The translations under genes were made by a program, and so were the position numbers. A stretch of DNA of 64,000 nucleotides, from the sequence record MW349128.1, one strand, 5' to 3'. Shown one piece after another: positions 1 to 64,000 of the stretch (the stretch's first letter is position 1; the number at the start of each line of letters is the position of its first letter). Source of the DNA: Staphylococcus phage Machias. Under the pieces are notes generated by a model. That model had not been told where the DNA came from. It saw only the letters and a list, made by a program, of their open reading frames with translations, and searched no databases.

Positions 1-168
1 AAATATTTACTTTGGAAGTTTTCTTTTAAATAATAAAAACAAAAAAGATGATCCAATTTACTTGTTACAAGTGGATAGTAGTCTGGTTGATTTCAGTTTA
101 ATTGAAAATAAAAAATATAAAGAATTTGGACGTAATTTATTTAAATTAATTAAATAGGAGTGATATAA

Positions 169-447
169 ATGGATAAAGAAATCGAAGATTTAGCAGGAGG
201 AATAAATAATCTAGAAATTGACCTTAAAGGGATGAATTACAGATTATCTAATGATAAACAAGTTATTGATTTTGAAATAGAGAAAATTAATGGATATATT
301 AAATTTTTACATGAAGAAAATCAAAGCATCAAAAAAGAAAATATGTTGTTAAAAGAAGCAATAGTATCTATTTCTAAGCATACAGGATTTAATAATGATT
401 ATATAAATAAATTGTCTAACGAAATTATCAAAGAAAACTTTAAATAA
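169..447 (+). CDS. small coiled-coil protein; C-terminus ...NEIIKENFK resembles the tail of the 19.9-29.7 kb paralogue family
   Basis: ORF preceded by RBS aggag; heptad-like charged sequence; C-terminal ENFK tail. Confidence 0.5.
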   Translation: MDKEIEDLAGGINNLEIDLKGMNYRLSNDKQVIDFEIEKINGYIKFLHEENQSIKKENMLLKEAIVSISKHTGFNNDYINKLSNEIIKENFK

Positions 448-467
448 TAAAGAGATGTGATTTTATT

Positions 468-743
468 TTGAATAATGAAAAAAGTTTAATTAAGCGTATG
501 GAAGATTTAGAAGAACGTACTAGAATGAATGAAATTAAATTAAATACTATGAAAGATAATTATCATTATATAAATGACATTATAGGTACATTAATTAATA
601 GAATAGATAATTCTAATCAAACTAATGAAAAGAAATTGGATGAGGTAAGATTAGAATTAGTTCGTCTTTCTAACGAATTAAATTCACATTCTGAAGTAAC
701 TAAAAAGTATATAAAGAATTTTATCAGAGATAATCTTAAATAA
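468..743 (+). CDS. small coiled-coil protein (tail ...FIRDNLK)
   Basis: compact ORF in operon-like array; TTG start in the ORF track; no recognisable domain. Confidence 0.45.
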   Translation: MNNEKSLIKRMEDLEERTRMNEIKLNTMKDNYHYINDIIGTLINRIDNSNQTNEKKLDEVRLELVRLSNELNSHSEVTKKYIKNFIRDNLK

Positions 744-747
744 AGGA

Positions 748-1029
748 ATGAAGTGTATGAAAGCTATTAAAAGAATAATTGGTTCAGAAGAATTTATTAA
801 CACTGTAAAGAAAACTATAGCTAGAACTAAGAAAGCAGAAGAGAAATTTTATGATTTAAATAATAGAGTTGATAAAGCTGTATCTTTAGCTAGTAAAGTT
901 GTTGAAGATAATAAAGAAAAAGAAAGAAAAATTAAAGAACTAAAAGAAGCTTTATCTAAAGAGAAAATTAATAATAGAAGTATAAAATCCAGATATAATA
1001 GATTATTATATAAAAATGAGGGAAAATAA
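748..1029 (+). CDS. small basic coiled-coil protein
   Basis: ORF with RBS aaaggaatg; K/E-rich sequence. Confidence 0.45.
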   Translation: MKCMKAIKRIIGSEEFINTVKKTIARTKKAEEKFYDLNNRVDKAVSLASKVVEDNKEKERKIKELKEALSKEKINNRSIKSRYNRLLYKNEGK

Positions 1030-1031
1030 TT

Positions 1032-1259
1032 ATGAATCCAAATATTAATTTTAATGATAATGGAAAATCTATGGATGAACTTTATTCAAAGTTACAATTT
1101 TCATTTGCTAAACAAGTAGAAAAAGATATATTGGAAGATAATGAAAAAGATTCTCTAGAAAAAGAATTAAAAGAACTTAGAGAGCTTATTTTCGAAGTAG
1201 CTAAAAAATATGACGTTAAAGAAGTAAAAGATTATTTAGTTAGAAAAAATATGAAATAA
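1032..1259 (+). CDS. small acidic protein; C-terminus EVKDYLVRKNMK (tail-family-like)
   Basis: ORF with RBS gagggaaaataattatg; C-terminal YLVRKN motif. Confidence 0.5.
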   Translation: MNPNINFNDNGKSMDELYSKLQFSFAKQVEKDILEDNEKDSLEKELKELRELIFEVAKKYDVKEVKDYLVRKNMK

Positions 1260-1262
1260 ATA

Positions 1263-1294
1263 AGAGGTAATGACATTAATTTGTCATTACCTCA
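1263..1294. terminator. bidirectional rho-independent terminator hairpin (GAGGTAATGACA / TTAATTT loop / TGTCATTACCTC)
   Basis: perfect 12-bp inverted repeat between convergent genes; ATTAATTT-type loop. Confidence 0.7.
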
Positions 1295-1305
1295 ATTATA
1301 CTTCT

Positions 1306-3534
1306 TTAGTCATCATATTTATCTCTATATTCATAATAACTATCATATTGAACTTCTAAACCTGAGAAAGCTGAAATGAATCCCATATGCCCTTCCATAT
1401 TGATATTTTCAATATCTTTAATATCAACATCAGGTTCTCTATAATTAAAATCTTTATTTTTATCTATAAAAATTCTAATTCTATTTTCATTCTTTATAAT
1501 CTTAATATATTTATTATTAATATCTAAAGGTACATGATTAGTTACATATAGCTGTTTTTCTTTTTCATCTTGGAATATTTCTTTAGGTTTTCCAAATACT
1601 TTATCAATTTCATAGAAACCAGTTTTCATTACACGATCAGGATCATCCATCACATCTTTATCATCTAAATCAAAATAAGGTACATCCCAATTTTCTTGTT
1701 GAGAAGCTATCCACAACATATAACCTGAGTTAAGATTAGAATTATAATCAAATACAATACCTGCTCCACCAGTATTATTTTTATTAATAACTTTAAATGT
1801 CATAATATAATTTTTAGGGAATTTGAAATTTTGACTATATACATAGTTTAAAGAATCATCATCAAATTTAGTTGTTCCATCTTTAAAACTAATGTAACCA
1901 TAGTTTCCTAATGATTGTTTAGTAATTGATTTATTGTAAAATCCTGTATATGTCTGTGTATCAACTGGATAAGTTCCATAAGAACGTAAAGCAACTATCG
2001 TAGGATTAAAGAAGATTCCTGAACGACTCTCATCAAAGAAATACTGTGACCCATCTGGATTTTTTAATGAATAGTTGTATTCCAATTCTACATCATACCA
2101 ATCTTCTTTAGTCACTATAAATGTGTTATTAAATTCTTCATGACTAATTCCAGCTATTTCAAGTTCATCAAGACTAACTTGTATAATTTCATTTGGATCA
2201 ACTTCATTATCAAAATTAGTTAATTTAACTTCTATCTCCATTTTTTTAATATTCTTCATATTATACATCATATGCTTAAGATAAGATTTTTGACCTTGAG
2301 TATTATAATTTTTATTAGTTGAAGGGAATATGTTTTCAACTTTCTTAACTTTACCAGTATTAGAAGTTAATGTAATATCATAAACTAATTTAGCTGTTGG
2401 ATGATTATTATCTTTAAAATTAGTTGAATAACCTAAATTAAATGCAAAGAAATCATATTTAAGTAAACGCTTAATATTCATTCTAGGATTTTCATTTTCA
2501 TCATCTAAAGTTATCTTGACAAAAGAAGCTGAATCACCTTCTTCTTTATCTGATTTACTGAACATATCTCCTTTAACTTCATAAAGACCAGTTTCTTTAT
2601 TAAAACTTACCGAAGATAATCTAGTTGATTCTAAATTAGAATGCTGTACATCTTCATCATTAGCTTTTCTTAAATCAAATATAGCAGTTGGAGCTTTAAA
2701 TTGGTAATTTTCTGTAGCATTAATTATATTAAACCCTTTACTATCTGTTATATTTAATTTAGAAGTTCCGTTTTGTAATGGAGCAAATAAGTATTTTTCA
2801 CCAGGTTTGAAATACATCTTACCTTTAAATTTACGAGAGAAACCTTTCTTATAAAAGATATGAGGTAAAGTTTTTAAACCATCATTATTAAGTGTAAAAG
2901 GTTCAACTAATTCTTTATTATCTGTATCAGGTCTATAGAATTTGTGTTCATGAACTTCATATCTTTCTCTTAAATAGCGATCTGAAGTAATATCATTCAA
3001 TTTATCATCAAAGTCTAATTCAGGTACAAAAGGTATAATTTTAGGATTTCTGTATTTAGGTGTTACTCTGTCTGAATCTTCTTCAGTACTTTTAATCATA
3101 TGTTTATATATTGGTTTAGGATTAGTTTCAGATCCTAATACATCGTTTTCACTATTGATAATCTTATTTAAATCGTTAATTACAGTTTCTGTGAATACTT
3201 TAACAGTATCTGTATTAAATTGATCCACTGTCTGCATATCATTTACGAATAATAATAAATACCATAGATCTGTTGTTCCATATAATTCATTGGAAAGATA
3301 TTCAGGTTTATAATGATATGCTTTATCTAATTCATAATCTATCAAATCTGCCTTTAATACATTTTCATATTTCTTTAATAATGGAAAACCGAATACTGAT
3401 TGCTTTTCAAATATATACCATTCAGATATATTATTTAATAATAGTTTATTTGATTTGGAATATTGTATTTCTTCAGCCATTTCAGGAACATCATTCTTTC
3501 CCATATTCGAGTTCCCTACGTTACGTATAAGCAT
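1306..3534 (-). CDS. large hypothetical protein (742 aa), possibly virion structural
   Basis: long uninterrupted ORF; no motif I can name. Confidence 0.55.
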   Translation of the reverse strand: MLIRNVGNSNMGKNDVPEMAEEIQYSKSNKLLLNNISEWYIFEKQSVFGFPLLKKYENVLKADLIDYELDKAYHYKPEYLSNELYGTTDLWYLLLFVNDMQTVDQFNTDTVKVFTETVINDLNKIINSENDVLGSETNPKPIYKHMIKSTEEDSDRVTPKYRNPKIIPFVPELDFDDKLNDITSDRYLRERYEVHEHKFYRPDTDNKELVEPFTLNNDGLKTLPHIFYKKGFSRKFKGKMYFKPGEKYLFAPLQNGTSKLNITDSKGFNIINATENYQFKAPTAIFDLRKANDEDVQHSNLESTRLSSVSFNKETGLYEVKGDMFSKSDKEEGDSASFVKITLDDENENPRMNIKRLLKYDFFAFNLGYSTNFKDNNHPTAKLVYDITLTSNTGKVKKVENIFPSTNKNYNTQGQKSYLKHMMYNMKNIKKMEIEVKLTNFDNEVDPNEIIQVSLDELEIAGISHEEFNNTFIVTKEDWYDVELEYNYSLKNPDGSQYFFDESRSGIFFNPTIVALRSYGTYPVDTQTYTGFYNKSITKQSLGNYGYISFKDGTTKFDDDSLNYVYSQNFKFPKNYIMTFKVINKNNTGGAGIVFDYNSNLNSGYMLWIASQQENWDVPYFDLDDKDVMDDPDRVMKTGFYEIDKVFGKPKEIFQDEKEKQLYVTNHVPLDINNKYIKIIKNENRIRIFIDKNKDFNYREPDVDIKDIENINMEGHMGFISAFSGLEVQYDSYYEYRDKYDD

Positions 3535-3628
3535 TTAATTTCACTTCCGTTCATTTTATTGGTATAATAAATGGTTGTTAAAGCATTTATCAATATAGAT
3601 AAAAAATTAGAATTTTCAAATAATATTT

Positions 3629-3646
3629 TAAATATATATTATTTTA
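3629..3646 (+). promoter_or_regulatory. promoter-like motif TAAATATATATTATTTTA followed by leader hairpin 3648..3679
   Basis: near-identical copies of TAAATATATATTATAAAA upstream of at least 7 other genes in this window. Confidence 0.4.
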
Positions 3647-3720
3647 TTGAGAATGAGTTATTATTAGACTTAATTCTCAAATATAAAATAAAAATTTTAA
3701 TTAAGAGGAGAGATTTGGAT

Positions 3721-5268
3721 ATGTCAGTAACAAAATACAGTGATGTAAAATTAGTAGCAAAATTAAACTTTGAGGCGGATAACTTGGTGAATATCATCGG
3801 ACACGGAGGAATCGGTAAGACTCAATTATTCAAAGAAATTGCTAGAGAAGAAAATATGAACTTCATTACTATTGCAGCTAACAACTTAAAAGAAGGTGAG
3901 CTTTCAATGCCAATGCTTTCACCTAAAGATAATGAAGTTGTATATGCTCCAATGGATAAAATTAAAGAAGCAAATAGACTTTATGAAGCTTATAAAGAAT
4001 ATCAAGCTAATGGTGGAGTTCAATATTCTCAAAGAGATTTAGCTAATATGAAATTAGATGAACTTAAAGAAATTTATAAAGATTTATCTAAAGAAGATAA
4101 TCTAGTTGAATATTATGAAGATACTCAAGAAAACTATGTGAACAAAGTATTTAACAAAGCTAAAGTTAAAAATGTTAAATATACTCATGCAGAATTAAGA
4201 AATAAATCTGTACCAGAATTAGAAGAAATCTTTAAAGAACTTACTGGTAAAGAACTAAAAGATAAATTAGGTAAAGGTTATTATATTAGTAAAGTATTAG
4301 AATTAATTCCTAGACCTTATACACTTCTATTTGTTGATGAAATTGCTCGTACAGATCAACAAGTACAATCTGAACTTATGAACTTCTTATTAGAACGTCA
4401 AGTTAATGGATATCATTTACCAGACAATGTTAAAATTGCTCTAGCACAAAATCCAAGTTCTGATATGCCTGGTTTTGAAGATACAGATTATTCTTCAACA
4501 TCTATGGATAATGCAGTATCTTCTCGTTTACTTCATATTCATATGGAACCAGATATGACTAGTTTCGTACAATATGCAACTCAATATAAACCAGATTCTG
4601 AAAAACAAAATATTCATCCTTCTGTATTAGAATTTATTACTGAAAAAGAAAGTTATGAATATTTATTCAATCCTAATAAAGAGGCGAATGTTGACTTTAA
4701 CGATACTAACCCTCGTTCTTGGGAAATGTTAAGTAATCTTGTATACACTATTGAAGATAGTGATTTATTAAAAACAGGAAGTCCAGAAGAAAATAGACGT
4801 AATAAACAAAAAGCATTACAGATTTCTGCAGAGGGTAAAATTAATATGTCTTTAGCTAATAAATTTACTAAATTCTATATTGATAATCAAGCTAAGCTTC
4901 CAAGACCTTCTGATATTCTATTTGAATATGATAGAGGAGTAATGACACCAAGAAAAGAATTATTGAAACAGCACATTGAAGTTATTGAAGGTCAATCTAC
5001 AATTCGTCAATTGACATTGAAAACTGCAATTATTAACTATCTTAAAAATAATCCAGATTTAATTGATGAGAAAGTTATTCAAGTTGCAGTAGAAGCTTTA
5101 TTATTAGGTAAAACTGAAACTAATGCTACATCAGTAAGATTAATTAGTAGATTATCTGAATCAACAGAAGATACAGATCAAATTCTATATGATAAATTTA
5201 CTGATAATGATTTATATAGTGAAGAAGCATTTAAACTATATGAAAAAATGACAGGTTCTTTAGGATAA
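3721..5268 (+). CDS. AAA+ ATPase (MoxR/AAA_5-like)
   Basis: Walker A GHGGIGKT, Walker B LLFVDEIAR; strong RBS aagaggagag before ATG at 3721 (ORF track gives upstream alternative start 3571). Confidence 0.6.
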   Translation: MSVTKYSDVKLVAKLNFEADNLVNIIGHGGIGKTQLFKEIAREENMNFITIAANNLKEGELSMPMLSPKDNEVVYAPMDKIKEANRLYEAYKEYQANGGVQYSQRDLANMKLDELKEIYKDLSKEDNLVEYYEDTQENYVNKVFNKAKVKNVKYTHAELRNKSVPELEEIFKELTGKELKDKLGKGYYISKVLELIPRPYTLLFVDEIARTDQQVQSELMNFLLERQVNGYHLPDNVKIALAQNPSSDMPGFEDTDYSSTSMDNAVSSRLLHIHMEPDMTSFVQYATQYKPDSEKQNIHPSVLEFITEKESYEYLFNPNKEANVDFNDTNPRSWEMLSNLVYTIEDSDLLKTGSPEENRRNKQKALQISAEGKINMSLANKFTKFYIDNQAKLPRPSDILFEYDRGVMTPRKELLKQHIEVIEGQSTIRQLTLKTAIINYLKNNPDLIDEKVIQVAVEALLLGKTETNATSVRLISRLSESTEDTDQILYDKFTDNDLYSEEAFKLYEKMTGSLG

Positions 5269-5273
5269 TATAA

Positions 5274-5306
5274 TAAAGATAATGGAGATTAGGTTCTCCA
5301 TTATCT
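5274..5306. terminator. terminator hairpin (GATAATGGAGA / TTAGGT loop / TCTCCATTATC) plus T-run
   Basis: inverted repeat directly after the stop of the ATPase gene. Confidence 0.6.
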
Positions 5307-5337
5307 TATTTATTTTTTTATTTATAAATATTAGGAG

Positions 5338-7281
5338 ATGAATTGGATAATGGAAAAACGTACTATTAAAGTTATTAGAAGAGATATACTTGATGAAGTT
5401 CAAGATTCTATTAGAGAAGATAGAAGTTATGATAAAGAAAAATTAGTTAAACTTGGTAAAGAATTAATGGAGAATAGTATATTTGTATTATATACTTCAG
5501 ATGTAGATATCTATGGAGTTATGTTAATGACTGTAGAAAAGATTATTGATTTAGAAGTACCTGAAGCTACATTTTCAGTATATGATGAAGATAAAGGATA
5601 TAGAATTGGTATTAATCCAATACTATTAGCTACTACAGTTGATAAAGATGAGGAAATTATTTCTATGTTCCTACATGAAGCTATGCATGTTGCTCATGGA
5701 CATTTGATTGAATTTAGAATGTTAAAGAATAAGGAAGATCAACAATTGAAAATGATAAGTCACTTAGGTATGGATTTATCTATATTTGAAATTGAAGAAG
5801 ACTTCCAATTAGGTAAACGTGAAGCTAATACAAGTAAAAAAGTATTACCTGAAATTGCACCTAATGTAGATAAGATTGAAAAGTACATTCAAGATAAATT
5901 TAATAAGACAGATTTTAAATTAAATCACAAAGATGGTTCTCATTATTATATTAAAGAATTAGTAGATGTATATAGAGAAAATGAAGAAGAAGATTTGTTT
6001 GAATCTATGGGACAATCTATTCAAGATATGATTCAAGAAGCTTCTGAGAAACAAAATGAAAGAAGTGAAGAATCATTAGAACAAGAAAATGAACAGTTGA
6101 AAGATATGTTGGATAAATTAAAAGATATAGAAGAAAAGAATGATTTATCAAAACAACTTTCCAATAATAAAATTGATGATTCAGATATTGATGACTTTGA
6201 AAAACAAGCTCAAGATTATATGAATCAGTTAGATGATTTGAATGGTAATAATGAAAAAGAAAGTAATGATACTAAAAGTCAAAAAGAAATTGAAGAAAAG
6301 ATGAATGATTTATTAGATTCTATGAAAGATAATAGTAATAATAATGATTTTGATCAATCTAATAATTCTGATTTATCTGACAAAATTCAAGAAATGAAAT
6401 CAAACTTATTAAATCAGATGATTCAAAATAGTATGCAGCAAGGTTCTGAAGGTATGCAAGGTGAAGATAGTGGAATGAGCAATGGTCAAAATATTAGTGA
6501 AATGGGAAGTAATATGACTATGTCTTCTTCATTAGAAGGTAATAAAAAATATGAAGATAGATTTGATGTTAATCCATTACAAAATGATGCTACTGAAGAA
6601 AGAATGAAAGATCAACTTCATGAATTATTAACTAACGCTGTTAGCAATAGTAGAGGTGATACTCCAGCTCATATTAAAGAACAAATTGAAATACTGAAAC
6701 GTAAACCAAAAATTAAATGGCAAGATTTCTTAAAATCTAAAGTTGGTAAGAAACGTGCAGACACTAGAAAAACTATTTTAAGACGTAATAGAAGACAACC
6801 TTATCGTAATGATGTTAGAGGAACTTTACCTGGTAAGAAATTAGGAAAAGTGTTTGCAGCAATTGATACTTCAGGTTCAATGAGTAAAACTGAAATTGAA
6901 GAAATTATTGCTGAATTATATTATATCAGTAAAGATATGAAGATTGATTTAGTTTTATTATTCTTCTCTACAGATGTAGAAGAAGTTGTAGAAGTAACTA
7001 GACCTAACCAATTTAATAATTATGTAATGGGTCGAGGAGGAACTTATTTTAGTTCTGTATTTGATTATTTAAATGATGATAATAATAAAAATAAATACAA
7101 TGTAACAAAAGATGACATTTTACTATTCTTCTCAGATGGTTTTGGAGAGCCGGAAGTTGATTATGGTGTATTAAAAGATATTATTTGGGTTATCACTGAA
7201 GATGAGAAAAACTTATCAGTTAATGATCCAAAAGGTAAAGTACTAAAATTAGAAATAGATAATAATCGTAATAATTTCTAA
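5338..7281 (+). CDS. VWA-domain protein with N-terminal HExxH metallopeptidase-like motif (DUF2201-like partner of a MoxR ATPase)
   Basis: HEAMHVAHGH motif; MIDAS-like AIDTSGSMS; long acidic/Q-rich linker; start may be the ATG at 5350. Confidence 0.6.
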   Translation: MNWIMEKRTIKVIRRDILDEVQDSIREDRSYDKEKLVKLGKELMENSIFVLYTSDVDIYGVMLMTVEKIIDLEVPEATFSVYDEDKGYRIGINPILLATTVDKDEEIISMFLHEAMHVAHGHLIEFRMLKNKEDQQLKMISHLGMDLSIFEIEEDFQLGKREANTSKKVLPEIAPNVDKIEKYIQDKFNKTDFKLNHKDGSHYYIKELVDVYRENEEEDLFESMGQSIQDMIQEASEKQNERSEESLEQENEQLKDMLDKLKDIEEKNDLSKQLSNNKIDDSDIDDFEKQAQDYMNQLDDLNGNNEKESNDTKSQKEIEEKMNDLLDSMKDNSNNNDFDQSNNSDLSDKIQEMKSNLLNQMIQNSMQQGSEGMQGEDSGMSNGQNISEMGSNMTMSSSLEGNKKYEDRFDVNPLQNDATEERMKDQLHELLTNAVSNSRGDTPAHIKEQIEILKRKPKIKWQDFLKSKVGKKRADTRKTILRRNRRQPYRNDVRGTLPGKKLGKVFAAIDTSGSMSKTEIEEIIAELYYISKDMKIDLVLLFFSTDVEEVVEVTRPNQFNNYVMGRGGTYFSSVFDYLNDDNNKNKYNVTKDDILLFFSDGFGEPEVDYGVLKDIIWVITEDEKNLSVNDPKGKVLKLEIDNNRNNF

Positions 7282-7289
7282 TATTAATT

Positions 7290-7330
7290 ATGTGGTAATG
7301 GGGATTAATTTCTCTATTACCACATATTAT
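7290..7330. terminator. terminator hairpin (ATGTGGTAAT ... ATTAATTT ... ATTACCACAT)
   Basis: inverted repeat after the stop at 7281; loop contains ATTAATTT. Confidence 0.55.
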
Positions 7331-7371
7331 ATTTTATTTTTTATATATTGAAAGGAATGAATATTTAGGAT

Positions 7372-9594
7372 ATGGAAAATTTTGTAAAAGATGAGATAGA
7401 AAAATTATTTAATGTAACTATATATAATAAAGAATTTTGTGATTTAGATGTTATGTACAATAGAAAAGATACGAATACTAGAACCTTTTTAACTGATAAT
7501 TTGAAAAGTAGAATAGAAGAAAATTTAATTAATCTCATTAGATACTCGTATGGTGATGTCAAACAAAAAGTAATGGTTAGAGATAATGAATATAGAAAAA
7601 ATTATAAAGATTTTTTAATGAACCATCCTGATATTAATACAGAAGGTTTATTGGATGAAAATGAAGAAGGTATTTCTATTTTTAGAGATCCGTATGGTGA
7701 TAACAGCACAATAAGAGATTCAGATATTATAAATAATGTAAATAGACGTGAGGATATTTTTACAAATAAAGGTGAACGACTAGATAATGGTACTAAATTA
7801 AAAGATACTTTTGTACTTAGAAATATGTCTATAAATTATAATAATGTAATTACGGATAGATTAGAAACTGATATAAAATTCTTCCAATCTGATTCCTTTA
7901 TTGATGAAAATAATAAAATATCTGAATTATCTTTTGAAAATATATTATGTATTGATGAGACAGTATCTATTAGGGAAAGAAGAAAATGGTATAAATCAAT
8001 AGAAAAAGAATCCATTCCAAATATGAATATCATATATAAATATGTACCAGAGGTAATGAAATTTATAGCTACAGGTATATATAAAACTACTAACTTTAAA
8101 CCAGATATATACCACTTTATTGGATTAGAATATTTATTGTTTGTAGGTGCATATAGAGGATATAACAGAAACAGTTATTATTCTCTTGCAAATCTAATGA
8201 TGTTATTAAATAATTTAATTAGAGTTAATGATATCAATAATATTATTGATGATCAAAAATTAAAATATTCTGATTTTAGAAAAAGATTGGATAGAAATGT
8301 AATTGAAATTAAAAAAGATAAAAATATATCATTAGAAGGATTCATGATACAAAGAAATGATTTAAATAAAAGAATTTTAAGTGAATTTAATGATGTTCTT
8401 AATAAATTAAATAAAAATTTAGATATTAATGAGAATATAAAAATTGGTTTTAATAATACCTTAGATAAATCAATTGAAGAAGTTATTAAAGATAATAATT
8501 CAGGTATTTCTAGTTATACAATTGATAAAGTTAAAGAAAAATACAATAATATATTATCTAGTATTATTGATGAAATTAAAAACTCTATAGGTTATATAAA
8601 TCAAGAAAATATAATTAATTATTTCCTTGATGAAAAAGCTAATGAAAAAGTAGAACAATTAGATGATTTTGAAATTAGAATTTTTAATAAATATAATTCT
8701 TTAACGAATCTAAGCAATGAAGATAAATTTTATATTAAAGATTTAAATGATGAAAATCTTATAAGAAAGTTAATTGAAGTTATTAAAAAATATAATAAAA
8801 AAATAGATATTGACGCAACTAATATTGATTTCAGTAAATTAAAAGATTCAACATATGATTTAATTAGTTCTCTTGAAAATGATAATTTTATGAAAATAAC
8901 GATGTCTCCTTCTTTAGATAATATAGATTATTTCACTAAAATGTGTATTAAAGATATAAATGAATTTGATAGAGATTATTTAATTAAAAATTACAAAAAG
9001 ATTTTTGAAGAAATAGACAGTAAGAAAAATGATCATAAAAATATAATAAGTGTTAGTCTAGACAATTTTATAATTAACTTTAATAAATTTACTGGTTTTG
9101 GATCGAATAATATATTAACTGAAAGTGTTAGAATTATTAATAATGATCTAAGTATTGAGGATGTATCATTAATATTCTTAATTTCAATTAATGGATTTAA
9201 ACAAGAAAATGAAGATTTAGAAATTACAAGTACAGATAATATGATTTCTTCATTTAGAGAGGAAGTAGATTATAAAGGACAAACAACTTCATTGAATGCA
9301 ATTAAAAATATATTTATAGACGGTAATTATGAGTCTATTTCAAATATACTTTTACTATTATTTGGAAATATTAATTTCAACCAACCGTATAATAATTTTT
9401 ATTTAGAAAAGCTTAATACAAGTTCAAAATATTTCTTAAATTCAGAATTTGCTTACAAAGATAATGAAGGTAAAATTAAAAGTGGAAGTTTCAATAATTT
9501 CATTAAAGATAATAAAGATAATTTAAATTCTGAAGTATTGAATAAATTTAGAAAATACAGAACTAAATACCTAGCAAGAAATATATTTTTATAA
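7372..9594 (+). CDS. hypothetical protein (740 aa, N/K-rich)
   Basis: long ORF with RBS gaaaggaatg; no recognisable motif. Confidence 0.55.
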   Translation: MENFVKDEIEKLFNVTIYNKEFCDLDVMYNRKDTNTRTFLTDNLKSRIEENLINLIRYSYGDVKQKVMVRDNEYRKNYKDFLMNHPDINTEGLLDENEEGISIFRDPYGDNSTIRDSDIINNVNRREDIFTNKGERLDNGTKLKDTFVLRNMSINYNNVITDRLETDIKFFQSDSFIDENNKISELSFENILCIDETVSIRERRKWYKSIEKESIPNMNIIYKYVPEVMKFIATGIYKTTNFKPDIYHFIGLEYLLFVGAYRGYNRNSYYSLANLMMLLNNLIRVNDINNIIDDQKLKYSDFRKRLDRNVIEIKKDKNISLEGFMIQRNDLNKRILSEFNDVLNKLNKNLDINENIKIGFNNTLDKSIEEVIKDNNSGISSYTIDKVKEKYNNILSSIIDEIKNSIGYINQENIINYFLDEKANEKVEQLDDFEIRIFNKYNSLTNLSNEDKFYIKDLNDENLIRKLIEVIKKYNKKIDIDATNIDFSKLKDSTYDLISSLENDNFMKITMSPSLDNIDYFTKMCIKDINEFDRDYLIKNYKKIFEEIDSKKNDHKNIISVSLDNFIINFNKFTGFGSNNILTESVRIINNDLSIEDVSLIFLISINGFKQENEDLEITSTDNMISSFREEVDYKGQTTSLNAIKNIFIDGNYESISNILLLLFGNINFNQPYNNFYLEKLNTSSKYFLNSEFAYKDNEGKIKSGSFNNFIKDNKDNLNSEVLNKFRKYRTKYLARNIFL

Positions 9595-9602
9595 ATATGA
9601 TT

Positions 9603-9620
9603 TAAATATATATTATAAAA
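9603..9620 (+). promoter_or_regulatory. promoter-like motif TAAATATATATTATAAAA
   Basis: exact consensus copy; followed by hairpin 9633..9664 (TTAATTT loop), then the RBS of gene 9693. Confidence 0.45.
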
Positions 9621-9692
9621 ATGTAATAATTAGAGTGTAATATCATTAATTTGATATTACACTATTTTAATTTATAAGGAGATGAAATAGAT

Positions 9693-10937
9693 ATGGTAGA
9701 AGATTTATATGAAAATGATATATTTATCTTTGATTTAAAAAATAATGATTTAAATGAAGATGATAAATATATGGTTAATAAGTTTATTACAAATTTGTTC
9801 TATAGATATTCACTTGCAGAAGGTATAGATAATTTGAATATTTTAAATTCAAAAGAAGTAAAAATAAATGATAATATTAAGATTATCAAAATAAGAAATT
9901 TTAATAATTTAAAAAATGGTGACATATTAGCTTCATTAATATTAAATTATTACCATACTGAAAATTTAGATTTAAAAGAAATATTAAAGGATAATTTAAT
10001 TAAAGAAATAAATATGGAAGATAATTATTATATGAATAAAGATATAAATGTATTAATTAAATTTATGTATATCAGTAAATTTACTTATGATAATGATTTA
10101 AATGAAATTAATATTGATATAGATGAATATTTCTCTAACGAAACAGATATTGCATATATAGTTAAATTAATAAAAGATGAAGATATGAACTTCTTTAAAG
10201 AGAACACACATATAATGAGTTTAAAGTATATTAATGAAATAGGTATAACTCAATTATTTAATAAAATATTTTATACTAAATCTTTTAATAAAGATAAAGA
10301 AGAAAAATTTATTAAAACCGTAATTGATTATATTTATACTGGAACTAAAAATAAAACGTACAGTAATAAAATATTAATTATGAATGAGTTGTATGGTGTA
10401 TTTGGAAGAAAATATAAAAAACCTAGTAACGATATATTAAATTATATTGAAAATACAGTGGATAATATCATTAAGAATAAAGTTAAAGATAGTAAATATA
10501 AAGAATTTGATAAAAAGTATTTAATTGAAAGAATAAGAATTTTTAATAGAAATATAAAAGATATAGGTGTTTATAATAGAATAGATAATTATTTAAAATA
10601 TGATAAAGAAACTTACTTAGGTGATAATGATGATATAGTTAAAGCATTCTTTTTCAATAATTATCAATATGATAGTATTTTTCGTTTATGTGTAATATTT
10701 AAAAATAAATTACCTGAAAAGGAAAATGTTGAAGAATTCTTTATTAAATTATTAGATTTAATTAATAAAAATACAACTACAACAGAGAAGAAAAAACTTA
10801 TGAAAGATATTTTAAACCCTAGTTTTAATAATATTGATAAATTTAAATATAACGATCCAAGCTTTTTAGTTAGTAAATCTAAAGGAGAGCTTAAGAGAAT
10901 AATCATGCACAATACAGTTAAGAAAACATTTATTTAA
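9693..10937 (+). CDS. hypothetical protein (414 aa)
   Basis: ORF with RBS taaggagatg. Confidence 0.55.
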   Translation: MVEDLYENDIFIFDLKNNDLNEDDKYMVNKFITNLFYRYSLAEGIDNLNILNSKEVKINDNIKIIKIRNFNNLKNGDILASLILNYYHTENLDLKEILKDNLIKEINMEDNYYMNKDINVLIKFMYISKFTYDNDLNEINIDIDEYFSNETDIAYIVKLIKDEDMNFFKENTHIMSLKYINEIGITQLFNKIFYTKSFNKDKEEKFIKTVIDYIYTGTKNKTYSNKILIMNELYGVFGRKYKKPSNDILNYIENTVDNIIKNKVKDSKYKEFDKKYLIERIRIFNRNIKDIGVYNRIDNYLKYDKETYLGDNDDIVKAFFFNNYQYDSIFRLCVIFKNKLPEKENVEEFFIKLLDLINKNTTTTEKKKLMKDILNPSFNNIDKFKYNDPSFLVSKSKGELKRIIMHNTVKKTFI

Positions 10938-10956
10938 AAGAAAGAGGTTATGCGAT

Positions 10957-11679
10957 ATGTTAGTAAAGGAGAATAAAGAAGTGAAGTTAAAGAATAGAGA
11001 CAGTATACGTATAGATCAATTAATGACAATTAATTTAAATGATCCATCTTCAAAGAATATTATTACTTTTCAGTTATTACTGGAAAGTAATATTTTAAGT
11101 TGTTATATTAAAGATAATCTAGATAAAACGTTATTTACTAAAAATGAGTTAAACAAATATGAAGAATTTATAAATTATACCATAGACAATTTTGAATCTG
11201 AAGGTATAAGAATTAATGGAAAAGAGGATAAATTTTTAACTGATCTATTAAGAAAAGCATCAATTAAAAGATTAGTTAAAATGGTAGACTCTGATACTAT
11301 GATTATTAATGATAAATATCTATTTATTAATCGATTAATTAATATAGGAACTAAAATTAAAGAAGATGATTCCAAGTATATTTCGGATGTAATATACATC
11401 AATTTTAAAGATGAAGTTAATCAAAATAAATTAAATAAAATTATATTAAATCCTAATTTACAATCTGTAATAGAATATCTAATTCATAGGAATTTAATTA
11501 AAGAAATTGATGAAAAAATATTATACAAATGGATTATGTTTTTAGATGAGAATATTAGTAAATGTAAAAGTACTGTATATTATAGGTTAAATCATAGCTT
11601 AGTTAGTTTAATAAATAAGTATAATAATATACAAGAAGCTAAAGGTTATTTAGGATATGAAAGATTAGAATTAGAATGA
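10957..11679 (+). CDS. hypothetical protein (240 aa)
   Basis: ORF with RBS gaaagaggtt. Confidence 0.55.
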   Translation: MLVKENKEVKLKNRDSIRIDQLMTINLNDPSSKNIITFQLLLESNILSCYIKDNLDKTLFTKNELNKYEEFINYTIDNFESEGIRINGKEDKFLTDLLRKASIKRLVKMVDSDTMIINDKYLFINRLINIGTKIKEDDSKYISDVIYINFKDEVNQNKLNKIILNPNLQSVIEYLIHRNLIKEIDEKILYKWIMFLDENISKCKSTVYYRLNHSLVSLINKYNNIQEAKGYLGYERLELE

Positions 11680-11733
11680 TTTAATATTTTTAGATATTAT
11701 TATAGATAACTTTAAATAAGGAGAGAATAAATA

Positions 11734-11946
11734 ATGAACCCATCCAGTCCAACTAGTCCTCTAAACCCAGCTAATCCAGCTAGTCCAACTAATCCTGCAA
11801 ATATGTCAGATCATAATAATAATAGCCTTAACGAATCATTATTTAACTTTCCAGATTCTTTCTTAGAGTTTATAATAACGTTTGGTGTGTTAACAATTAT
11901 TTTATTTGGTATTTTCTTTGCAATTTCATTTATTAGAAATTATTAA
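11734..11946 (+). CDS. small tail-anchored membrane protein (Pro/Ser/Asn-repeat N-terminus, C-terminal TM helix)
   Basis: PTSPLNPANPASPTNPAN repeats; hydrophobic stretch FIITFGVLTIILFGIFFAISFI; RBS aaggagag. Confidence 0.5.
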   Translation: MNPSSPTSPLNPANPASPTNPANMSDHNNNSLNESLFNFPDSFLEFIITFGVLTIILFGIFFAISFIRNY

Positions 11947-11954
11947 AATATATT

Positions 11955-11984
11955 CCCCTAATACTATTAATTTAGTATTAGGGG
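11955..11984. terminator. bidirectional terminator, conserved family (CCCCTAATACT / ATTAATTT / AGTATTAGGGG)
   Basis: perfect 11-bp stem between convergent genes; same stem/loop family at 26477, 47725, 59675, 61421. Confidence 0.75.
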
Positions 11985-11998
11985 AAAATTATTATTTT

Positions 11999-12274
11999 TT
12001 ATTTCTTACTGTCTAATTCAGCTAATTTTAATTTAGCTTTAGTCGCATATTTTTGACGGATTATATCACGCCATTTTTTACGAGCACGAGCAGCTTTTTG
12101 ATATTTAAAGTAAATTGGATCTTGAGCTTCTTTAGCAGCAACTAAAGCTAATTGGTTCAATCTACGTTTACGTTTAGTTTGTTCATCTAAACGCATGATA
12201 TTTTGCTCACGTAAAAGAGCTTCATCAGTAGCTTTCATAATTTGCTCTTCTAGTGGAGATAAATTATTAGACAA
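11999..12274 (-). CDS. small basic (K/R-rich) protein, possible nucleic-acid-binding
   Basis: ORF of 91 aa; KRKRRLNQ and KKWRDIIRQKYATKAKLK segments. Confidence 0.45.
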   Translation of the reverse strand: MSNNLSPLEEQIMKATDEALLREQNIMRLDEQTKRKRRLNQLALVAAKEAQDPIYFKYQKAARARKKWRDIIRQKYATKAKLKLAELDSKK

Positions 12275-12406
12275 AATATTTCACATCTCTTTCTTAGATT
12301 TATTTAGTTTATTAATAAATAGTATGTTTTGTTAATGATAGTTTAAAAATTTTAATAATAAAGAATAACTAGATTTTTATAATTATGTAGGAGGTTAGTA
12401 AACCAA

Positions 12407-13409
12407 ATGACAACAGAATTAAAGAATAAAGAAGAAAGAAAAAGAGCTTTAACTGGATATTTAGAACAATTGGTATGGATGGTTCAAAAGAATAATCCTG
12501 ATTTTGATAAAGAAGAAATATTAAAAGAATGTAGAGAATTTGTAAAAGAAAATGTTAAACCTGTTATGACAGAGGTATCAGGTCAAGAAATGAATGTTGA
12601 TTCTTTATTACGTACAGTTATTAATTCAAATTTAATAGTAACTGGATCAGGTTCGATTTATCAAACACAATCACAAAGAAAAAATTTAAATGCAGAGATG
12701 TTAAAAGACTTCATTGATTCACGTAAAGTAGCTAAACATAATATGTTTATAAGTAAAGGTGTAGACGATGTTAAATATCATAAATATATGAATGAACAAA
12801 AAACAATTAAGATCTTGGCTAATAGTTACTATGGTGCTATGATACAAGGAAATAGTATTTTCTATGATCCTTATTCAGGACCTGCTATCACATATAGTGG
12901 TGTTGATATTGTTACGACTTCAGCAATAGCTTTAGAAAGATTTATAGGTAGTAAAATATTCTTTATGAATATTAGTGAGATTTATAATTATATCGTAAGA
13001 ATATGTCAAGAAGAATATAAAGATCATGATATTAAGATAAATTCAGTTCCTACTGATAATGAAATATTAAAAGGTTTATTGGATAACGTAGAATATAATT
13101 TCTCTGAAGATGAAGAAAATGATTTAAAAGAATTCTTTAGTAATTTAACTCAAGATGAGAAAAATAGAGTTTATTTTAAAAATAATCTTTATGGTTTATT
13201 AGATCACACTGATATATTTGATAATAAAATTAGTAAAATGACAGGTAGAGAAGATTTCTTAGATCCGAACGAACCACCTGAAGATATGATACCATTATTA
13301 GATGAATTATTTGATATATTAGAAGACTGGGTTATTTATAATTATCAAGATTACAATAGAATGTATAGAATGAATTATAAAAAACGTAGAAGTGTACTTA
13401 CAATCGATT
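12407..13409 (+). CDS. DNA polymerase family B, C-terminal subunit, exon 1 (motif B KILANSYYGAM, degenerate motif C region, KKRRSVL = KKRY motif)
   Basis: alignment to T4 gp43 (KxxxNSxYG, ...KKRYALNVWD); own strong RBS aggagg and ATG; exon ends at CGATT (13405..13409), which pairs with intron IGS GGTCG. Confidence 0.75.
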
Positions 13410-14050
13410 ATGATAACATGGTCGCTGCTTAAAGTAATTTAAGTTGATTCACATTATTAATTGCTGAGAAAGTATTTATTAAATTAATCAGCATCAATCA
13501 ATATGATTGTTCAACGACTAAATATAATGATACTCATAAAGAGTATATGATATAGTCTATTTTATATTTAAAAATATAATATTAAAGACAGATAGTAACT
13601 TCGTACATTTAGATCCATTATATCAAAAAATGAAAGAAAAGAAACCTGAAGATTTCCCTATTGCAGAAAATGGTTTAGAAGATAAATTAGAACAACGTGT
13701 AGGTAATATATCTATTATTAACTATCAAATTACTAAATTGCTAGAATTATCTTATCATAGATTCTGTAAAGATTTAGGATTAGAAGATGAACATTTAGGT
13801 GTTATATCTATGAAAAATGAGTATGTAAATGCTCCAGTATACAGTAATGTGTATTAGTAAATATTATTAATTGCTGAGACAAAATAAAATTAATCAGCAT
13901 CTTCAAATAATGAAGTTCAACGACTAAATATAATAATTCTTAATAATAAAGAATATGATATAGTCTAGTCTTATATTTAAAATATAAGTATAAACGTTTT
14001 ACTTGACAAACAGTTAACAACAGATAAAAAGAAAACTTATGCTTCATCAG
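13410..14050 (+). mobile_element. composite (twin/tandem) group I intron region: core A 13410..~13625, internal ORF 13630..13857, core B ~13825..14050
   Basis: two complete copies of P3-P4 (ATTAATTGCTGAG), P4'-P6 (AATCAGCATC..), J6/7-P7 (GTTCAACGACTAAAT), P8, P7' (GATATAGTCTA) and P9 hairpins; joining 13409 to 14051 restores ...KKRRSVLTID-L-IQQEGNLVQPPDLDVKGM, colinear with T4 ...KKRYALNVWDMEGTRYAEPKLKIMG. Confidence 0.6.
13630..13857 (+). other. 75-codon ORF between intron cores A and B: either an intron-borne ORF or an insertion exon of polB (unresolved)
   Basis: open frame with no SD sequence; does not align to the T4 gp43 KKRY-to-KIMG segment. Confidence 0.3.
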
Positions 14051-14697
14051 TAATTCAACAAGAGGGTAATTTAGTTCAACCACCAGACTTAGATGTTAAA
14101 GGTATGGCTATTAGAAAAGTTAATACTAATAAACGTATTAGAGAATTATTTACTGAAATATTACAAAAAGATATCTTAGAAAATAAAACTGGAATTGATA
14201 GAATTGGAATTATACGTAAATATAAAGAAATTGAAGAAATGATTAAAAAATCATTAGAGAATGGTGATATTGAATTCTTAAAACCTGGTAAAGCTAATAA
14301 CGCAGAAGTATATAAAGATCCTTATACACAAATGAATTATAGAGCAGCTTTATCATGGAATTTAATGTATCCAGATAAAGAAATATCTCTTCCAGCAAAT
14401 ATCTTAATGGTTAAATTAAATATTAAATCATTTGGAGATATTAAGGATAAAGTTGATGATGAAGAATTATTAGATAAATTTAGAGAAGTATTTAGAAACG
14501 AAAGATTAGTTAAAAATGGAATGAATGTAATTGCAGTTGAAGGTAATACAATTCCTGAAGAATTTAGACCTTTTATTGATTATGATTCAATGATAGAAGA
14601 TCATATTAAACCAGGTAAAGATATTATTGAATCTATTGGAGTTAAAGTGTTAGAATCTTCAAATAGTTCTTTCGTATCAAATATGGTTAAATTTTAA
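14051..14697 (+). CDS. DNA polymerase family B, C-terminal subunit, last exon (thumb region)
   Basis: in-frame continuation ...QQEGNLVQPPDLDVKGMAIRKVNTNK aligns to T4 MEGTRYAEPKLKIMGLETQKSSTPK; omega-G at 14050. Confidence 0.65.
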
Positions 14698-14720
14698 AAA
14701 AAAAAAGGAGGGTATATTTA

Positions 14721-15224
14721 ATGAGATACTTTTTATTTAAACCTAAAAAGTTTCAAGAACTATTTGAAACTGAAAAGAAATTATCATCTGTCTTTGAATA
14801 TTATAGAGATATGAAAAAAGATATTGTATTTAAAGTTGATGAAAATGATGATATTTTTATGATGTTATATAATATTTTAAGTGATGAAATATTACCTTTT
14901 ATAAGATGTAAAGTATACAATAAAAAAGATGGAGAAATACTAAAAGCATCAGAATTATATGTCCCTATTAGTTTGGATATTCATAAAGAAATAAATATAA
15001 ATAAAAATAGTATAGAGTATGATTCTAACATGCCTTATAAACATGGTTTAATTGAATGTCCATCTATTGACGAAGATAATACTAACAATTATCTTCGTTT
15101 AAATTTTCAATATAATGACAAAGATGATTATTTTTATATTTACTTAAATGATATTTATGCTATTTTTGAAGAGATAGATAAAACAGAATTTATGAAAATA
15201 GAAACTAAAAAGAATTTTATGTAG
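14721..15224 (+). CDS. hypothetical protein (167 aa)
   Basis: ORF with RBS aaaggaggg. Confidence 0.5.
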   Translation: MRYFLFKPKKFQELFETEKKLSSVFEYYRDMKKDIVFKVDENDDIFMMLYNILSDEILPFIRCKVYNKKDGEILKASELYVPISLDIHKEININKNSIEYDSNMPYKHGLIECPSIDEDNTNNYLRLNFQYNDKDDYFYIYLNDIYAIFEEIDKTEFMKIETKKNFM

Positions 15225-15283
15225 ATTGAAAAAATTTATTATTTTCATATAAAAATTCTTGCTTAATTTTTAATTTTATGTTA

Positions 15284-15300
15284 AAATATATATTATAAAA
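15284..15300 (+). promoter_or_regulatory. promoter-like motif AAATATATATTATAAAA
   Basis: consensus copy 60 nt upstream of gene 15362; followed by weak hairpin AGAATA..TATTCT. Confidence 0.45.
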
Positions 15301-15361
15301 ACGAGAATATGTCACTATTAAAATTAAACTTATTCTTAATAAATTTGGAGAGTGAAAAGAA

Positions 15362-16672
15362 ATGGCAAAACAATCAGATGTATTTAGTAAAAAGAAATCA
15401 TTATATAGAAAAAATGGTAGAAAAATACCTTCTAAGTTTAGAAAGATGGATGTAGATGGTACTTGGTTTTATAGATTTGATCATAATAGATTTATCATTG
15501 ATAATTTAACTAGATTTATGGAAGATAAAGAATTAAAAAAATTATTAAATGATTATAGAAATAATTATGATAATAAAGAAAAATTTAATAATGATTGTTA
15601 CTTCTTTGAATTAGATAAAGATATACCTAAATTAAATAAATCTCAATTAAAGATATTCTTCACTCATTTATCTAGAAAACATATTGGAAAAGATTTCTTA
15701 AAAAATATTACTTTGAAAGATAATTCTAAATTAGAAATAAAAGAATTTGATGATTTAGAAATATGGTCAAGAGAACCTGATAAAGAAGAAGTATATGACG
15801 TTGGTTATCTTGATATGAAAGATTATAGAATGATTGCTCATATTGATCATGAAAATGAAGAAATTGTTATTCATACAGATATTGAAGAAGAAAATCCAAA
15901 ATCATATAGTACTTTAATTAGTTCTTTAGAATCAATTGAAATTGATGATTATTATGAAGATATTAGCTCTGATGAAATAAGAATTAAATTAAATGACTTT
16001 AATTTAAGAAAAGTATTTAATAAGACTAATAGTAAAATATTTAAAGTTATTTTACCAGTTACTTATAATTATGAAGGTTTTGATGATCAAGTGTCCTTCT
16101 TATTTGATAATTTCAGTAAAACATATATTAAACAACTTGAAAAAGAAGAATACGATAAGAAAATGCCTATCGGAGGACAACCTTATCATTTAAGACCTGA
16201 AAATAGACCTTATTATGCTAAACGTAGAATAATTAAAGATTGGAATATTTATGAAATATTTGATGAAGATAAAGATGGATATAAATTATTCAGTGTTAAA
16301 GATGATCAAGGGTTTATTTATTTAATATACTATATTGGTAAGAATTATCATGGTAAAGGTATAATAGTTAACGGTAAAGAATCTCCAGAACTTCAAGATC
16401 CGTCTAATTATAGAAAATCAGTTAAATTAAAAGATATTTATTACAGTGTATTAATTTCACAAGCTAAATATAATCTAATGAAGAAAAATAAATTTGATAT
16501 TTATACAGCTTTTGATACATCCAACCCTAAATATATGACAATTTCAGATGAAGAAAATATTCATACAACTGATTTCTTAATACCTGAAAGACCATTTAAA
16601 ATTAGACAAACTAAATTTAGAGAAGATAAAATATCAAATTTAAAAGATAAATTCGTAGAGGAGTTTGAATAG
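15362..16672 (+). CDS. hypothetical protein (436 aa)
   Basis: ORF with RBS ggagagtgaaaag. Confidence 0.55.
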   Translation: MAKQSDVFSKKKSLYRKNGRKIPSKFRKMDVDGTWFYRFDHNRFIIDNLTRFMEDKELKKLLNDYRNNYDNKEKFNNDCYFFELDKDIPKLNKSQLKIFFTHLSRKHIGKDFLKNITLKDNSKLEIKEFDDLEIWSREPDKEEVYDVGYLDMKDYRMIAHIDHENEEIVIHTDIEEENPKSYSTLISSLESIEIDDYYEDISSDEIRIKLNDFNLRKVFNKTNSKIFKVILPVTYNYEGFDDQVSFLFDNFSKTYIKQLEKEEYDKKMPIGGQPYHLRPENRPYYAKRRIIKDWNIYEIFDEDKDGYKLFSVKDDQGFIYLIYYIGKNYHGKGIIVNGKESPELQDPSNYRKSVKLKDIYYSVLISQAKYNLMKKNKFDIYTAFDTSNPKYMTISDEENIHTTDFLIPERPFKIRQTKFREDKISNLKDKFVEEFE

Positions 16673-16675
16673 TAT

Positions 16676-17410
16676 ATGGAGGATAATGAATATATGTATA
16701 CAGAAGATGAAATGAATACAGGTCATATAGTTGCGGATTGTGATGAAGTTTTAGTCAATATATCGCCAAAGATAGTTCAATTAATGCATGAAGATTATGA
16801 ATATTATAATCAATTCTTTAGATTATCTGAAGATTTTGATTATAATAAACATTATGATGTAATATTAAGTAGACCTGAATACTATATAGATCAATGGTTA
16901 GTTAGAAAAGATGTTTATAATAACTTTTCAGAAAAAGAAGTTAATGAAGCAAGAGAAAGACTACAAAATGAAATTATATTTAAAAAAGATTTATATGATG
17001 AACTTCAACCAACTAATTTAGGTAGAAGTTTATCATATACCATTAATACACCGTTAATGAATAAATTAACTATCGTTACTAAAACTTCAGATAATAATCT
17101 AAAATCTAAAGAGAAGTTTTTAAAAACTTTATTTAGAGGAAGTATGGATAAAGTTGATATATTCTACTTAGAACCAGATGAGAAAAAATCTGATGTGATT
17201 AATTCTTTAGGATATGTTACTAGAATATATGAAGATGAAGTAAGTAATATTAGTGATATTATAAAGAACTGTCAAAATGTAACACAAACAGGAATTGATA
17301 TTCCTTCATTGGGATATAATCAAGATATCGATGAAGGAACGATATTAAAAGCTAAAGAAAAGAAAATTGATTTAAACTATTTCAGTTATATGGGACAAAG
17401 TATTAAATAA
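16676..17410 (+). CDS. hypothetical protein (244 aa)
   Basis: ORF with RBS tatggagg, tightly coupled to the upstream gene. Confidence 0.55.
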   Translation: MEDNEYMYTEDEMNTGHIVADCDEVLVNISPKIVQLMHEDYEYYNQFFRLSEDFDYNKHYDVILSRPEYYIDQWLVRKDVYNNFSEKEVNEARERLQNEIIFKKDLYDELQPTNLGRSLSYTINTPLMNKLTIVTKTSDNNLKSKEKFLKTLFRGSMDKVDIFYLEPDEKKSDVINSLGYVTRIYEDEVSNISDIIKNCQNVTQTGIDIPSLGYNQDIDEGTILKAKEKKIDLNYFSYMGQSIK

Positions 17411-17412
17411 AC

Positions 17413-17470
17413 AAATAATCCATGTTTGACAAATTCAAGTCAAACATGGATTTATTATAATTTTTTTTTT
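17413..17470. terminator. rho-independent terminator (AATCCATGTTTGAC / loop / GTCAAACATGGATT + T10)
   Basis: 14-bp perfect stem followed by a poly-T run. Confidence 0.75.
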
Positions 17471-17508
17471 ATAAAAATTGACATTGAGGAAGGAAATTAA
17501 AATGAAAA

Positions 17509-17802
17509 ATGGACATTAAAGATTTCATAATAGTTTTTTCTTTATTCTATCTTATTTTAGTTGCTATACCGTCTGTAATATTCTTAAGTAAAATTAATTA
17601 CAAAAAGAGTAATAAAATTATTATATTATTCTTTAATATAATAATCGTTTTATTTATATGTATTACTGTATTACTGTATAATTTATTTAATAAAGAAGAT
17701 AATAAAGAATCACTAAAATATTATAATAAAGAAGAAAATATAATAGATTATTATATCGAAAAAGATATTAATCCATTATTAAAAGAAAGTGATGTGAAAT
17801 AG
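17509..17802 (+). CDS. small membrane protein (two predicted TM helices)
   Basis: FIIVFSLFYLILVAIPSVIFL and IIILFFNIIIVLFICITVLLY hydrophobic segments. Confidence 0.5.
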   Translation: MDIKDFIIVFSLFYLILVAIPSVIFLSKINYKKSNKIIILFFNIIIVLFICITVLLYNLFNKEDNKESLKYYNKEENIIDYYIEKDINPLLKESDVK

Positions 17803-17805
17803 TAA

Positions 17806-18957
17806 ATGAAAGTAGATATGATAGATATTGAACAAGTCATAACTGATACAAATGCTAAAGAAGTAACCAATCCTGTATTTTTCGATTCAGGTATACTACC
17901 AAAAGAAGATGGTTTATTTTCATATGATATATTTGGTTTAATAGGTACTCCTGAAAGAAAAACCAATTTAGGTTGGATTAATTTAAAGGATAAATACCTT
18001 AATCCGGTGGCTTATAAAGCATTAAAAGATTTAGATAAAAATATTGAACTATGTATTCAGGGTTCAGAGTATTTTAAAGTAGAAAAAGGTCAATTAGTTC
18101 CTTCAGAAGATGGAGATACTGGACTGAATTTCTTATATGAAGTATTTGATGATTTAAAATTTAGAAAGAATGATTCTCGTATTAGATCTGAAAAAATTGA
18201 TATGATTAAAAATACAGATAAGCAAAAAATATTTGTAGATAAATGGCTAGTAATACCTGCTTTTTATAGAGACTTTAATCCTAATGAAACTTCAGGAGAA
18301 ATTCAAGATACTGAAGAAGTTAATAATATGTATTCTTCTATTATACGTTCTGTAGATGCTATTAGTTTTAATTCTTTTGGTTTTATTGCTAACAGTACTA
18401 AATATAATATACAAAATACATTATTTGAAATATATCAGAAATTTACTTCAGGAGAATTATCAGGTAAAACTGGTTTTATGCAAAAACGTATATTGGGTAA
18501 AACAGTAGATAATAGTACTCGTGCAGTTATTTCTTCACCTAAAATTAATTCGAATAGATGGGATGAAATGCAGATAGAGTTTGGTGAGTTAGGTGTACCA
18601 TTAACTCAATTAGTTACCTTATTTTTACCATTCTTTAATAAGTATATAATTGATTTTATTGAACTTCATAAAGATGCTTTCCAAACAGCTACTGGAAATG
18701 ATGAGAAAGAATTATCATTAGAAGAAGTGTATGAACAATTCGATGATAAATCTATTAAGAATATGCTAGAATTCTTTATTAAAGATCCTAATGAAAGATT
18801 TAGTCCTATATATGTAAATGATAGAGAAGGTAAACGCCATAAAGTTAAATTATTTGAAAAAACTTTGGGTAGAGATTTTACTGTAATTGATTTACTTTAT
18901 ATTGCTGCAACCGAAATAGTAGAAGATAAGCATGTTATGTATTCAAGATATCCGATT
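17806..18957 (+). CDS. multisubunit RNA polymerase beta-prime-like subunit, N-terminal half, exon 1
   Basis: PKEDGLFSYDIFG ~ E. coli KPERDGLFCARIFGP; GKTGFMQKRILGKTVDNSTRAVIS ~ [23 protein letters not shown]; exon ends MYSRYPI (NRAPTLH region) at CGATT 18953..18957. Confidence 0.75.
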
Positions 18958-19152
18958 AATAAAATGGTCGCTGCTTAAAGTGATTTAAGTTGATAAACAT
19001 TGTTAATTGCTGAAATACTATTAATAAAGTTAATCAGCATCAATTAAATATAATTGTTCAACGACTAAATGCAATGATACTATTTAATAGTATATAATAT
19101 AGTCTAATTTATATAATACTTATATAAATATAATAAATGCGAAAATTTCTTG
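18958..19152 (+). mobile_element. group I intron C (compact, no ORF)
   Basis: first 31 nt identical to intron A (ATGGTCGCTGCTTAAAGTRATTTAAGTTGAT, IGS GGTCG); cores TTAATTGCTGAAA / AATCAGCATC / GTTCAACGACTAAATGC / ATATAGTCTA; 3' end approximate. Confidence 0.65.
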
Positions 19153-19341
19153 AACGTAGCACCTGCTAAAATTAAAATATTAACTACTGTTGATACTATT
19201 CCAGAAATAATTTTAGATGATATAGTATTAAAAGATTACCCTAAAGTAGTAAGAGAGTATCCTGTTGATGAAGATATTTTCTTAGATACTGCAATCATAC
19301 ACAATTCATATGCTCAAGCACTTGGTGCAGATTTTGATGGC
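19153..19341 (+). CDS. RNAP beta-prime N-half, exon 2 (ends ...AQALGADFDG = first part of the NADFDGD catalytic motif)
   Basis: in-frame segment ending GADFDG immediately before intron D; start boundary uncertain (ORF track 19150..19365 reads through into the intron). Confidence 0.5.
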
Positions 19342-19491
19342 AAAATTTTATATTACCATCATTAAATAATATTAATTGCTGGAAAATCTAATAAGATAAT
19401 CAGCATCAACTTAATAAAAGTTGTTCAACGACTAAATATATTACTAAAGAAGATATAGTCTAATTATATGTAAATACATGTATATAAAATG
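19342..19491 (+). mobile_element. group I intron D (compact, no ORF)
   Basis: ATTAATTGCTGGAAAA / AATCAGCATCAAC / GTTCAACGACTAAATAT / GATATAGTCTAATT; omega-G at 19491. Confidence 0.65.
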
Positions 19492-19635
19492 GATATGATT
19501 TCAATACGCTCTTTATGGTCTGTAGAAGCAAATAAAGAAGCTGATAAACTTATTAATAAGAAAACTAATTACTTAAACTACACAGGAAATAGTATACGTG
19601 GAGTTGGTAATGAGAGTAAGTTTGTATGCTCTCAA
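19492..19635 (+). CDS. RNAP beta-prime N-half, exon 3 (DMISIRSLWSVEANKEADKLI...)
   Basis: aligns to E. coli [21 protein letters not shown] directly after NADFDG; the 3' end could lie anywhere 19606..19635. Confidence 0.5.
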
Positions 19636-19760
19636 TAAATTTCATTAATTGCTGGAAAAACAAAATTAATCAGCATCAACTTAATAAAAGTTGTTCAACG
19701 ACTAAATATGAAAATGATTTAAATATCATAAGATATAGTCTAATTATCATAAATATATGG
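19636..19760 (+). mobile_element. group I intron E (compact, no ORF)
   Basis: ATTAATTGCTGGAAAAA / AATCAGCATCAAC / GTTCAACGACTAAATATG / GATATAGTCTAATT, nearly identical to intron D; boundaries approximate. Confidence 0.6.
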
Positions 19761-19781
19761 TACAAGCTTTATATTCTTTAA
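19761..19781 (+). CDS. RNAP beta-prime N-half, tiny terminal exon (YKLYIL-stop ~ E. coli LGLYYMT), ends the N-terminal beta-prime polypeptide
   Basis: in-frame continuation after the omega-G at 19760; stop at 19779..19781; the beta-prime C-half is encoded separately at 39794. Confidence 0.3.
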   Translation, partial: YKLYIL

Positions 19782-19802
19782 CTAAAGAATAATTTAAAAA
19801 TT

Positions 19803-19837
19803 CAGAGTAACGGTCTAATATAGATCGTTACTCTTAT
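19803..19837. terminator. terminator hairpin (AGAGTAACG / loop / CGTTACTCT)
   Basis: 9-bp inverted repeat after the beta-prime N-half gene, followed by T-rich sequence. Confidence 0.55.
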
Positions 19838-19865
19838 TATATTGCTTTTATACAAAATACTTATT

Positions 19866-19883
19866 TAAATATATATTATAAAA
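19866..19883 (+). promoter_or_regulatory. promoter-like motif TAAATATATATTATAAAA upstream of the paralogue array
   Basis: exact consensus copy 30 nt upstream of the RBS of gene 19913. Confidence 0.45.
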
Positions 19884-19912
19884 TAGAAGTATATTAAAAT
19901 ACAAAAGGAGAA

Positions 19913-20545
19913 GTGATTATTTTGAATATTAATGATTATAGATATTTTAAAATGGATGATGGATTAATGCAAATCCATAAAGATAAAATTAAAGGAAATA
20001 TTACAGACTTGATAGGAATGTTGCATATTGATGTAGATCGTATCAAGGAAGATAATTTTCTAAATTTAGGTTTAGAAAGATTAAATATAAATATTTCTTT
20101 TGATAATCTTGAATTGGTATGGGAAAATATAAAATTTCAATTTAGTTTGTCGATAATTATTTTTGCTGAAAAACAAGAAAATGAATTAAATGAATATACA
20201 AGTAGTATAAGATTTTTTTATGATAATGAAGAAAGACAAATGGAGAGTGATAGATTTAAAAAACTTATATTAAATGTTGATTATATAAAAAATTTTGTAA
20301 GTTTAATGGTAGATGATAAAGAAATCGATGATTTAACAATTTCTATTTTTAATTATGATAAAAATGATTTTCATTTAAAATGTTCTGATATTGTAATTAG
20401 ATACTTATACGATTTAGAAAGAAGATTTAATGATAAAGGTTATGATTTGTTATTAAATGGTAAGAATATAAATGAATTAGAAGACAATGAAGAAAAAGAT
20501 ATTGATAAGATTAAGAAATATTTAGTGAAAGAAAATTTTAAATAA
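19913..20545 (+). CDS. tail-family paralogue 1 (C-terminus ...DIDKIKKYLVKENFK)
   Basis: RBS aaaggagaag; GTG/TTG start region; conserved C-terminal tail. Confidence 0.6.
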   Translation: MIILNINDYRYFKMDDGLMQIHKDKIKGNITDLIGMLHIDVDRIKEDNFLNLGLERLNINISFDNLELVWENIKFQFSLSIIIFAEKQENELNEYTSSIRFFYDNEERQMESDRFKKLILNVDYIKNFVSLMVDDKEIDDLTISIFNYDKNDFHLKCSDIVIRYLYDLERRFNDKGYDLLLNGKNINELEDNEEKDIDKIKKYLVKENFK

Positions 20546-20556
20546 GGAATGATAAA

Positions 20557-21219
20557 ATGGATAATATAAAAGTATACAATAATACAATAACTAATCAAAA
20601 ATTTTCTTTAGATAATAATGAAATTGATAATGGTAGATTCTTATATAAAGCTATGGAACAAGTAACAAATAAAAATCAAAAGAATATTGAATTTCTTGAT
20701 AGTAGTTTTCTAGTAAATAATATGCAGATGAATTTCCATTTTTATATTTACTCGGATTTTATTATAAACTTTAAAAATCTAACTGGAAAAGATAAAAATA
20801 TATTAATTAATGGTAATAATTCTGATATAACAAGGGCTTCATTTGTCTGTTTTTATGACAATATTGATAATGAAAGAATATTCCAAATTTATCTAAAAAC
20901 AAAGAAATCTAAAAAGATAAGAAATATATTAAAAGATTATGAAAGTGAGAAATATTTAATTGAAAGAATAATGTTAATTGGTGAAGATATATCTTTTAAA
21001 GTAGATTTTAAAAAAGAATATTTAGATAGTATAGAAGATAATGAATATAAGTCTTTAGACAGTTTGATTCACTATATATTAAAAGATATGTTAATTAATA
21101 TAGATGGAGAATTTATACCTTTTATGGAATTTATTAAAAATTATCTTTATTCTATATCTAAAGAAATTACTGATGAAAAAGAAATTAAGAAATATTTAAT
21201 TAAAGAAAATTTTAAATAA
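20557..21219 (+). CDS. tail-family paralogue 2 (...ITDEKEIKKYLIKENFK)
   Basis: RBS taaggaatg; conserved tail. Confidence 0.65.
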   Translation: MDNIKVYNNTITNQKFSLDNNEIDNGRFLYKAMEQVTNKNQKNIEFLDSSFLVNNMQMNFHFYIYSDFIINFKNLTGKDKNILINGNNSDITRASFVCFYDNIDNERIFQIYLKTKKSKKIRNILKDYESEKYLIERIMLIGEDISFKVDFKKEYLDSIEDNEYKSLDSLIHYILKDMLINIDGEFIPFMEFIKNYLYSISKEITDEKEIKKYLIKENFK

Positions 21220-21236
21220 TGGAGTTGAAATAGATA

Positions 21237-21722
21237 ATGATATATTACAAAAATAAAGTAAATGGTGAAATATATGAAGTTAATAATATTCATAGAAAAG
21301 ATGATGCTTTTTATTATGTGTTTGGTAATGAATTTAAAAAAGAGAATTCGTCTTTTTATAGATCTGATGGTAAAAAGATTGACCTATATGATGAAGATGT
21401 AGGAAGTATAAAATTGGAGTTTTTCTTAATTTACGGTTTTATTAATCTTCATTTAACTACGCACATTTCTTGGGATCTTAATAGTATTCCTTTTATACCT
21501 AAAAATATAGATTTAACAAACCAAAATCTTGTCATATCAGACTCTTCAATTGATCTTTATTATTTATTTTATAAAAGATTATGTTATGCGATAGATGTAA
21601 ATATGACACATTATAATATTCCATTAGAAAAATTTAATTTTGATAATGAAGATATATTTGAAATAATTTCAGAAGATTGCAAAGAAGTAAAAGATTTTAA
21701 AGTTAGAAATCATTTTAAATAA
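21237..21722 (+). CDS. tail-family paralogue 3, divergent tail (...KEVKDFKVRNHFK)
   Basis: RBS tggagttg; divergent but recognisable tail. Confidence 0.55.
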   Translation: MIYYKNKVNGEIYEVNNIHRKDDAFYYVFGNEFKKENSSFYRSDGKKIDLYDEDVGSIKLEFFLIYGFINLHLTTHISWDLNSIPFIPKNIDLTNQNLVISDSSIDLYYLFYKRLCYAIDVNMTHYNIPLEKFNFDNEDIFEIISEDCKEVKDFKVRNHFK

Positions 21723-21735
21723 GGAGGAATTATTA

Positions 21736-22407
21736 ATGGAAGGTTATGATTTTGATTTATATATAACAAATAGGGATTTGAAAGATAATCATTTTATGAA
21801 AATAAATAAAGATAGGTATAATAATGATAGAGACTATATTGAAAGAGTAAATACTATCAATATGATAAAATTATTAACTCATGTCTCTTATCCTGATTAT
21901 GAAAATATTATATCATTTAATGTTGACTGTAAACTGAAATTAAGAGGTTTTAATGATTATAAAGATATTAAGTTATCTTATTATCAAGAAGTAGAATCAA
22001 AATCAACTATTATTGCCGGAATATCATTTGTAAAAACTGAATTAAATTTAATAAGTAAAGAGAAAGATAATAGATATCTAACAGATGAATTATTGTATGA
22101 GTATGATATGATGAAAATAAATACAAGTATAAATAATAAACTTAATACAATTAAATTAACTAAAAATGAAGCCACTGCTTTGAATAGTATTAGTCAGAGA
22201 AGTCCTAAATTTCATTTATCACTTGATAAGTTTAGAAGAGAATTCTTAAAGATGATAACTGAATTAAATAAGTATGAAGATATACAGTTTTTAATTGATG
22301 GAACGTATTATAGTTTAGAAGATATCAATTTATACAATAAAGATTTATTTAGAACTGCTACTGATAAGGAATTCAAGAATTATTTAGTTAAAGAAGGATT
22401 TAGATAA
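21736..22407 (+). CDS. tail-family paralogue 4 (...ATDKEFKNYLVKEGFR)
   Basis: RBS taaggagg; conserved tail. Confidence 0.65.
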   Translation: MEGYDFDLYITNRDLKDNHFMKINKDRYNNDRDYIERVNTINMIKLLTHVSYPDYENIISFNVDCKLKLRGFNDYKDIKLSYYQEVESKSTIIAGISFVKTELNLISKEKDNRYLTDELLYEYDMMKINTSINNKLNTIKLTKNEATALNSISQRSPKFHLSLDKFRREFLKMITELNKYEDIQFLIDGTYYSLEDINLYNKDLFRTATDKEFKNYLVKEGFR

Positions 22408-22417
22408 AAAAGTGTAT

Positions 22418-22436
22418 TAAATATATATTATAAAAA
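22418..22436 (+). promoter_or_regulatory. promoter-like motif TAAATATATATTATAAAAA inside the paralogue array
   Basis: consensus copy abutting ORF 22444 with no SD (real start probably 22504, which has RBS gaggag). Confidence 0.4.
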
Positions 22437-22503
22437 TGAGATAATGAATCTAACAGAGTTCATTATCTCTAATAATATCTTAAATAGAGGAGATGAAGTT
22501 AAT

Positions 22504-23145
22504 ATGGATAATAATGAATATATAAATAATCATGAATTCTATAAAGTTGATAGTAGAGGACAAATAATAGTAACTAATAAAGATGTTACTAAAGATGAAT
22601 TAAATGTTAATCTATTCAAAGAATTATTTAATTTTAATAATGTTAAGAAAAAAATAGATGAAATTGGTTTATTTTCATTAAAAACCAATAGTATTTTGAT
22701 AAGGGACAAAAATACTTATTACAGAACTAAGAATTCTTATATAGATATAACAGACATGTGCAATAATAATTATTTTGAATTATATTTTGTATTTTCATTA
22801 TTAGATAAAAATGAAAATGGATGCAAGAATATAGGACCTTTTAAAAGTTCAATTAGCAGTCAAGTATTTTCATATACAGCTAAAATTCAAATTAAAAATA
22901 GAGACAATTTGGAACATGAATTAATTTCAAATATAATTGATCTCTTTAGTAGTAAAAAAGAAACAAATTTAATAATATATACAGTTGATTCAGTAGAGGA
23001 TGATATTGATTTTATGACAAGTCGAGAATTTAAGAAAGATTTAATTTTAGAAGAATATACACTCGATGAAATATACAAGGTCTTAGAAAAATTAGAAAGT
23101 GAAAAAGAAATTAAACAATACTTAGTTAAAGAAAATTTTAAATAG
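22504..23145 (+). CDS. tail-family paralogue 5 (...ESEKEIKQYLVKENFK); the ORF track starts it at 22444
   Basis: internal ATG with RBS agaggagatg; conserved tail. Confidence 0.6.
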   Translation: MDNNEYINNHEFYKVDSRGQIIVTNKDVTKDELNVNLFKELFNFNNVKKKIDEIGLFSLKTNSILIRDKNTYYRTKNSYIDITDMCNNNYFELYFVFSLLDKNENGCKNIGPFKSSISSQVFSYTAKIQIKNRDNLEHELISNIIDLFSSKKETNLIIYTVDSVEDDIDFMTSREFKKDLILEEYTLDEIYKVLEKLESEKEIKQYLVKENFK

Positions 23146-23160
23146 AGAGGAGTGAAATAT

Positions 23161-23697
23161 ATGGATTTAAAAAATTCTAGATTTTTAAGAAAAAGTAAAC
23201 ATCATAAAATAATACAATTTAAGCATAATAATATAAATAATGATCATGTATTAGGATTATCTTTATTAATATTATTTACTAATGTTTATATAAGAAGTGA
23301 TTCTGATGATATTAGTATTTATGATTATTTATCAAATGTATACATGAAAATAGATGGTTATTTAAAAGGTCCTTTATCAATAACGCATGGAGACAATAAT
23401 AGCGTATTAGTATATTCTAGAATTAGATTACCATTAGATCTATTTAAATTAAGAGAATACAATGTTAATACTAGATTATACACATATATTCTTCTTGATA
23501 ATTATGAAACTGATAAAGGAGATTTAATTCAATCCGTTGTTAATGCTTCTGATTATATTATTAAGAATGATAGAATTAAATTAAAAATAATTATTGATGG
23601 AATTGAAAAAGATATTGGTGGTATATTAAAATACTTTGATGAAGTTAAAGATGAAAAAGAAATTAAGAAATATTTAGTAGAAAAAAATTTTAAATAA
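23161..23697 (+). CDS. tail-family paralogue 6 (...VKDEKEIKKYLVEKNFK); the ORF track starts it at 23152 (GTG)
   Basis: RBS agagaggag; conserved tail. Confidence 0.6.
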   Translation: MDLKNSRFLRKSKHHKIIQFKHNNINNDHVLGLSLLILFTNVYIRSDSDDISIYDYLSNVYMKIDGYLKGPLSITHGDNNSVLVYSRIRLPLDLFKLREYNVNTRLYTYILLDNYETDKGDLIQSVVNASDYIIKNDRIKLKIIIDGIEKDIGGILKYFDEVKDEKEIKKYLVEKNFK

Positions 23698-23714
23698 TGA
23701 AAGAGGTAATTAAA

Positions 23715-24332
23715 ATGAATGAATCATTATATGTATCTGATATTTTAGAATATAGTTTCATTGATAAAAAGAGTCTTTCTAGAAAAGAATTATTTGATAT
23801 ATCTTTTGATCAATTTTTCAAACATCCAGGCTGTACTGGTTATGATGTTAAAAATGTTCGTCTTTGGATAAATTCTATGGATGGTCTAATTCTAAGATTC
23901 GGTTATGATATGAATAATCTTTTTTATGTAAATGAATTTGATCTTTTCGTAGATAAAAATGATGGTCAATATGAATTTAGTTTTGTATTAGATATTCCAG
24001 CGTTTTCAAAAAAAGAAGTTCACTGTGAAATAGGACCTTTTGTATCTAGAGAAGGTGAAATTGAATTTTATTTTAATGATACAGAAATATATACTGAAGG
24101 AAAAACTTTACTAGACAAAGCTAAAGAATACTTGACTAGAGATATATTTAATAAAAATGGTTCTGCATTTAATGTCTTTTCATTAAATAACGAAGACAAT
24201 ATTCATGATTACAAAATAAGTAAAGAGGATATAAAAGAAATCTATAATTTAAATATTATAGATGAACTATTTAAAGAAGTAACGGATGAAAAGGAAATTA
24301 AAAATTACTTAGTCAAGAAAGGTTTTGAATAA
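23715..24332 (+). CDS. tail-family paralogue 7 (...VTDEKEIKNYLVKKGFE); the ORF track starts it at 23697
   Basis: RBS aagaggtaat before ATG 23715; conserved tail. Confidence 0.6.
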   Translation: MNESLYVSDILEYSFIDKKSLSRKELFDISFDQFFKHPGCTGYDVKNVRLWINSMDGLILRFGYDMNNLFYVNEFDLFVDKNDGQYEFSFVLDIPAFSKKEVHCEIGPFVSREGEIEFYFNDTEIYTEGKTLLDKAKEYLTRDIFNKNGSAFNVFSLNNEDNIHDYKISKEDIKEIYNLNIIDELFKEVTDEKEIKNYLVKKGFE

Positions 24333-24333
24333 T

Positions 24334-25011
24334 ATGATTGATTTTAAATTATACAAAAATATAGATAATGGAAAATATATAGAAGCAAAAGATGGTATAG
24401 AAAAATATATTAGATCTTTTTCATTTATTAACTATGTGGATGATAATCTATACTTAGTGAAGCATGAAAAATATACAAAAGACGACTATATATTGAGACA
24501 TCAAGGAATGACTAGAAATTTCATTGTAATTAATCACAATAACATTATGTATAGAATAAAACACATAGAATTGACTATTCGGTTGAAGCTTAATCATGAA
24601 GCTATAATTAATATTAAACTTACACCTACAGCTGCAACTCTTAATAAATTTGAAAGTGTTGGAAATTTCACAAAAGTAAGAAACTTATTTTATAACCGGA
24701 AATTATTTAAATATGAAAATTATCCTAAATTTGAATATGATTATAAAGAAGAAGATCAGATTTTCTTTAGTGAAATGTTTGAAGCGGTATTAAAAGAAAT
24801 TGAAAATGATGATATTGATTTTTATGTAATTAATGAAGAAATTATAGAAGAATTTGAAGAAAATAAGAATAAAATAAAACTAGAAAATTTCTCGAAGTAT
24901 AAAGATGGTACATTAGAAGATTATAATATATTAAATTTCAGTAAGAAATTTATTGAAATTAAAGATGAGAAAGAAATTAAAAACTATTTAGTAAATAAAA
25001 ACTTTAGGTAA
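24334..25011 (+). CDS. tail-family paralogue 8 (...IKDEKEIKNYLVNKNFR); the ORF track starts it at 24325 (TTG)
   Basis: ATG 24334 with RBS aaaggtttt; conserved tail. Confidence 0.6.
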   Translation: MIDFKLYKNIDNGKYIEAKDGIEKYIRSFSFINYVDDNLYLVKHEKYTKDDYILRHQGMTRNFIVINHNNIMYRIKHIELTIRLKLNHEAIINIKLTPTAATLNKFESVGNFTKVRNLFYNRKLFKYENYPKFEYDYKEEDQIFFSEMFEAVLKEIENDDIDFYVINEEIIEEFEENKNKIKLENFSKYKDGTLEDYNILNFSKKFIEIKDEKEIKNYLVNKNFR

Positions 25012-25057
25012 TTTAATTAACTTACTTTTATAATATATGAAAGAAGTGATTAACTAA

Positions 25058-25843
25058 ATGTCTAATGAAAATAACGGAATTGATTTAATTTCACAAATTA
25101 ATGATATGATGGAAGAATATAAAATGCTAGTTGGATTTAAATCTAAAATGGAACGTAAAGAAATTCAATTAGAAGAAAGAATTAGAGATTTAACTAAGAA
25201 TCTGAAATATCCTAAACATACATTTGTATCTAATATGGAAGCTAATATTATTAGTGTAGAAAAAGAAATTAAAGACACTATTATGCAAATGAAAAATGTT
25301 AAAAAAGATATTATTGACTTAACTATGAAAGCTCAGAAAATGGCTGAAGATGATGAATCTGAAGATAACTATAAAGTGCTTGCTAAAAATGTACTTAGTC
25401 AGCTTAATAATATGTCTAATAAAGATATATTAAACAGCATGACAGAAAATGAAGAAGATACTGCTGAAGATGAAGAAGATTTGAAAGATAAATTAGATCA
25501 AACTTTAGAAAATCTAAATAAAGATATAGATGAAGATGAAAAAGAAATTGAAAAAAGAGAGGAATTACAAAAAGAAGTTAATGAACTTAAACATCAAGAC
25601 TTAGCTTCTATTTTAAAAGTATATAAAGGCACATTGCAATTCTTTGTATTAGGTGATACTCCAAATGAATATGAACTAGTAATTGCTGATAATGAAATGA
25701 ATATCATTGAAGAAGATGAGCTTGAAGATGAATATCCAGAATTATTTACTATGACTAGAGATCTTATCTTTGAAGATGTTGAAGGTAATGATGAAATAGT
25801 TAAAGATGAATTTGGAAATATTTATCAAAAAGCAGAATTTTAG
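25058..25843 (+). CDS. acidic coiled-coil protein, not a tail-family member, embedded in the array
   Basis: ORF with RBS gaaagaagtg; E/D/K-rich heptads. Confidence 0.5.
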   Translation: MSNENNGIDLISQINDMMEEYKMLVGFKSKMERKEIQLEERIRDLTKNLKYPKHTFVSNMEANIISVEKEIKDTIMQMKNVKKDIIDLTMKAQKMAEDDESEDNYKVLAKNVLSQLNNMSNKDILNSMTENEEDTAEDEEDLKDKLDQTLENLNKDIDEDEKEIEKREELQKEVNELKHQDLASILKVYKGTLQFFVLGDTPNEYELVIADNEMNIIEEDELEDEYPELFTMTRDLIFEDVEGNDEIVKDEFGNIYQKAEF

Positions 25844-25851
25844 ATTATTTT

Positions 25852-25882
25852 GCCCATAATATATCGCATTAATATATTATGG
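25852..25882. terminator. hairpin CCCATAATATAT / CGCATTA / ATATATTATGGG
   Basis: 12-bp perfect inverted repeat after the stop at 25843. Confidence 0.6.
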
Positions 25883-25911
25883 GTATTTATTATATAGGAG
25901 ATGAATTAAAT

Positions 25912-26037
25912 ATGTTAAAAAGATTATATGAATTATTAACTAGAAAAAGATTTGAAAAGAAACTATATGAATTTAAATTTAGTTATCAAGACCATGAGCA
26001 TCTTAATGAAGTTCATGAATTTAGTAAAAACAATTAA
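25912..26037 (+). CDS. small ORF (41 aa) not in the ORF track
   Basis: ATG with RBS taggagatg; basic peptide MLKRLYELLTRKRFEKKLYEF... Confidence 0.3.
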   Translation: MLKRLYELLTRKRFEKKLYEFKFSYQDHEHLNEVHEFSKNN

Positions 26038-26040
26038 GGA

Positions 26041-26451
26041 GTGATATTATTGCTATCAGAATACAGATTAAATAGTAATAAAGAAAATATTAAACAACTA
26101 TTAAGAGATTATGGTTTTAGAAAAGATTCTTATACTAAAGCGTTATTATATAGAAAGCGTGTGACTGATCCAAATGATATTTTGTTCATAGAAGCTGAAG
26201 TGGTTATTGAAACTAATTCAGATCTAGTTAAATTAAATTATTATGATAATAAACATAATAGATTTAATCCTTCTAATGAATCGCCAGAGGTTCAAAAAGG
26301 TTTAAGTATATTAGAAGACATGAAAGAAAAAGAATTATTAATTGAACCAGAATTAACTCAAAATAAAGAAGAAAAAGAAGTTCTTGATAGACTTAAAGAA
26401 CAACGTGAAGAAATGGAAAATGGACAAGTATCACCTAATTCTGAAGATTAG
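26041..26451 (+). CDS. hypothetical protein (136 aa), not a tail-family member
   Basis: ORF with RBS ttaaggagtg; TTG start. Confidence 0.5.
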   Translation: MILLLSEYRLNSNKENIKQLLRDYGFRKDSYTKALLYRKRVTDPNDILFIEAEVVIETNSDLVKLNYYDNKHNRFNPSNESPEVQKGLSILEDMKEKELLIEPELTQNKEEKEVLDRLKEQREEMENGQVSPNSED

Positions 26452-26453
26452 AA

Positions 26454-26472
26454 TAAATATATATTATAAAAA
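26454..26472 (+). promoter_or_regulatory. promoter-like motif TAAATATATATTATAAAAA
   Basis: consensus copy immediately upstream of hairpin 26477..26506 and gene 26532. Confidence 0.45.
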
Positions 26473-26476
26473 CGTT

Positions 26477-26506
26477 ATCCCAATACTATTAAATTAGTAT
26501 TGGGAT
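26477..26506. terminator. conserved-family hairpin (ATCCCAATACT / ATTAAATT / AGTATTGGGAT)
   Basis: member of the CCCAATAC stem family; sits between the promoter motif and an RBS, so it may be a 5'-leader structure as well as a terminator. Confidence 0.65.
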
Positions 26507-26531
26507 TATTATAATAAAAGGAGTTAAATAA

Positions 26532-27311
26532 ATGGAGAAAATTAACAAATACTATGCTAGTAAATCTGAAAAAGAATTTATGGAATTAACTTTCAATGAA
26601 AATGAAACAAACTATTTTGACTTTAAATGGAAAGTTTTAAGCAAATTATTCGCTGAAATGCAGTTAAAGTATAATGAAAGATTTTTCATAACTCATGAAG
26701 AATATGATGATAATGATGGCTTATTTGGTGTTAGATTATTTTTTGATGCTTTCCCTACAGTAAAATATAAATATAAGGGTAAAAAAAATAAAATGGAACT
26801 TCTCTTTTACGCTACAATACGTTTTAGTTTAAAAGAAGAAGACGATAACTATATTAAGATTAGAGCTTTCCCTGTATATAATAATAGTAAGATAGGTAAA
26901 AGATTATTTAGTAAAAGATCTGGTATATTTGATGATGATGGTGAACTATATTTACATCATAGCTTTAATGAAGAAATTATATCTCGATTTTTAAAATATT
27001 ATAAAAGTCATATACAAAAAGGAAAAAGAGCTGTAGAACTCAAAGATGATTTATATAAAATATTTAATGATACAAATAAATTAATCTTTGAATTACTGGA
27101 TCAGATACAAGACCATTCAGATATTGAATTTCTTATTGCACCGGATTGGGATTTTAGCGTTAAGGAAAAGGTAAAAGAAAAAGGTTTTAGTTTTGAAAAA
27201 GAATATGATAAGTATATCAGTTTAAATGATTTTGACGCTGATGCATATTTTAGAGAAATAACTGATGAGAAAGAGATTAAAAAATTTAAAGTCAAGAAAG
27301 GATTTTCCTAA
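26532..27311 (+). CDS. tail-family paralogue 9 (...ITDEKEIKKFKVKKGFS)
   Basis: RBS aaaaggagtt; conserved tail; N-terminal helix LSKLFAEMQLKYNER shared with paralogues 11 and 12. Confidence 0.65.
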   Translation: MEKINKYYASKSEKEFMELTFNENETNYFDFKWKVLSKLFAEMQLKYNERFFITHEEYDDNDGLFGVRLFFDAFPTVKYKYKGKKNKMELLFYATIRFSLKEEDDNYIKIRAFPVYNNSKIGKRLFSKRSGIFDDDGELYLHHSFNEEIISRFLKYYKSHIQKGKRAVELKDDLYKIFNDTNKLIFELLDQIQDHSDIEFLIAPDWDFSVKEKVKEKGFSFEKEYDKYISLNDFDADAYFREITDEKEIKKFKVKKGFS

Positions 27312-27312
27312 T

Positions 27313-28122
27313 ATGAAAAATAATACAAAATATTTTATAGATAAAGAAAGAGACGAATTAATTGAAATTGATAGAAATTATCTTAACCGATATGAATATA
27401 TTGCATATGTATTAACCACTATGGATATTAATAATATTTTAAGTAGTAAAGGATACGCTAAATCTTTCATAGATAATATTTCTAAAGAAGAAGATTATAT
27501 GAATTTTCATTATAAAGAAATTGATAATGATATTTATTTTATAGACAAACATAATAAAAATGATGCTTTTAAAAGATTTAATACTAATTTTCATATTAAT
27601 TTCAATACTGGTAGAATGGATAAAATTGAAACTGGAGAATTTAAATTAGATTTTCATTTTGATAATTCATTATATAAAGAATATTTCAATACAATTACTA
27701 ATGGTTTAGTAAATGAAAATAATTTAGTTAATGAAGGAATAAATGAAAAAATGAGATCTCTTGTAAATATTGAATTATTTGAAAAGAGTTTATACGAGAT
27801 CAAATATAATAATGAATCATTTATGGATTTAAGTTTTTCAATATCGGCATTTGAGAAAAATCCTATTATTAAATTTATAGAAGATTTTAAGGATTTATTC
27901 TTTATAATATTATATCAGAATAATCTTAGTGTATTAATGTCTCTTTATGAGATTAAATATATGTATAAAGATGATATAGAATTTTATATTAGTTTCTCCA
28001 GTAAGGGTGGCGGTTTAATTAATTTATTACATCTAATAGAAAGTGATGAAAATGATTTATTCAAAGAATTAACAGATGAAAAAGATATTAAAAATTTTAA
28101 AGTCAAGAAAGGATTTTCATAA
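27313..28122 (+). CDS. tail-family paralogue 10 (...LTDEKDIKNFKVKKGFS); the ORF track starts it at 27265
   Basis: ATG 27313 with RBS aaaggatttt; conserved tail. Confidence 0.6.
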   Translation: MKNNTKYFIDKERDELIEIDRNYLNRYEYIAYVLTTMDINNILSSKGYAKSFIDNISKEEDYMNFHYKEIDNDIYFIDKHNKNDAFKRFNTNFHINFNTGRMDKIETGEFKLDFHFDNSLYKEYFNTITNGLVNENNLVNEGINEKMRSLVNIELFEKSLYEIKYNNESFMDLSFSISAFEKNPIIKFIEDFKDLFFIILYQNNLSVLMSLYEIKYMYKDDIEFYISFSSKGGGLINLLHLIESDENDLFKELTDEKDIKNFKVKKGFS

Positions 28123-28859
28123 TGGAATATAATAATTATTATAGATATAAATTAGATGGAAAAATACTTCACTTTAATATGGATAGAACTGACTTGCGTA
28201 GAGATATATTGGCTGAAATATTTACTAAAATGCAGATGGAATATATTTATAAAAATGAAGAAATGATCATCAGACCAAGAAACTTTAGACATCGATCTGT
28301 ACTTTCTTTAGTTTATTCTCTTTTTAATGATAAAGTAGTTAAAATCGAACAAATTTCTAAAATATTAATTAAAGATCATGCAAGAGATTTATTAAAATAT
28401 AATACGAATTTTAATTTAGAATTTAATTCTATTTTAGATAAAGGAATATTTAAAAAAGATTTTCCAAAGGAATCTTTTCATGACAAAACAGAAAGTAATA
28501 TGAATGGATACTCAATTTTAAGTGATAATATAAGACATACTAGTGAAAATTTTGTTAATCTAGAAGATAGAGATCGTATTTTAAATTTTGGAGAAATAGA
28601 ATTTCTAGTCAAAGAATTTAATAGAGCTCTTTTAAATTATCTTATGGATTTAGTGGAATATGGAGATTTAGAATTAAATGTTAAGAAATCAGAGTTAGCA
28701 TATTTTATGACCGGAATATATACAAAAATGGAAGAACAAGAAGACAAATTATTTTCTATATTCGATTATAAATTTTTACTTAATGAATCTGGGTTATTTG
28801 AAGAGGTTACAGATGAAAAAGTTATTAAAGAATATTTAGTGAAAAATAATTTTAAATAA
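28122..28859 (+). CDS. tail-family paralogue 11 (...VTDEKVIKEYLVKNNFK)
   Basis: TAATG overlap with the upstream gene; conserved tail. Confidence 0.65.
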   Translation: MEYNNYYRYKLDGKILHFNMDRTDLRRDILAEIFTKMQMEYIYKNEEMIIRPRNFRHRSVLSLVYSLFNDKVVKIEQISKILIKDHARDLLKYNTNFNLEFNSILDKGIFKKDFPKESFHDKTESNMNGYSILSDNIRHTSENFVNLEDRDRILNFGEIEFLVKEFNRALLNYLMDLVEYGDLELNVKKSELAYFMTGIYTKMEEQEDKLFSIFDYKFLLNESGLFEEVTDEKVIKEYLVKNNFK

Positions 28860-28873
28860 AGGAGGATTTTTCG

Positions 28874-29734
28874 TTGAATAAAAATAAAGATTATTATCTA
28901 TATAAATTAGAAGACAAAATGTACACAGTTGAAAATGAAATTGAAGATTTATCGGATATAGGTATAAAGAATTTTATAACTCCAGAAATTAATACTTTAA
29001 GTCATATATTCTCAAATTTACAATTCTCACATAAAGAAAATAGAAACCCTGATAAATCTCCTTTTATGCTTTTTAATATTTTTAAAGAGGAACCAAGACA
29101 TATTAAAGGAGCTATTATAGATATAATGCCATTTCTACCTTTTTTAGCTTATAATATAAACGATTCAAAAATATTAAATAATTTTAGTATAAATTTAAAT
29201 TCAGATGTCAAATTTCATGAAAAAGGTGAATATAAAGATAAAGACGATAATGATATTTATGTACTTAAAAATGGCATTGATCTTAGTTTAGAATTGAGTA
29301 TTTCAAATCTTGGAACTGAATTAGACAAAAAATTATTTAATGAATCATGTGGAAATGTCTTTGAGTTTAAAGGAGAAAATAATACATTAGTATTTAAAAT
29401 AAATAAATTTATACCTGAAGAAGATCCAATTCAACTATATAATGCTTTAAAGAAAAATAATCTAGGTCATCATAGGATGTATAAATTTCTTCTAAATATA
29501 AATAATGAAATACTAACATTATTGAATAAAATAACCAATCATCTTAATATAAATTTTTATTTAAATGAAAGATATTTTTTAGAATTTAGCAAAGATGATT
29601 TAAAAATAAAAGAAGAAGATATTAAAGATAAATATGTAGAATTATTTAGTTATATAGATGAAACAGATACATTTGAGAAAATTAATGATGAAAAGATTAT
29701 AGCTAAATATAAAGTAAGAGATAATTTTAAATAA
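28874..29734 (+). CDS. tail-family paralogue 12 (...INDEKIIAKYKVRDNFK)
   Basis: RBS aaggagg, TTG start; conserved tail. Confidence 0.6.
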   Translation: MNKNKDYYLYKLEDKMYTVENEIEDLSDIGIKNFITPEINTLSHIFSNLQFSHKENRNPDKSPFMLFNIFKEEPRHIKGAIIDIMPFLPFLAYNINDSKILNNFSINLNSDVKFHEKGEYKDKDDNDIYVLKNGIDLSLELSISNLGTELDKKLFNESCGNVFEFKGENNTLVFKINKFIPEEDPIQLYNALKKNNLGHHRMYKFLLNINNEILTLLNKITNHLNINFYLNERYFLEFSKDDLKIKEEDIKDKYVELFSYIDETDTFEKINDEKIIAKYKVRDNFK

Positions 29735-29794
29735 AATTAAAATTCTATAATAACGGAAAATTATAGTAGTATAACTAGGAGATGAAATTAGATA

Positions 29795-32530
29795 ATGAAA
29801 ATTAAACGATTAAAGTTAGTTAACTTTATAGGTATATATGCTGGGACAGGTCTTAAAGAAATTGAGATAGACTTCAGTAAGAGTAAAAATAATATGATAA
29901 TGCTACTTGGAAATAACGGATCTAGTAAGACTGTGATACTTTCACAACTAAGTCCGTATAGAACTTCTAATGATAATCGTAAGACAATTACGATTGAAGG
30001 AGAAAAAGGAGTTAAAGAAATCGATTATATTAAAGGTAATGATGTATATAAAATTAAACATCATTATGGTAAAAATAGTTCTCAGAATAAATCATTTATT
30101 AAAAAGAATGATGAAGAATTAAATGAAAATGGTGGCATTAAACTGTTTAATGAAATAGTTGATAATGAATTAGACGTATCACAAGAATATTTCACAGTAG
30201 GTAGATTAGGAGATAATGTATCTAACTTTATAGACTATACTACAGGTGATCGTAAAACATATATTAACAAATTTGTACCTAATATTGATAAGTATTTAGA
30301 AGCTTATAAAGTTGCTAATGAAAAGAAAAAGCTTATTGATAAAGATCTTAAGTCATTAAGATTTGATTTAGATAAATATAAAGAATTTGATGAAATTAAG
30401 AAAGAAAAAGAAGTACTAGAAAATTTAATTAATGAAATTCAAGATGAATTAGATAATGCTAATAAAGAAAAGACTTCTAATGAGACCAAATTAAATTCTA
30501 TTATGGAAGAAAAGTATAATGAAATTCATCCAACTCAATTAAAAGAAAATTTAATTAATGAACTTCATGAACTTGAAAATGAATTAGAAAAAGAAAGAAA
30601 GTTAAAAGAATCTAATGAAAATCTAAATAATTATACATTAGAATCTGCTAATGAAAAGAAAGAAAAAGTATCTTCTATACTTAATGAAGTTCATACAAAT
30701 TTAACATCAACTAAAAAGGATAAAGAATCTAATCAAGATAAATTAGATGATTTAATTAGTAGAAAATCTAAAATTGAATCTAGAATGAATGCTATTAAGT
30801 TCAATGAAGATTATGATGCTTCACAGGAAATTGATGAAATTCTTCAATCATATAAAGATGATCTAACTGATTTAGATAATGATATAGATGTTGCTAGAGG
30901 ATCCTATTTCAATAACTTTAATATTAAAATTAAAGATAATATTGAAGTTAATACACTTAATTTATATATAGATAACCTATTAAATAAAGTTAATAAATTC
31001 AAGAGTCTAGTTAATGATAATAAATTTAAATATAATGATATTCATGGAGATTTTGAAACTGAAATTAAATCTAATAAAGAAAAAATTTCTATGAACCTAA
31101 ATGAAGCTAATGAACTTAATACAAGTCTTAATCAAATTAAAGGTAAATCAGATTTACTTAAAATATTAGAACAAAAAGATCATGAACATTATAAAGAATG
31201 TGTATTTGTACCTTTAGTAGTTGATTTTAAAGATAATGAATATGATTCAATTGATAAATTGGAAACTAGAGTTAATGAACTTTATGAAGAAAATAATCAG
31301 TTAGAAAATGATAATGAACTTCTTTCTAATCATATCGATATATTAAATCAATTTAATTATATTAAAGAAGATGTCGATTCATTAAACGAATATTTAGGTT
31401 TTGATATTATTACTATGGATAATATTAAAGAGATATTTATTAATAATAGCTCATTTACTAATGAAGAAAATAGCTTGAAATCATTATCAGATAATGTTAA
31501 TGAAATTAGAACATCTGAACGCAATAGAGATGAATTATCTAAAGAATTGGAAAGAAAAAGATATGCGTTTAAAGAAGATCATTCTAATCAAAAATTAATG
31601 AATCAATATAACGAAGATAAAGCTGAATTAGAAAAGCAGATTGAAGAAGTTAAAAGTAATAAAGATAATATCTTAGAGAATCTTAATGAACTTAATGCAA
31701 AGAAAGATAAAGGACAAAATACTTTAGACATTATTAATGAATTTATTAATTTAACAGAAAAGTCTGATGAAATTAAATCTAACATTAAAGATAAACAATC
31801 TAATATTGATGAAGTTGATAAAGATTTAAATAATTTAAGTAGATTATATGAACTTAATCAACAATCAGATAGTAAGATTAATTCTATTAAAGATAATTTA
31901 ACTATGAAGAAAAATGATTTAGAATCTACTAAAGAAAAATACTTTACAGTAAATACGATTATTAATAAGATTGATGATATTGAGAAAGTATTATGGAAAT
32001 ATTCATTAGTAGTCGATTCATTGAATCCTAAAAAAGATTCTATACCATTAATATTCATTACTAATTACCTTAAAGATATTGCAGTAAGTACTAATGAACT
32101 TCTTTCAGTGGCGTACAATAATTCATTCAAGATTGATTTTGATTTAACTGACAAGGATTTCTTTATTAATGTTTATAAAGGTAATGGTACTGAATTACAA
32201 GACATTAAAGAAGCTTCTCAAGGGGAAACAGCTTTAACTAATATTAGTTTATCATTATCATTATTAAATAAAGTTTCACAAGATTATAATATTCTTTATC
32301 TAGATGAAATGGATGCAACATTAGACTCTAATAATCGTAGAAGATTTGTTGATGTTATTGATAAGCAAATTGAATTAATGGGATTAGAACAAGTATTCTT
32401 AATTAGTCATAATGATGAATTTTATAGTTCTGATATTGATTTAATTTTGCTTAAAGGATATGAAAATAAGATTGATATTAATGATGAAGAAATGATGCAA
32501 GGTAAAAATGTATTGTTTAAATTAAATTAA
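29795..32530 (+). CDS. SbcC/Rad50-like SMC-family ATPase (T4 gp46-like)
   Basis: N-terminal Walker A LLGNNGSSKT; long coiled-coil; C-terminal signature ASQGETAL and Walker B/D-loop NILYLDEMDATLD. Confidence 0.7.
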   Translation: MKIKRLKLVNFIGIYAGTGLKEIEIDFSKSKNNMIMLLGNNGSSKTVILSQLSPYRTSNDNRKTITIEGEKGVKEIDYIKGNDVYKIKHHYGKNSSQNKSFIKKNDEELNENGGIKLFNEIVDNELDVSQEYFTVGRLGDNVSNFIDYTTGDRKTYINKFVPNIDKYLEAYKVANEKKKLIDKDLKSLRFDLDKYKEFDEIKKEKEVLENLINEIQDELDNANKEKTSNETKLNSIMEEKYNEIHPTQLKENLINELHELENELEKERKLKESNENLNNYTLESANEKKEKVSSILNEVHTNLTSTKKDKESNQDKLDDLISRKSKIESRMNAIKFNEDYDASQEIDEILQSYKDDLTDLDNDIDVARGSYFNNFNIKIKDNIEVNTLNLYIDNLLNKVNKFKSLVNDNKFKYNDIHGDFETEIKSNKEKISMNLNEANELNTSLNQIKGKSDLLKILEQKDHEHYKECVFVPLVVDFKDNEYDSIDKLETRVNELYEENNQLENDNELLSNHIDILNQFNYIKEDVDSLNEYLGFDIITMDNIKEIFINNSSFTNEENSLKSLSDNVNEIRTSERNRDELSKELERKRYAFKEDHSNQKLMNQYNEDKAELEKQIEEVKSNKDNILENLNELNAKKDKGQNTLDIINEFINLTEKSDEIKSNIKDKQSNIDEVDKDLNNLSRLYELNQQSDSKINSIKDNLTMKKNDLESTKEKYFTVNTIINKIDDIEKVLWKYSLVVDSLNPKKDSIPLIFITNYLKDIAVSTNELLSVAYNNSFKIDFDLTDKDFFINVYKGNGTELQDIKEASQGETALTNISLSLSLLNKVSQDYNILYLDEMDATLDSNNRRRFVDVIDKQIELMGLEQVFLISHNDEFYSSDIDLILLKGYENKIDINDEEMMQGKNVLFKLN

Positions 32531-32551
32531 ATTTGAAAAGGATGTTTTAAA

Positions 32552-32695
32552 ATGAATAAAAAAAGACTATTAATATCTACTTTAATGACTATTGCAATTG
32601 CTTTACCACTTAACGTATTCTTTGAACATTTAAGAACTAGATATCAGCAAGATGATATAGACACAGTTGATACAGAGAAAGAATTATTCTTATAG
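32552..32695 (+). CDS. small hydrophobic peptide (47 aa), not in the ORF track
   Basis: ATG after aaaggatg; TM-like LLISTLMTIAIALPL. Confidence 0.3.
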   Translation: MNKKRLLISTLMTIAIALPLNVFFEHLRTRYQQDDIDTVDTEKELFL

Positions 32696-32707
32696 TTAAT
32701 CAAACAT

Positions 32708-32745
32708 GCCAAACGATTCTAATCGAGTCGTTTGGCATTATATTT
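32708..32745. terminator. rho-independent terminator (ATGCCAAACGAT / loop / GTCGTTTGGCAT + T-run)
   Basis: 12-bp GC-containing stem followed by TTATATTTTT. Confidence 0.75.
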
Positions 32746-32813
32746 TTAATTTTTTACAAAATTGTAATAACTAGCAATTATGAAATAACTTGAATTAGGA
32801 GGAATTTTTAGTT

Positions 32814-33282
32814 ATGGGTCGTTTTATAAAATCAACATATTTGAATAAAAAAGAAACATCTAATAAAAAAGAGAAAGTAGTAATGGTTGTTAAGGAAGAA
32901 GATGGAACTAAGAAACATATGGAAATAGTAGATCCTATGATGCATTATTATGTAACTAAAGATGAACATTGGTTACCACCTAATATAGTTGTAGGTTCTA
33001 TGGCTAAAGAAAAAGTTAGAACTGTACACTGTAAACATAAAGATGTTATTAAATCTATAGTTAGAGAAGCAGGTAATGCTCAAGATAAATCAGAATACGA
33101 TAGAATATTATCTTCAGGTAATTATGAAGAGTTTAGAAAATTAAAAGATTTTCATTTAATGAATAATGTTCATGGATCTGATATTAATATTGAAGATTAT
33201 AATATTAATGAGTATATCAAACAAAACTTAGATAGTAAAGTTGGAATTGATATATGTCTATTTGATATAGAGGTAGATGGAT
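32814..33282 (+). CDS. DNA polymerase family B, N-terminal subunit, exon 1 (Exo I motif FDIEVDG)
   Basis: RBS aggagg; ICLFDIEVDG ~ T4 gp43 ANCDIEVTGD; the exon end is approximate, chosen so the product reads DIEVDG-F-PEPGMAE against T4 DIEVTGDKFPDPMKAE. Confidence 0.7.
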
Positions 33283-34070
33283 CGCAAACAGTTGGGTTAA
33301 TTTAGGTAGCTCAATTAAAAAATTATTAATTGCTGAAAAGTTTAAAAATAATCAGCATCACTAATTTAGTGTTCAACGACTAAATATAATAATATAATTC
33401 AAATATACTTCCTTTATAAAAGGAGGAAAATAATGAAAGAAATATGGAAAGACATTAAAGATTTTGAAAATTACTATAAAATATCCAATACTGGTAAAGT
33501 TAAATCGGTTTCAAGATATGTATATAATGATTCTTTAAAAGGTAAAGATAAAAGAATGCTTATTAAAGAAAGAGTATTAAAAACAAGAATAAATAAAAAT
33601 GGTTATGAAGATGTTCAATTATATAGAAATAATAAGAAGCATACAAGAAGAATACACCGTTTAGTTGCAGAGAATTTTATCGAAAATAAAGATATTGATA
33701 AAAATGTAGTTAATCATATTGACGGTAATAAATTAAATAACAATTTATCTAATTTAGAATGGATGTCAGTATTAGAAAATAATTTACATGCTATAGAAAA
33801 TAATCTTCATAAAACTGATAAAATGGAAGAATCATTAAAAAAGAGAAGAAAACCAGTAGCACAAATAGATAAAGAAACAGATAAAATTATAAAAGAATAT
33901 GAAAGTGCTAAATTTGCAGCGGAAGAATTAAATATAGATAGAAAAGGAATACAAGCAGTTGCAAATGGTTATAGAAATAGTAAAACTTACAAAAATTTTA
34001 AATGGAAATATATTTGAATTTAAAAGATATAGTCTAATCTTTATACAATTGTATAAAGTTAATATAAATG
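33283..34070 (+). mobile_element. group I intron F with an HNH homing endonuclease ORF inserted between P7 and P7'
   Basis: ATTAATTGCTGAAAAG / AATCAGCATC / GTTCAACGACTAAATAT before the ORF and GATATAGTCTAATC (34026..34036) after it. Confidence 0.65.
33433..34017 (+). CDS. intron-encoded HNH homing endonuclease (NUMOD4-like N-terminus, HNH_3 core, C-terminal NUMOD1/IENR1-like HTH)
   Basis: MKEIWKDIKDFENYYKISNTGKVKS; VNHIDGNKLNNNLSNLEW; RBS aaaggagg. Confidence 0.8.
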   Translation: MKEIWKDIKDFENYYKISNTGKVKSVSRYVYNDSLKGKDKRMLIKERVLKTRINKNGYEDVQLYRNNKKHTRRIHRLVAENFIENKDIDKNVVNHIDGNKLNNNLSNLEWMSVLENNLHAIENNLHKTDKMEESLKKRRKPVAQIDKETDKIIKEYESAKFAAEELNIDRKGIQAVANGYRNSKTYKNFKWKYI

Positions 34071-34360
34071 TCCCTGAACCAGGAATGGCTGAAATTAATA
34101 TTATAACTGTAGTTGATTGGAGTAAACGTAAATGTTTAACATTTGCATTAAAATATGATACAGATAATTATAATGAAGTTATGACAGATAAAACTAAATT
34201 AATGGAAGATCTAAATAATATTTATAATAATAAAGATAGCGAGATTGGAGAAGATTTAGGTTTAGAATTTGAAATATATGAATTAGATACTGAAATGGAA
34301 ATTATTAAATCATTCTTATACTATATTAATGAAATTAGTAAGCCTGATATATGTACGGCT
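34071..34360 (+). CDS. DNA polymerase family B, N-terminal subunit, exon 2 (ends ...KPDICTA before Exo II)
   Basis: PEPGMAEINIITVVDWSKRKCLTFAL ~ T4 PDPMKAEYEIDAITHYDSIDDRFYVFDL; the exon end ACGGCT pairs with intron IGS GGTCGT. Confidence 0.7.
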
Positions 34361-35447
34361 TGAGAAACACACTGGGTCGTGTAAAACCTTTTTAATTGCT
34401 GGAACGTCCTTATTGCTTAGTGAGCTACAACGTGACTGGTAACGGTGAGCGTGATATGCTTAAAAATCATTAAGATTGGATAATCAGCAGCGAAGACTCT
34501 ATAAATCCTTTTCAAGAAAGGATGATTAATATGAATTATAAACCGAAAAATAAAAAGAAAATAACCAATGAAGATTGGAAAGAAATTGTCAAAGAATTAG
34601 GTAATGATGAATATGAAGTATTAGGAGATTACCTGGGTACAAAAAACAAAATTGAAATGAAACATAAAATATGTGGAGAGACATTTTTTATGACACCAAA
34701 TAATTTTAAAATAAGTGAAAATCGTTGTCCTATCTGTTCTATAAAGAAAGTTTCAGAAAAACGTAGGAAGAAGACAAAGGAATTAAATGAAAAAATAAAA
34801 GAAGTTCTTGATGATTCTTATGAATTTAAATTGAACGGTAATGAAACTGTTCATAATAAAATAAAAGTAAAACATAAACAATGTGGAAACGAATACAGTG
34901 TTTTAATAAGACATATAATTTATGATAAAAATAAATGTAGTAAATGTCAAGATTTTGTTAATTCAAGAGATGAAAAAGAAATAAATAAATTCCTTATAGA
35001 AATGGGCGTAGATTTCGAAAGACAATATAAATTTGAAGATGACAAAGTAAAAAATCTTAGATTTGACTTTGCAGTTTTTAAAAATAACGAAATCAAACTT
35101 ATAGAATTTGATGGTGAATTTCATTTTAAAGAAAAATTTGGTGGACCAAAAGCATTTGAGAAAGTAGTATACAATGACTATCTCAAAAATAAATTTTGTT
35201 TTGACAATAACATAAAATTACTTAGAATACCTTATTGGGAAAGTAATAATAAAAAAGAAATAATAAAAAGGTTTATAGAGTAACGTTCAACGACTATCGA
35301 AAAGTGAGCATTATGTCGAGAGGACCTATTGCAATATAACTGAGTAGAGTACACTTTTAATTAAGTGGAAAAAGAAGGGTATGTAGAGTAACGTCTATAT
35401 ACAAGATATAGTCTATCTTTCAATAAAATATATTTTATTGAAATTTG
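34361..35447 (+). mobile_element. group I intron G carrying a homing endonuclease ORF between P6 and P7
   Basis: P1 pairing ACGGCU/GGUCGU; TTAATTGCTGGAACG ... TAATCAGCAGC; after the ORF come GTTCAACGACTATCG ... AGATATAGTCTATC and a P9 hairpin; omega-G at 35447 immediately before TGG AAT (WN of Exo II). Confidence 0.7.
34522..35283 (+). CDS. intron-encoded homing endonuclease, tandem Zn-finger-like DNA-binding modules plus Vsr/PD-(D/E)xK-like (DUF559-like) nuclease domain
   Basis: two HKxCGxxF...NxxxxxRCPICS / KCSKC repeats; C-terminal LRFDFAVFKNNEIKLIEFDGEFH; homologous to ORF 63260..64000(-). Confidence 0.55.
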   Translation: MINMNYKPKNKKKITNEDWKEIVKELGNDEYEVLGDYLGTKNKIEMKHKICGETFFMTPNNFKISENRCPICSIKKVSEKRRKKTKELNEKIKEVLDDSYEFKLNGNETVHNKIKVKHKQCGNEYSVLIRHIIYDKNKCSKCQDFVNSRDEKEINKFLIEMGVDFERQYKFEDDKVKNLRFDFAVFKNNEIKLIEFDGEFHFKEKFGGPKAFEKVVYNDYLKNKFCFDNNIKLLRIPYWESNNKKEIIKRFIE

Positions 35448-36389
35448 TGGAATCTAGATTTTGACTTTGCAACTATATTTGAAAGAATTAAAGTTAATGG
35501 AGAAGATCCAGCTGATTATTTCTGTTCTAAAGATTTACAAGATAAAAAAGCTTATTATAGATTAGATAAAAACGCTACAGATGCAGCTAATAGATCATCT
35601 ACGTTCGAAACTAACTCATACACTAACTGGATTGACCAATTAGCTTTATATGCAAATGTAAATAAACCAAATGGTGTTATGGAATCAGTTAAGTTAAATG
35701 ATGTTGGTGAAAAAGAAACTGGTATTAAGAAAGATGTATATGAAGGATCTATCTCTGATTTACATTTTAGAGATTATTATACATTCATTCTTTATAACAT
35801 TAAAGATACTGTATTAACTGCTTTAATAGAAAAGAACACTAATATGTTTGATTTATTATTCTCTATTGTAGATATGACTAGAACTAGACCAAGTAAAGCA
35901 CTTAAGAAAACTATTTGTTTAAGAAATCGTAGTTCTGTCTTCTTTGAAAATCAAGGATATGTATTAAGTAATAATCACTCTAAAATACTATCTGATCCAA
36001 ATGCAGATAAAATACGTGGTGGATTTGTAGCTAATATGACATTAATAGAACGTATGGGTGATATTTTAGTTAAAGGTAGAGATATTAGATCTAATAGATT
36101 ATTTAGTAATGTTTGTGACTTTGACTTGAGTTCACTATATCCTTCTATTATTAGAGGATTTAATATAACACCTGAAGGGCATATAGGTAAAATTCAAATA
36201 CAAGATAAATCTACAATGACAGTTCCTAAGTATGAAGAAGACAAATTAAATTACGACTTTAATACTGAATTTATTAGTAAATTTAACAGTCAAGATAGTG
36301 TAGCATTTGCTCAAGAATTTCATGGTTTACCTCCATTGAATATTGCAGCTAAGAAAGTATCTGATAAAATAAAAAGTAAAGGAGCTTAA
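35448..36389 (+). CDS. DNA polymerase family B, N-terminal subunit, exon 3 (Exo II WNLDFDF, Exo III YNIKDTV, motif A [12 protein letters not shown]); the polypeptide ends 70 aa after motif A
   Basis: colinear with T4 gp43 GWNVESF / YNIIAVY / [23 protein letters not shown]; stop at 36389 with no intron signature after it. Confidence 0.8.
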   Translation, partial: [313 protein letters not shown]

Positions 36390-36392
36390 CCT

Positions 36393-37178
36393 TTGAGTAT
36401 TTTAATTGAAGAAAGTAAAATAGTAAATAAATTAGTCATGACTTTTGAAGAAATTTCTAAATTATTTAATAATATTGAAAATGGAAGTAAATTGATAGAT
36501 TTCAAAAATAATGTATTTACTAATGGTTCTAATTTAGAAACTATACCTAATAATGTTAATGTACAAATTAAAGAAGATAATCCAATTTATGATTATCTTC
36601 TTCCAATTGAATATTGTAGCTTTAATGTAGAAGATTTTATACAGGTTAGAACTAATAAAGCTGATAAAATTATTAAAGTAGAATTCTTTAATGATGAAGA
36701 TAATAAAGGTATTAAGTTTACTAGAGAATCTGATTTAGAAACAATTATTGATGATAAAGATTATTATATTGAAGAGAATATTAATGAAGAATATAATTAT
36801 ACAGAGGATGCTATTAAATTTCTTAAAGAATCAGATCCTTTCTATTCTTTTAATTTAGATGAAAAATCTTTATTATATATTAAAGAATGTAAACCTTCTG
36901 AATTCTTTAAATGTATATTTACTGAAAATGAAATGTTTGTAAGAGAACCGTATTATATTTATAATGAAGATGATTATTTAATTGATTTTAGAACTTCAAA
37001 GAAATATCTATTAGGATTAAAATATAAAACTACAAAAGGAAATATTGTTTGTCCTGAAGTTCATGTAGATATCTTTGCTCCGGAAACAGATGTATATAGT
37101 GAATTTATCTTACTAAAATTTTCAATTTCTCAAGATAAATTTATAGCAAATTTAGATTTTTTGATTTATAATATATAA
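36393..37178 (+). CDS. hypothetical protein (261 aa)
   Basis: ORF 3 nt after the polB-N stop; TTG/ATG start. Confidence 0.5.
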   Translation: MSILIEESKIVNKLVMTFEEISKLFNNIENGSKLIDFKNNVFTNGSNLETIPNNVNVQIKEDNPIYDYLLPIEYCSFNVEDFIQVRTNKADKIIKVEFFNDEDNKGIKFTRESDLETIIDDKDYYIEENINEEYNYTEDAIKFLKESDPFYSFNLDEKSLLYIKECKPSEFFKCIFTENEMFVREPYYIYNEDDYLIDFRTSKKYLLGLKYKTTKGNIVCPEVHVDIFAPETDVYSEFILLKFSISQDKFIANLDFLIYNI

Positions 37179-37203
37179 TGTAAGGAAAAATTCTAAAAAG
37201 GAG

Positions 37204-39687
37204 ATGAAATGGAATTTGGCTGAAGAAAATAATAAAATAAATAATTCTTTTAATAATTTAGATAAAGACATTATTAAAAGTTTAGATCCTGAAGAAAATC
37301 CTAAAATACTAGGAAATAGTATTAACGATTTTAATAAAAGATTACCTAATATAAGAAGAAAAACTAGTCATAGAGATGAAAATGGTGGAGATTTATTATC
37401 TTTAGGTGCTAAAGTTACTGCCAAAGAAATGAGTAACAGTAGAAAGAATAAAACTGTATCTAAAGATGAGAGACAAAACTTTGTTAATGATTTTATTAAA
37501 GAGAATATAGATGATCAAGATTTTAGTACTGAAGTAGCTAGAATATCTAGATATGACGATTATCGTATTATAGATAAATTTATACCAGAAATTTCTGCTA
37601 GTATAGATGTATTCTCAACTTCAATTATAGCTCCTGATGATACTAGTAAGTTATCATTAATGTATAGATATAAATCTGACATTAATGAAAATAATGAAGA
37701 GAATAGAAAAGTTAAAAGAGAATTAGATCGTATTGTAGAAAAATACGATTTAAATAAATTAATATATCCTTCAGTAAGAGAAGGACTAATGTTAGGTGAT
37801 CTTTTCTATATTATTAAAGATACTAGAAAAGATTTTGAAGAAATACTTACTGAGAACGATGATGTTTTAGGTAGAGAAAGTTCTTCTGTTGATGATGCTA
37901 AAGTTATTAATGAATCATTTTTAGATGAAGAAATTAATAATGAAGACTTGGATATTTTGCTTAAGGAATTAAATAATCATATTGATGAAGGATCAATATA
38001 TAAAGATGAAAAGAATGTTAAATTACAAAAAGAAAATTTTAAAAATGAGATTCTTAAGAGTATTAATGAAAATGTAGAATTCTTTAAAAATTCTTCTGAA
38101 TTGCTTTCTGATGTTGGTAAATATAAAGGATCAAATGACCTTCAATCTTTCTTAGATAAAGCTCAAGGAAGTAACAGAGATAAAAAGATTAAAAGTGGAA
38201 CTACATACTTCCGTAATGTAAATCCTGAAGATATGATTAAATTAGAAGTTGATGGTTTATGTATTGGTTATCTTTATATTGAACCTGATTCTGGTACTGA
38301 TATTAGAGGAGGAGCAAATCCTTTATTAAGTGCTATGAACGGTATTATGGGAGATGGATATCAAAAACAATCCCAAATGGGTTCTATGCCAAATGGAATG
38401 GGAATAACTAATTTAGATCCTGTTACAGGTAATTCAGCTACAGGAGGAACAACTACTAATTCTAAAAATCCAAATGCTGGAATGAATGCTACATCAGGTT
38501 CTTACTTTGAAAATGGTAATACATTGATGGCTTATCAAGGTCTTGTAGACGTAATGGTTAAAGGTATCGCTCAAAAAATCGATATGGATTTTGTAAATAA
38601 AAATGATTCTTTTAAAGATGTTATATATCGTTTAATACGTAAAAATTATATTATTGAAAATGGTATTAAATTGACATACTTAGAACCTGAAGAAGTTGTA
38701 CATCATAAACTTGATAGTCAAAAGACATATGGAGTTTCAAGATTATATAAATCATTATTCTTTGCTAAATTATATTTAAGTACATTAATTACTACTATGA
38801 TGGTTAAAATAAATCAGTCAAGAGACAGACGTGTATTTAGAGTTAAATCTGGATTAGATGATGATTATGAAGGTACTGTAGAAGAAGTTATCCGTAATGT
38901 AAGATCTAGTGAAATGTCTTCTGGTATGTTTGGAGATGGAACATCAGTTCAAACAATGTTTAACCAAGTAGGTAATTTAGAGAACATGTACATTCCTGAG
39001 AATAAAGATGGTAATACACCTTTAGAAATAGATACCATTTCAGGTATTCAAATTGATATTAATGATGAATTCTTAGAATGGCTTAAGAAATCCGTTATTT
39101 CAGGTACAGGAGTACCTTTAAATTATATTGATTCTGAAGCTGAAACTGATTATGCAAGATCATTAGCAATGCAAAATAATGGATTTGTAAGAAAAGTAGT
39201 TAACTATCAAAATTCATTTGGAGATTTCTTTACTAAAGTATTAAGACGTTTATATTATTTAGAAAATAAAGAAACTAATAATGACAAAGATTATGAAGAA
39301 CTATTAGGAACTGTATCAGAAATAGAAGCATATTTCCCACCACCAGTATTTTTAAATTTAGGTAATTTAAATGAAGAAGTTGGTGCAGTAACACAAATGT
39401 TAGATTTCTTAGTTCCTTTATATACTCCAGAAACTGAAGACGAGACTGAAAATGATAAACTTAAGAGATTATTTAGGAAAGAATTAGTAACACAAGAATT
39501 TATGTCTAATTTATCTTATGATAGATTTGAAAATATTATTGAAAATGTTAAAAAAGATATAGAAAAAGATAATAAAGAAGATGAATTATCGAAAAAATCT
39601 GGCGATGATTCATTTGGTTCTGATGACAATGCAGGCGATGATTCATTTGGTTCTGATGATAATTCAGATGATAATAGTGATTTTTAA
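37204..39687 (+). CDS. large hypothetical protein (827 aa) with G/N/T-rich low-complexity core and C-terminal GDDSFGSDDN tandem repeat
   Basis: RBS aaaggagatg; repeated GDDSFGSDDN x2 at the C-terminus. Confidence 0.55.
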   Translation: MKWNLAEENNKINNSFNNLDKDIIKSLDPEENPKILGNSINDFNKRLPNIRRKTSHRDENGGDLLSLGAKVTAKEMSNSRKNKTVSKDERQNFVNDFIKENIDDQDFSTEVARISRYDDYRIIDKFIPEISASIDVFSTSIIAPDDTSKLSLMYRYKSDINENNEENRKVKRELDRIVEKYDLNKLIYPSVREGLMLGDLFYIIKDTRKDFEEILTENDDVLGRESSSVDDAKVINESFLDEEINNEDLDILLKELNNHIDEGSIYKDEKNVKLQKENFKNEILKSINENVEFFKNSSELLSDVGKYKGSNDLQSFLDKAQGSNRDKKIKSGTTYFRNVNPEDMIKLEVDGLCIGYLYIEPDSGTDIRGGANPLLSAMNGIMGDGYQKQSQMGSMPNGMGITNLDPVTGNSATGGTTTNSKNPNAGMNATSGSYFENGNTLMAYQGLVDVMVKGIAQKIDMDFVNKNDSFKDVIYRLIRKNYIIENGIKLTYLEPEEVVHHKLDSQKTYGVSRLYKSLFFAKLYLSTLITTMMVKINQSRDRRVFRVKSGLDDDYEGTVEEVIRNVRSSEMSSGMFGDGTSVQTMFNQVGNLENMYIPENKDGNTPLEIDTISGIQIDINDEFLEWLKKSVISGTGVPLNYIDSEAETDYARSLAMQNNGFVRKVVNYQNSFGDFFTKVLRRLYYLENKETNNDKDYEELLGTVSEIEAYFPPPVFLNLGNLNEEVGAVTQMLDFLVPLYTPETEDETENDKLKRLFRKELVTQEFMSNLSYDRFENIIENVKKDIEKDNKEDELSKKSGDDSFGSDDNAGDDSFGSDDNSDDNSDF

Positions 39688-39731
39688 GATATAAAAATAA
39701 TTGAATAATGGTTTATTACAAATCATTATTC

Positions 39732-39749
39732 AATTATATATTATAAACA
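39732..39749 (+). promoter_or_regulatory. promoter-like motif AATTATATATTATAAACA
   Basis: close match to the consensus, 45 nt upstream of the beta-prime C-half gene. Confidence 0.4.
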
Positions 39750-39793
39750 TGTAACAATATTTGATTTATTTATACTTAAGGAGAGATTAGGAT

Positions 39794-41710
39794 ATGAGTG
39801 AAGAAAAGTTAGTTTTGGATTTAAAATTGGGTAAATATAATAATTATTTACATTCAGATAATTATTATGAAATAATAGAAGAATTAAAGCAGGATATTAT
39901 TAATAACCCTAAAGATAGAATGAATGACTATTTTGAAGATAATATTTCTAAAAGTAATTATTTAACATTATTAATTTTAGGAAAACCTTTTAGAGAAATG
40001 AATAAGAAATTTACAGAAGAGTATTTAGTTAATCCAACTAATATTAATGAATACTATGATTATTTTGATAAAATTGTAGTGAACTTTATTAAAGAAGGAC
40101 ATGATCCTATTAAAATCAGTCAATCAATAGCTTATATCATTGATGAACTTACTATATTCTCAAATGAATATATTCTTCCTGTAGATGGACCTTCTATATC
40201 TTTATATGATATTATGAGATTAGCTAATGAAGATAAAGAAATTGAAAGATTAATTAATTTTGATAATGATGATATTGATCCTAATTTAACTTATCAACAA
40301 ATTATTAATGAAGTTCAAAAACCTAATATGGATAATCTTATTAAACATATTAAGATGGATAAAGAAAATGATTATAAAACTTTCTTAGAGTCAGGAACAG
40401 GTATAAATAAAATACAATTGAATGAGGTATTAAGTTTTGTAGGATTTAAACCTGATATTCGTGGAGATGTTGTTACTGATATTATTGATACTTCATTTAT
40501 GCGTGGATTAAAGAATACAACTCAATTTGCTATTGATGCAGAATCTTCTTTAAATGCATTAATGAACTCTAAGAATAAAGTTAGAGAATCAGGATACTTA
40601 AACCGTAAGATTACATTATTAACTTCAGATTTAAAACTATCAGATAATCATGATTGTGGTAGTAAGCATTTACTTTACTTTAATGTAGATAGTCAAGAAA
40701 AACTAGATCGTATTAATGATAGATATTATTATGATGATAACGATCAAGAATTTAAATTAATTGATAGTAGAAATGATGTTCATTTAATAGGGCAAATTGT
40801 ACCATTAAGATCTCCTATAACATGTGCTGAACCAAATGGTAAAATATGTCAAATGTGTTATGGAAGAAGACTATATGATATTAATAGAAATTTAGCAGTA
40901 GGTATCATAGCTACATTACAGTTAACAGAACCTATGACACAGAAATTACTTTCAACAAAGCATCTTCAAGCTGTTCAACTTTCTGAATTCTCATGGTCAG
41001 ATATATTTAATGAACACTTTGAATTCTCTGGTGATAATATTATTCCTCGTGATGAGAAAACTAAAGTTATTATAGATGATATGATTATTAATGAAGATAT
41101 TGATTATGGAAAATATAAAGCTAAATCATTTAAATTTAAAATAGGTACTAAAGTACATGAAGTTAAATCACCTGTTATTCTTAGAATACCGGATCAGAAA
41201 TTTGATTCAATTGAAAAATTCTACAATGAAGATGAAAATGCTTATGTATTTAATATGAAAGATTTAGGAGAGAATTTCTTATTTAATATTAAAATTAAAA
41301 ATGAAGGTGTCGCAGATCCACTTCTAAAAATTCGTTCTATATTAGAAAGAAGTAATTTTATTAAGAATGATTATGAAGAAAAAGATTATCAAAGAATGTT
41401 TAATGATGTAATGGATCTATTATTAAAATCAGGTACAGATGTTATGTCAGTTCATGTTGAGACTATTATTCGTAATATGGTATTCTTAAATGATACTATA
41501 TATAAAGATAGAGTGAAATATAAAGATCCTGACTTTAATCCTAAAATTACTTTACGTAATGTAGGTAACTCTATATTAAATTCACCTTCACCAGTACATT
41601 CATTGATATTTGAAAATGTTCGTGCTCAGCTTACTACAGATGAAACTAATGGATTCTTCAGTAAAGATGATGAATCTATGTTCGATCCGTTATTTGATTT
41701 TGATATTTAA
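39794..41710 (+). CDS. multisubunit RNA polymerase beta-prime-like subunit, C-terminal half (bridge-helix / trigger-loop region)
   Basis: [27 protein letters not shown] ~ E. coli [52 protein letters not shown] ~ [46 protein letters not shown]...[22 protein letters not shown] ~ [21 protein letters not shown]...[21 protein letters not shown]. Confidence 0.75.
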   Translation: [638 protein letters not shown]

Positions 41711-41721
41711 TAATTGATTTA

Positions 41722-41751
41722 ACCAAACTCTAATTAACTTTAGAGTTTGGT
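41722..41751. terminator. terminator hairpin (ACCAAACTCTA / ATTAACTT / TAGAGTTTGGT)
   Basis: 11-bp stem after the beta-prime C-half stop; loop of the ATTAAYTT family; followed by a TATATTATATAAAAA promoter-like element at 41751..41765. Confidence 0.65.
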
Positions 41752-41786
41752 ATATTATATAAAAATTACTAAGGAGGAATTTAAGT

Positions 41787-42080
41787 ATGATTAATGAAGA
41801 AAATATTTTTAATGATAATTTATTAGAGAAGTTTCATTATGATAAAGATGAATTACTAAAGGTGATATTTAAAAATTGTGATGTGGTATTTGACAATATT
41901 AATGACGATGGTGAACGAAATATATATTTAATTTCTGATGCTGATATTAATGATAAATATGTACTTTCATTCTTATTAACTAAAGATGATATACCTGTAT
42001 CTTCACATAGTTTTTCTATTGAAGATATTTATGAGTTTGAAGATTTAAATAAAAAGATAATTAGAGAAATTAATTCGTAA
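41787..42080 (+). CDS. hypothetical protein (97 aa)
   Basis: RBS taaggagg. Confidence 0.5.
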   Translation: MINEENIFNDNLLEKFHYDKDELLKVIFKNCDVVFDNINDDGERNIYLISDADINDKYVLSFLLTKDDIPVSSHSFSIEDIYEFEDLNKKIIREINS

Positions 42081-42149
42081 AAAATTAAAAATTTATAATA
42101 ACTGATAGATATAAAATTTTAAAATTATATAGAATGGAGAATTTTCAAT

Positions 42150-42608
42150 ATGCTGAAAGTTACTAAATTAAAAGAATTAGAATACCCTAAAGAAGTTACA
42201 ATTGAGTTAAATACAGAAGATAAATACTTAAAAGAGATTAAAGATGCTTTTTTCAATTCAGAAAAAGGTACTTTTTCTATTACTAAATTAATTAATGAAA
42301 ATGTTGAAGATTATTTAAAATACTCAAAAGATGGTATTACATCTAAAGATATTTATAAATTAAATATTATTGTAGATAAAGAAGAAGATCAACAGATTAC
42401 TTTAATTAAAGCTGAAGAAAATAATCAATTCAAAGAAGGTTTATTCTATGTTGTTTCTGATATTTTATTCGGTCCTATGCCTGTATATGTTAATTTAGAA
42501 GATGAAAATGCTACATTTGATCTTTCAGGAATGTTTAAAGCTGATGGACCTGATATCTTTGAAACAATTAGCAACGTATTTTCTTCTACAATTGAAATTA
42601 ATAAATAA
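42150..42608 (+). CDS. hypothetical protein (152 aa)
   Basis: RBS atggagaat. Confidence 0.5.
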   Translation: MLKVTKLKELEYPKEVTIELNTEDKYLKEIKDAFFNSEKGTFSITKLINENVEDYLKYSKDGITSKDIYKLNIIVDKEEDQQITLIKAEENNQFKEGLFYVVSDILFGPMPVYVNLEDENATFDLSGMFKADGPDIFETISNVFSSTIEINK

Positions 42609-42616
42609 GAAAGTAG

Positions 42617-44173
42617 TTGAAAATTATGGTAGTTTTAAATAAAACAAGAAAAATAAAAGTGTCGGTTTATCCGACACGAATTCTTGTTGAAAATTATGAA
42701 CTAGGATATTGTTCAGCAATAGAGAAATATCTATCTGTATGGGATAAAATATACTTTAAACATACGTATAAAGCTTTCGTATATAATGAAGAAGAGAAAA
42801 CTATATCGTTTCCTGCTGGAATAAATATGAAGATACTAATTCAGTCATTACAAAATCATGGAGAAGTAGATTTTCAAGATTTTAGAAAAGTAGACAATTT
42901 ATATTTTAAACCTAAAAAGAATTATGATGTAGAAATGAATTTTAAACCAAGAGATTTATTACAAAAGAAATCTATTGAATTCTTAAACGCTTTTAGTATA
43001 TATGAAGCTTCAACTCAGAAATTTTTATCACTTAAAACTGGTGAAGGTAAAACTTTTTGTGCTTTAAAAAGTGTTATTGATCGTCAGTTAGTTCCTATGA
43101 TATTTGTCAATAATAATAAACTTAAAGAACAATGGTTTGATAAGATTAAAGAATATACCAATATTGATGATGAAAGAATATATATTATTCAAGGTAAATC
43201 AAGTATTAATAAATTATTTAAAATGAAGTCTGATGAACGTAATAAAATAGATTTCTATATAGTTATGTATAAGACATTAAATTCATTTATAGAAGACGAC
43301 ATTGAAAAACTACAAGAACTAATATTTAAAACTAAAGTATCTATTAAGATATTTGATGAAGCACATTTAGACTTTAGAAGTTTAACAAATATAGATATAC
43401 AAACAGATTTACCGTCTATATATCTCTCTGCAACTCCTGAAAGATCTGATAAATCAGAGAACTTTGTATTTAATAATATATTCTTAAATGTTCCTATATT
43501 TAGATCTGACAATTATGATAAACAAATAGCTTCTAATAGAAAGATACCATCTAAATATCATGATGTGTTCATTATACGCTACAATAGTGAACCTAGTGAA
43601 ACAGAGCTAGCAGATTTTGTTTCAGCATCAAGAAGAAATGGTCTTAATGTAAATCATTACAGTAAATATCTTATAGATAAAGATGAGAGAAAAGATAAAT
43701 ATTTTGATATGATATTTAATATCATTAATGAAGTTATTATGAAAAAAGAAATAAGAAAAACTGTCGTTATGTTTAAATTGAAAAATATGATAGATGAGTT
43801 TTATTACTATTTAGAAGAAAAATTAGGTAAAGAAGGATTAGAATTTCTAAACTGTATTCGCTACTATGATGGAATTGATAAAGAAGAAAAATCTAAAGTA
43901 TTAGAATCTAATCTAATAATTACTACAGATTTATCTTTAGGAACAGGTATAGACATACCTGATCTCAAAGCTGTCATTAATACAGTTCCATTATCTTCTG
44001 AAAGTAAAGTTATACAGATAATGGGAAGATTACGCTATATTGAAAATGAAAAATTGATGTATTTTGATTTTGTCGATCATGGTTTTAAAAAACTAGTAAC
44101 GCAAGCTAATAATAGATTAAAAAATGTATTTAAGAAAAAAGCTTTAAACGTTACTGATTTTAAGTTAAAATAA
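42617..44173 (+). CDS. superfamily-2 DEAH-box helicase
   Basis: motif I LKTGEGKTF, motif II IFDEAHLDF, motif VI QIMGRLRY. Confidence 0.65.
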   Translation: MKIMVVLNKTRKIKVSVYPTRILVENYELGYCSAIEKYLSVWDKIYFKHTYKAFVYNEEEKTISFPAGINMKILIQSLQNHGEVDFQDFRKVDNLYFKPKKNYDVEMNFKPRDLLQKKSIEFLNAFSIYEASTQKFLSLKTGEGKTFCALKSVIDRQLVPMIFVNNNKLKEQWFDKIKEYTNIDDERIYIIQGKSSINKLFKMKSDERNKIDFYIVMYKTLNSFIEDDIEKLQELIFKTKVSIKIFDEAHLDFRSLTNIDIQTDLPSIYLSATPERSDKSENFVFNNIFLNVPIFRSDNYDKQIASNRKIPSKYHDVFIIRYNSEPSETELADFVSASRRNGLNVNHYSKYLIDKDERKDKYFDMIFNIINEVIMKKEIRKTVVMFKLKNMIDEFYYYLEEKLGKEGLEFLNCIRYYDGIDKEEKSKVLESNLIITTDLSLGTGIDIPDLKAVINTVPLSSESKVIQIMGRLRYIENEKLMYFDFVDHGFKKLVTQANNRLKNVFKKKALNVTDFKLK

Positions 44174-44193
44174 AGAAAGGTAGTTGAGGTATT

Positions 44194-44907
44194 GTGACAC
44201 GTATATCTCGTAAAGAGGCAATTGATAATTATCAATACCTCAACGAATTATTTATAAATGTAAGAAGAGATATTAATAAATTTCTATCAGATGAGATATT
44301 TAAAATTAATCATACTAGTTTTAAATCATCTATTATTAAAAATATTAAATCTAATTTTGATATAGTTGAAAATAAGAATAATATATCCCTTTTAATCTTA
44401 AACAAATTTATTGAATTTGATATTTACGAAGGTATTATATTCTTATATGACTTAGAAGAGAATATTGAATTTTTAAAAGAATCAATTAATAATCAAATAA
44501 ATATATTAGAAAATAAAATAGACACTAGAAAAAATACTATCGAAATTATGAATAGAAATAATAAAAAATATAATAGAGAATTAGAAGATAAGAATAATGA
44601 ATTAATTGAAAAAATTAAACTAGGTTCTTTATCTAATGCATTATTAAATCTAGTAGGTATGGATAATTCATTTAAAATTAAAAAAGAAATAAATGAATTA
44701 AAAGAGAGAATCTATAGTAATGAAGAGTTATTAGATAAGAATAATAAAGAATTAAACTCACTTCAAAAAGAAAAAGATACAATTAGTAAATATGACTTCA
44801 GATTTGCTAATAAAGATTTCATTATCAATAAGATAAATGGTTTCTTACAGTATTTTAGAAATGAATATGGTTTTGAATTTTACATTAAATATGAAGGTAG
44901 GTTATAA
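44194..44907 (+). CDS. hypothetical coiled-coil protein (237 aa)
   Basis: ORF with RBS aaaggtagttgagg; GTG start. Confidence 0.5.
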   Translation: MTRISRKEAIDNYQYLNELFINVRRDINKFLSDEIFKINHTSFKSSIIKNIKSNFDIVENKNNISLLILNKFIEFDIYEGIIFLYDLEENIEFLKESINNQINILENKIDTRKNTIEIMNRNNKKYNRELEDKNNELIEKIKLGSLSNALLNLVGMDNSFKIKKEINELKERIYSNEELLDKNNKELNSLQKEKDTISKYDFRFANKDFIINKINGFLQYFRNEYGFEFYIKYEGRL

Positions 44908-44909
44908 GA

Positions 44910-45515
44910 TTGATAGAATTTGAAGAAAAATTGCCAGCGTTAAATATAATAGTTTCTGCAGTAACTACTTCACCTAAAACTAATACTGAATTTATCAATA
45001 TGACATTTATGGTAGATAGTCCTAAATTTAAAGACTTGTATTTAGAATTCTCAGATATAGATCTAAATGAAGTATTTAAAAATGAAATGCTTAAGGATGC
45101 ATATGAAAAAGGTCAATTGTCTGAATATACTAAGATTGATAAAACGTTAGATGATTATAACTTGAGATTAATTAAAGATGATACAGTTATTCAAGTTCAA
45201 CGTATTAGAGATTATTTTGAAGGTCTTTCTGAATATGCAGATAAATTAGTTTTCTGGATAGATGAAATAACTTTATGGAGTCAATTAATTGAATTGGTAT
45301 ACGGTGGATCTTCAGATAACACTTATGAATTTCCTTCATATATTGATTTCCAACCTATTGATGTGAAATCAGTAGTAAGAATGTCTAGTATTAAAGATGG
45401 TGATTATTCTTATGCAGAAGAATTAATGGGAACAAATGAATCTATGACTGATTCCTCATTATCAATTGCATCATTATTATTGTCATTCATTAAGAAAGCA
45501 AAAATTTTAGATTAA
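44910..45515 (+). CDS. hypothetical protein (201 aa)
   Basis: translationally coupled ORF (TTG start). Confidence 0.5.
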   Translation: MIEFEEKLPALNIIVSAVTTSPKTNTEFINMTFMVDSPKFKDLYLEFSDIDLNEVFKNEMLKDAYEKGQLSEYTKIDKTLDDYNLRLIKDDTVIQVQRIRDYFEGLSEYADKLVFWIDEITLWSQLIELVYGGSSDNTYEFPSYIDFQPIDVKSVVRMSSIKDGDYSYAEELMGTNESMTDSSLSIASLLLSFIKKAKILD

Positions 45516-45520
45516 AAATT

Positions 45521-45540
45521 TAAATATATATTATATAAAA
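45521..45540 (+). promoter_or_regulatory. promoter-like motif TAAATATATATTATATAAAA
   Basis: consensus copy 40 nt upstream of gene 45581. Confidence 0.45.
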
Positions 45541-45580
45541 GTAGTAATACAAAAATTATTTTATTAGGAGAGATTTTATT

Positions 45581-46786
45581 ATGTTAACAAATTTCAAAGA
45601 CCATCTATACCGAGGACAAAATGTTTCAGTTTCAATTTACACACTATTTGCTAGAAAGAATAAAAACACTGGTAATGCTATTAATGGTGAATATATCAAT
45701 ACTTATAAATCAAGTCAATATAACAATATTCCATTTTTAAGTGAAATTGAAAATAACGGTAATCATTATATTTCATTCTCTTACAGTAAATTTCAACAAG
45801 GTCAAGCACCTATCTCAGAGGATGTATTAATTAGTTATCCACATTTACAAGAATTTAATAATTTCTTAAAAGCTACTTACAAGAGTATTGGTGAAAACTT
45901 TAATAGTATTTTCCAAAATAATCAAGTAACTGCTGAGTATCAAAATCATATTTGGCAATCACCTAGTTTAGTTTCAGGTAAAGGTATTGCTTTCGCTCCA
46001 ACTACAATTGTTAATAAACGTACTAATTCAACTGAAATTGGTTTTGCTATTATTGTAAATGATAATAATAAATATGATTTCATTTCAGCAAATGCTTTTA
46101 TTAGTTTAGTTAATTTATTAGTTAGAATTACTAATGATCCTTTAACATTTAGAAATCAATGTGTACAAGCTGAAATGCAAGCTAAAGAAATTGAGAATAA
46201 TCAATTACTTAAAGGATTATTAAGAGCACAAGGTTTACCAACTGATATGTCTAATCACCATATGGATGAGAAAGCTTCATACAATAATGCTCCAAGACAA
46301 CAAAATAACTCAGGTGGATTTAATCAACAAAATAATGGTTTTGGAAATTTCGGTAACAATAATGGAGGATTCAATCAACAACAGAATAATGCTCCTCAAC
46401 AATCAAATAACCAATTTGGTAATTTTAATCAACCTCAACAACAGCAACAATCAAATCCAAATCCTTTCGGTAATGTAAATAATACACCACAAAATCAACA
46501 ACAAAGTACTCCGGAAAATCCTTTTGGTGCAGTGGATAATATTTCTGATGACGATTTACCTTTTGCTGATAAAACAGAAACTAACAATCAACAAGATGAT
46601 AGACAAATTGATAAATCTACAATGTTTAAAGATGCAGATGTTAATAAAGAATCTGGATCTATGGAAGACTTATCAAATAATGTAAATGAAGAAAATGGTG
46701 AAGATCAAGGTAGATCACAATCATTATTAGATAAATTTACAAGTAAAAGTAAAGAATTAGATAAAGATGACGATTTAGGAATTTAA
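45581..46786 (+). CDS. SSB-like protein? N-terminal globular domain plus Q/N/G-rich FG-type disordered region plus DDDLPF acidic motif, with a further acidic C-terminal extension
   Basis: GFNQQNNGFGNFGNNNGGFNQQQNN...PFGNV...PFGAVDNISDDDLPF resembles a bacterial SSB disordered linker and acidic tip, but the tip is internal. Confidence 0.35.
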   Translation: MLTNFKDHLYRGQNVSVSIYTLFARKNKNTGNAINGEYINTYKSSQYNNIPFLSEIENNGNHYISFSYSKFQQGQAPISEDVLISYPHLQEFNNFLKATYKSIGENFNSIFQNNQVTAEYQNHIWQSPSLVSGKGIAFAPTTIVNKRTNSTEIGFAIIVNDNNKYDFISANAFISLVNLLVRITNDPLTFRNQCVQAEMQAKEIENNQLLKGLLRAQGLPTDMSNHHMDEKASYNNAPRQQNNSGGFNQQNNGFGNFGNNNGGFNQQQNNAPQQSNNQFGNFNQPQQQQQSNPNPFGNVNNTPQNQQQSTPENPFGAVDNISDDDLPFADKTETNNQQDDRQIDKSTMFKDADVNKESGSMEDLSNNVNEENGEDQGRSQSLLDKFTSKSKELDKDDDLGI

Positions 46787-46793
46787 TAAATAA

Positions 46794-46824
46794 GGTATAA
46801 TGTGATTAATTTCACATTATACCA
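46794..46824. terminator. terminator hairpin (AGGTATAATGTGA / TTAATTT / CACATTATACC)
   Basis: 11-bp stem with TTAATTT loop after the stop at 46786. Confidence 0.65.
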
Positions 46825-46866
46825 ATATTATATTTATTTTTTATATACTGTAAGGAGATTATGTAA

Positions 46867-47715
46867 ATGAAAAACAATAGAGACGTTTCAGATGAATTAG
46901 AAAGAATTATATCTAATGTAGACGAAGTTGATGTTAAATCAGTATTTAAAGATGTCAGATATACTGAATTAAATGATGAAATGGAAGATCAAGAAGAGCA
47001 ATCAAATTCTTCAAAATATCATGGTAGTATACAAGGAATTGTTACTAAAGAAGAATATGATAAATTACCTTATTTAGGTAAAAAGGTAATCCAATTTATG
47101 GAAAATATTGTAGGCGATAAAGAAGGAATGACTTTCGAAGAATATTTTGAAAGATATGCTAAAGTATATGGTGAAGGTGAAATCGATTCATTTAAAAACA
47201 CTATGTATAGATTAAAGAGTAGTAAAGTATTTACTATACATTCATTAATTAGTATTTGTGAAGTAATCGGATATAAAGTTTCATTAGTTTCAGAAGAATT
47301 TAAAGATAAAGATGAATTAACTTTATATAATCCTAAAAGAAAAACTAAGACATCTAAATTTTCAGGTAAACTAGGATTTAAATTAATGCCGGATGTTTTA
47401 TATGAAGAATATATATTAGAATTTGTGGATTTCTTAGAAATATTAGGTAATGAAGGTTATACATTTGAAATGTTATTTGGTGAGCTAGAAAAGAATTCAG
47501 ATGAAGTTAATGTAGTAAGTAAATTAAAATCATCTTTAGATAAAATGATCAAACAAGGAAAATTAACTTGGAAGACTATGGAAACAGTCATCAATTCTTT
47601 AGGAATGAATTTAAAAATAGAATTCATTAAAGAAACAATAGATACAGATGAGATAAATAAAATGGATGCAAGTAATAAAATAGAACTTTCTGATGATGAT
47701 ATTATTAGAGGTTAA
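46867..47715 (+). CDS. hypothetical acidic protein (282 aa)
   Basis: RBS taaggagatt. Confidence 0.5.
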   Translation: MKNNRDVSDELERIISNVDEVDVKSVFKDVRYTELNDEMEDQEEQSNSSKYHGSIQGIVTKEEYDKLPYLGKKVIQFMENIVGDKEGMTFEEYFERYAKVYGEGEIDSFKNTMYRLKSSKVFTIHSLISICEVIGYKVSLVSEEFKDKDELTLYNPKRKTKTSKFSGKLGFKLMPDVLYEEYILEFVDFLEILGNEGYTFEMLFGELEKNSDEVNVVSKLKSSLDKMIKQGKLTWKTMETVINSLGMNLKIEFIKETIDTDEINKMDASNKIELSDDDIIRG

Positions 47716-47724
47716 AAATATAAT

Positions 47725-47754
47725 CCCCAATACCTATTAATTTAGGTATTGGGG
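47725..47754. terminator. bidirectional terminator, conserved family (CCCCAATACCT / ATTAATTT / AGGTATTGGGG)
   Basis: between convergent genes; CCCAATAC stem family. Confidence 0.75.
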
Positions 47755-47772
47755 AAATTTTATTATTTTTTT

Positions 47773-49692
47773 TTATTCTAAAGATCCTTCATCAGTTGAC
47801 TCTGGAGATTCTTCTACTTGTGATGTAGAAATATTAACATTAATATCTTTACTTACACTATCAGAAACAACTTTAACTTTAGAAGTTCCTTCAGCTTTAG
47901 CAGTTACAAGACCGTTATTGTCAACTGAAGCAAATTCAGATCCTTCAGTAATAGAGTAACTTACAGGGTTTCCTTTAGGATCTGTAGTTACTGTTAATTG
48001 TTGAGTTTCATTATCTTTCATATCAACACTATCAGGAGTAACTGTTAGACTTTTAGTCTTTACTCTAGTTACATTAACGCTAACTGTCTTACTTACACTA
48101 TCAGAAACAACCTTAACTTTAGCAGTTCCTACAGCTTTAGCAGTTACAAGACCACTACTATTAACTGAAGCAAATTCAGATCCTTCAGTAATAGAATAGT
48201 TTACAGGGTTTCCTTTAGGATCTGTAGTTACTGTTAATTTTTGAGTTGATTCTGCATCTATGTTAATTGTTTGTGGATTAACATTTATGCTTTTAGTCTT
48301 TACTCTAGTTACATTAACATTAACTGTCTTACTAATAGAATCAGAACTTACTTTAATTTTAGCAGTTCCTACAGCTTTAGCAGTTACAAGACCGTTATTG
48401 TCAACTGAAACGTATTCAGAGCCTTCAGTAATAGAATAATTTACAGTATTTGTAGATGGTTGAATTTTAACGTCTAACTGTTGATATGATTCTGCATCTA
48501 TGTTAACTTCTTCTGGAGTAACAGTTAGACTTTTAGTCTTTAAACGACTTACATTAACCTTTACATCTTTAGAAACATTATCTGATTTAACTGTAACAGT
48601 TGCAGTTCCTTCAGAAATACCAGTAATATTTCCTTTATTATCTAATGAAGCAAATTCAGAACCGTCTTTTAATTCAAAGCTTACTTTTCTTCCTTCAGGT
48701 TCAGTAGTAACTTCTAATTGTTGAGTTCCTTCAGCTTCAATATTAACTGTTTCTGGAGTAACATTTATACTTTTAGTTTGATTAATGCTTTCAAATTTTC
48801 CATCTTTAGGATTATAAACAGAATATTCAAGTTTTTTATCAATTTCTTTTTGTGCAGTTTCTTCACTTAAAATACGTACATTAAAGTTAATGATATTGTC
48901 TTGAATGTTTCTTTCAATAACTTTAACAACTATTTTTCCTTCTTTACTATAGAAGAATAAGCGATTTTTATTACGTTCAAATTTAGCAAAGCTAGTATCA
49001 CTAACTTCAACTGATAATAATTGTAATAAATTCTCTTTACTTATAGGAGTTACTTCTTTAGAATCAAAGTCTTTATATCCTACAATTTTCTCTAAAGGTA
49101 ATACAGATTCTTTATATACATTAATATCTTGTTGTAATTGAACAAGACGACCTGTAATTTTACCATATTCTTTTACTTGAATAAATACTTCATCATGTAC
49201 TCTTTCAAAAAGATCTTTATGACCTTCAGAAATAGCAATGTCATAATTTTCATCTGCATCTTCAGGGAAGTATAATCTTAATTTGTATTCTTCATCAATT
49301 TCAAGATCAGAAGTAGGTATACTTAATATTTCATTTTTAATATCTTTAACATTATGTGTACTTACAACTGTTTTATCAGATAATTTGATTAAATCAAATT
49401 TAAGTAAACCAAATACATCACGAGCATCAACAGGATTTACATAGAAAGGAACATTAATAAATTTATCTTGTTCTCCTTCAGTTTTGAAATAAATAGTACG
49501 TCTATCATATTTAATTTTTCCAGTTTCAGGTAAAGGTGTAACATCAGTAATAGTCCAACCAGCTTGTTTTAAACTAGCTAAATCACTACCAGAAAGAATA
49601 ACATTTTCTCTAGGACCGTATTCTTTATAACCTAAAAATGGAATTATTTTTTCGTCTAATACTTTCACTTTATAAAAGTTAGTAGTTGCCAT
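47773..49692 (-). CDS. virion-associated protein with N-terminal shared attachment module and five C-terminal tandem Ig-like (Big_2-type) repeats
   Basis: ~75-aa repeats (VTPE-VNIDAES-QQLTVTTDPKGNPVNYSITEGSEFASV-NNGLVTAKAVGTAKVKVVSDSVSKTVNVNVTR) x5; N-terminal KIIPFLGYKEYGPRENVILSGSDLASLKQAGW shared with 49713(-) and 54034(-). Confidence 0.65.
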   Translation of the reverse strand: MATTNFYKVKVLDEKIIPFLGYKEYGPRENVILSGSDLASLKQAGWTITDVTPLPETGKIKYDRRTIYFKTEGEQDKFINVPFYVNPVDARDVFGLLKFDLIKLSDKTVVSTHNVKDIKNEILSIPTSDLEIDEEYKLRLYFPEDADENYDIAISEGHKDLFERVHDEVFIQVKEYGKITGRLVQLQQDINVYKESVLPLEKIVGYKDFDSKEVTPISKENLLQLLSVEVSDTSFAKFERNKNRLFFYSKEGKIVVKVIERNIQDNIINFNVRILSEETAQKEIDKKLEYSVYNPKDGKFESINQTKSINVTPETVNIEAEGTQQLEVTTEPEGRKVSFELKDGSEFASLDNKGNITGISEGTATVTVKSDNVSKDVKVNVSRLKTKSLTVTPEEVNIDAESYQQLDVKIQPSTNTVNYSITEGSEYVSVDNNGLVTAKAVGTAKIKVSSDSISKTVNVNVTRVKTKSINVNPQTINIDAESTQKLTVTTDPKGNPVNYSITEGSEFASVNSSGLVTAKAVGTAKVKVVSDSVSKTVSVNVTRVKTKSLTVTPDSVDMKDNETQQLTVTTDPKGNPVSYSITEGSEFASVDNNGLVTAKAEGTSKVKVVSDSVSKDINVNISTSQVEESPESTDEGSLE

Positions 49693-49712
49693 TATCAGTT
49701 AAACTTCCTTTC

Positions 49713-50237
49713 TTATTTTGAGTTTTCTTTTAATAATTCAATTAAATCTTTTTTACGTGCATTATTTGGATATTCAATGCCTTTTGAATCTAATTCATCT
49801 TTAAGTTCAGCAACAGTGAATTCATTTAAATCTTCTTCACTAATTTCTGATTCTTCTTTAGAATTATCTTCTTGAGGTTCATCTACTTTTTCATCAACTG
49901 ACTGTTCTTCATTACTTCCTTCAGAAACTTCGCTCTCTTCTTTGCTTTCTGAAGAGTCGCTTTCCTCATCTTTCTTTGTCTCAACTGTTGTATCATTATT
50001 TTCTTCAACATTGACTTCTTCATTCTTTTCAGCTTTTTCTTCTTTTTTATTATCTTTATCACTAGGATATTCATAATCTTCATCCACTACTGTTACTTGT
50101 AAACCTAAACGTCTATATAAACGAATTTGAGATCCTGTAGCAATAAATGGTTTAACAAAAGGTCCTTTACCTTTACCAGGAACAAATGCTTTTTCATTAA
50201 TAATAATGAAATTATTATCTTCATTGAAATTTAACAT
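49713..50237 (-). CDS. protein with shared N-terminal module (AFVPGKGKGPFVKPFIATGSQIRLYRRLGL), acidic linker and C-terminal SAP-like DNA-binding motif
   Basis: LNEFTVAELKDELDSKGIEYPNNARKKDLIELLKE fits the SAP helix-extended-helix pattern. Confidence 0.5.
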   Translation of the reverse strand: MLNFNEDNNFIIINEKAFVPGKGKGPFVKPFIATGSQIRLYRRLGLQVTVVDEDYEYPSDKDNKKEEKAEKNEEVNVEENNDTTVETKKDEESDSSESKEESEVSEGSNEEQSVDEKVDEPQEDNSKEESEISEEDLNEFTVAELKDELDSKGIEYPNNARKKDLIELLKENSK

Positions 50238-50287
50238 ATAATTTTCTTTCCTTTCATCTTTATTATTTTATTATATAAAAAAGTTAA

Positions 50288-50313
50288 AAAGGGATTTTAT
50301 AAAAATCCCTTTA
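50288..50313. terminator. terminator hairpin (AAAGGGATTTT / ATA / AAAATCCCTTT)
   Basis: perfect inverted repeat between genes 49713(-) and 50323(-). Confidence 0.7.
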
Positions 50314-50322
50314 AGAACTTAA

Positions 50323-51120
50323 TTAACTAAATGTACCCCATGCAGCACCAATACGTTGTCCTTTACCATTTGATTTACCAATTGGTACATAAACATATTG
50401 ACCTTTAAAGTTACCTGATACCCAAATATGTCCATCGAAATCTTGAATTTCATCATATTTAATAGTATCACCTTTCTTCATAAATGGACCTTGAGCCCAT
50501 CCAGTCCATGGACCATTTTTACGAGTAATAATTCCTGAAGAAACATTACATGTGAATTTAGCTTTTTCAGTTTTCCATAGAATACCTGCTGAGTTGCGTT
50601 TCCAAGTATTAGTTGTAGACGCTTTCTTAGGAGCTGCTTTCTTAACTACTTTTTTCTTAGGAGCCGCTTTCTTAGGAGTTGCTTTCTTAGTAGCTGTACT
50701 ACCAAAAGCTGGACGAATTACTCCCCAGAAACCTGTATAATCATGAAATACTTTAGCTGCCGGTGAACCGTTACTTCCTGCATTAAACCAGTTTTGGTCA
50801 ACTGAATAGAAGTTATTTAAGTTAGCTGAAGTAATAATACCTGTATGACCATAAACATCATAAGGTGCATAAGCCCAAATAGCAATATCACCAGGTTGAG
50901 GTAAGAATGATGGAGTATTTTTAATTAATTTCCATCCAGCTGGCATTGTGTTGTCTTTAAGATTAATTGCATTACCCCAAGGACGGAAAGAACCACCTGA
51001 GATGTAATTACAGTAACCTATAGTTAAATCCATACACTGAGCTCCATACCAACCATCAAAATCTAGTCTACGACCAATGCGGTTGTTAACCCAATCAAGA
51101 GCTTGAGTTTTTGTTTTCAT
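50323..51120 (-). CDS. peptidoglycan hydrolase: N-terminal CHAP domain plus C-terminal SH3b (SH3_5) cell-wall-binding domain
   Basis: CHAP catalytic-Cys region WYGAQCMDL and downstream His (VYGHTG); C-terminal WKRNSAGILWKTEKAKF...GNFKGQYVYVP..AWGTFS resembles staphylococcal SH3b (lysostaphin/LysK type). Confidence 0.8.
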   Translation of the reverse strand: MKTKTQALDWVNNRIGRRLDFDGWYGAQCMDLTIGYCNYISGGSFRPWGNAINLKDNTMPAGWKLIKNTPSFLPQPGDIAIWAYAPYDVYGHTGIITSANLNNFYSVDQNWFNAGSNGSPAAKVFHDYTGFWGVIRPAFGSTATKKATPKKAAPKKKVVKKAAPKKASTTNTWKRNSAGILWKTEKAKFTCNVSSGIITRKNGPWTGWAQGPFMKKGDTIKYDEIQDFDGHIWVSGNFKGQYVYVPIGKSNGKGQRIGAAWGTFS

Positions 51121-51191
51121 ATAGAATTCAAATCCTTTCTTTATTCCATTTTATATATTTATAATAACCTGTTCTTCTATTAAAGAAATAA

Positions 51192-51222
51192 GTCCTAACG
51201 CTCTATATGAACGTTAGGACAA
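51192..51222. terminator. terminator hairpin (GTCCTAACG / loop / CGTTAGGAC)
   Basis: 9-bp stem after the stop of 51236(-). Confidence 0.6.
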
Positions 51223-51235
51223 TTAAATTAATAAA

Positions 51236-52198
51236 TTAACTAAATGTACCCCATGCTGGCCCTACACGTTTACCATTTCCTGTTGATTTACCAACCGGTA
51301 CATAAACATATTGACCTTTAAAGTTACCTGATACCCAAATATAACCATCAAAATCTTGAATTTCATCATATTTAATAGTATCTCCTTTAGCCATAAATGG
51401 ACCTTGCGGCCATCCAGTCCATGGACCACCTTTACGAGTTTTAATACCTACTGAAACACCACATTTAAATGTAGCTTTTTCAGTTTTCCATAGAATACCT
51501 GCAGAATTACGTTTCCAAGTTTTAGAAGTTACAGTTGAAGTTTTAGCTGGTTTAGCTGGAGCTTTCTTAGCAACTTCTTCTTTAGTAGCAACTTTAGTTG
51601 TTTTACTGTCTTTTGCAGTCGAAGTAACACCAGATTTCATATAAGCTAATACTTTTTTATCTACATTAGAAACACTACGAGACATACCGCACGCAGCTAA
51701 TAAGTTACCTGGATCTTGTTTATCTGCCTGAATATCTTGATGTCCAGGCATATTTGTGCTAGCGTTAATCTTATATGTTTTACATAAATAAGCTAATACA
51801 CGACAGTAATTATCAAATGATTTTAATGAACGATTACGGTCTGAGAAGTAACATCCTTCTACACCGATAGCACCGTCATTAGCATCAATACCGTACCAAG
51901 AGTTATCAGTTGGTGTATTGTACATAACATGCCAAGCTTTTTCATCTAAAGGAACACAAATAATGCATTCTTTATCGTCAACAAAGATATGAGCTGATGC
52001 TGTGTAGTTCCAATCGATATTATATGAATTACGATAGTAATCAACATTATTTTGAGCCGTTGTATTCGGGTTTCCTGTGTCATGAGCAACAATAAATTTA
52101 GGTCCGTTAAGCTTATCTCCAGCTCTACGAGTACCTATTGGTAAAAAATCAGTATATACAGGAACACCGTTCCATGTACCGATATGTTTTTTAGCCAT
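51236..52198 (-). CDS. endolysin: N-acetylmuramoyl-L-alanine amidase (amidase_2/PGRP-like) plus C-terminal SH3b domain
   Basis: N-terminal FIVAHDTGNPNTTAQNNVDYY... amidase_2-like; C-terminal SH3b nearly identical to that of 50323(-). Confidence 0.75.
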   Translation of the reverse strand: MAKKHIGTWNGVPVYTDFLPIGTRRAGDKLNGPKFIVAHDTGNPNTTAQNNVDYYRNSYNIDWNYTASAHIFVDDKECIICVPLDEKAWHVMYNTPTDNSWYGIDANDGAIGVEGCYFSDRNRSLKSFDNYCRVLAYLCKTYKINASTNMPGHQDIQADKQDPGNLLAACGMSRSVSNVDKKVLAYMKSGVTSTAKDSKTTKVATKEEVAKKAPAKPAKTSTVTSKTWKRNSAGILWKTEKATFKCGVSVGIKTRKGGPWTGWPQGPFMAKGDTIKYDEIQDFDGYIWVSGNFKGQYVYVPVGKSTGNGKRVGPAWGTFS

Positions 52199-52239
52199 AA
52201 AAAATTTCCTCCATTTATTTTTATTATATTTACTTGTTC

Positions 52240-52473
52240 TTATTCTTCTTCTTTACTAGACCATTCTTCAGTATTCATAATATCTTGGGCTTCAGCTGCA
52301 TCAACAACTAAAACATTTTCTTCCTCTTGAATTCCATTATCTAAAATTTCAGCATATTCTAGATGACAAATAGTTTTATTTCCATCTACAGATTTTCTCC
52401 AATATTTAGTACTATATCCTAATTTCTCAAAAAATTCTACATTTGCAATTACAAATTTCATTACAAGTTCCAC
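52240..52473 (-). CDS. small acidic hypothetical protein (77 aa; no TM, so not an obvious holin)
   Basis: ORF between the lysin and LamG genes. Confidence 0.4.
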   Translation of the reverse strand: MELVMKFVIANVEFFEKLGYSTKYWRKSVDGNKTICHLEYAEILDNGIQEEENVLVVDAAEAQDIMNTEEWSSKEEE

Positions 52474-53300
52474 CTTTCTTTTTCTAAATTATAGTTGTAC
52501 TGAATTTCTTGTTCAGTAAGCACTCTATCGTAAATTTTCATTGAATAGAGTTCATGTTCAAATCTTCTATAATAAGCTGTAGCATCTCCTTGACCTAAAA
52601 ATACTTTAAAATCTGTTTCTTGAGAAGTTGTAATTGTAATATCATTTAAAGGTTTCTCATCCTTTTTTACCCCATTTACATATAATGTAATTTTGTCGTT
52701 TTTATCAACTGTAGATACTAGATGAAATTCATCGCCATATTTATATCCTTCTGATTTACTAAATGAATAGGTACTTCTACCACCTTCAGCTCCATAGTAA
52801 GTAGAAGCAGAAATACTATATTCCTCAGAAGAAACTATATTATTGTCCTTTATAAACTGTAACCAAAATCTACCATATGTTTTACTGGTCATAAAAATTT
52901 CAGATCCTTTTTCTATAAGTTTATCTGACATTTTTAGTGTCATTTCAACTGAAAATTTTTGACCATTGTTAATTTTCTTCATATCTAACTGACTTACCGT
53001 TCCGTCAGGGTGTTTTGCCATAGGTATAATTCTATCATCAATACCATCAAATTTTAATCCTTTATTATAACCACTTTCAGAGTTATATAGGAAATTAAAA
53101 TGTTGTGCGTTTTCAGTAGATCTTCCAGTTAGGTCTTTGGTAACACCTTTATTAGTATCAATATTTTTCATACCATTAAAATCATACCATAAAACTAATC
53201 CATCTTTAATTGGGTTAGGGTATATTAATTTACTACCTTGATAAACAAAAGATATGGGATTATTGCCTAATCTAATTGTATTCATAATTATAACCCCCAT
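52461..53300 (-). CDS. LamG/concanavalin-A-like (Laminin_G_3) jellyroll protein, probable receptor-binding/tail-fibre component (paralogue A)
   Basis: N-terminal YQGSKLIYPNPIKDGLVLWYDF; C-terminal MKIYDRVLTEQEIQYNYNLEKERWNL (typical Laminin_G_3 ending). Confidence 0.6.
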   Translation of the reverse strand: MGVIIMNTIRLGNNPISFVYQGSKLIYPNPIKDGLVLWYDFNGMKNIDTNKGVTKDLTGRSTENAQHFNFLYNSESGYNKGLKFDGIDDRIIPMAKHPDGTVSQLDMKKINNGQKFSVEMTLKMSDKLIEKGSEIFMTSKTYGRFWLQFIKDNNIVSSEEYSISASTYYGAEGGRSTYSFSKSEGYKYGDEFHLVSTVDKNDKITLYVNGVKKDEKPLNDITITTSQETDFKVFLGQGDATAYYRRFEHELYSMKIYDRVLTEQEIQYNYNLEKERWNL

Positions 53301-54028
53301 CTTTCTTTTTCTAACTGATAATTATGTTTGATTTCTTCTTCAGTAAGAGTTCTGTTATATATTCTAGTTGACATTAAACTTCCTTCTAAATCATTCATAA
53401 TCTCTATATCAAACATTTTTTCATATTGAGGTTTTATTTCTGTAGTGTTTGATCCGTTTTCTTTATAATCTCCATTAATATAACATTTAATTCCATTAGG
53501 ACTGAAAACTGCAGTAAAATGAAAAGCTTCTGAACCAACCTCGAATACATTTCTCGATAGGTAATTTCTATTCCATCCATCTTCCTTTAAAGAATTTTTC
53601 ATGCACAACATCAATTGATTTGAATCATGATAAGTTAAGGACCAACCCATATAATAACCACAATATATTATATGATTTGTTCCACTATTTTCAGTTGCAT
53701 TCATTTTTCCAGTCCATTCTACAGTTAAATTATCTAACATAAATCTACCATCAGAACCATCAACAATTATCTTGTCATCTATTCCGTCAAAATTAAGATT
53801 ATTATTACTATATCCACTTTCACTATTAAAAGCAAAATTATTTAATTTTCCATCATTATCAATATTTATCATATTTTTTGCAATACTTTTATTAGCACTA
53901 TCATTTTTCATGCTTGCAAAATCATACCATAGAATTAAACCATCTTTAATAGGATTCGGATAGATTAAATCTTTACCTTTATATAGAAAAGATGATTTAA
54001 GACTTCCTATATTTATCATTTTAGTCAT
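53288..54028 (-). CDS. LamG/concanavalin-A-like jellyroll protein (paralogue B of 52461..53300)
   Basis: LYKGKDLIYPNPIKDGLILWYDF ... TRIYNRTLTEEEIKHNYQLEKERWGL. Confidence 0.6.
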   Translation of the reverse strand: MTKMINIGSLKSSFLYKGKDLIYPNPIKDGLILWYDFASMKNDSANKSIAKNMINIDNDGKLNNFAFNSESGYSNNNLNFDGIDDKIIVDGSDGRFMLDNLTVEWTGKMNATENSGTNHIIYCGYYMGWSLTYHDSNQLMLCMKNSLKEDGWNRNYLSRNVFEVGSEAFHFTAVFSPNGIKCYINGDYKENGSNTTEIKPQYEKMFDIEIMNDLEGSLMSTRIYNRTLTEEEIKHNYQLEKERWGL

Positions 54029-54033
54029 CCTTT

Positions 54034-55188
54034 CTATATAATAAAGTAAAGAGTATTAGGGTCTTTTTCTTCTAAAGTTTCATACTCTTCTCTAGTAAAA
54101 ACTTTAGGAGGAGCTGAATCACCTTTTTCACCTTTTAAGTTAGATAACTGTCCCTCAGTGAAATCAGAATATTTGAAGGGGTCGCCTTTTTCACCTTTTA
54201 ATTCTTCTTTATCTTTAGTAGTTAAATCATTAAAAGTTAATTTATCTCCTTTTTCACCTTTTAATTCATTTAACTGTTCTTCTGTAAAATCAGAATATTT
54301 GAAGGGGTCGCCTTTTTCACCTTTTAAGTTAGATAACTGTTCCTCTGTAAAATCAGAATATTTGAACGGTTCTCCTTGAGGGCCTTGAGGACCTTGATCA
54401 CCTTCATACATTTCAGCATTTTCTATCATATAATTTTTAAGATTCTCTTTATAATCTAATAAATTATTTTCAAAATCGTTTATTCTATTATTAAATGATT
54501 CTTGTGAAGATTTTAATTCTTCAGATTTATCTTTTATAAGGTTTAATTTTTCTTCAACTTTAATTACACTATTTTCCATATCCTTAATATAATTTGCAGT
54601 TTCACTTAAACTTTGCATTTCATCATTAAGACTCATTGTATTGTTATAATTACTATTGAACTGTTCTTTGACTTTTTCAAAATCAGATAAAGTGGCTTTC
54701 ATATCATTCAACTTAGTATTCATATCTTCTATTGTTGAAATCACATCTTCTTTTTCAGATTGAAGATCTGATTTTTTATTTTCTATGCTGTTTTTAAATT
54801 CATCAAGATCACTTAAGTATGCATCAAGATTATCAGTGTCAATTGAATTTTCTTTAACTTTGTTAAATTTATCTTCCATTTCTTTATTAATCTTTTCACT
54901 GTCATTAGACATAATCTTTATTTGTTTAAGTATTTCATTAACTTGTAGATACTTTAGTTCAATAAATTCTTCTACCGATTTTATTTCTTCAACTTCGTAT
55001 TTCCCATCTTCATTTATATCTACATAATCATATTCAGTTATTCTCTTATATTGTATATTCATTAAGTCATATAATTTTAAAATATCTTTATCAACATAAA
55101 AAGGTTTATTTATTGGTCCCATTCCTTTATTAGGTATATATGTTTTATGGGGAACCGTTATTAAAACTTTACCATCTTCTTTATTCAA
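54034..55188 (-). CDS. fibre-like virion protein: shared N-terminal module, central coiled-coil, C-terminal collagen-like / KGEKGDPFKYSDFTEEQLSNL x4 repeats
   Basis: GDQGPQGPQGEP Gly-X-Y triplets; four ~21-aa tandem repeats; N-terminal TYIPNKGMGPINKPFYVDKDILKLY shared module. Confidence 0.6.
   Translation of the reverse strand: MNKEDGKVLITVPHKTYIPNKGMGPINKPFYVDKDILKLYDLMNIQYKRITEYDYVDINEDGKYEVEEIKSVEEFIELKYLQVNEILKQIKIMSNDSEKINKEMEDKFNKVKENSIDTDNLDAYLSDLDEFKNSIENKKSDLQSEKEDVISTIEDMNTKLNDMKATLSDFEKVKEQFNSNYNNTMSLNDEMQSLSETANYIKDMENSVIKVEEKLNLIKDKSEELKSSQESFNNRINDFENNLLDYKENLKNYMIENAEMYEGDQGPQGPQGEPFKYSDFTEEQLSNLKGEKGDPFKYSDFTEEQLNELKGEKGDKLTFNDLTTKDKEELKGEKGDPFKYSDFTEGQLSNLKGEKGDSAPPKVFTREEYETLEEKDPNTLYFII
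54110..54380. repeat. ~63-bp tandem DNA repeats (x4) encoding the KGEKGDPFKYSDFTEEQLSNL repeat
   Basis: near-identical units GGGGTCGCCTTTTTCACCTTTTAA...; these create the spurious + strand ORF 54158..54379. Confidence 0.7.
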
Positions 55189-55359
55189 AAGGTTTCTCCT
55201 ACTTTCTGTTTAAATTTTTTCAAATAAATCCCCCTAATACACTTTATAAATCGATGATTGTCTCTTATTTTTAAATTGGCTCATCGTTTAGTAATGTATT
55301 AGGGTATTTATTCAAAACAGCGAAAAATAATTAATATTATATAATAATGTTATAAAATT

Positions 55360-57276
55360 CTAACCATTAATAATTTTAAAAATATTTTCGTTCAATAGAT
55401 TTTGTTCTAATCTATCTTCATTCATTAGCATTTCTTTTAATTCTTTTTCACTTTTATCTTCAAAATCAATAGTTTTTCCATTGATAATTAATGATGATTC
55501 ACTAACTTTAATTTCTTTATTGATATTAAGATCATTGATATTTTCACTTAAAGCTTTTTTGAATTTTTCTTCATCTTTATTAGGTACATTTTCATAAGCT
55601 TCAAAAACAATATCTTCATAGAATTCTTCTAAAGACTCTTGATGACCTTCATATAATACTTCATCTTTATTTTTCATTTCAGCATTAATTGATTCTTCTA
55701 ATTGTTCTAGATCAACTTCATTATTATTAAGTTCCTCTTTTACACTATGATCAACTTCATCTAAAGGATTTAAAAAGTTTTCTAAAATTCCATTTAGTGA
55801 TTCATTAGTGACACGTTGTAATAATTGAGTATTGAATTCTTCTTTAAGTGAATCAAAATCAATTTCATTACTAGTGTAAAGTTCTTTAAGTAATTTATTT
55901 CCTTTAGGAGCTACAACAATTACTTTCTTAAATCCTTTACCAAAGTCAACTTTATCTACAAGTAAAGAAGATGGATTATATACAGAAGGAGTTTGTGAAT
56001 AAGATTCTTTAGATACAACTATATCTACACGTTTACCTAATGATTCGGAAATTGTAGTTGCATATCTTAATAAATCTTTAGGTGAAAATTCTTCATTAGT
56101 TTCAAATTCATTAATAACTTTAGTTTTAAATTCAACATCATCAGAACCACAATTTTCACAAACTAATTCAGCTTCATTAACGTTAGGGTCAACTTCTTCT
56201 TGAACACCACACTCATTACAGATAACTTCTCCAATTTCTTTTTCTTGTTTAATCGCTTCATTCATATCTTTGCTACAATTTTCACAGATTAATTCATTGG
56301 ATTCATTAAGAGAAAGTTTACTACCACAATCTTCACAAATTTGTTGACCGTTTTTAATTTTTCCAGTTTCATTTAATAATCCACGCATAGTTTCAATTGA
56401 TTCATTAGTAACAAAAATTTGTTTTCTACTTTTAGATTCTAATTTAAAAGTATTTAAAATGGATTCACTAATTTTCTTAACTTCACCATTAAAAGCTTTT
56501 ACAATAGCAGTATCGTAATTTTCATTTACTTTAACAAAAGGAAATGCTTTATTTTCCTCATCTACGTAAGTTTCATTCGCAACAATATTTTTACTTTGAT
56601 TTTTTACTTCACTAGATTCAGGTGTACCTATTGTATATCCTACTTCGGCATCAGTATCTAACAAAGCATTTTTTAAATCTACAAAAGTAAATTCAGGTTT
56701 AGGGTCTTTATCGTATAAATAAGTTTCAGTAACTGCTCCTCCAACACTAGCTGTACCGTTAGCTGTTGACATTCCTCCATCACTAACAGAAGGTGCTGAA
56801 GTACTTGCACTAGATGTATTAACTCCATAAGTTGAATGAGGACCAAAAGTAGTAGGAACTACCATTTGAGAATCTAAGAATTTAGCTCTTAATTCAGTAT
56901 AACCAGGTTGTGTTTCTTCTTCATCTTCTTTATCATCTTCATTAAATAAAAGATTTTCTTGAACGTCATTATTTGCAGTATCAACATCAATTACTTCATC
57001 TTTATCTAAGATAATAGGATTATCGTATTCAGGATCATCAGAATCAATAATTTTTACATTATCTTCTTCTTCAGCATCTTCTATTTCATCAAGATCATCA
57101 GATTCCTCATCATCAATTTCTTCTTCATTGATTAATTTATTGAAAGTTTCTTCAATTTCTTCATCATCTTCAGGAATATCTCTTTTTAATTCCTCATCAT
57201 TACTATCTAAATCATTTCCTTCATATAAAAACATATCTTCTTCATTTAAATCTGTTTTATTTATTTTTTTAGACAT
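55360..57276 (-). CDS. acidic protein with tandem Zn-ribbon motifs (CEDCGSK...CENC, CNECG...CENCG)
   Basis: four CxxC pairs; D/E-rich N-terminus; Zn-ribbon paralogous to 60340(-). Confidence 0.5.
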   Translation of the reverse strand: MSKKINKTDLNEEDMFLYEGNDLDSNDEELKRDIPEDDEEIEETFNKLINEEEIDDEESDDLDEIEDAEEEDNVKIIDSDDPEYDNPIILDKDEVIDVDTANNDVQENLLFNEDDKEDEEETQPGYTELRAKFLDSQMVVPTTFGPHSTYGVNTSSASTSAPSVSDGGMSTANGTASVGGAVTETYLYDKDPKPEFTFVDLKNALLDTDAEVGYTIGTPESSEVKNQSKNIVANETYVDEENKAFPFVKVNENYDTAIVKAFNGEVKKISESILNTFKLESKSRKQIFVTNESIETMRGLLNETGKIKNGQQICEDCGSKLSLNESNELICENCSKDMNEAIKQEKEIGEVICNECGVQEEVDPNVNEAELVCENCGSDDVEFKTKVINEFETNEEFSPKDLLRYATTISESLGKRVDIVVSKESYSQTPSVYNPSSLLVDKVDFGKGFKKVIVVAPKGNKLLKELYTSNEIDFDSLKEEFNTQLLQRVTNESLNGILENFLNPLDEVDHSVKEELNNNEVDLEQLEESINAEMKNKDEVLYEGHQESLEEFYEDIVFEAYENVPNKDEEKFKKALSENINDLNINKEIKVSESSLIINGKTIDFEDKSEKELKEMLMNEDRLEQNLLNENIFKIING

Positions 57277-57314
57277 ATTAAAATTCTCCTTTATTTTCTG
57301 TATTTTACAGTTTA

Positions 57315-58583
57315 TTATTTTTTAAATTTAGATTCAATATTATTTTTTATAATAAATAATATGCATGGTAATAATATATAATCTTCCATATCTAATTCAA
57401 ACTTATCATCATAATACTTAAATATTTTATCAAGAATTTTTTCATCAATATTATCTTTTTGTAAATAAAGTACAATTAATTTATAACGTTCATCAAGATC
57501 AGTTAAACTATTTACACCTTGATAATCTTCATTAATTCTATTAATCTTACTTATATTAGATAATTCGGTGAAATCATTCATATCATTTAATATTTTTGTA
57601 TCATGAAGAACTTTATTCATAAAGTTAATCTCCAAATATTTCTCTCTAAACATCTTTAAAAAGTTATCTTTAGTTTCATTTAAAGTTATTATATTAGGTA
57701 ATTCTTTTCTATCTTTCAATCTTTCATATAAAGAATATTTATAATTCTTTTGGTTTATTCTTTCATTTTTAGGATTTTTATCTTTATAAGGCATTATGTT
57801 TGATAAGTAGGTACTAGACTTTACTAATAAATTATTATCGTATATAAATCTAGATAAATTTAAATCTATATATTTTATATTTGCTACTGCACTAATTTCA
57901 TCTTCATAATAAATGAATGTATTTAATGAAGAATTATAGAAATTATCAATAATTAACGCAGATATTTCATCGGAGTATTTAATACTATTATTAACTTGAT
58001 AGAAATCTTCTTCTAATATTAATGATTTATTATCTGTACCAATATTAGAAAATACAGTTCTATAAGTATTAGAAACTTGTCTTTCAATATCTTCTGTATT
58101 TACATTAAAATTCTGGTAACTTATTTTATAATATGATGAATTTTCTAATGAACTCATTTCTACATTATTTACTCTATATATTCTACTAGTTGCATTTTCT
58201 TTAGATTGATACTGAAATACAATAAAATCATCTGGAAGAGGTTCAATAGTTCCAGGTAATATTACAGCTTCACTTTCTAAATCTTTTTCAGTTCCCCACT
58301 CTTCATCCCATTCTATAGTAGGATTCATTTCAGTAACAGAATATATAGGAAAATCTTTTAATTTATTATATTTAAGTGGAGAATTATCTCCAACAATTTC
58401 TTCAACATTATCTAATGATCTATCTGAGGTTGAGTTCTCATGATCTTTACTGTAATAAGTAACAAAACTAGGAGCTCCAGCTTGGAATTTACTATACTTT
58501 TCAGTACCTGAAAGATATGAAGATACATAACTATTTACAATATCTTTCGGTTGAAGATCATCATTACTAATAAAATAACCCAT
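57315..58583 (-). CDS. hypothetical protein (422 aa)
   Basis: ORF with RBS aagtgaggaaaa. Confidence 0.5.
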   Translation of the reverse strand: MGYFISNDDLQPKDIVNSYVSSYLSGTEKYSKFQAGAPSFVTYYSKDHENSTSDRSLDNVEEIVGDNSPLKYNKLKDFPIYSVTEMNPTIEWDEEWGTEKDLESEAVILPGTIEPLPDDFIVFQYQSKENATSRIYRVNNVEMSSLENSSYYKISYQNFNVNTEDIERQVSNTYRTVFSNIGTDNKSLILEEDFYQVNNSIKYSDEISALIIDNFYNSSLNTFIYYEDEISAVANIKYIDLNLSRFIYDNNLLVKSSTYLSNIMPYKDKNPKNERINQKNYKYSLYERLKDRKELPNIITLNETKDNFLKMFREKYLEINFMNKVLHDTKILNDMNDFTELSNISKINRINEDYQGVNSLTDLDERYKLIVLYLQKDNIDEKILDKIFKYYDDKFELDMEDYILLPCILFIIKNNIESKFKK

Positions 58584-58668
58584 TAATTTTCCTCACTTTC
58601 TTATTATTATTATTATTTATACGATATGTTAATGTTAACATTAAATTTATATAAAAAATAATAATAAA

Positions 58669-59667
58669 ATGAGGGAAGATACTATGTTAGAGATGAAAGA
58701 ATATGAAATAGATTTTGTTAAAGAATCAATTTCTTTTTATGAAGTAATTAATGAAGAAGAATCTTCAAATAAAAATAAAAAGAGTGTATTAGAAAAGATT
58801 AAGAAAATGCTTTTAAAAATTAAAAATTTCTTAGTAAATATTTATAAGAAATTCAAGAAATTTATAGTTAATCTAATTAATAAAATTAAAGATTATTCTA
58901 AGAAAGAGGAAGCATATATAGCTGAAATAGATAAAGTTAAAAAAGAAAATGAAAAAATTAAAAAAGCAAATTCAAGTAATTATATTATTCATGCTTCAGA
59001 GAAAAAAGAAATTAATGATAAAATAATGTCTAAGAAAAAAGCTTTAAGTGAAATTAAAATAAGAGATGGTTATGAAGGATTAATCGAAAAAGGTAATATA
59101 GGATTATTAAAAGAACTTTATACATTAACTGAAATTAAATATTTCTTTATGTCATTAAAAGGTGAAGTTGATATAAACAGTTCAGAAAAAGAAGTTAAAA
59201 AAAGTGTAAAACACTTAGATGAATTAATATCTGATTATAGAAATTATAAGAGTTCTTTAAAAACTATTTCAGCTGAAGAAGCAATTAATGAAACTAATGC
59301 TAGTGATATTAAATATTATAGTATGAAAAAAATTGATAGCTTCACAAATGAATTAAAATTATTCTCTAAAGATATGGATAAAATTTATAAAGAAGTTGAA
59401 GGAGAACTTAATGAGGATTTAGAAAGAGCAGAGTATTGTATTAAAGCAGTTAAGAATCCAGAATCAATTATAACTAAAGAAGACATAGATGAACTTAATA
59501 TGTTTATTGCATCAAATAGAAAGAAATTAACTTATATTAATTTCTTAAATACTGAGATTTCTTATATTATTCCTACAATTGTAACTGAAAGAAAAAATAT
59601 TCTTAAAGCAGTCAAACTAGGTATAGAAATTGAAACGTTACAAAATAAATTAAAATTAATTAAATAA
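58669..59667 (+). CDS. hypothetical coiled-coil protein (332 aa)
   Basis: RBS gagggaag. Confidence 0.5.
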   Translation: MREDTMLEMKEYEIDFVKESISFYEVINEEESSNKNKKSVLEKIKKMLLKIKNFLVNIYKKFKKFIVNLINKIKDYSKKEEAYIAEIDKVKKENEKIKKANSSNYIIHASEKKEINDKIMSKKKALSEIKIRDGYEGLIEKGNIGLLKELYTLTEIKYFFMSLKGEVDINSSEKEVKKSVKHLDELISDYRNYKSSLKTISAEEAINETNASDIKYYSMKKIDSFTNELKLFSKDMDKIYKEVEGELNEDLERAEYCIKAVKNPESIITKEDIDELNMFIASNRKKLTYINFLNTEISYIIPTIVTERKNILKAVKLGIEIETLQNKLKLIK

Positions 59668-59674
59668 TAATAAT

Positions 59675-59706
59675 ATCCCAATACCTATTAATTTAGGTAT
59701 TGGGAT
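59675..59706. terminator. bidirectional terminator, conserved family (ATCCCAATACCT / ATTAATTT / AGGTATTGGGAT)
   Basis: between convergent genes; identical core to 47725. Confidence 0.75.
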
Positions 59707-59711
59707 AATTT

Positions 59712-60302
59712 TTATAAACCGAATTCTTTATCTAAAGATTCTTCTAAAGAATCTAATTCTTTTTTATTATCATTTTCTTCTTTATTTTCTTCAGATAAAA
59801 TTTGCTCTGTAACGCCTTCTAAATATTCAAATAATTTGTCTTCAAAATCTTCATTAATACCTAATTCTTCCATACTTTCATTAACTGATTTAGATTTCTT
59901 AGGTTTTTTATCTGCTTTAGTTGTTTTAAATATTTTTAATAAATCTTTTCCATGTTTATTTTGGAATGATACAGCTTCTTGCATTGTTCCGAAACGATTA
60001 TAAATAAAAACGCTTCTATCAAAGAAACTCTGCTTACCATTAGGTTTAGTAAAAGAAAATACTAAACTTAATTCGTAATCTATAGTATGAGAATCCTTAC
60101 GTGTAGTAGCATGTGTAAATAATTTAGCGTCAGAATAATTTATCTTATAGCCTTTTTTAACTTCAATACTGTATTTCTTTTTAGCTACACGTACAGCAAA
60201 TTTTTCTTTAATTTCTTCAGGAGTTAATCCTATAAAAATTTTTCTAGCTACTTTTTTAGCTTTATCTAATTTTTTACCTTCTTGAATGTAAATATCTTCC
60301 AT
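59712..60302 (-). CDS. hypothetical protein (196 aa); C-terminus ...LDSLEESLDKEFGL duplicated at the N-terminus of 60340(-)
   Basis: ORF with RBS aaaaggtaggaaat. Confidence 0.5.
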   Translation of the reverse strand: MEDIYIQEGKKLDKAKKVARKIFIGLTPEEIKEKFAVRVAKKKYSIEVKKGYKINYSDAKLFTHATTRKDSHTIDYELSLVFSFTKPNGKQSFFDRSVFIYNRFGTMQEAVSFQNKHGKDLLKIFKTTKADKKPKKSKSVNESMEELGINEDFEDKLFEYLEGVTEQILSEENKEENDNKKELDSLEESLDKEFGL

Positions 60303-60339
60303 AATTTATTTCCTACCTTTTTTTTATTTTTAATAATTA

Positions 60340-61383
60340 TTAGTTTAAAAAGAATTCTTCATTCAATTTATTTTCTAATTCTTCTACCACTTTATCATCT
60401 TCATCAATTTTAGGTTTTTTATCGGGAGCTTTCTTAAAGATAGAAATAAATTTATTTCCATTACTTTGAGCCCATTTTTGTGCTTCTTTGAAACGGTCTG
60501 CAACTATTCCAATAGGTATTCTTCTAATTTTATCTTTACCTTTATATTTAATAGGTACCTCTAAAGCGGCATTTTTACCACCAGTACGTTTGGCTACAAC
60601 TACAGCATTACCTGAATCAATTCTAATGCCTTTACTTTTAGCTTTTATTTTAAAATTCATACAAGCTTTAGCAAAATCCGCTTCAAGAGTATCAGGTTCA
60701 ACAATTCCTTCTTGAACTGCAACATCGGAAGTGTTACCACATTCTTCGCATACTAATTGACCTGATTCATTTGGAGACATTTTAGACCCACATTCTTCAC
60801 AAATAGGTTCTTCTTTATCAGTATCAATATCACGATTTAATTCTTCATTTAATTTTTTCTTACTATTTTTCAATTTTTCTTTATATTCTTTAAGCTTTCT
60901 TTTTTTCTCTTTTCTATCTTTAGTATTTCTAATATCCTCAATATCTTTTTGAAGTTCTAGTTTTAATTTATCTTTCTTAATTCTACTTTCAGCAGCTTTT
61001 TTAGCTTCATCTGAAGGTTTCATTTTTTTAAGTTCAGGGAATACAGATGATTTATTTCTATTCATTAAGCTTTCATATTGTCCGCCAGATGCAATATTTC
61101 TATTAACTCTAATTACAGCAAAGTCTCTTTCTGTGTTTTCTCCACTAACTAGGTTTTTACATTTTACTTCTAAGTTTATATTAACTCCCGCATAAACAAA
61201 TTTACTAGGTTGAAAGTTAGCATAACCTTGTTTAGTTAATCTATCAATTCCTTTTTGATATTGATTTATAATAACGCCTTTTAAATCATTAAAAAGGTTT
61301 TGTTCTGGGTTTTCATTAACTAATCCAAATTCTTTATCTAAAGATTCTTCTAAAGATTTTAAATTCATATTTAATTTCCTCAT
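60340..61383 (-). CDS. Zn-ribbon protein (CEECGSKMSPNESGQLVCEECG); N-terminus MRKLNMNLKSLEESLDKEFGL
   Basis: ORF with RBS gagg; Zn-ribbon paralogous to 55360(-); immediately downstream of the RNAP beta gene. Confidence 0.5.
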   Translation of the reverse strand: MRKLNMNLKSLEESLDKEFGLVNENPEQNLFNDLKGVIINQYQKGIDRLTKQGYANFQPSKFVYAGVNINLEVKCKNLVSGENTERDFAVIRVNRNIASGGQYESLMNRNKSSVFPELKKMKPSDEAKKAAESRIKKDKLKLELQKDIEDIRNTKDRKEKKRKLKEYKEKLKNSKKKLNEELNRDIDTDKEEPICEECGSKMSPNESGQLVCEECGNTSDVAVQEGIVEPDTLEADFAKACMNFKIKAKSKGIRIDSGNAVVVAKRTGGKNAALEVPIKYKGKDKIRRIPIGIVADRFKEAQKWAQSNGNKFISIFKKAPDKKPKIDEDDKVVEELENKLNEEFFLN

Positions 61384-61420
61384 TTCTTTAATATTTATAA
61401 TAATATTGTGTTAAATAATA

Positions 61421-61453
61421 ATATCCCAATGATCAATATAATCATTGGGATAT
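61421..61453. terminator. terminator hairpin, variant of the conserved family (ATATCCCAATGAT / loop / ATCATTGGGATAT)
   Basis: 13-bp stem 6 nt after the RNAP beta stop on the minus strand. Confidence 0.7.
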
Positions 61454-61458
61454 GTGAA

Positions 61459-62217
61459 TTAAATCATATCTTTTACTTTACGTTTTAATTCTATTAAAGC
61501 TTTATTTGTGAATAGCATCATATAAATATCAACTGTCATACGAGAGACAATACTTAATGGAGAGAATACAGCTTCGATTTCCTCATCAGGTCTATATTCC
61601 GCATAAGGAGATTCATTTGGAGGAGTTACATCAGCAACTACAGTTTTACAAGCTCCATAGAAACTAATTTTATCTCCAACACTCATATCATCTTCATACT
61701 CAGTGAAGATTTCAATAAGAACTCCATCAACTTTTTCTCCTTTAATTTTCTCTGTATTAATTTTATCAACTGCAGCGATATCTACATCAATACCAGGTAA
61801 AGTTTCTTTATTATTTTTAATTCCAGATTTATACTCTTTATATTTATCATTTGATTTTTTAATGTAATTATTAACTAATTTAGCTAAACTATCAGTCATA
61901 TTTTCAATATCATCATTATAATAAATATTAATCTTTTTAATATTACCTGTATATTTACTTCTAACAGCTCGGTTAGCTATATCTTGAATATCTTGTTCAA
62001 ATTCACTACCAATTTTATCTAATAAAGAACCAATACCTTCTTCATCGAATGAAGTTTCAAATATCATTAAAGGATCTCCTGTACGTACTTTCTGACCTTC
62101 TTTAACTATATATTGAATATTTGTGTTTGATGGAATATTTACTGTTTTCTTCATAGTAACTTTAGTAGACATTGCTTCAGACATACTACTAGAAATAATA
62201 GAACTATCTTCATAAGT
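61459..62217 (-). CDS. multisubunit RNA polymerase beta-like subunit, last exon in window (TYEDSSIISS ... GDKISFYGACKTVV ... PLSIVSRMTVDIYMM)
   Basis: aligns to E. coli beta NFEDSILVSE ... GDKMAGRHGNKGVIS ... PLGVPSRMNIGQILE; the polypeptide stops shortly after the SRM motif, so the beta C-terminus is missing or encoded elsewhere. Confidence 0.75.
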   Translation of the reverse strand, partial: TYEDSSIISSSMSEAMSTKVTMKKTVNIPSNTNIQYIVKEGQKVRTGDPLMIFETSFDEEGIGSLLDKIGSEFEQDIQDIANRAVRSKYTGNIKKINIYYNDDIENMTDSLAKLVNNYIKKSNDKYKEYKSGIKNNKETLPGIDVDIAAVDKINTEKIKGEKVDGVLIEIFTEYEDDMSVGDKISFYGACKTVVADVTPPNESPYAEYRPDEEIEAVFSPLSIVSRMTVDIYMMLFTNKALIELKRKVKDMI

Positions 62218-62397
62218 CATTTATATTAGCTATTATATTTTTATAATAGATTAGACTATATCAAATTCATTAGTATTAATGAATAATCATATTTAGTCGT
62301 TGAACTCTATAAATGTAGAGATGCTGATTAATTTAATATTTCTCAGCAATTAATAATTTTTTGACATTACATTACTATAATGAAAGGCATTTATAAT
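62218..62397 (-). mobile_element. group I intron Z (~180 nt, no ORF), interrupting the GYNFEDA-motif region of beta
   Basis: minus-strand cores TTAATTGCTGAGAAAT / AATCAGCATC / GTTCAACGACTAAATATG / GATATAGTCTAATC plus P9 hairpin; omega-G is the G of the ATG at 62218. Confidence 0.65.
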
Positions 62398-62799
62398 ACC
62401 ATATGAGCTAGCTACAGATACTTTAGATAATTTACCTGAAGTGAATTGAATATCATTATTTTTACCAGATCCAGCAAAGAAATTATTATTTTTAGCAAGT
62501 ATTTGACCTTTATTAAAAGTGTCATCTACATTAAATTGTGGATCAAGTTTATTAGATTGATAAAAACCTGAGTTAGAGTTTTTGGCTAATTTTTCAGATA
62601 TATCAACAATATCTTTTTCACCATTGATATATTCCACTGTCATTAAACCAGTTTTCTCGTTAATTTTTAATACTTTACCATCTTGTTTAGCTTTAAAAGC
62701 AAATGTATCTGATAATTGATAAGCTAAAGATTTATCAACACCAGATCCAACTAATGGTTTACTATTAGTTTTTGTTGGAATTACGTGCTTGGCTTGAGT
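62398..62799 (-). CDS. RNAP beta-like subunit, exon (TQAKHVIPTKTNSKPLVGSGVDKSLAYQLSD ... KGQILAKNN ... SSYG)
   Basis: aligns to E. coli beta [29 protein letters not shown] ... RGDVLADGPS ... WNGYN. Confidence 0.75.
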
Positions 62800-63011
62800 C
62801 AGATTATCTTAATACACTTTGTTTATTGTGTATTAGTTCTTAATGAACTTCTTTAAAATAAATTAAAGCTGAGACTATATCAAATACCATTTAGGTATAA
62901 TCTTATTTAGTCGTTGAACAATTTGATTGATGCTGATTAATTTAATTATTATTTTCTCAGCAATTAAAGATTTTTCTATTATTATATTACTATAATAAAG
63001 GGCATTCATAT
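62800..63011 (-). mobile_element. group I intron Y (~212 nt, no ORF)
   Basis: minus-strand TTAATTGCTGAGAAAAT / AATCAGCATCAATC / GTTCAACGACTAAATAAG / GATATAGTCTCAGC; 5' leader region ATATGAATGCCCTTTATTATAGTAAT shared with intron Z. Confidence 0.65.
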
Positions 63012-63176
63012 ACCAGTCATTCCTATACGTGGACTATCTGCATGTTTTGAGCTGAATGGGTTGAGCAATTCTAATGGAGTGTATAGAGATGTATCACTCG
63101 CATCTTTCTTACCGCCATCTGTATAACCTCTAGTGGATTTAATTAGTGAATCATATGAAAGCTGTCTGACCACTCC
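63012..63176 (-). CDS. RNAP beta-like subunit, exon (…LELLNPFSSKHADSPRIGMTG ~ E. coli SLIPFLEHDDANRALMGAN); 5' boundary unresolved
   Basis: relatively GC-rich conserved segment; joins to the next exon as MTG-TQAKHVIP ~ MGANMQRQAVP. Confidence 0.55.
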
Positions 63177-64000
63177 TCAAATATCTTCAATAATGGGCGT
63201 TAACCATTACCAGTTCTCTTATGAACTTCTTTAGGATTTCCCTAAAAGTTGAGACTATATCAAATACCATCAATTAATGGTATAGTTCTTTTTCCACTCA
63301 CTTGAGTGTACTCTACTTCATCAAATATATCTTTGAAATAATTTTTATTAAAATCAGTGTAATAATCTTTTTCATTTAATATTTTTTTATTTCTTATAAT
63401 GAGTATATTTGATTTTTCGATAGTCGTTGAACTATTTAAAATATCATGAAAGTTATCTAAAAAGAAATTGATATTATTTTTATTTATACGAATTAAAGTT
63501 AAATTATTTTTTAAACAAAAGTCATTTTTTATGTGGTCTTTTAGTGCATTTTCTTTGACATTTTCTAATTTTTGATATTTAGAATTATTTCTATACTTAA
63601 AATGTTGAACCCCATCAAATTCCAAAAGTATATTTTCGTTATTTAATGTAAATAAGAAATCAAATCTAAATCTATTAGTATTTTTAGAATAATAAAAATC
63701 ATTAAAAGACTTTTCTCTTTCATAATTTATATTATTTTCATCAAAGAATTTTCTAATTGATATTTCACCATTAGACTTAATAGCACAAATAGGACATCTG
63801 TGCCCTGCACTTACAAAACTGTTTGCACGCATCTCAAATACTTTACCACACTTATGATGTAATATTTTCATTTTAGTGAATAGATTAGTATATGTTTGTC
63901 CATCAATAAGAGAGTATTCATTTTTGCCTAAATATTCTATTTCTTTTTTAAAACTTTCAATTGTTCTTTTTTTTATATTTAGAACATTTAGGACACTTCT
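63177..64000 (-). mobile_element. group I intron X (3' part; the 5' part and P1-P6 lie beyond the window end) carrying a homing endonuclease ORF
   Basis: minus-strand GTTCAACGACTATCGAAAAA (63417..63436) and GATATAGTCTC (63249..63259) plus a P9 hairpin; 3' region homologous to intron G of polB. Confidence 0.55.
63260..64000 (-). CDS. intron-encoded homing endonuclease (homologue of 34522..35283), partial at the window edge; C-terminal coding overlaps the intron P7-P8-P7' core
   Basis: HHKCGKVFEMRANSFVSAGHRCPICA; FRFDFLFTLNNENILLEFDGVQH; open frame continues upstream of the ORF-track start 63871 (…TIESFKKEIEYLGKNEYSLIDG ~ N-terminus of 34522 ORF). Confidence 0.55.
   Translation of the reverse strand, partial: RSVLNVLNIKKRTIESFKKEIEYLGKNEYSLIDGQTYTNLFTKMKILHHKCGKVFEMRANSFVSAGHRCPICAIKSNGEISIRKFFDENNINYEREKSFNDFYYSKNTNRFRFDFLFTLNNENILLEFDGVQHFKYRNNSKYQKLENVKENALKDHIKNDFCLKNNLTLIRINKNNINFFLDNFHDILNSSTTIEKSNILIIRNKKILNEKDYYTDFNKNYFKDIFDEVEYTQVSGKRTIPLIDGI

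Follow-up and report, generated by a model that had tools for sequence, protein, structure and literature searches.

A conserved C-terminal tail peptide in dispersed genes of a Staphylococcus jumbo phage and its presence in a cluster of small ORFs

The window analysed here, a stretch of 64,000 nucleotides of Staphylococcus phage Machias (MW349128.1), belongs to a Staphylococcus jumbo phage of the S6/MarsHill group. Among four small ORFs near its start, the last one (ORF4) is by its sequence certainly a member of a family of proteins that share a C-terminal tail, and the first one (ORF1) probably carries a reduced form of the same tail. It is plausible, though a little short of probable, that the full tail of ORF4 and the reduced one of ORF1 represent a clade-specific C-terminal module, acting as a capped amphipathic docking helix for one common partner. 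We infer this docking function, from the tail to a putative shared partner, from the pattern described below.

The four ORFs were all found on the plus strand with the endings that the first-pass annotation had quoted. Their positions and those of the adjacent features are as follows.

169..447, plus strand: ORF1, 92 aa, ending in ...NEIIKENFK, probable degenerate short-form tail member
468..743, plus strand: ORF2, 91 aa, TTG start, helical and well conserved, ending in ...KNFIRDNLK
748..1029, plus strand: ORF3, 93 aa, conserved, charged and helical, ending in ...YKNEGK, not a tail member; its true start is probably ATG 757
1032..1259, plus strand: ORF4, 75 aa, ending in ...EVKDYLVRKNMK, clear tail-family member
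1209-1256, plus strand: tail of ORF4, the last 16 codons, YDVKEVKDYLVRKNMK
1264..1293: bidirectional intrinsic terminator with a 12-bp stem
1306-3534, minus strand: baseplate-wedge gene, convergent with the ORF1-4 operon

ORF4 is 100% identical to Machias gp101. The terminator closes the ORF1-4 operon as well as the baseplate-wedge gene that converges on it (two found, 0.0 expected), and a terminator is annotated at the equivalent place in the MarsHill record. On first reading the cluster had been labelled as coiled-coil. A coiled coil should show heptad periodicity of its hydrophobic residues over at least 4-5 heptads of a helical segment. With the heptad p defined as the fraction of shuffles reaching the observed power of this 3.5-residue periodicity, the label had partial support at best: the periodicity was significant for ORF3 (p = 0.002), and the values for ORF2, ORF1 and ORF4 were 0.042, 0.104 and 0.440, respectively. 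Scans of ORF1-4, three array members and the baseplate gene against PHROGs and Pfam gave no significant match for any tail-bearing protein.

The array with which the small ORFs had been compared extends from 19.9 to 29.7 kb and contains 12 genes with ...EITDEKEIKKYLVKENFK-like endings. It consists of two sub-arrays, listed here with one further candidate gene.

14721..15224, plus strand: possible diverged member, 167 aa, ending in ...EEIDKTEFMKIETKKNFM
19913..25011, plus strand: first sub-array, 8 consecutive tail-bearing genes, 161-233 aa
26532..29734, plus strand: second sub-array, 4 tail-bearing genes, 245-286 aa; its second gene probably starts at ATG 27313

In total, 13 window proteins bear the tail at the extreme C-terminus. 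The ORF at 14721..15224 scored 8.6 bits (p = 2.6e-5 against internal 16-mers) and its orthologue in the related phage AH12 10.6 bits, so that by sequence it may be a diverged member of the family. The content and copy number of the array were found to vary (9 to 14 members), and the tail is kept in every copy. The bodies of the second sub-array are structurally related, deeply diverged paralogues, with Foldseek TM values of 0.55-0.60 at 16-25% identity.

The first-pass annotation had proposed that the tail family extends beyond one array and is dispersed through the genome. This was borne out by a genome-wide C-terminal scan of AH12, a 96%-identical genome. With a 16-residue matrix, 24 of its 296 gene C-termini, at about 8 separate loci, scored between 23.6 and 40.3 bits. 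The next-best C-terminus reached 12.1 bits, and among about 77,000 internal 16-mers the highest score was 12.7 bits; the latter value was taken as the approximate membership threshold, and all members score at least 23.6 bits. In AH12 the tail always lies at the extreme C-terminus and its genes always on the same strand. Its consensus is (F-x-E-I)-T-D-E-K-E-I-K-x-Y-L-V-K-x-N-F-K-COOH, about 16-21 residues; a representative tail peptide is FEEITDEKEIKKYLVKENFK. The best-conserved residues are V-6, K-5, N/G-3 and F-2. Asp occurs in 63% of the tails at -15, Asn or Gly in 81% at -3 and Phe in 92% at -2, the residue following Tyr/Phe(-8) is Leu (66%) or Lys (25%), and the terminal residue is variable (K/S/R/E/V/I).

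When the tails were trimmed off, the bodies fell into 26 clusters, and in 25 of them the Phe is found at a fixed distance from the free C-terminus. The tail is also better conserved than the body, with identities of 0.70 and 0.50, respectively, across 28 homologue pairs (p = 1.3e-4). The members have no TM-like segments and their bodies are mostly acidic. The tail-bearing proteins are soluble and fast-evolving, with a quick turnover between related phages. Among 1.84 billion representative proteins, the tail profile gave 12 significant matches, all of which terminate at the last residue and come from Staphylococcus jumbo phages; the orthologue of ORF4 (P0011) was retrieved in this search. A word-index search of 5.8 billion proteins with the 44-residue tail alignment, a method suited to longer queries, returned 68 candidates, none of them significant. 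The family appears to be specific to this phage clade. It is absent from the genome papers on MarsHill/Madawaska/Machias and DC4, and the tail is new in the sense that these papers hold no earlier description of it.

ORF4 scored 31.7 bits on the iterated 16-residue matrix, exceeding all of the more than 77,000 internal 16-mers. On a 12-residue matrix built from the array it reached 22.0 bits, within the leave-one-out range of the array itself (12.7-27.3), while the best of 16,391 internal 12-mers had 11.7 bits. An end-to-end alignment with the tail profile from which ORF4 had been excluded was obtained by hhalign (92% probability, E = 6.7e-7). The C-terminal 30 residues are nearly invariant across 10 orthologues, and tail identity among orthologues is 0.88-0.94 versus 0.76-0.81 for the body. 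The ORF4 cluster is the only one with Met at -2, every other body cluster having Phe; its hexapeptide VRKNMK misses the array pattern at the Phe position only. AlphaFold2 predicted a helix at residues 14-59, a break at 60-61 and a short terminal helix at 62-74; the model, with its long helix at pLDDT 65, is of modest confidence and based on a shallow alignment.

The claim that four consecutive ORFs have similar tails stood for ORF4 and, in degenerate form, for ORF1, but ORF2 and ORF3 should not be counted. The array pattern [IV][EKNR][DEKN][GHN]F[EKRS]$ was derived with residue classes from the 12 array tails alone, and the ORF1 hexapeptide IKENFK (427-444) is its sole non-member match (P = 0.002 in the window, 0.009 in AH12). 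On the full 16-mer matrix ORF1 scored -2.1 bits, a value within noise, and hhalign against the tails gave E = 1.9e-3. A paralogue present in other phages, ORF5x, connects ORF1 to ORF4 (E = 7.6e-6 and 2.6e-4, respectively). The ending ...NFK is retained in all ORF1 orthologues, with a fast-evolving body (54-92% identity among relatives); the SA1 orthologue reads ...IIDNNFK and misses the array pattern at -5.

The ORF2 ending, IRDNLK, is tail-like with Leu for Phe and misses the array pattern at that position only. It scored 0.8 bits as a 16-mer, with a hhalign E-value of 0.11 against the tails and p = 0.006-0.015 before correction for about 64 C-termini. Its resemblance to the tail is suggestive only and cannot be told from chance by these statistics. 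No tail match was obtained for the ORF3 ending by any of the measures (p = 0.04-0.27; -11.4 bits; hhalign E = 0.2; array pattern failed); this protein is 90-96% identical among relatives. A relaxed pattern, [VIL][KR][EDKN][NG][FLM][KRS]$, selects ORF1 and ORF2 (0.022 expected). It was set aside and not relied on because it had been widened after sight of these two ORFs.

In order to describe the expression context, a 25-nt early-promoter matrix built from the annotated early promoters of phage AR9 was used. Early-promoter-like sites occur directly before array genes in the window, at 19861 and 22413 in the first sub-array and, weaker, at 26449 in the second. Within 3 kb downstream of such sites lie 17 of 24 members, compared with 90 of 249 other genes (p = 0.001). 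The bare octamer TATATTAT had been tried as promoter proxy (association p = 0.12) and was replaced by the matrix. With the matrix, no early-promoter-like site was found for the ORF1-4 operon, and the gene preceding this operon is reported as late in SA1 (PMC9414953). These two observations suggest that the members of the family may belong to more than one temporal class.

In the preferred explanation the tail would be a short amphipathic helix. Starting from an N-cap (T/S-D), it would run for about three turns (EKEIKxYLVK) and close with a Schellman-type C-cap (N/G then F), a reading of the position frequencies that draws on general knowledge of helix capping. The helix would serve as a common docking or assembly element by which many different fast-evolving proteins reach one shared putative partner, either a host hub or a phage-encoded hub. 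The variable bodies would give target specificity and the constant tail the connection. ORF4 may represent the minimal version, in which a conserved N-terminal segment is followed by a single long helix and the tail. Support for such a module comes from the strictly terminal position, the bimodal scores and the AlphaFold2 model of ORF4, where the tail forms a separate short helix. In the model of an array member the tail stays under a pLDDT of 50 and does not pack against the body; this model is of low to moderate confidence and based on a shallow alignment, so the unpacked tail is weak evidence. The Met of ORF4 in place of Phe and the want of an early-promoter-like site before its operon speak against the explanation. 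Its Foldseek comparison with the PDB was uninformative (best E = 0.36, TM about 0.1), and with BFVD only proteins of the same clade were recovered.

It would be highly improbable that the endings are not a protein feature, whether K/E/N/F-rich by chance or part of a conserved DNA element at gene 3' ends, such as a recombination/cassette-boundary site or a regulatory site. In favour of this reading, K, N, E and I abound in the proteome, chance can account for the endings of ORF2 and ORF3, and terminal Lys is also enriched in AR9, being generic to these AT-rich phages. The first-pass annotation had itself raised the possibility that such an ending is expected at this amino-acid composition, but composition-matched peptides and internal k-mers never reached the scores of ORF4 or of the 24 members. 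AR9, an equally AT-rich relative infecting Bacillus, has no tail members and no C-terminus above 2.6 bits. Phe(-2) was observed 58 times in AH12 against 14.9 expected (p = 7e-19), with no enrichment in AR9. Because AR9 shows none of this, the tail is not regarded as a composition effect. As for the DNA, the codon is shared at 69.3% of the same-residue positions of paralogous tails versus 68.3% expected from codon usage, and past the stop codon nothing is conserved except the RBS. A DNA-level explanation was rejected because of the codon test, and selection acts on the tail peptide, not on the DNA. The chance reading is thereby refuted for ORF4 and the array; it is still the best one for ORF3 and a viable one for ORF2.

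The main rival at the protein level is a deeply diverged multigene family descended from one ancestral gene, whose tail and N-terminal Y-[YF] hairpin-like segment would be the most constrained parts of the fold, the tail having no separate addressing or docking role. It is considered possible, if doubtful. The tandem arrays with copy-number variation agree with it, as do the paralogous connection of ORF1, ORF5x and ORF4 and the joining of array members by Foldseek at the values given above. Moreover, the N-terminal Y-[YF] motif is enriched in the members (13 of 24 versus 46 of 272 other AH12 genes, p = 1e-4), and some body clusters are weakly linked by hhalign (68-74% probability; 68% for clusters 0 and 5). 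Given this motif and the alike array bodies, common descent with constrained ends fits as well as a portable tag. On the other hand, none of the 325 cluster pairs reached 80% probability, and ORF4 (75 aa, one long helix) and its relatives of 63-92 aa cannot share an alpha/beta body of 160-290 aa. The marked conservation of the tail relative to the rest and the fixed distance from Phe to the C-terminus, which is not required of a mere core element, also argue against this rival, and in the single array model the packing is least confident at the two conserved ends. A C-terminal degron, by which a host or phage AAA+ protease would break down mostly early proteins in a timed fashion, is unlikely. 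It would agree with the strictly terminal position and fixed spacing to the free carboxylate, with the enrichment in early transcription units and with the absence of tail carriers from virions. The C-terminal degrons known from bacteria (e.g. ...LAA) are short, unstructured, non-polar peptides, whereas the present tail carries many charges, shows features of helix capping and ends variably. Even less likely is a signal for capsid targeting or packaging that would load diverse proteins into the head for injection. The pattern may recall the T4 internal-protein locus, a dissimilar polymorphic set with one short terminal peptide, but the genes lie behind early, not late, promoters, and the signal is C-terminal without a cleavage context like that of a prohead protease. 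Furthermore, none of the 9 array and 5 small-cluster proteins of SA1 (0/14) appears among the 52 proteins given for its virion by LC-MS/MS in Table S2 of PMC9096886.

The likeness to known systems is partial. The T4 capsid targeting sequence (CTS), found on IPI, IPII, IPIII and Alt, is N-terminal, about 10 residues long and cut by the prohead protease, and its carriers are in the virion; it serves there as an address tag. As in the T-even internal-protein locus, dissimilar and phage-variable proteins here have one short conserved terminal peptide. The present tail differs in being C-terminal and 16-21 residues long, on early-promoter carriers outside the SA1 virion proteome, and there is no sequence similarity; a T4-type targeting sequence was rejected on the C-terminal position and the SA1 count. 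In poxvirus ankyrin-repeat proteins, a C-terminal PRANC/F-box-like motif links the members to a single cellular machine. The analogy to the docking model is conceptual and lies in a fast-evolving family with a variable body and a constant short C-terminal element; it concerns another domain of life, with no homology and no Pfam match, and the bodies here are not repeats. SspB has a ClpX-binding C-terminal tail that tethers the adaptor to its hub via a flexible connection. It likewise uses a short extreme C-terminal peptide to dock a cargo-binding protein onto a hub, but the SspB tail is extended, while the tail here appears helical and capped; the likeness implies no sequence claim, and to our knowledge Firmicutes have no SspB. 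The element E-I-K-x-Y-L-x-K-x-[N/G]-F has what we take to be the spacing of the first helix of SAP/HeH/Rho_N plus a Gly-hydrophobic turn (E-L-R-x-x-L-x-x-x-G-L). There is no room for a second helix of the SAP type, as a single residue follows the turn before the protein ends. A SAP, HeH, LEM or Rho_N motif was discarded, with no Pfam match at E up to 0.1 for ORF1-4 and three array members, and the spacing may reflect generic helix capping. A PIP box (Qxx[LIM]xx[FY][FY]) or bacterial QL[SD]LF clamp peptide was likewise discarded, as there is no conserved Gln and the best-conserved residues are out of register. Large clade-restricted growth of small genes without assigned function is also known from other jumbo phages, such as the lineage-specific expansion of the zinc ribbon to about 35 copies in Bacillus phage G (Iyer et al. 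2021, PMC7824862). Whole domains are repeated there, whereas the proteins here recognisably share their last 16-21 residues and partly also a short segment at the N-terminus. PALS_2 and PBS1 are described in PMC10299810 as encoding multisubunit RNAPs and having no chimallin homologue. Import into a phage nucleus was set aside because the clade is reported there to have no chimallin.

A broader version of the docking-helix explanation, which we consider rather unlikely, is that the tail is the address tag of an undescribed sorting or assembly system in jumbo phages without nucleus. The products of about 8% of the genes, most of which are early and fast-evolving, would be gathered by one capped C-terminal helix on a single hub, which could be a host machine rewired by the phage or a phage-built assembly or compartment. 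The small proteins ORF4, ORF5x and ORF1 would then be minimal adaptors or competitors for the same site.

Phages of the S6/MarsHill/PALS2 type are being considered for use against staphylococci, and no function has been assigned to about 80% of their genes. The tail groups about 24-30 of these genes per genome that are early-biased, non-virion, fast-evolving and clade-specific, as would be expected of host-takeover or counter-defence factors. If it is a docking helix, a single pull-down with a 20-residue peptide could identify the common hub, and the tail would be usable as a portable handle to recruit proteins to it. Even if it is merely a constrained structural element, the tail would be a practical marker by which the most variable genome regions of these phages can be annotated and compared.

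The first 8 kb of the window, the whole of which has a G+C content of ~23%, gave megablast matches to nine Staphylococcus jumbo phages of the S6 / PALS_2 / MarsHill group, AH12 being the closest (96%). Phages of this group are related to the Bacillus phages AR9 and PBS1 and carry genes for two multisubunit RNA polymerases; they are given as examples without the phage-nucleus protein chimallin (PMC10299810). Four small ORFs were found on the + strand, preceded by a RecD-like helicase operon, and their order is shared by AH12, MarsHill, S6, SA1 and LY01. ORF4 is 100% identical to phage Machias gp101. The relevant features are:

169-447, +, ORF1
468-743, +, ORF2, with a TTG start
748-1029, +, ORF3; the mechanical start is probably too far upstream, as the orthologues begin at the residue matching ATG 757
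1032-1259, +, ORF4
1264-1293, bidirectional terminator with a 12-bp stem, closing the ORF1-4 operon and common to the convergent baseplate-wedge gene
19.9-29.7 kb, array of 12 genes with ...EITDEKEIKKYLVKENFK-like endings (the tail)

An extra 63-aa gene, ORF5x, lies 3' of ORF4 in MarsHill (gp098, 2790-2981), SA1 (2784-2975) and S6 (2793-2984; positions in the compared segments) and is absent from the window and AH12. It ends in ...ITEIKVDLAKNMR; this tail is shorter than that of ORF4 by one residue.

Position matrices were made from the 12 array tails and every gene C-terminus was scored against two nulls: random peptides of matched composition, and every internal k-mer from the phage's own proteins. 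ORF4 reached 22.0 bits with the 12-residue matrix, within the array leave-one-out range (12.7-27.3), while the top internal 12-mer among 16,391 scored 11.7 bits. An iterated 16-residue matrix gave 31.7 bits, and ORF4 aligned end to end with a tail profile built without it (profile-profile comparison, 92% probability, E=6.7e-7). The likeness of ORF1 is confined to its last six residues; it was the sole non-member gene fitting the pattern [IV][EKNR][DEKN][GHN]F[EKRS]-COOH, with residue classes drawn from the array tails alone (P=0.002 in the window, 0.009 in AH12). The ORF2 ending, ...IRDNLK, is suggestive, yet not significant once corrected for ~64 C-termini, and that of ORF3 does not match the tail. 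Profile-profile comparison linked ORF5x to both ORF1 (E=7.6e-6) and ORF4 (E=2.6e-4), which indicates that these small proteins are paralogues, a sub-group in which the tail is eroded progressively. The endings are identical to those quoted in the first-pass annotation, where the four were said to have similar tails and those of ORF1 and ORF4 to mirror the array; likeness to the array holds for ORF4 and probably for ORF1, is undecided for ORF2 and does not hold for ORF3. The coiled-coil label attached to the four suits ORF3 (heptad periodicity, p=0.002) and marginally ORF2 (p=0.04); ORF1 and ORF4 showed none.

All 296 gene C-termini of the complete, assembled AH12 genome were then scanned. The scores were cleanly bimodal: 24 genes lay at 23.6-40.3 bits and the next best at 12.1, and the top internal 16-mer of ~77,000 scored 12.7. 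The 24 genes occupy ~8 loci, all on the same strand:

AH12 tail loci: a 13-gene array, the ORF4 locus, and singletons or triplets near 19, 100-104, 125-126, 131-134 and 163 kb
AH12 100062-102090, 104259-104711 and 124812-126669: small genes with a second tail flavour, in the promoter-dense 98-135 kb region, outside the window

The second flavour reads ...[ST]EKEYKNxx[VI]KE[NT]FK, with Tyr replacing Ile at -11 (-1 being the last residue) and no Tyr at -8. The proposal that the tail family is larger than one array and dispersed through the genome was thus borne out by this genome-wide scan, on stronger evidence than was originally available. Weaker, tail-like endings occur in ~5 further AH12 genes and, in the window, at 14721-15224 (...EEIDKTEFMKIETKKNFM), 9693-10937 (...TVKKTFI) and 7372-9594 (...KYLARNIFL). 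Phe at -2 was observed 58 times over all AH12 genes against 14.9 expected (p=7e-19), and 35 times against 13.7 among non-members. Together, these endings and the Phe excess suggest that a broader and more degenerate class exists, with the ending hydrophobic-K-x-x-F-x. AH12 19086-19742 encodes a 218-aa tail-bearing protein with no counterpart at window 11.7-12.3 kb; tblastn on the window matched only its tail, to other members. Gain or loss of dispersed members has therefore taken place between phages at 96% identity.

A chance origin of the tail at this amino-acid composition, or an effect at the DNA level, is highly improbable. Terminal Lys is enriched in AH12 and AR9 alike and is therefore generic. 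The AR9 proteome, AT-rich and K/E/N-rich like those of these phages, had no C-terminus above 2.6 bits on the tail matrix and no Phe(-2) enrichment, so that composition does not account for the family. In paralogous tails, positions with the same residue shared the codon in 69.3% of cases, where genome codon usage predicts 68.3%, and nothing 3' of the stop codon was conserved except the RBS, placing the constraint on the peptide. A HMMER search of 1.84 billion representative proteins with a profile of the 13 window tails gave 12 matches at E≤0.001, all in Staphylococcus jumbo phages and each reaching the protein's last residue. Pfam and PHROG scans returned no family covering the tail-bearing proteins, and the family is absent from the genome papers on MarsHill/Madawaska/Machias and DC4. 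The family is clade-specific and lies outside Pfam and PHROGs.

The array itself is variable. Related phages carry 9 to 14 members, with 31-69% megablast coverage, compared with 86-100% for window 1-8000. In AR9 the stretch between virion RNAP beta-prime and SbcC (112348-123163, corresponding to window 17.8-32.5 kb) holds just five small genes, which identifies the array as an expansion specific to the Staphylococcus-phage clade. The beta-prime gene is 5' of the array in SA1 and in MarsHill (gp113, three joined pieces, homing endonuclease); at window 19150-19781 there are short ORFs with the ending ...NYLNYTGNSIRGVGNESKFVCSQ that look similar to the end of this split, intron-containing gene. 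Three tail-less genes at 25058-26451 (261 aa and very acidic, 52 aa, 136 aa), kept in all relatives, divide the array into sub-arrays of eight and four genes. For 27265-28122 the true start is probably ATG 27313, downstream of the mechanical one and just past the previous stop: it corresponds to the start of the homologue P0002 (269 aa), MKNNTKYF.

A 25-nt matrix from the 33 annotated early (virion-RNAP) promoters of AR9, consensus AAATATATATTATA, found 30 sites on the main coding strand of AH12 and 5 on the other. Tail genes were enriched within ≤3 kb downstream of them (17/24 vs 90/249, p=0.001). In the window the sites were:

3624, 9598, 19861, 22413, 39726, 45516: strong, all +, none on -
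26449, 15278, 13564, 63459: weaker

Those at 19861, 22413 and 26449 are directly 5' of array genes. Such sites probably mark early transcription units of Machias. The ORF1-4 operon had no site by this matrix and follows the RecD-like gene, which is late in SA1 according to PMC9414953; its timing may therefore differ from that of the array.

The 59 distinct tails gave the consensus F(-20) x E I T D E K E I K x Y L V K x N/G F K, with D(-15) at 63%, K(-13) 80%, E(-12) 76%, K(-10) 86%, V(-6) 73%, N/G(-3) 81% and F(-2) 92%. These frequencies do not fit the PIP-box or the bacterial clamp-binding consensus. Judged from sequence, the tail looks like an N-capped amphipathic helix of roughly three turns with a Schellman-type C-cap. 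In such caps Gly or Asn precedes a hydrophobic residue, which would explain the odd N/G alternation at -3. The spacing is similar to that of the first helix of SAP/HeH motifs; identity with them was rejected, since the second helix cannot exist and Pfam gave no match. An AlphaFold2 model of ORF4 (pLDDT 65) predicts a long helix spanning residues 14-59 and, after a break at Tyr60-Asp61, a separate short helix (62-74) coinciding exactly with the tail. An array-member model has a predicted alpha/beta body (pTM 0.63) and both conserved ends at pLDDT <50. Both models, built from shallow alignments, carry little weight as evidence.

The best-supported reading, still a tentative one, is that the tail would be a common docking or assembly helix on many diverse, fast-evolving, mainly early proteins, tying these carriers to one shared putative partner. 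When 64 carriers from five phages were stripped of their tails, the bodies formed 26 clusters, and none of 325 cluster pairs reached 80% hhalign probability. Homologous bodies are 22-87% identical with the tail kept in every copy, and over 28 homologue pairs identity was 70% for the tail and 50% for the body (p=1.3e-4). The main rival, by which the carriers form a deeply diverged multigene family and the tail is merely its most constrained part, is a real possibility but a less probable one. An N-terminal Y-[YF]-x-x-K...G/D...hydrophobic segment occurs in 13/24 members vs 46/272 non-members (p=1e-4), as at window 28122 (MEYNNYYRYKLDGKILHF), 21237 (MIYYKNKVNGEIYEV) and 28874 (MNKNKDYYLYKLEDKMYTV). 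ORF4 has a conserved N-terminal segment of its own, with invariant I5, F7, N8, D9 and G11. About half of the members have both ends conserved and the middle diverged, and a BFVD search with the array-member model returned three other array proteins (16-25% identity, TM 0.55-0.60). Many carriers are thus probably very old paralogues with constant ends and a diverging middle; the tail need not be a freely shuffled module.

The carrier bodies are soluble and mostly acidic by their sequence properties. That the tail acts as a degron is unlikely, and a capsid-targeting signal even more so: the defining features of the T4-type signal that were tested, an N-terminal position and carriers in the virion, were not found, and among the 52 proteins by SA1 virion LC-MS/MS in Table S2 of PMC9096886, 0/9 array and 0/5 small-cluster proteins were detected. 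The closest functional analogues of the putative docking tail, none of them homologous to it, are the N-terminal capsid targeting sequence shared by the polymorphic internal proteins of T4, the PRANC/F-box-like motif at the C-terminus of poxvirus ankyrin proteins and, in bacteria, the C-terminal tails that tether protease adaptors. The carriers are classed as a viral multigene family whose members have a short terminal peptide in common.

Follow-up and report, generated by a model that had tools for sequence, protein, structure and literature searches.

The element that recurs along the 64,000-nucleotide stretch of phage DNA analysed here (the window) is very probably the early promoter of a virion-packaged multisubunit RNA polymerase (RNAP), as judged from its counterpart in phage AR9, and roughly two in three predicted early mRNAs of the staphylococcal clade open with a stem-loop that, on folding and comparative evidence, appears in all likelihood to be a selected RNA structure. 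We consider the account as a whole, in which a virion-RNAP early promoter is followed by a stabilising 5′ hairpin acting at the RNA level, to be highly likely; the stabilising role, taken by itself, is tentative. While the transcription starts of AR9 have been mapped, those of the staphylococcal phages are predicted from sequence, and by analogy with AR9 we infer use of the virion RNAP, initiation at a conserved G and early timing. The promoter reading is supported yet not new, because the AR9 consensus has been mapped and the motif has already been predicted in phage MarsHill.

The repeated element and the AR9 early promoter

The window, 98.5% identical to PB50, derives from a Staphylococcus jumbo phage of the PB50/AH12 type, a lineage other than that of MarsHill within the same clade. 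It contains no tRNAs, and Rfam gave no match at the gathering threshold over the whole window. The virion RNAP beta-prime gene fragments (Table 1) are presumed to be part of the enzyme that reads the motif. The non-virion RNAP beta-prime C-terminal gene at 39794–41710 (+) matched Pfam RNA_pol_Rpb1_5 (Rpb1 domain 5), and the gene after promoter P1, which starts at 3721, gave Pfam AAA and PHROG ATPase matches.

The earlier note had listed near-identical 17–18-mers at eight positions, and all of them are present, as seven exact copies of AAATATATATTAT-N6-G and one copy with a single mismatch. The 18-mer at up to one mismatch occurs in six copies against 0.07 expected, on the + strand only, whereas at up to three mismatches it gave 14 matches in the window against 9.8 expected. 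Because the latter is chance level, the definition was changed to the 13-mer followed by N6 and G, of which there are seven exact copies in the window (0.01 expected), all seven on the + strand and all seven intergenic. The eighth copy, at 39732, has the core AATTATATATTAT and keeps the G; it precedes the non-virion RNAP beta-prime gene, and the same functional variant is the annotated early promoter of AR9 g001. The remaining one-mismatch 13-mers, an intragenic one at 43176 and a near-palindrome at 35426 that is also read on the minus strand (35435), lack the G, as do intragenic look-alikes. The G lies exactly 6 nt past the 13-mer at all eight window sites and at all orthologous sites compared, the orthologous-site scan having been filtered for G at this place; in an unfiltered scan of the relatives, A replaces it in a few exact copies that are intergenic. 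Locally the consensus reads TT-AAATATATATTAT-AAaAAT-G, and a start codon on the + strand with a Shine-Dalgarno sequence lies 27–72 nt downstream of every copy. The sites were compared with those of five relatives of ~78% nucleotide identity (MarsHill, S6, SA1, LY01 and DC4). All eight positions recur across these phages, seven of them with the motif in MarsHill itself, and the core is 98% identical as against 70–83% for the flanks. The PB50 genome holds 36 plausible promoter sites.

Table 1. Predicted promoters, leader hairpins and neighbouring features of the window
Feature	Position	Strand	Details
P1 promoter	3629..3649	+	T-20, core 3630-3642, spacer TTTATT, predicted start G 3649; exact AR9 consensus
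P1 5′-terminal leader hairpin	3649..3678	+	paired from +1; MFE -9.2 kcal/mol, z -3.5
P2 promoter	9603..9623	+	core 9604-9616, predicted start G 9623; precedes gene 9693-10937
P2 leader hairpin	9634..9663	+	12 bp, from +12, tail ATTTTAATTT; MFE -15.2 kcal/mol, z -6.0
P3 promoter	15283..15303	+	core 15284-15296, predicted start G 15303; precedes gene 15362-16672
Virion RNAP beta-prime gene fragments	17806..19365	+	PB50 and MarsHill annotations of orthologous region
P4 promoter	19866..19886	+	core 19867-19879, predicted start G 19886; head of paralogue array
P5 promoter	22418..22438	+	core 22419-22431, predicted start G 22438; within paralogue array
P5 5′-terminal leader hairpin	22438..22469	+	12 bp from +1; MFE -14.0 kcal/mol, z -4.2
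Coding region after P5	22504..23145	+	ATG 22504, 11 nt past Shine-Dalgarno AGAGGAG; PB50, S6, SA1 comparison
P6 promoter	26454..26474	+	core 26455-26467, predicted start G 26474; precedes gene 26532-27311
P6 leader hairpin	26477..26506	+	12 bp, from +4; MFE -16.9 kcal/mol, z -5.7
P7 promoter	39731..39751	+	variant core AATTATATATTAT 39732-39744, predicted start G 39751; precedes 39794-41710
Terminator-like hairpin after RNAP gene	41722..41751	+	conserved with compensatory changes; terminator scan flag
P8 promoter	45521..45541	+	core 45522-45534, predicted start G 45541; precedes gene 45581-46786
Virion RNAP beta subunit gene fragment	61459..62220	-	PB50 annotation
Exact AAATATATATTAT-N6-G copies	3630, 9604, 15284, 19867, 22419, 26455, 45522	+	window scan

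In AR9, dRNA-seq and primer extension at 41 start sites gave the early promoter consensus AAATATATATTAT-(6N)-G+1, which the virion RNAP reads, and early transcription there is insensitive to chloramphenicol (Lavysh et al., 2017, PMC5312081). The element of the window agrees with this consensus exactly in its 13-mer, 6-nt spacer and G, so that the likeness to phiKZ/AR9-type virion RNAP early promoters that the earlier note had suggested turned out to be identity with an experimentally defined element. In both phages the sites fall between genes and share their orientation, and early promoters precede an AAA-ATPase gene and non-virion RNAP genes. Unlike in AR9, the flanks are also conserved in the window (T at -20/-21 and the spacer AAaAAT). 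Promoters of the phiKZ family resemble the present ones in depending on an injected multisubunit virion RNAP, in having an AT-rich conserved element ~10 nt upstream and in starting 6 nt after that element, but they differ in consensus and host range, and phiKZ-type promoters also conserve the -20 and -30 regions. For MarsHill, a MEME-based prediction places the motif ahead of 29 genes, and the same study found no late promoter motif (Korn et al., bioRxiv 10.1101/2020.12.14.422802). As a separate observation, the AR9 late motif AACA-N6-TA is enriched ahead of virion and lysis genes, which points to conservation of both RNAP specificities between Bacillus and Staphylococcus phages.

The gene context agrees with the earlier remark that all copies lie upstream of + strand genes, among them the beta-prime C-half gene and the paralogue array; the promoters are intergenic and co-oriented with downstream early-type genes, including the non-virion RNAP subunit gene and genes of the array. 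By analogy with AR9, transcription would start at the G that the 6-nt spacer separates from the 13-mer, and the promoters would drive rightward early operons comprising the AAA ATPase cluster, genes of unknown function, the paralogue array and the non-virion RNAP subunit gene. The position of P1, which serves the AAA-ATPase gene, is conserved in all five relatives. AR9 has an annotated early promoter for g028–g029 too, a pair made up of an AAA-family ATPase gene and a vWA-domain gene behind it; the pair is a candidate parallel to the genes behind P1.

Two other readings of the element itself were weighed. In a genome of ~23–25% GC, where the 18-mer with three mismatches occurs at chance level, the copies could be chance AT-rich low-complexity matches or mobile-repeat remnants with no promoter role, and when IMG/VR viral contigs were scanned with the 20-position pattern, the matches listed were mostly single chance matches. 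This reading is effectively refuted by seven exact 20-position matches where 0.01 are expected, together with copies that are intergenic, co-oriented with genes and conserved in position across phages while their flanks diverge. Very improbable, too, is a strong host sigma-A promoter, that is, a -10 box in an AT-rich setting used by S. aureus RNAP. Its geometry does fit, since TATTAT lies at -12 to -7 when counted from the conserved G, and T at -35 and A at -30 are weakly conserved; however, at least 13 invariant positions extend well beyond a -10 hexamer, the 36 aligned sites show no TTGACA-like -35 signal 16–18 bp ahead of the -10 (G at -33 in 2/36, C at -31 in 0/36), and the window has no more sigma-70-like sites than chance would give. 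Moreover, the motif is common to phages of Bacillus, Staphylococcus and Listeria, and in AR9, where it is identical, it needs no new protein synthesis to be active and has been assigned to the virion RNAP (PMC5312081).

Stem-loops at the 5′ ends of predicted early transcripts

Hairpins had been remarked on after 3629, 9603 and 26454, and these three are real (P1, P2 and P6 in Table 1). The remark that a leader hairpin often follows the element was correct as far as it went, and it understated the case, since a fourth hairpin after 22418 was missed and the association is clade-wide, with stems at or near +1. In the window, four of the eight leaders fold at or below -9 kcal/mol, as against 1.3% of background 40-mers, and their hairpins begin at +1, +1, +4 and +12 relative to the predicted start. 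Over the PB50 genome, 23 of 36 leaders fold at or below -6 kcal/mol (background, 8%); pairing sets in at +1 in 16 of these 23 and by +4 in 21. Extension of the PB50 stems outward is at chance level. The stems end precisely at the conserved G, so that the hairpins independently confirm, from sequence only, the predicted start. The sense fold is more stable than the antisense fold in 27 of 29 cases, and G.U pairs make up 29 of 324 pairs in sense folds versus 3 of 281 in antisense folds. Two inverted-repeat families recur, GAGRTAATGA..TCATTAYCTC and GAAGAAAGA..TCTTTCT.

The individual leaders are diverse. The P1 hairpin, which folds to only -3.3 on the antisense strand, keeps 8/8 counted pairs in four lineages, with an A-U pair swapped to U-A and a U-A pair changed to U.G; the covariation of its orthologues amounts to one compensatory pair, which 134 of 500 shuffles matched or exceeded, with only four sequences available. 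Covariation was found in the family of the P5 hairpin, in which 100% of cells are paired, both sides change in 5 of 12 pairs and the score was exceeded by 0 of 500 shuffles, and in the leader of P6 (C-G to U-A in SA1, U-A to C-G in PB50). At P2, the orthologous leaders of MarsHill, S6, LY01 and SA1 bear different hairpins that begin at +1. The P3 leader has only a weak hairpin (15303–15337, -4.0), with strong ones at this site in MarsHill, LY01 and SA1, and P8 lacks a stable hairpin in this phage, with an AU-only hairpin in MarsHill, SA1 and DC4. The P4 leader is short and without a hairpin; the start codon of its gene is likely TTG 19922, and the PB50 orthologous CDS annotation gives the equivalent start. 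At P7, where relatives carry AAATTTATATTAT at the same position, there is no leader hairpin. A stable hairpin is thus missing at three or four of the eight window promoters. None of 17 sampled AR9 early leaders folds at or below -6 kcal/mol, and hairpins are also absent from three LPJP1 sites and from nine predicted late leaders. Because it is missing at some window promoters and at all those sampled in AR9 and LPJP1, the hairpin is dispensable for promoter function. The 17 AR9 leaders are unstructured and mostly ~25–45 nt long, a few exceeding 100 nt, whereas staphylococcal leaders are ~45–70 nt and about two thirds of them hairpin-headed, the hairpin counts across phages not being independent because they include orthologues and paralogues. 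A hairpin-headed early mRNA of the clade would be laid out as a stem-loop of ~8–15 bp usually from +1, an A/U-rich spacer of 15–25 nt, a Shine-Dalgarno sequence and a start codon at about +45 to +70.

The P5 leader also bears on the proposal of the earlier note that transcription from this site would be leaderless, starting translation at ATG 22444. This ATG is base-paired in the 5′ arm of the 12-bp P5 hairpin, downstream of the predicted start G at 22438, and in PB50, S6 and SA1 the equivalent ATG is read for two codons before a stop (ATG AAT TAA). The orthologues begin at an ATG ~10–11 nt past a Shine-Dalgarno sequence of GGAG type, and this ATG has its counterpart in ATG 22504 of the window. 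The open reading frame from 22444 is therefore rejected as an in-frame artefact, the real start being ATG 22504 behind the conserved Shine-Dalgarno sequence, and the leaderless transcript falls with it. The partial copy proposed at 41751 did not hold up either. The octamer TATATTAT, the invariant 3′ part of the AAATATATATTAT consensus that is matched in the window, is present there, but the match has five mismatches in its upstream half, shows A where the start G would be and is not conserved in the relatives; it is the T/A-rich tail of the conserved terminator hairpin. With the promoter map, early operons can be annotated and two ORF starts corrected (22504 and 3721).

Inverted repeats just downstream of a start could also be terminators or attenuators, or could act in DNA. 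As terminators, they would end the upstream operon, or stop early transcripts to leave short RNAs derived from the 5′ UTR, in the way that 201phi2-1 makes eight small RNAs by premature 5′ UTR termination (PMC11512511). The P2 hairpin meets terminator-like criteria, some inter-gene terminators resemble leader hairpins in sequence (11953–11986 and 26477–26506; 5276–5307 and 22438–22469), and termination signals of phage RNAPs may differ from the T-rich-tail criteria applied. Nevertheless, P2 has the only one of the four strong window leader hairpins that was flagged on the + strand by the criterion of a G+C stem followed by a U-rich tract, and the P6 hairpin was not flagged as a + strand terminator. 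T-rich tails follow just 4 of 23 PB50 leader hairpins, which is the background rate; 16 of 23 stems start exactly at the predicted +1, for which a terminator has no reason; and some hairpins lie in divergent regions without a co-directional upstream gene (3649–3678, and PB50 3312, 192268 and 201331). As its intergenic region is divergent, the P1 hairpin cannot end the transcript of an upstream gene. Generic terminators are rejected for most leader hairpins by the +1 onset and the background rate of T-rich tails, and the terminator or attenuator reading is unlikely overall. Action in DNA, either as operators at which a dimeric phage repressor would switch off early genes or as extruded hairpins that aid the polymerase, is quite improbable. 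The repeats do overlap +1 to +30, a classic operator position, and recur in two sequence families. In coliphage N4, a phage RNAP is likewise injected and a hairpin is tied to early promoters: the N4 virion RNAP is a single-subunit enzyme that recognises a DNA hairpin. That hairpin, however, lies upstream of the start, whereas the present ones are downstream, variable, RNA-level and dispensable. The strand asymmetry described above (29 sense versus 3 antisense G.U pairs and the more stable sense folds) is unexpected for sites in duplex DNA and therefore disfavours an operator or cruciform. Stems and loop lengths, too, vary widely among promoters, orthologous leaders can bear unrelated hairpins, and AR9 promoters function without any hairpin.

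Possible role of the leader hairpins

If the hairpins are selected RNA structures, a 5′-terminal stem would act in RNA, denying a single-stranded 5′ end to RppH and to 5′-end-dependent decay of the RNase J type and so stabilising early messages. RppH of B. subtilis requires at least two unpaired 5′ nucleotides, and 5′-terminal stem-loops that stabilise mRNA have been described for ompA and papA of E. coli and for the aprE leader of B. subtilis (reviewed in PMC3997798). The hairpins considered here resemble these stabilisers in that the stem begins at the 5′ end or a few nucleotides from it, has no sequence requirement, acts at the RNA level and precedes a strong Shine-Dalgarno sequence, and differ from them in being a candidate trait of one whole promoter class and not of single genes. 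On the strength of this analogy, a role as mRNA stabiliser or 5′-end protector is the likeliest of those considered, and we put it forward tentatively. Held with the same reserve, the stem-loop at +1 may be a class-wide selected trait of staphylococcal AR9-like early transcripts that shields them from RppH/RNase J-type decay, or otherwise marks them, in the first minutes of infection. We found no relevant report of hairpins in virion-RNAP early transcripts in searchable papers, from which the subscription literature may differ, and the MarsHill paper mentions neither hairpins, stem-loops, leaders nor terminators (Korn et al., bioRxiv 10.1101/2020.12.14.422802).

The promoter by itself adds little, being the AR9 signal, already predicted in MarsHill and here extended to the PB50/AH12 lineage; the useful part is its association with hairpins. 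This association suggests that these phages build mRNA protection into their early leaders, an idea that can be tested in S. aureus and that is relevant to engineering expression from therapeutic jumbo phages. If the class-wide hairpin is true, promoter class and the 5′ architecture of the mRNA would be coupled, which is undescribed for jumbo phages in searchable papers.

Identity and conservation of the early-promoter element

The earlier note had described a recurrent AT-rich 17-18-mer upstream of plus-strand genes of the window, which has a GC content of 23-25% and is transcribed almost wholly rightward in its left 47 kb. With up to three mismatches allowed, the 18-mer gave 14 matches against 9.8 expected, which is chance level, while six copies versus 0.07 expected were found with at most one mismatch. 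The informative core is AAATATATATTAT-N6-G, and its seven exact copies (0.01 expected), all intergenic and on the plus strand, confirmed the element as real and sharpened its definition. A variant copy keeps the G, and the remaining one-mismatch 13-mers in the window lack it. One of them, a near-palindrome, lies directly upstream of a TTG start at 35445 and was taken as a chance match.

From 41 mapped early start sites of Bacillus phage AR9, Lavysh et al. obtained the consensus AAATATATATTAT-(6N)-G+1; the early transcripts build up under chloramphenicol and were attributed to the injected virion RNAP (PMC5312081). The window motif has the same 13-mer, the same spacing and the same start base, and the variant at 39732 also occurs in AR9, as the annotated early promoter of g001. 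By analogy, the injected virion RNAP would transcribe from the G early in infection.

A 4.5-kb probe (37204-41710 of the window) was 98.5% identical to vB_StaM_PB50, 96.8% to AH12 and approximately 78% to S6, PALS_2, MarsHill, Madawaska, DC4, LY01 and SA1; uracil reportedly replaces thymine in S6 and presumably in MarsHill-like phages. All eight window sites were found again at orthologous positions across five relatives (MarsHill, S6, DC4, LY01 and SA1; four to six phages per site), with 98% identity in the 13-mer, 80% in the 20 nt upstream, 83% in the spacer and only 70% from +2 to +21. The reassembled PB50 genome contains 36 plausible sites, whose alignment gave the consensus TT-AAATATATATTAT-AAaAAT-G and no -35 hexamer; sigma-70-like sites occur in the window at chance frequency. 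The promoter-like element is conserved and identical to the mapped virion-RNAP promoter. The motif is already known for the staphylococcal clade, and the promoter has in effect been reported for sister phages, although the MarsHill GenBank record annotates zero promoters. Listeria phage LPJP1 also has exact copies, and the promoter specificity appears common to AR9-like phages of three Firmicute genera. In this Listeria grayi jumbo phage, exact or near-exact AAATATATATTAT-N6-G was observed at 19217, 29106 and 7746(-).

Genes behind the promoters and neighboring signals

Downstream of the early promoters lie an AAA ATPase gene, the C-terminal part of the non-virion RNAP beta-prime (Pfam Rpb1 domain 5 match), genes of a divergent paralogue array and several proteins without a family match. 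AR9 g028, also an AAA-family ATPase, has an annotated early promoter as well, a likeness at the level of the gene family. The longest ATPase ORF starts at ATG 3571, upstream of its own promoter (extra segment 3571-3720); the true start is 3721, past the leader hairpin and the Shine-Dalgarno GAGGAGAG, and the PB50 annotation agrees. The array (19922-29734) comprises fourteen consecutive ORFs of 136-286 aa, among which conservation is limited to short stretches (18-89 aa; E-values of 1e-3 to 2e-7 in blastp); they are highly diverged paralogues, divided into three early transcription units by the predicted promoters P4, P5 and P6. The genes for DNA polymerase, virion RNAP beta-prime and polymerase-exonuclease are each in several ORFs. 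Relatives annotate these split regions as containing introns or inteins, and an Rfam search of them in the window found no group I intron at gathering score. At PB50 205657(-) (locus L135), tRNA-like TAGCTCAGTTGGTAGAGCA comes no more than 20 nt after an early-promoter match, AAACATATATTAT-N6-G; an early promoter may serve a tRNA gene here.

The AR9 late motif AACA-N6-TA lies no more than 60 nt ahead of a start codon at nine places in the window versus 1.3 expected (binomial P ~6e-6), mostly in front of virion and lysis genes on the minus strand (baseplate wedge, lysin and amidase). Late promoters were not found by MEME in Korn et al. The match at 17443, within a terminator hairpin, may be due to chance.

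Features of the window and of phage PB50
Feature	Position	Strand	Remarks
Exact AAATATATATTAT-N6-G	3630, 9604, 15284, 19867, 22419, 26455, 45522	+	All intergenic
Variant AATTATATATTAT	39732	+	One mismatch to core; G kept
One-mismatch 13-mer	43176		Intragenic; without G
One-mismatch look-alike AAATATATTTTAT	35426-35438	Both	Near-palindrome; without G
Leader hairpin	3649-3678	+	-9.2 kcal/mol, z -3.5
Leader hairpin	9634-9663	+	-15.2 kcal/mol, z -6.0
Weak leader hairpin	15303-15337	+	-4.0 kcal/mol
Leader hairpin	22438-22469	+	-14.0 kcal/mol, z -4.2
Leader hairpin	26477-26506	+	-16.9 kcal/mol, z -5.7
AAA ATPase gene	3721-5268	+	Downstream of early promoter
Split-gene regions	12407-14697, 17509-19637, 32814-36389		HNH/homing endonuclease genes between ORFs
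Terminator-like hairpins	5276-5307, 7289-7326, 11953-11986, 17417-17452, 19804-19834, 32706-32738, 41722-41751
AACA-N6-TA	3579, 51173, 52238, 58636, 61412, 62687	-
AACA-N6-TA	17443, 14057, 10925	+
PB50 hairpin families	95923, 103110, 125275, 140214, 251146; and 74276, 83617, 84957, 126314		Loci L131-L135, L001, L006

Stem-loops at the 5' ends of predicted early transcripts

When each of the eight predicted transcripts was folded from +1 to +45, four leaders gave a strong hairpin, one a weak hairpin and three none. Among background 40-mers from the window, only 1.3% reached -9 kcal/mol and 8% reached -6 kcal/mol, a value attained by 29 of 40 distinct staphylococcal leaders and 23 of 36 PB50 leaders; the leader hairpin is clade-wide. 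The first paired base was the predicted +1 in 16 of the 23 PB50 hairpins and lay no further than +4 in 21, and outward extension of the stems past +1 did not exceed the AT-rich chance level, which is support for the assigned start site that does not depend on AR9. The hairpins are specific to one strand: for 27 of the 29, the sense fold was better than the antisense fold (Wilcoxon p = 1e-5, the cases not being independent), and G.U pairs made up 29/324 in sense versus 3/281 in antisense.

The window's 22438 hairpin belongs to the GAGRTAATGA..TCATTAYCTC family, in which all 96 cells were paired, 5 of 12 pairs showed both-sided changes, and the covariation score was reached by none of 500 shuffles. 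In leader F (that of P6), C-G is replaced by U-A in SA1 and U-A by C-G in PB50, and leader A (P1) kept all counted pairs in four sequences, too few for significance. Leaders B and C (P2 and P3) have unrelated hairpins at the same place in different lineages, which points to selection on structure rather than sequence. Most of the predicted early transcripts have a selected RNA stem-loop at their extreme 5' end. At least two sequence families recur among the PB50 leader hairpins, that named above and GAAGAAAGA..TCTTTCT; either duplication of early genes took their promoter-leader cassettes along, or the stems bear sequence-specific information.

Two further readings in the earlier note did not hold. 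ATG 22444, proposed as a leaderless start, falls within the 5' arm of a 12-bp hairpin, the predicted transcript start being G 22438. In PB50, S6 and SA1, AAT TAA comes directly after this ATG, and their proteins begin approximately 10-11 nt after a GGAG-type Shine-Dalgarno; the window equivalent is AGAGGAG-N11-ATG at 22504, and the long ORF from 22444 owes its existence solely to a loop difference that abolishes the stop codon. A hairpin 3' of the RNAP gene (41722-41751) has a T/A-rich tail, and this tail is the supposed partial motif copy at 41751; the hairpin is kept with compensatory changes in all relatives, but TATATTAT is not conserved.

Possible roles of the leader hairpins

The leader hairpins match no Rfam family. 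They are not generic terminators: a T-rich tail follows only 4 of the 23, which is background, several lie in divergent regions without a co-directional gene upstream, and 9634-9663 alone among the window's leader hairpins was flagged terminator-like on the plus strand. Nor is the hairpin an inherent part of the promoter: none of 17 annotated AR9 early leaders reached -6 kcal/mol (mean, -1.3), and no stable 5' hairpin was present at the three LPJP1 sites. A general trait of the phage's leaders was also rejected, since nine predicted late leaders were unstructured.

Terminator-like hairpins themselves are strongly enriched (13 versus 1.4 and 9 versus 2.0 expected in two 20-kb scans). Those at 11953 (TTCCCCTAATACTA..TAGTATTAGGGGAA) and 5276 (AAGATAATGGAGA) resemble leaders 26477 and 22438, respectively, and this likeness suggests that hairpin modules are shared or duplicated between terminators and leaders. 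A hairpin at 39703-39731, GAATAATG..CATTATTC, adjoins P7 upstream; its counterpart in MarsHill, S6, LY01 and DC4, GAATAACG..CGTTATTC, is a compensatory change, and it is probably the portal gene terminator set directly before an early promoter.

A single-stranded 5' end is where RNase J1 acts, and the hairpin would leave no 5' nucleotides in that state. According to a review (PMC3997798), RppH of B. subtilis requires at least two unpaired 5' nucleotides; the reference list of the review includes studies of mRNA 5'-terminal stem-loops and stabilisers in E. coli and B. subtilis. On these grounds, protection of early mRNA would be the most economical function, which we propose tentatively. Alternatively, the hairpin could act in attenuation yielding short leader RNAs, as in 201phi2-1, as a protein-binding site or as a site of RNase III processing. 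The early 5' ends of AR9 respond poorly to TEX treatment (PMC5312081), for which 5' structure was rejected as the cause because AR9 leaders are unstructured. The jumbo-phage RNAP review and the papers on the AR9 transcriptome and on MarsHill make no mention of a hairpin placed systematically at the 5' terminus, and it may be a new, if modest, finding.

Follow-up and report, generated by a model that had tools for sequence, protein, structure and literature searches.

The window analysed here is a 64,000-nucleotide stretch of DNA from Staphylococcus phage Machias, whose genome has a G+C content of 24%. Its relatives are AR9/PBS1-like phages, among them the Staphylococcus jumbo phage vB_StaM_PB50, which has two phage RNA polymerases and is 96–97% identical to the window by sequence comparison. 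Ten hairpins reported in a first-pass annotation are all present where they had been placed. As RNA they have strong predicted folds, with energies between −15 and −23 kcal/mol and z-scores between −4.4 and −9.1. Nine of them carry a hexaloop on the + strand, TTAATT in seven, TTAAAT in one and TTAACT in one, and in all nine the closing pair is A-T. These nine hairpins start 3–37 nt 3′ of the stop codons of + strand genes.

The first of the seven TTAATT hairpins, at 1264..1293 (GAGGTAATGACA-TTAATT-TGTCATTACCTC; −19.4 kcal/mol, z −9.1), is flanked by the convergent genes 1032–1259 (+) and 1306–3534 (−). The 16-bp stem at 7289..7326 (−22.8 kcal/mol) is unbroken only as sense RNA, because two G·U pairs are required. 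The hairpin at 9632..9665 (−15.2 kcal/mol) has a weak T tail and that at 46794..46823 (−17.3 kcal/mol) a T-rich one. The other three appear to be bidirectional terminators: 11950..11989 (CCCCTAATACTA-TTAATT-TAGTATTAGGGG; −21.6 kcal/mol) has convergent genes on either side, 47724..47755 (TCCCCAATACCTA-TTAATT-TAGGTATTGGGGA; −22.7 kcal/mol) marks a switch from + strand to − strand genes, and 59672..59709 (ATCCCAATACCTA-TTAATT-TAGGTATTGGGAT; −21.8 kcal/mol) lies between genes 58669–59667 (+) and 59712–60302 (−). The two variants are at 26475..26508 (ATCCCAATACTA-TTAAAT-TAGTATTGGGAT; −16.9 kcal/mol) and at 41722..41751 (TTAACT; −16.7 kcal/mol), the latter 3′ of the non-virion RNA polymerase beta′ gene. 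The tenth hairpin, at 61421..61453 (−18.7 kcal/mol), is on the − strand, has a short TAT-type loop and is the putative terminator of a − strand gene.

Further candidate terminators are found at 5276..5307 (+), with the near-variant loop TTAGGT and then a T-run, and at 17417..17452 (+), with an unrelated loop (AAATTCAA). Those at 19804, 25851, 32706 and 39697 (+) and at 50288 and 51192 (−) also lack a UUANU-type loop, which is found in about one third of the terminators and is missing from about two thirds.

The proposal that these are terminator-type hairpins is supported by their anatomy. Besides their proximity to stop codons, the tails contain 59% T against a background of 38%, and TTAT lies within 12 nt of 19 of 28 hairpins (68%, background 15%). 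At convergent sites there is an A-tract on the upstream side and a T-tract on the downstream side. An independent terminator scan gave 15 sites where 2.3 were expected, and 13 where 3.2 were expected. The orthologous hairpins are already annotated as terminators in the MarsHill GenBank record. From these features we infer that the hairpins would terminate transcription. The copies at 1264, 9632, 26475 and 41722 have weak T tails, and their role may be limited to attenuation or stability.

The loop recurs in hairpins beyond chance, as had been supposed. For a null model we used 100 dinucleotide-preserving shuffles of the window, with a strict hairpin criterion for both the window and the shuffles. 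The window holds 23 hexaloop hairpins (shuffle mean 9.8) and six TTAATT/AATTAA loops, compared with a mean of 0.03 and a maximum of 1 in the shuffles. These counts are far above the shuffles and chance is therefore ruled out. The 8-mer ATTAATTT, whose recurrence had been emphasized, is of ordinary abundance, with 56 copies in the window against 51.5 expected. However, hairpin loops contain eight of its 27 copies on the + strand and none of the 29 on the − strand. It is the placement and strand of the 8-mer, not its abundance, that are non-random.

The grouping of the hairpins has to be redrawn. A family of five with a common stem had been described, and four of these belong together; the hairpin at 61421 has only ATCCCAAT in common with them, a different loop and a − strand gene. 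The convergent setting said to hold for most of this family is found for three of the five. The family is also not separate from a second group defined by its loop: the two overlap, because four of the five ‘CCCAATAC’ hairpins have that same loop. The stems of the second group were called unrelated, and the loop does occur on at least 12 unrelated stems; across 39 distinct hairpins, 11 of the 13 stem pairs pass through all pair types. The stems nevertheless agree in one pair, the seventh counted from the loop, which is almost always A-U (36 of 39) and for which there is no thermodynamic rationale.

In an unbiased set of 25 hexaloop hairpins, U is found at position 1 in 22, U at position 2 in 23, A at position 3 in 19, A at position 4 in 20 and U at position 6 in 20, with an A-U closing pair in 22. 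Position 5 is variable (U in ten, C in seven, A in six, G in two). Judged by sequence, the recurring phage loop matches the UUANU-type hexaloop family, A-[U-U-A-A-N-U]-U. UUAAUU, UUAACU, UUAAAU and UUAAGU are described as forms of a single hexaloop of 16S rRNA, whose structures have been determined and show the penultimate base extruded (PMC2632901; NMR structures PDB 1HS1, 1HS3 and 1HS4, Zhang, Fountain and Krugh 2001, as cited in PMC2632901). The two share a consensus, with positions 1–4 and 6 fixed and 5 free, and the free position would fit a 16S-type fold because this is where the base is extruded. In rRNA the loop is a single conserved ribosomal site with a G-C closing pair; in the phage it recurs at the tip of dozens of hairpins at mRNA 3′ ends, closes with A-U and may fold in a similar way. 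In melting data a UUAAUU hairpin (−2.36 kcal/mol) has no stability above the nearest-neighbour prediction (bioRxiv 10.1101/354332), and the nearest-neighbour model gives no account of the conservation of the inner U-A-A.

Several observations point to action at the level of RNA. Across the whole PB50 genome, 18 hairpins have TTAANN as their sense-strand loop and two have it antisense, despite known loop inversions. Non-Watson–Crick stem positions on the sense strand are G·T in 13 cases and A·C in two (p=0.007), and the sense loop is T-rich, against the A-rich skew of the coding strand. Turner parameters favour UUAAUU over the inverted AAUUAA by 0.9 kcal/mol, an advantage that is small beside stems of −15 to −23 kcal/mol; with DNA parameters the order is reversed. 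Sense-strand TTAANN loops, G·U rather than A·C and T-rich tails therefore argue for intrinsic terminators that act as RNA, many of them in both directions. Cruciforms or single-strand DNA hairpins, whether with a promoter function like that in N4, as signals for priming or replication like the ssoA CS-6 loop, or as endonuclease targets, are disfavoured and seem to us highly improbable. The hairpins are perfect palindromes within AT-rich DNA, and promoter reading by the AR9-type non-virion RNA polymerase is on the template strand (PMC5449584, PMC9209446). However, four of the nine hairpins are flanked by convergent genes, where a promoter would have nothing to express, and the loop has no AACA late-promoter element. 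The G·U bias and the stability order fit RNA and not DNA parameters, and termination would account for the T tails and for the location just behind stop codons.

Comparisons of orthologous sites indicate that the loop is not tied to its stem. At 7289, MarsHill and SA1 have a wholly different stem and an identical loop, and at 47724 the stem is CCCCTAACCTTA in MarsHill, SA1 and LY01 with the loop unaltered. Orthologues of 41722 show compensatory stem changes and the loop TTAACT or TTAATT. Between the window and PB50 the loop is inverted at 1264 (AATTAA in PB50) and changes from TTAAAT to TTAATT at 26475, from TTAGGT to TTAAGT at 5276 and from TTAATT to TTAACC at 46794. As the loop is not retained at all orthologous sites (exceptions are at 5276, 46794 and 11950), selection on it would be weak or conditional.

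Such exchanges raise the question of whether the loop could be a functionless by-product of copied and exchanged palindromic cassettes, like T4-type PeSL or REP-like elements. Near-identical 32-nt palindromes occupy at least eight PB50 sites, and since many copies are related by duplication, counts overstate independent events. Whole stems have been swapped among family members at 47724 and 7289, and hairpins adjoin gene-sized indels, e.g. at 11950 relative to PB50. Only this phage clade has the stem families, which gave no hits in IMG/VR or bacterial reference genomes. On the other hand, perfect-palindrome stems, unshared flanks and demonstrated loop inversion would lead one to expect random loop orientation without selection, yet the orientation is 18:2 and correlated with the G·U bias. 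The at least 12 unrelated stems, and the use of this loop by the unrelated phages K and Twort, whose stems are short and quite different, also make descent without function quite unlikely. We prefer a combination of selection on RNA with the reuse of cassettes.

Some hairpins have a second context. The AR9 early-promoter consensus is AAATATATATTAT-N6-G (PMC5312081), and perfect matches to this virion RNA polymerase motif lie on the + strand at 9604..9623 (predicted start site G at 9623) and at 26455..26474 (G at 26474; conserved in PB50, MarsHill and LY01). Directly behind them are the 9632 hairpin, at +10 of the early transcript and 37 nt 3′ of the stop codon of 7372–9594, and the 26475 hairpin, at +2 and 23 nt 3′ of the stop codon of 26041–26451. 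The leader position noted for both in the first-pass annotation is thus supported, and both are probably leader hairpins as well; following a stop codon and standing at +10, the 9632 hairpin would be a leader and an attenuator. A third composite lies at 22419..22469 (+), with the motif at 22419–22431, the start site G at 22438 and a 5′-terminal hairpin at 22438–22469 that is a class apart from the terminators and whose loop is not UUAANU. The stem GAGGTAATGACA carries a TATTATT loop at early start sites and a TTAATT loop 3′ of stop codons.

A strong terminator would be counter-productive inside a 5′ leader, where two to three hairpins lie. This, the poor U tails of some hairpins and their intergenic position, co-directional gene pairs included, would suit elements that mainly serve RNA processing or stability, i.e. 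RNase III-type sites or 3′ exonuclease blocks as in T7 and SP82, with the hairpins splitting polycistronic transcripts. Phage RNase III sites typically have internal loops. The stems here are perfect over 12–16 bp without internal loops, and most hairpins have T-rich tails that begin immediately behind the stem and, at convergent genes, bidirectional A/T flanks that processing does not need. We regard processing as the main role as unlikely, although it is compatible with termination, which we favour, since the hairpin of a terminator shields the 3′ end as well.

The loop is not restricted to this clade. It is found in four of 26 T-tailed terminators of phage K and two of 19 of Twort, always in the sense orientation, and is essentially absent from AR9 (1 of 34); neither AR9 nor A511 shows loop enrichment. 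Phages K and Twort are not known to encode AR9-type multisubunit polymerases and presumably depend on the RNA polymerase of the host, whereas AR9 has polymerases of the same family as the present phage. A phage-polymerase-specific signal is unlikely because the loop occurs in these two phages and is essentially absent from AR9. The loop also matches the 16S hexaloop, so that the suggestion of a dedicated recognition factor or phage-polymerase signal is not upheld. More broadly, the loop, its closing A-U and the mid-stem A-U could form a protein recognition element that marks 3′ ends like a regulon, read by a host or phage termination or antitermination factor, RNase or mRNA-binding protein. 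The loop is strand-specific (18:2) and kept across at least 12 unrelated stems, the mid-stem pair is left without a thermodynamic reason, and one stem has different loops in 5′ and 3′ contexts. A Staphylococcus factor would be in keeping with enrichment in three Staphylococcus phage lineages and its lack in AR9 and A511, but the contrast (6/45 against 1/42) is not statistically secure. A UUANU-type intrinsic fold alone predicts a variable position 5 with invariant positions 1 and 6 (PMC2632901), only about a third of terminators have the loop, some orthologous sites have lost it, and no candidate protein was found. Protein recognition is compatible with the data but not needed to explain them, and we consider it doubtful.

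The closest known terminators are those of phiKZ and 201phi2-1, also jumbo phages with two multisubunit RNA polymerases, mapped by ONT-cappable-seq; most of their predicted intrinsic terminators are a conserved stem-loop followed by TTAT (PMC10914365, PMC11512511). Some are bidirectional at convergent genes and some are in 5′ UTRs just after promoters. The present hairpins resemble them in that TTAT follows 68% of cases and that two to three lie behind early promoters. However, phiKZ has a conserved G/C-rich stem (CCYCCCC...GGGRRGG) and a variable 4-nt loop, whereas the present hairpins have variable stems and a conserved hexaloop and closing pair, with no sequence similarity to phiKZ. No conserved terminator family was found in AR9, a nearer relative than phiKZ. 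Tuerk et al. (1988) are said to have described C(UUCG)G hairpins in intercistronic regions of phage T4, where one loop likewise caps unrelated intergenic stems and intrinsic RNA loop properties are the explanation, without a binding protein. UUCG is exceptionally stable. UUAAUU, in contrast, is of ordinary stability in melting data (bioRxiv 10.1101/354332). The PeSL (promoter-early stem-loop) cassettes of T4-like phages combine an early promoter and a terminator stem-loop, the stem of which has a consensus specific to the phage (PMC2839356, PMC4122927). They are multicopy and linked to gene-sized indels, and are found after a stop codon and ahead of the following ribosome-binding site. The composites at 9604–9665, 22419–22469 and 26455–26508, and the indels at hairpins, are similar in their sequence layout. 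Unlike the AR9-type motifs here, PeSL promoters are sigma-70-like and used by host polymerase, and most UUANU-type hairpins have no neighbouring promoter.

In summary, the hairpins are an ordinary kind of element with a tidy loop detail, and do not provide evidence of a new recognition system. We think it probable that they are Rho-independent-type terminators that are also 3′-end stem-loops, with the UUANU-type loop as an AU-rich cap maintained by RNA selection and cassette reuse. The acting form would be the sense transcript, with a 12–16 bp stem, a G/C-rich base, the hexaloop and a U/A-rich tail that usually includes UUAU. Between convergent genes the hairpins would act in both directions, and the roughly three copies per genome just 3′ of an early-promoter start site may also serve as 5′ leaders or attenuators. 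The frequency of the loop could have two sources, selection on RNA and the reuse or exchange of a few hairpin cassettes, those of the stem families ATCCCAATACCTA and GAGGTAATGAYNA. In a genome of 24% G+C the loop would appear to be a preferred cap made almost wholly of A and U, and may take the role that UUCG or GNRA tetraloops have elsewhere.

The hairpins recorded by the first-pass annotation are confirmed, and they lie far beyond chance. All ten are present in the window, with RNA folds of -15 to -23 kcal/mol and z-scores of -4.4 to -9.1, far outside the range of shuffled sequences. Nine of the hairpins on the + strand, at 1264, 7289, 9632, 11950, 26475, 41722, 46794, 47724 and 59672, have a hexaloop of TTAATT, TTAACT or TTAAAT closed by an A-T pair, and a near variant is found at 5276. 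We refer to this loop, UUAANU in RNA, as UUANU-type. The claim that its recurrence exceeds chance also stands. Using 100 dinucleotide-preserving shuffles of the window as a null model, we find six TTAATT/AATTAA hairpins in the window against a shuffle mean of 0.03, and 23 hexaloop hairpins against a mean of 9.8 under the same strict criterion. A simple enrichment of the 8-mer ATTAATTT is rejected, however, as the window holds 56 copies where 51.5 are expected. The non-random signal of this 8-mer is the position of the copies and not their number: hairpin loops host 8 of the 27 copies on the + strand and none of the 29 on the - strand. The hairpin at 61421 was also placed in the conserved stem family, but it belongs to a - strand gene, has a different loop and shares the CCCAAT stem only in part.

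The window has a G+C content of 24.4%. Its closest relative in our comparisons is the jumbo phage vB_StaM_PB50 (PB50), with 97.4% DNA identity across 40000-60000 and 96.6% identity between a PB50 protein and the 911-aa ORF at 29795-32530. The phages MarsHill, Madawaska, S6, SA1 and LY01 are ~80% identical across 40000-60000, and remoter matches are found in the Bacillus phages AR9 and PBS1. These jumbo phages encode both virion and non-virion multisubunit RNA polymerases and, from their kinship with AR9/PBS1, are expected to have uracil-containing DNA. We compared the window with the whole PB50 genome and the syntenic regions of MarsHill, SA1 and LY01, as well as with 150 kb of AR9, phage K, 100 kb of Twort and 100 kb of the Listeria phage A511. 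In PB50 we count 94 strong hairpins, and 27 of these have a UUANU-type loop. A search of the whole window with Rfam 15 at the gathering threshold gave zero matches, and a tRNA search of the window gave none.

The anatomy of the hairpins bears out the earlier reading of them as terminators. The stems are perfect, 12-16 bp long, and include 3-6 G-C pairs that are mostly found at the base. All of the strong hairpins begin 3-37 nt past the stop codon of a sense-strand gene, and four of the nine loop hairpins are flanked by convergent genes; at the convergent sites an A-tract precedes the hairpin and a T-tract follows it. The T fraction of the tails is 0.59 against a background of 0.38, the longest T run averages 4.7, and the first 8 nt are nearly devoid of G or C, although the T tract is weak at 1264, 9632, 26475 and 41722. 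Hairpins with other loops have similar tails. A generic terminator scan recovers the named hairpins (15 sites where 2.3 are expected, and 13 where 3.2 are), and the orthologous hairpins are annotated as terminators in the MarsHill GenBank record. In AR9, a different phage, RNA-seq has shown termination at predicted terminators (PMC5312081). The stem energies, T-rich tails, position after stop codons, scan excess and MarsHill annotation make it well supported, at the level of sequence, that these elements act as RNA, as putative terminators of the intrinsic type and as 3′ stem-loops.

The orientation of the loop also points to RNA. The strand that folds is the RNA-sense one. When PB50 loops are oriented by the adjacent gene end, TTAANN is sense in 18 cases and antisense in 2. 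Non-Watson-Crick stem positions on the TTAANN strand are G·T in 13 cases and A·C in 2 (p=0.007), and the 7289 stem is continuous only if two G·U pairs are allowed. Given perfectly palindromic stems that share no flanking sequence, the 18:2 bias requires selection on the loop itself. Compositional skew fails to account for it, since the sense loop is T-rich and yet the coding strand is A-rich. The loop can nevertheless be found inverted between close relatives, as at 1264-1293, which reads TTAATT in the window and AATTAA in PB50, and between copies in one genome, as at PB50 197357 and 225842, which have identical flanks and opposite loops. We infer from these cases that small palindrome-mediated inversions occur in these genomes.

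The loop is not bound to any one stem. At the orthologous sites 7289 and 47724 the loop is retained while the stem has been replaced, at 41722 the loop is retained among compensatory stem substitutions, and at 5276, 46794 and 11950 the loop is lost. In PB50 the stem GAGGTAATGACA carries TTAATT after stop codons (51617, 85987 and 273542), and TATTATT or its inversion at early transcript starts (95874, 117270, 125226 and 140165). We aligned 39 distinct hairpins with this loop type; as these were chosen for pairing, the percentage of paired positions is circular, and the alignment was used only to find positions that do not vary. Eleven of the 13 stem pairs range over all pair types, and the closing A-U pair is kept in 35 of the 39 hairpins. 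An unexpected exception is the seventh pair from the loop (alignment columns 7 and 26), which is A-U in 36 of 39 hairpins drawn from at least 12 unrelated stems, with only A/U neighbours. Exact and degenerate scans of IMG/VR and bacterial reference genomes for the two stem families gave zero matches; from this absence, the stem families are not terminators of the host, and not mobile elements of wide distribution.

What, then, is conserved in the loop? An unbiased set was built from every strong PB50 hexaloop hairpin with an unambiguous sense (n=25). Here U1 is found in 22, U2 in 23, A3 in 19, A4 in 20 and U6 in 20 of the 25, position 5 is free (U10, C7, A6, G2), and A-U closes the loop in 22. 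UUAAUU, UUAACU, UUAAAU and UUAAGU are known as variants of a single 16S rRNA hexaloop (PMC2632901), with NMR structures (PDB 1HS1, 1HS3 and 1HS4) by the account in that paper of Zhang, Fountain and Krugh 2001. A 16S-type fold would predict exactly the fixed and free positions that we see. The structured fold is known for GCG-UUAAUU-CGC and its variants, whereas the phage loops are closed by A-U (PMC2632901; bioRxiv 10.1101/354332). Turner parameters favour UUAAUU over the inverted AAUUAA by 0.9 kcal/mol, owing to the U·U first mismatch, and DNA parameters reverse this order. A UUCG-like loop of exceptional stability is ruled out by the ordinary stability measured for GCG-UUAAUU-CGC on melting (-2.36 kcal/mol; bioRxiv 10.1101/354332); we propose no more than that the loop is structured and mildly favourable. 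Its frequency is best explained if it is a preferred structured hexaloop, which would be kept by selection and spread through the reuse of hairpin cassettes.

A different proposal in the first-pass annotation was that the loop is a signal for the phage RNA polymerase. The comparison with other phages speaks against this. AR9 has polymerases of the same family and 27% G+C; its terminator stems are long and diverse, its loops are diverse and mostly tetraloops, and TTAANN is found in just one of 34 T-tailed hairpins. Two unrelated Staphylococcus phages, K and Twort, encode no AR9-type multisubunit polymerases and are taken to depend on the host RNA polymerase. TTAATT/TTAAAT is the commonest terminator loop of phage K, in 4/26 T-tailed terminators (17149, 31325, 71141 and 122468), and is found in 2/19 of those in Twort (43569 and 72422), in all cases sense and on short stems of different sequence. 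As K and Twort carry the loop and AR9 is nearly without it, the occurrence of the loop does not follow that of the jumbo-phage polymerases. It may instead follow the host genus (6/45 versus 1/42, which is suggestive and not significant). In 100 kb of phage A511, a control from outside Staphylococcus, 0/8 terminators have the loop. The S. aureus plasmid pLW043, used as a host control, has five terminator-like hairpins, too few to be informative.

Two observations leave room for a dedicated loop-binding factor, which is possible, at a low probability: the mid-stem A-U pair is invariant, and the loop is apparently confined to Staphylococcus phages. We further speculate, and regard it as improbable, that the A-[UUANU-type loop]-U cap and the mid-stem A-U pair form a 'terminator code' for a Staphylococcus-associated factor, host or phage-shared, that sets termination efficiency or 3′-end stability. 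If true, this factor would account for the use of the loop by three unrelated Staphylococcus phage lineages and not by AR9, a Bacillus phage whose polymerases are of the same family.

Two of the hairpins were thought to be leader structures, and this is upheld. Early promoters of AR9 have the consensus AAATATATATTAT-N6-G(+1) (PMC5312081), and a near-identical motif has been predicted in MarsHill (bioRxiv 10.1101/2020.12.14.422802). A strict pattern, A[A/T]ATATATTAT-N6-G, has seven matches in the window, with predicted starts at 3649, 9623, 15303, 19886, 22438, 26474 and 45541. The hairpins at 9632 and 26475 are thereby at +10 and +2 of predicted early transcripts, and have weak T tails. As they also lie 37 nt (9632) and 23 nt (26475) past the upstream stop codon, both could attenuate read-through too; terminators in 5′ UTRs just past promoters are documented in phiKZ (PMC10914365). 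Matches to sigma-70-type promoters are not enriched (192 against 187 shuffled in 1-20000, 138 against 147 in 40001-60000), which is consistent with transcription independent of the host sigma-70 holoenzyme.

Many AR9-type early promoters have a hairpin that starts at, or a few bases from, the predicted +1 G (window 22419-22469 and 3630-3680), for example GAGATAATGAA...TTCATTATCTC at 22438-22469. In PB50 a strong start-site hairpin (-9.5 kcal/mol or better) is found at ~10 of 27 strict promoter motifs, and folding energies average -6.7 kcal/mol at start sites and -3.6 kcal/mol in controls. Such hairpins may be 5′-terminal stem-loops that shield early mRNAs from a 5′ exonuclease.

The hairpin set belongs among known precedents, namely the phiKZ terminators, the PeSLs, the T4 UUCG hairpins and the 16S loop. 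In T4, one UUCG loop is found on unrelated intergenic stems, and this has been attributed to the properties of the RNA. Conserved terminator families of other jumbo phages, phiKZ and 201phi2-1, have a stem-loop followed by TTAT (PMC10914365, PMC11512511). TTAT is also present here, within 12 nt of 19/28 UUANU-type hairpins and 40/62 others against a 15% background, a weak test in an AT-rich genome. The phiKZ consensus BCCYCCCCHWWDGGGRRGGBY, however, is not matched by the stems in the window, which include ATCCCAATACCTA and GAGGTAATGAYNA among others and carry a hexaloop. The PeSLs of T4-like phages are promoter/stem-loop cassettes with phage-specific consensus stems, tied to gene shuffling (PMC2839356, PMC4122927); recombination between their copies can yield indels or minicircles. 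An early promoter is paired with a stem-loop at three window sites and at roughly 10 of the 27 strict early-promoter motifs in PB50, but most UUANU-type hairpins have no promoter, and the PeSL promoter is sigma-70-like and read by the host polymerase where ours is of the AR9 type. The RNase III sites of T7 and SP82 are long duplexes, usually with an internal loop, that RNase III cleaves; the stems here are perfect and 12-16 bp long. What is distinct is where conservation lies: in a putatively structured hexaloop of A and U only, and not in the stem.

Other readings of the hairpins were discarded. An N4-type hairpin promoter acts as DNA upstream of early genes and has a stem of 5-7 bp and a 3-nt loop, compared with 12-16 bp, a 6-nt loop, convergent genes at four of nine sites and an RNA-type mismatch bias here. 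A single-strand origin loop of the ssoA CS-6 type is ruled out by position, stem length and the same mismatch bias, and the late promoter motif (AACA-N6-TA/G) is absent from the hairpins and the adjoining sequence.

Although the window is 97% identical to PB50 overall, the two differ by gene-sized indels and replacements, with junctions at or beside terminator hairpins (11946-11954, 25896-25914, 32680-32699 and 22487-23648). Indels adjoin the hairpins at 11950 and 22438 and the terminator hairpins with unrelated loops at 25851 and 32706. This is compatible with cassette exchange and is also expected of any intergenic junction, as gene indels are necessarily intergenic.

Two further repeats were noted in the window. 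The 15-mer AAATTAATCAGCATC, allowing up to two mismatches, has eight copies against 0.6 expected, at 13481, 13887, 19027, 19393, 19663 and 33345 (+) and at 62320 and 62929 (-). Every copy falls in a gap between split ORFs of the genes for DNA polymerase and virion RNA polymerase, which makes the 15-mer a probable conserved element of introns; no Rfam intron family matches the window at the gathering threshold. In cross-genome BLAST, 47833-48809 has self-similar segments ~240 nt apart with 70-79% identity, which indicates putative internal tandem repeats in the - strand ORF 47773-49692.

For about a third of the terminators of Staphylococcus jumbo phages, these results give a simple recognition rule that can be tested: a stem, an A-[UUANU-type loop]-U cap and a U/A-rich tail. 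The transcription signals of these phages are otherwise almost uncharacterized, with the early promoter alone predicted before. The hairpins offer compact candidate bidirectional terminators for S. aureus engineering, and suggest that an rRNA-type structured hexaloop can be a favoured terminator cap in an extremely AT-rich genome. No new mechanism is revealed, but a loop-binding factor, if real, would be of wider note for Staphylococcus RNA metabolism.
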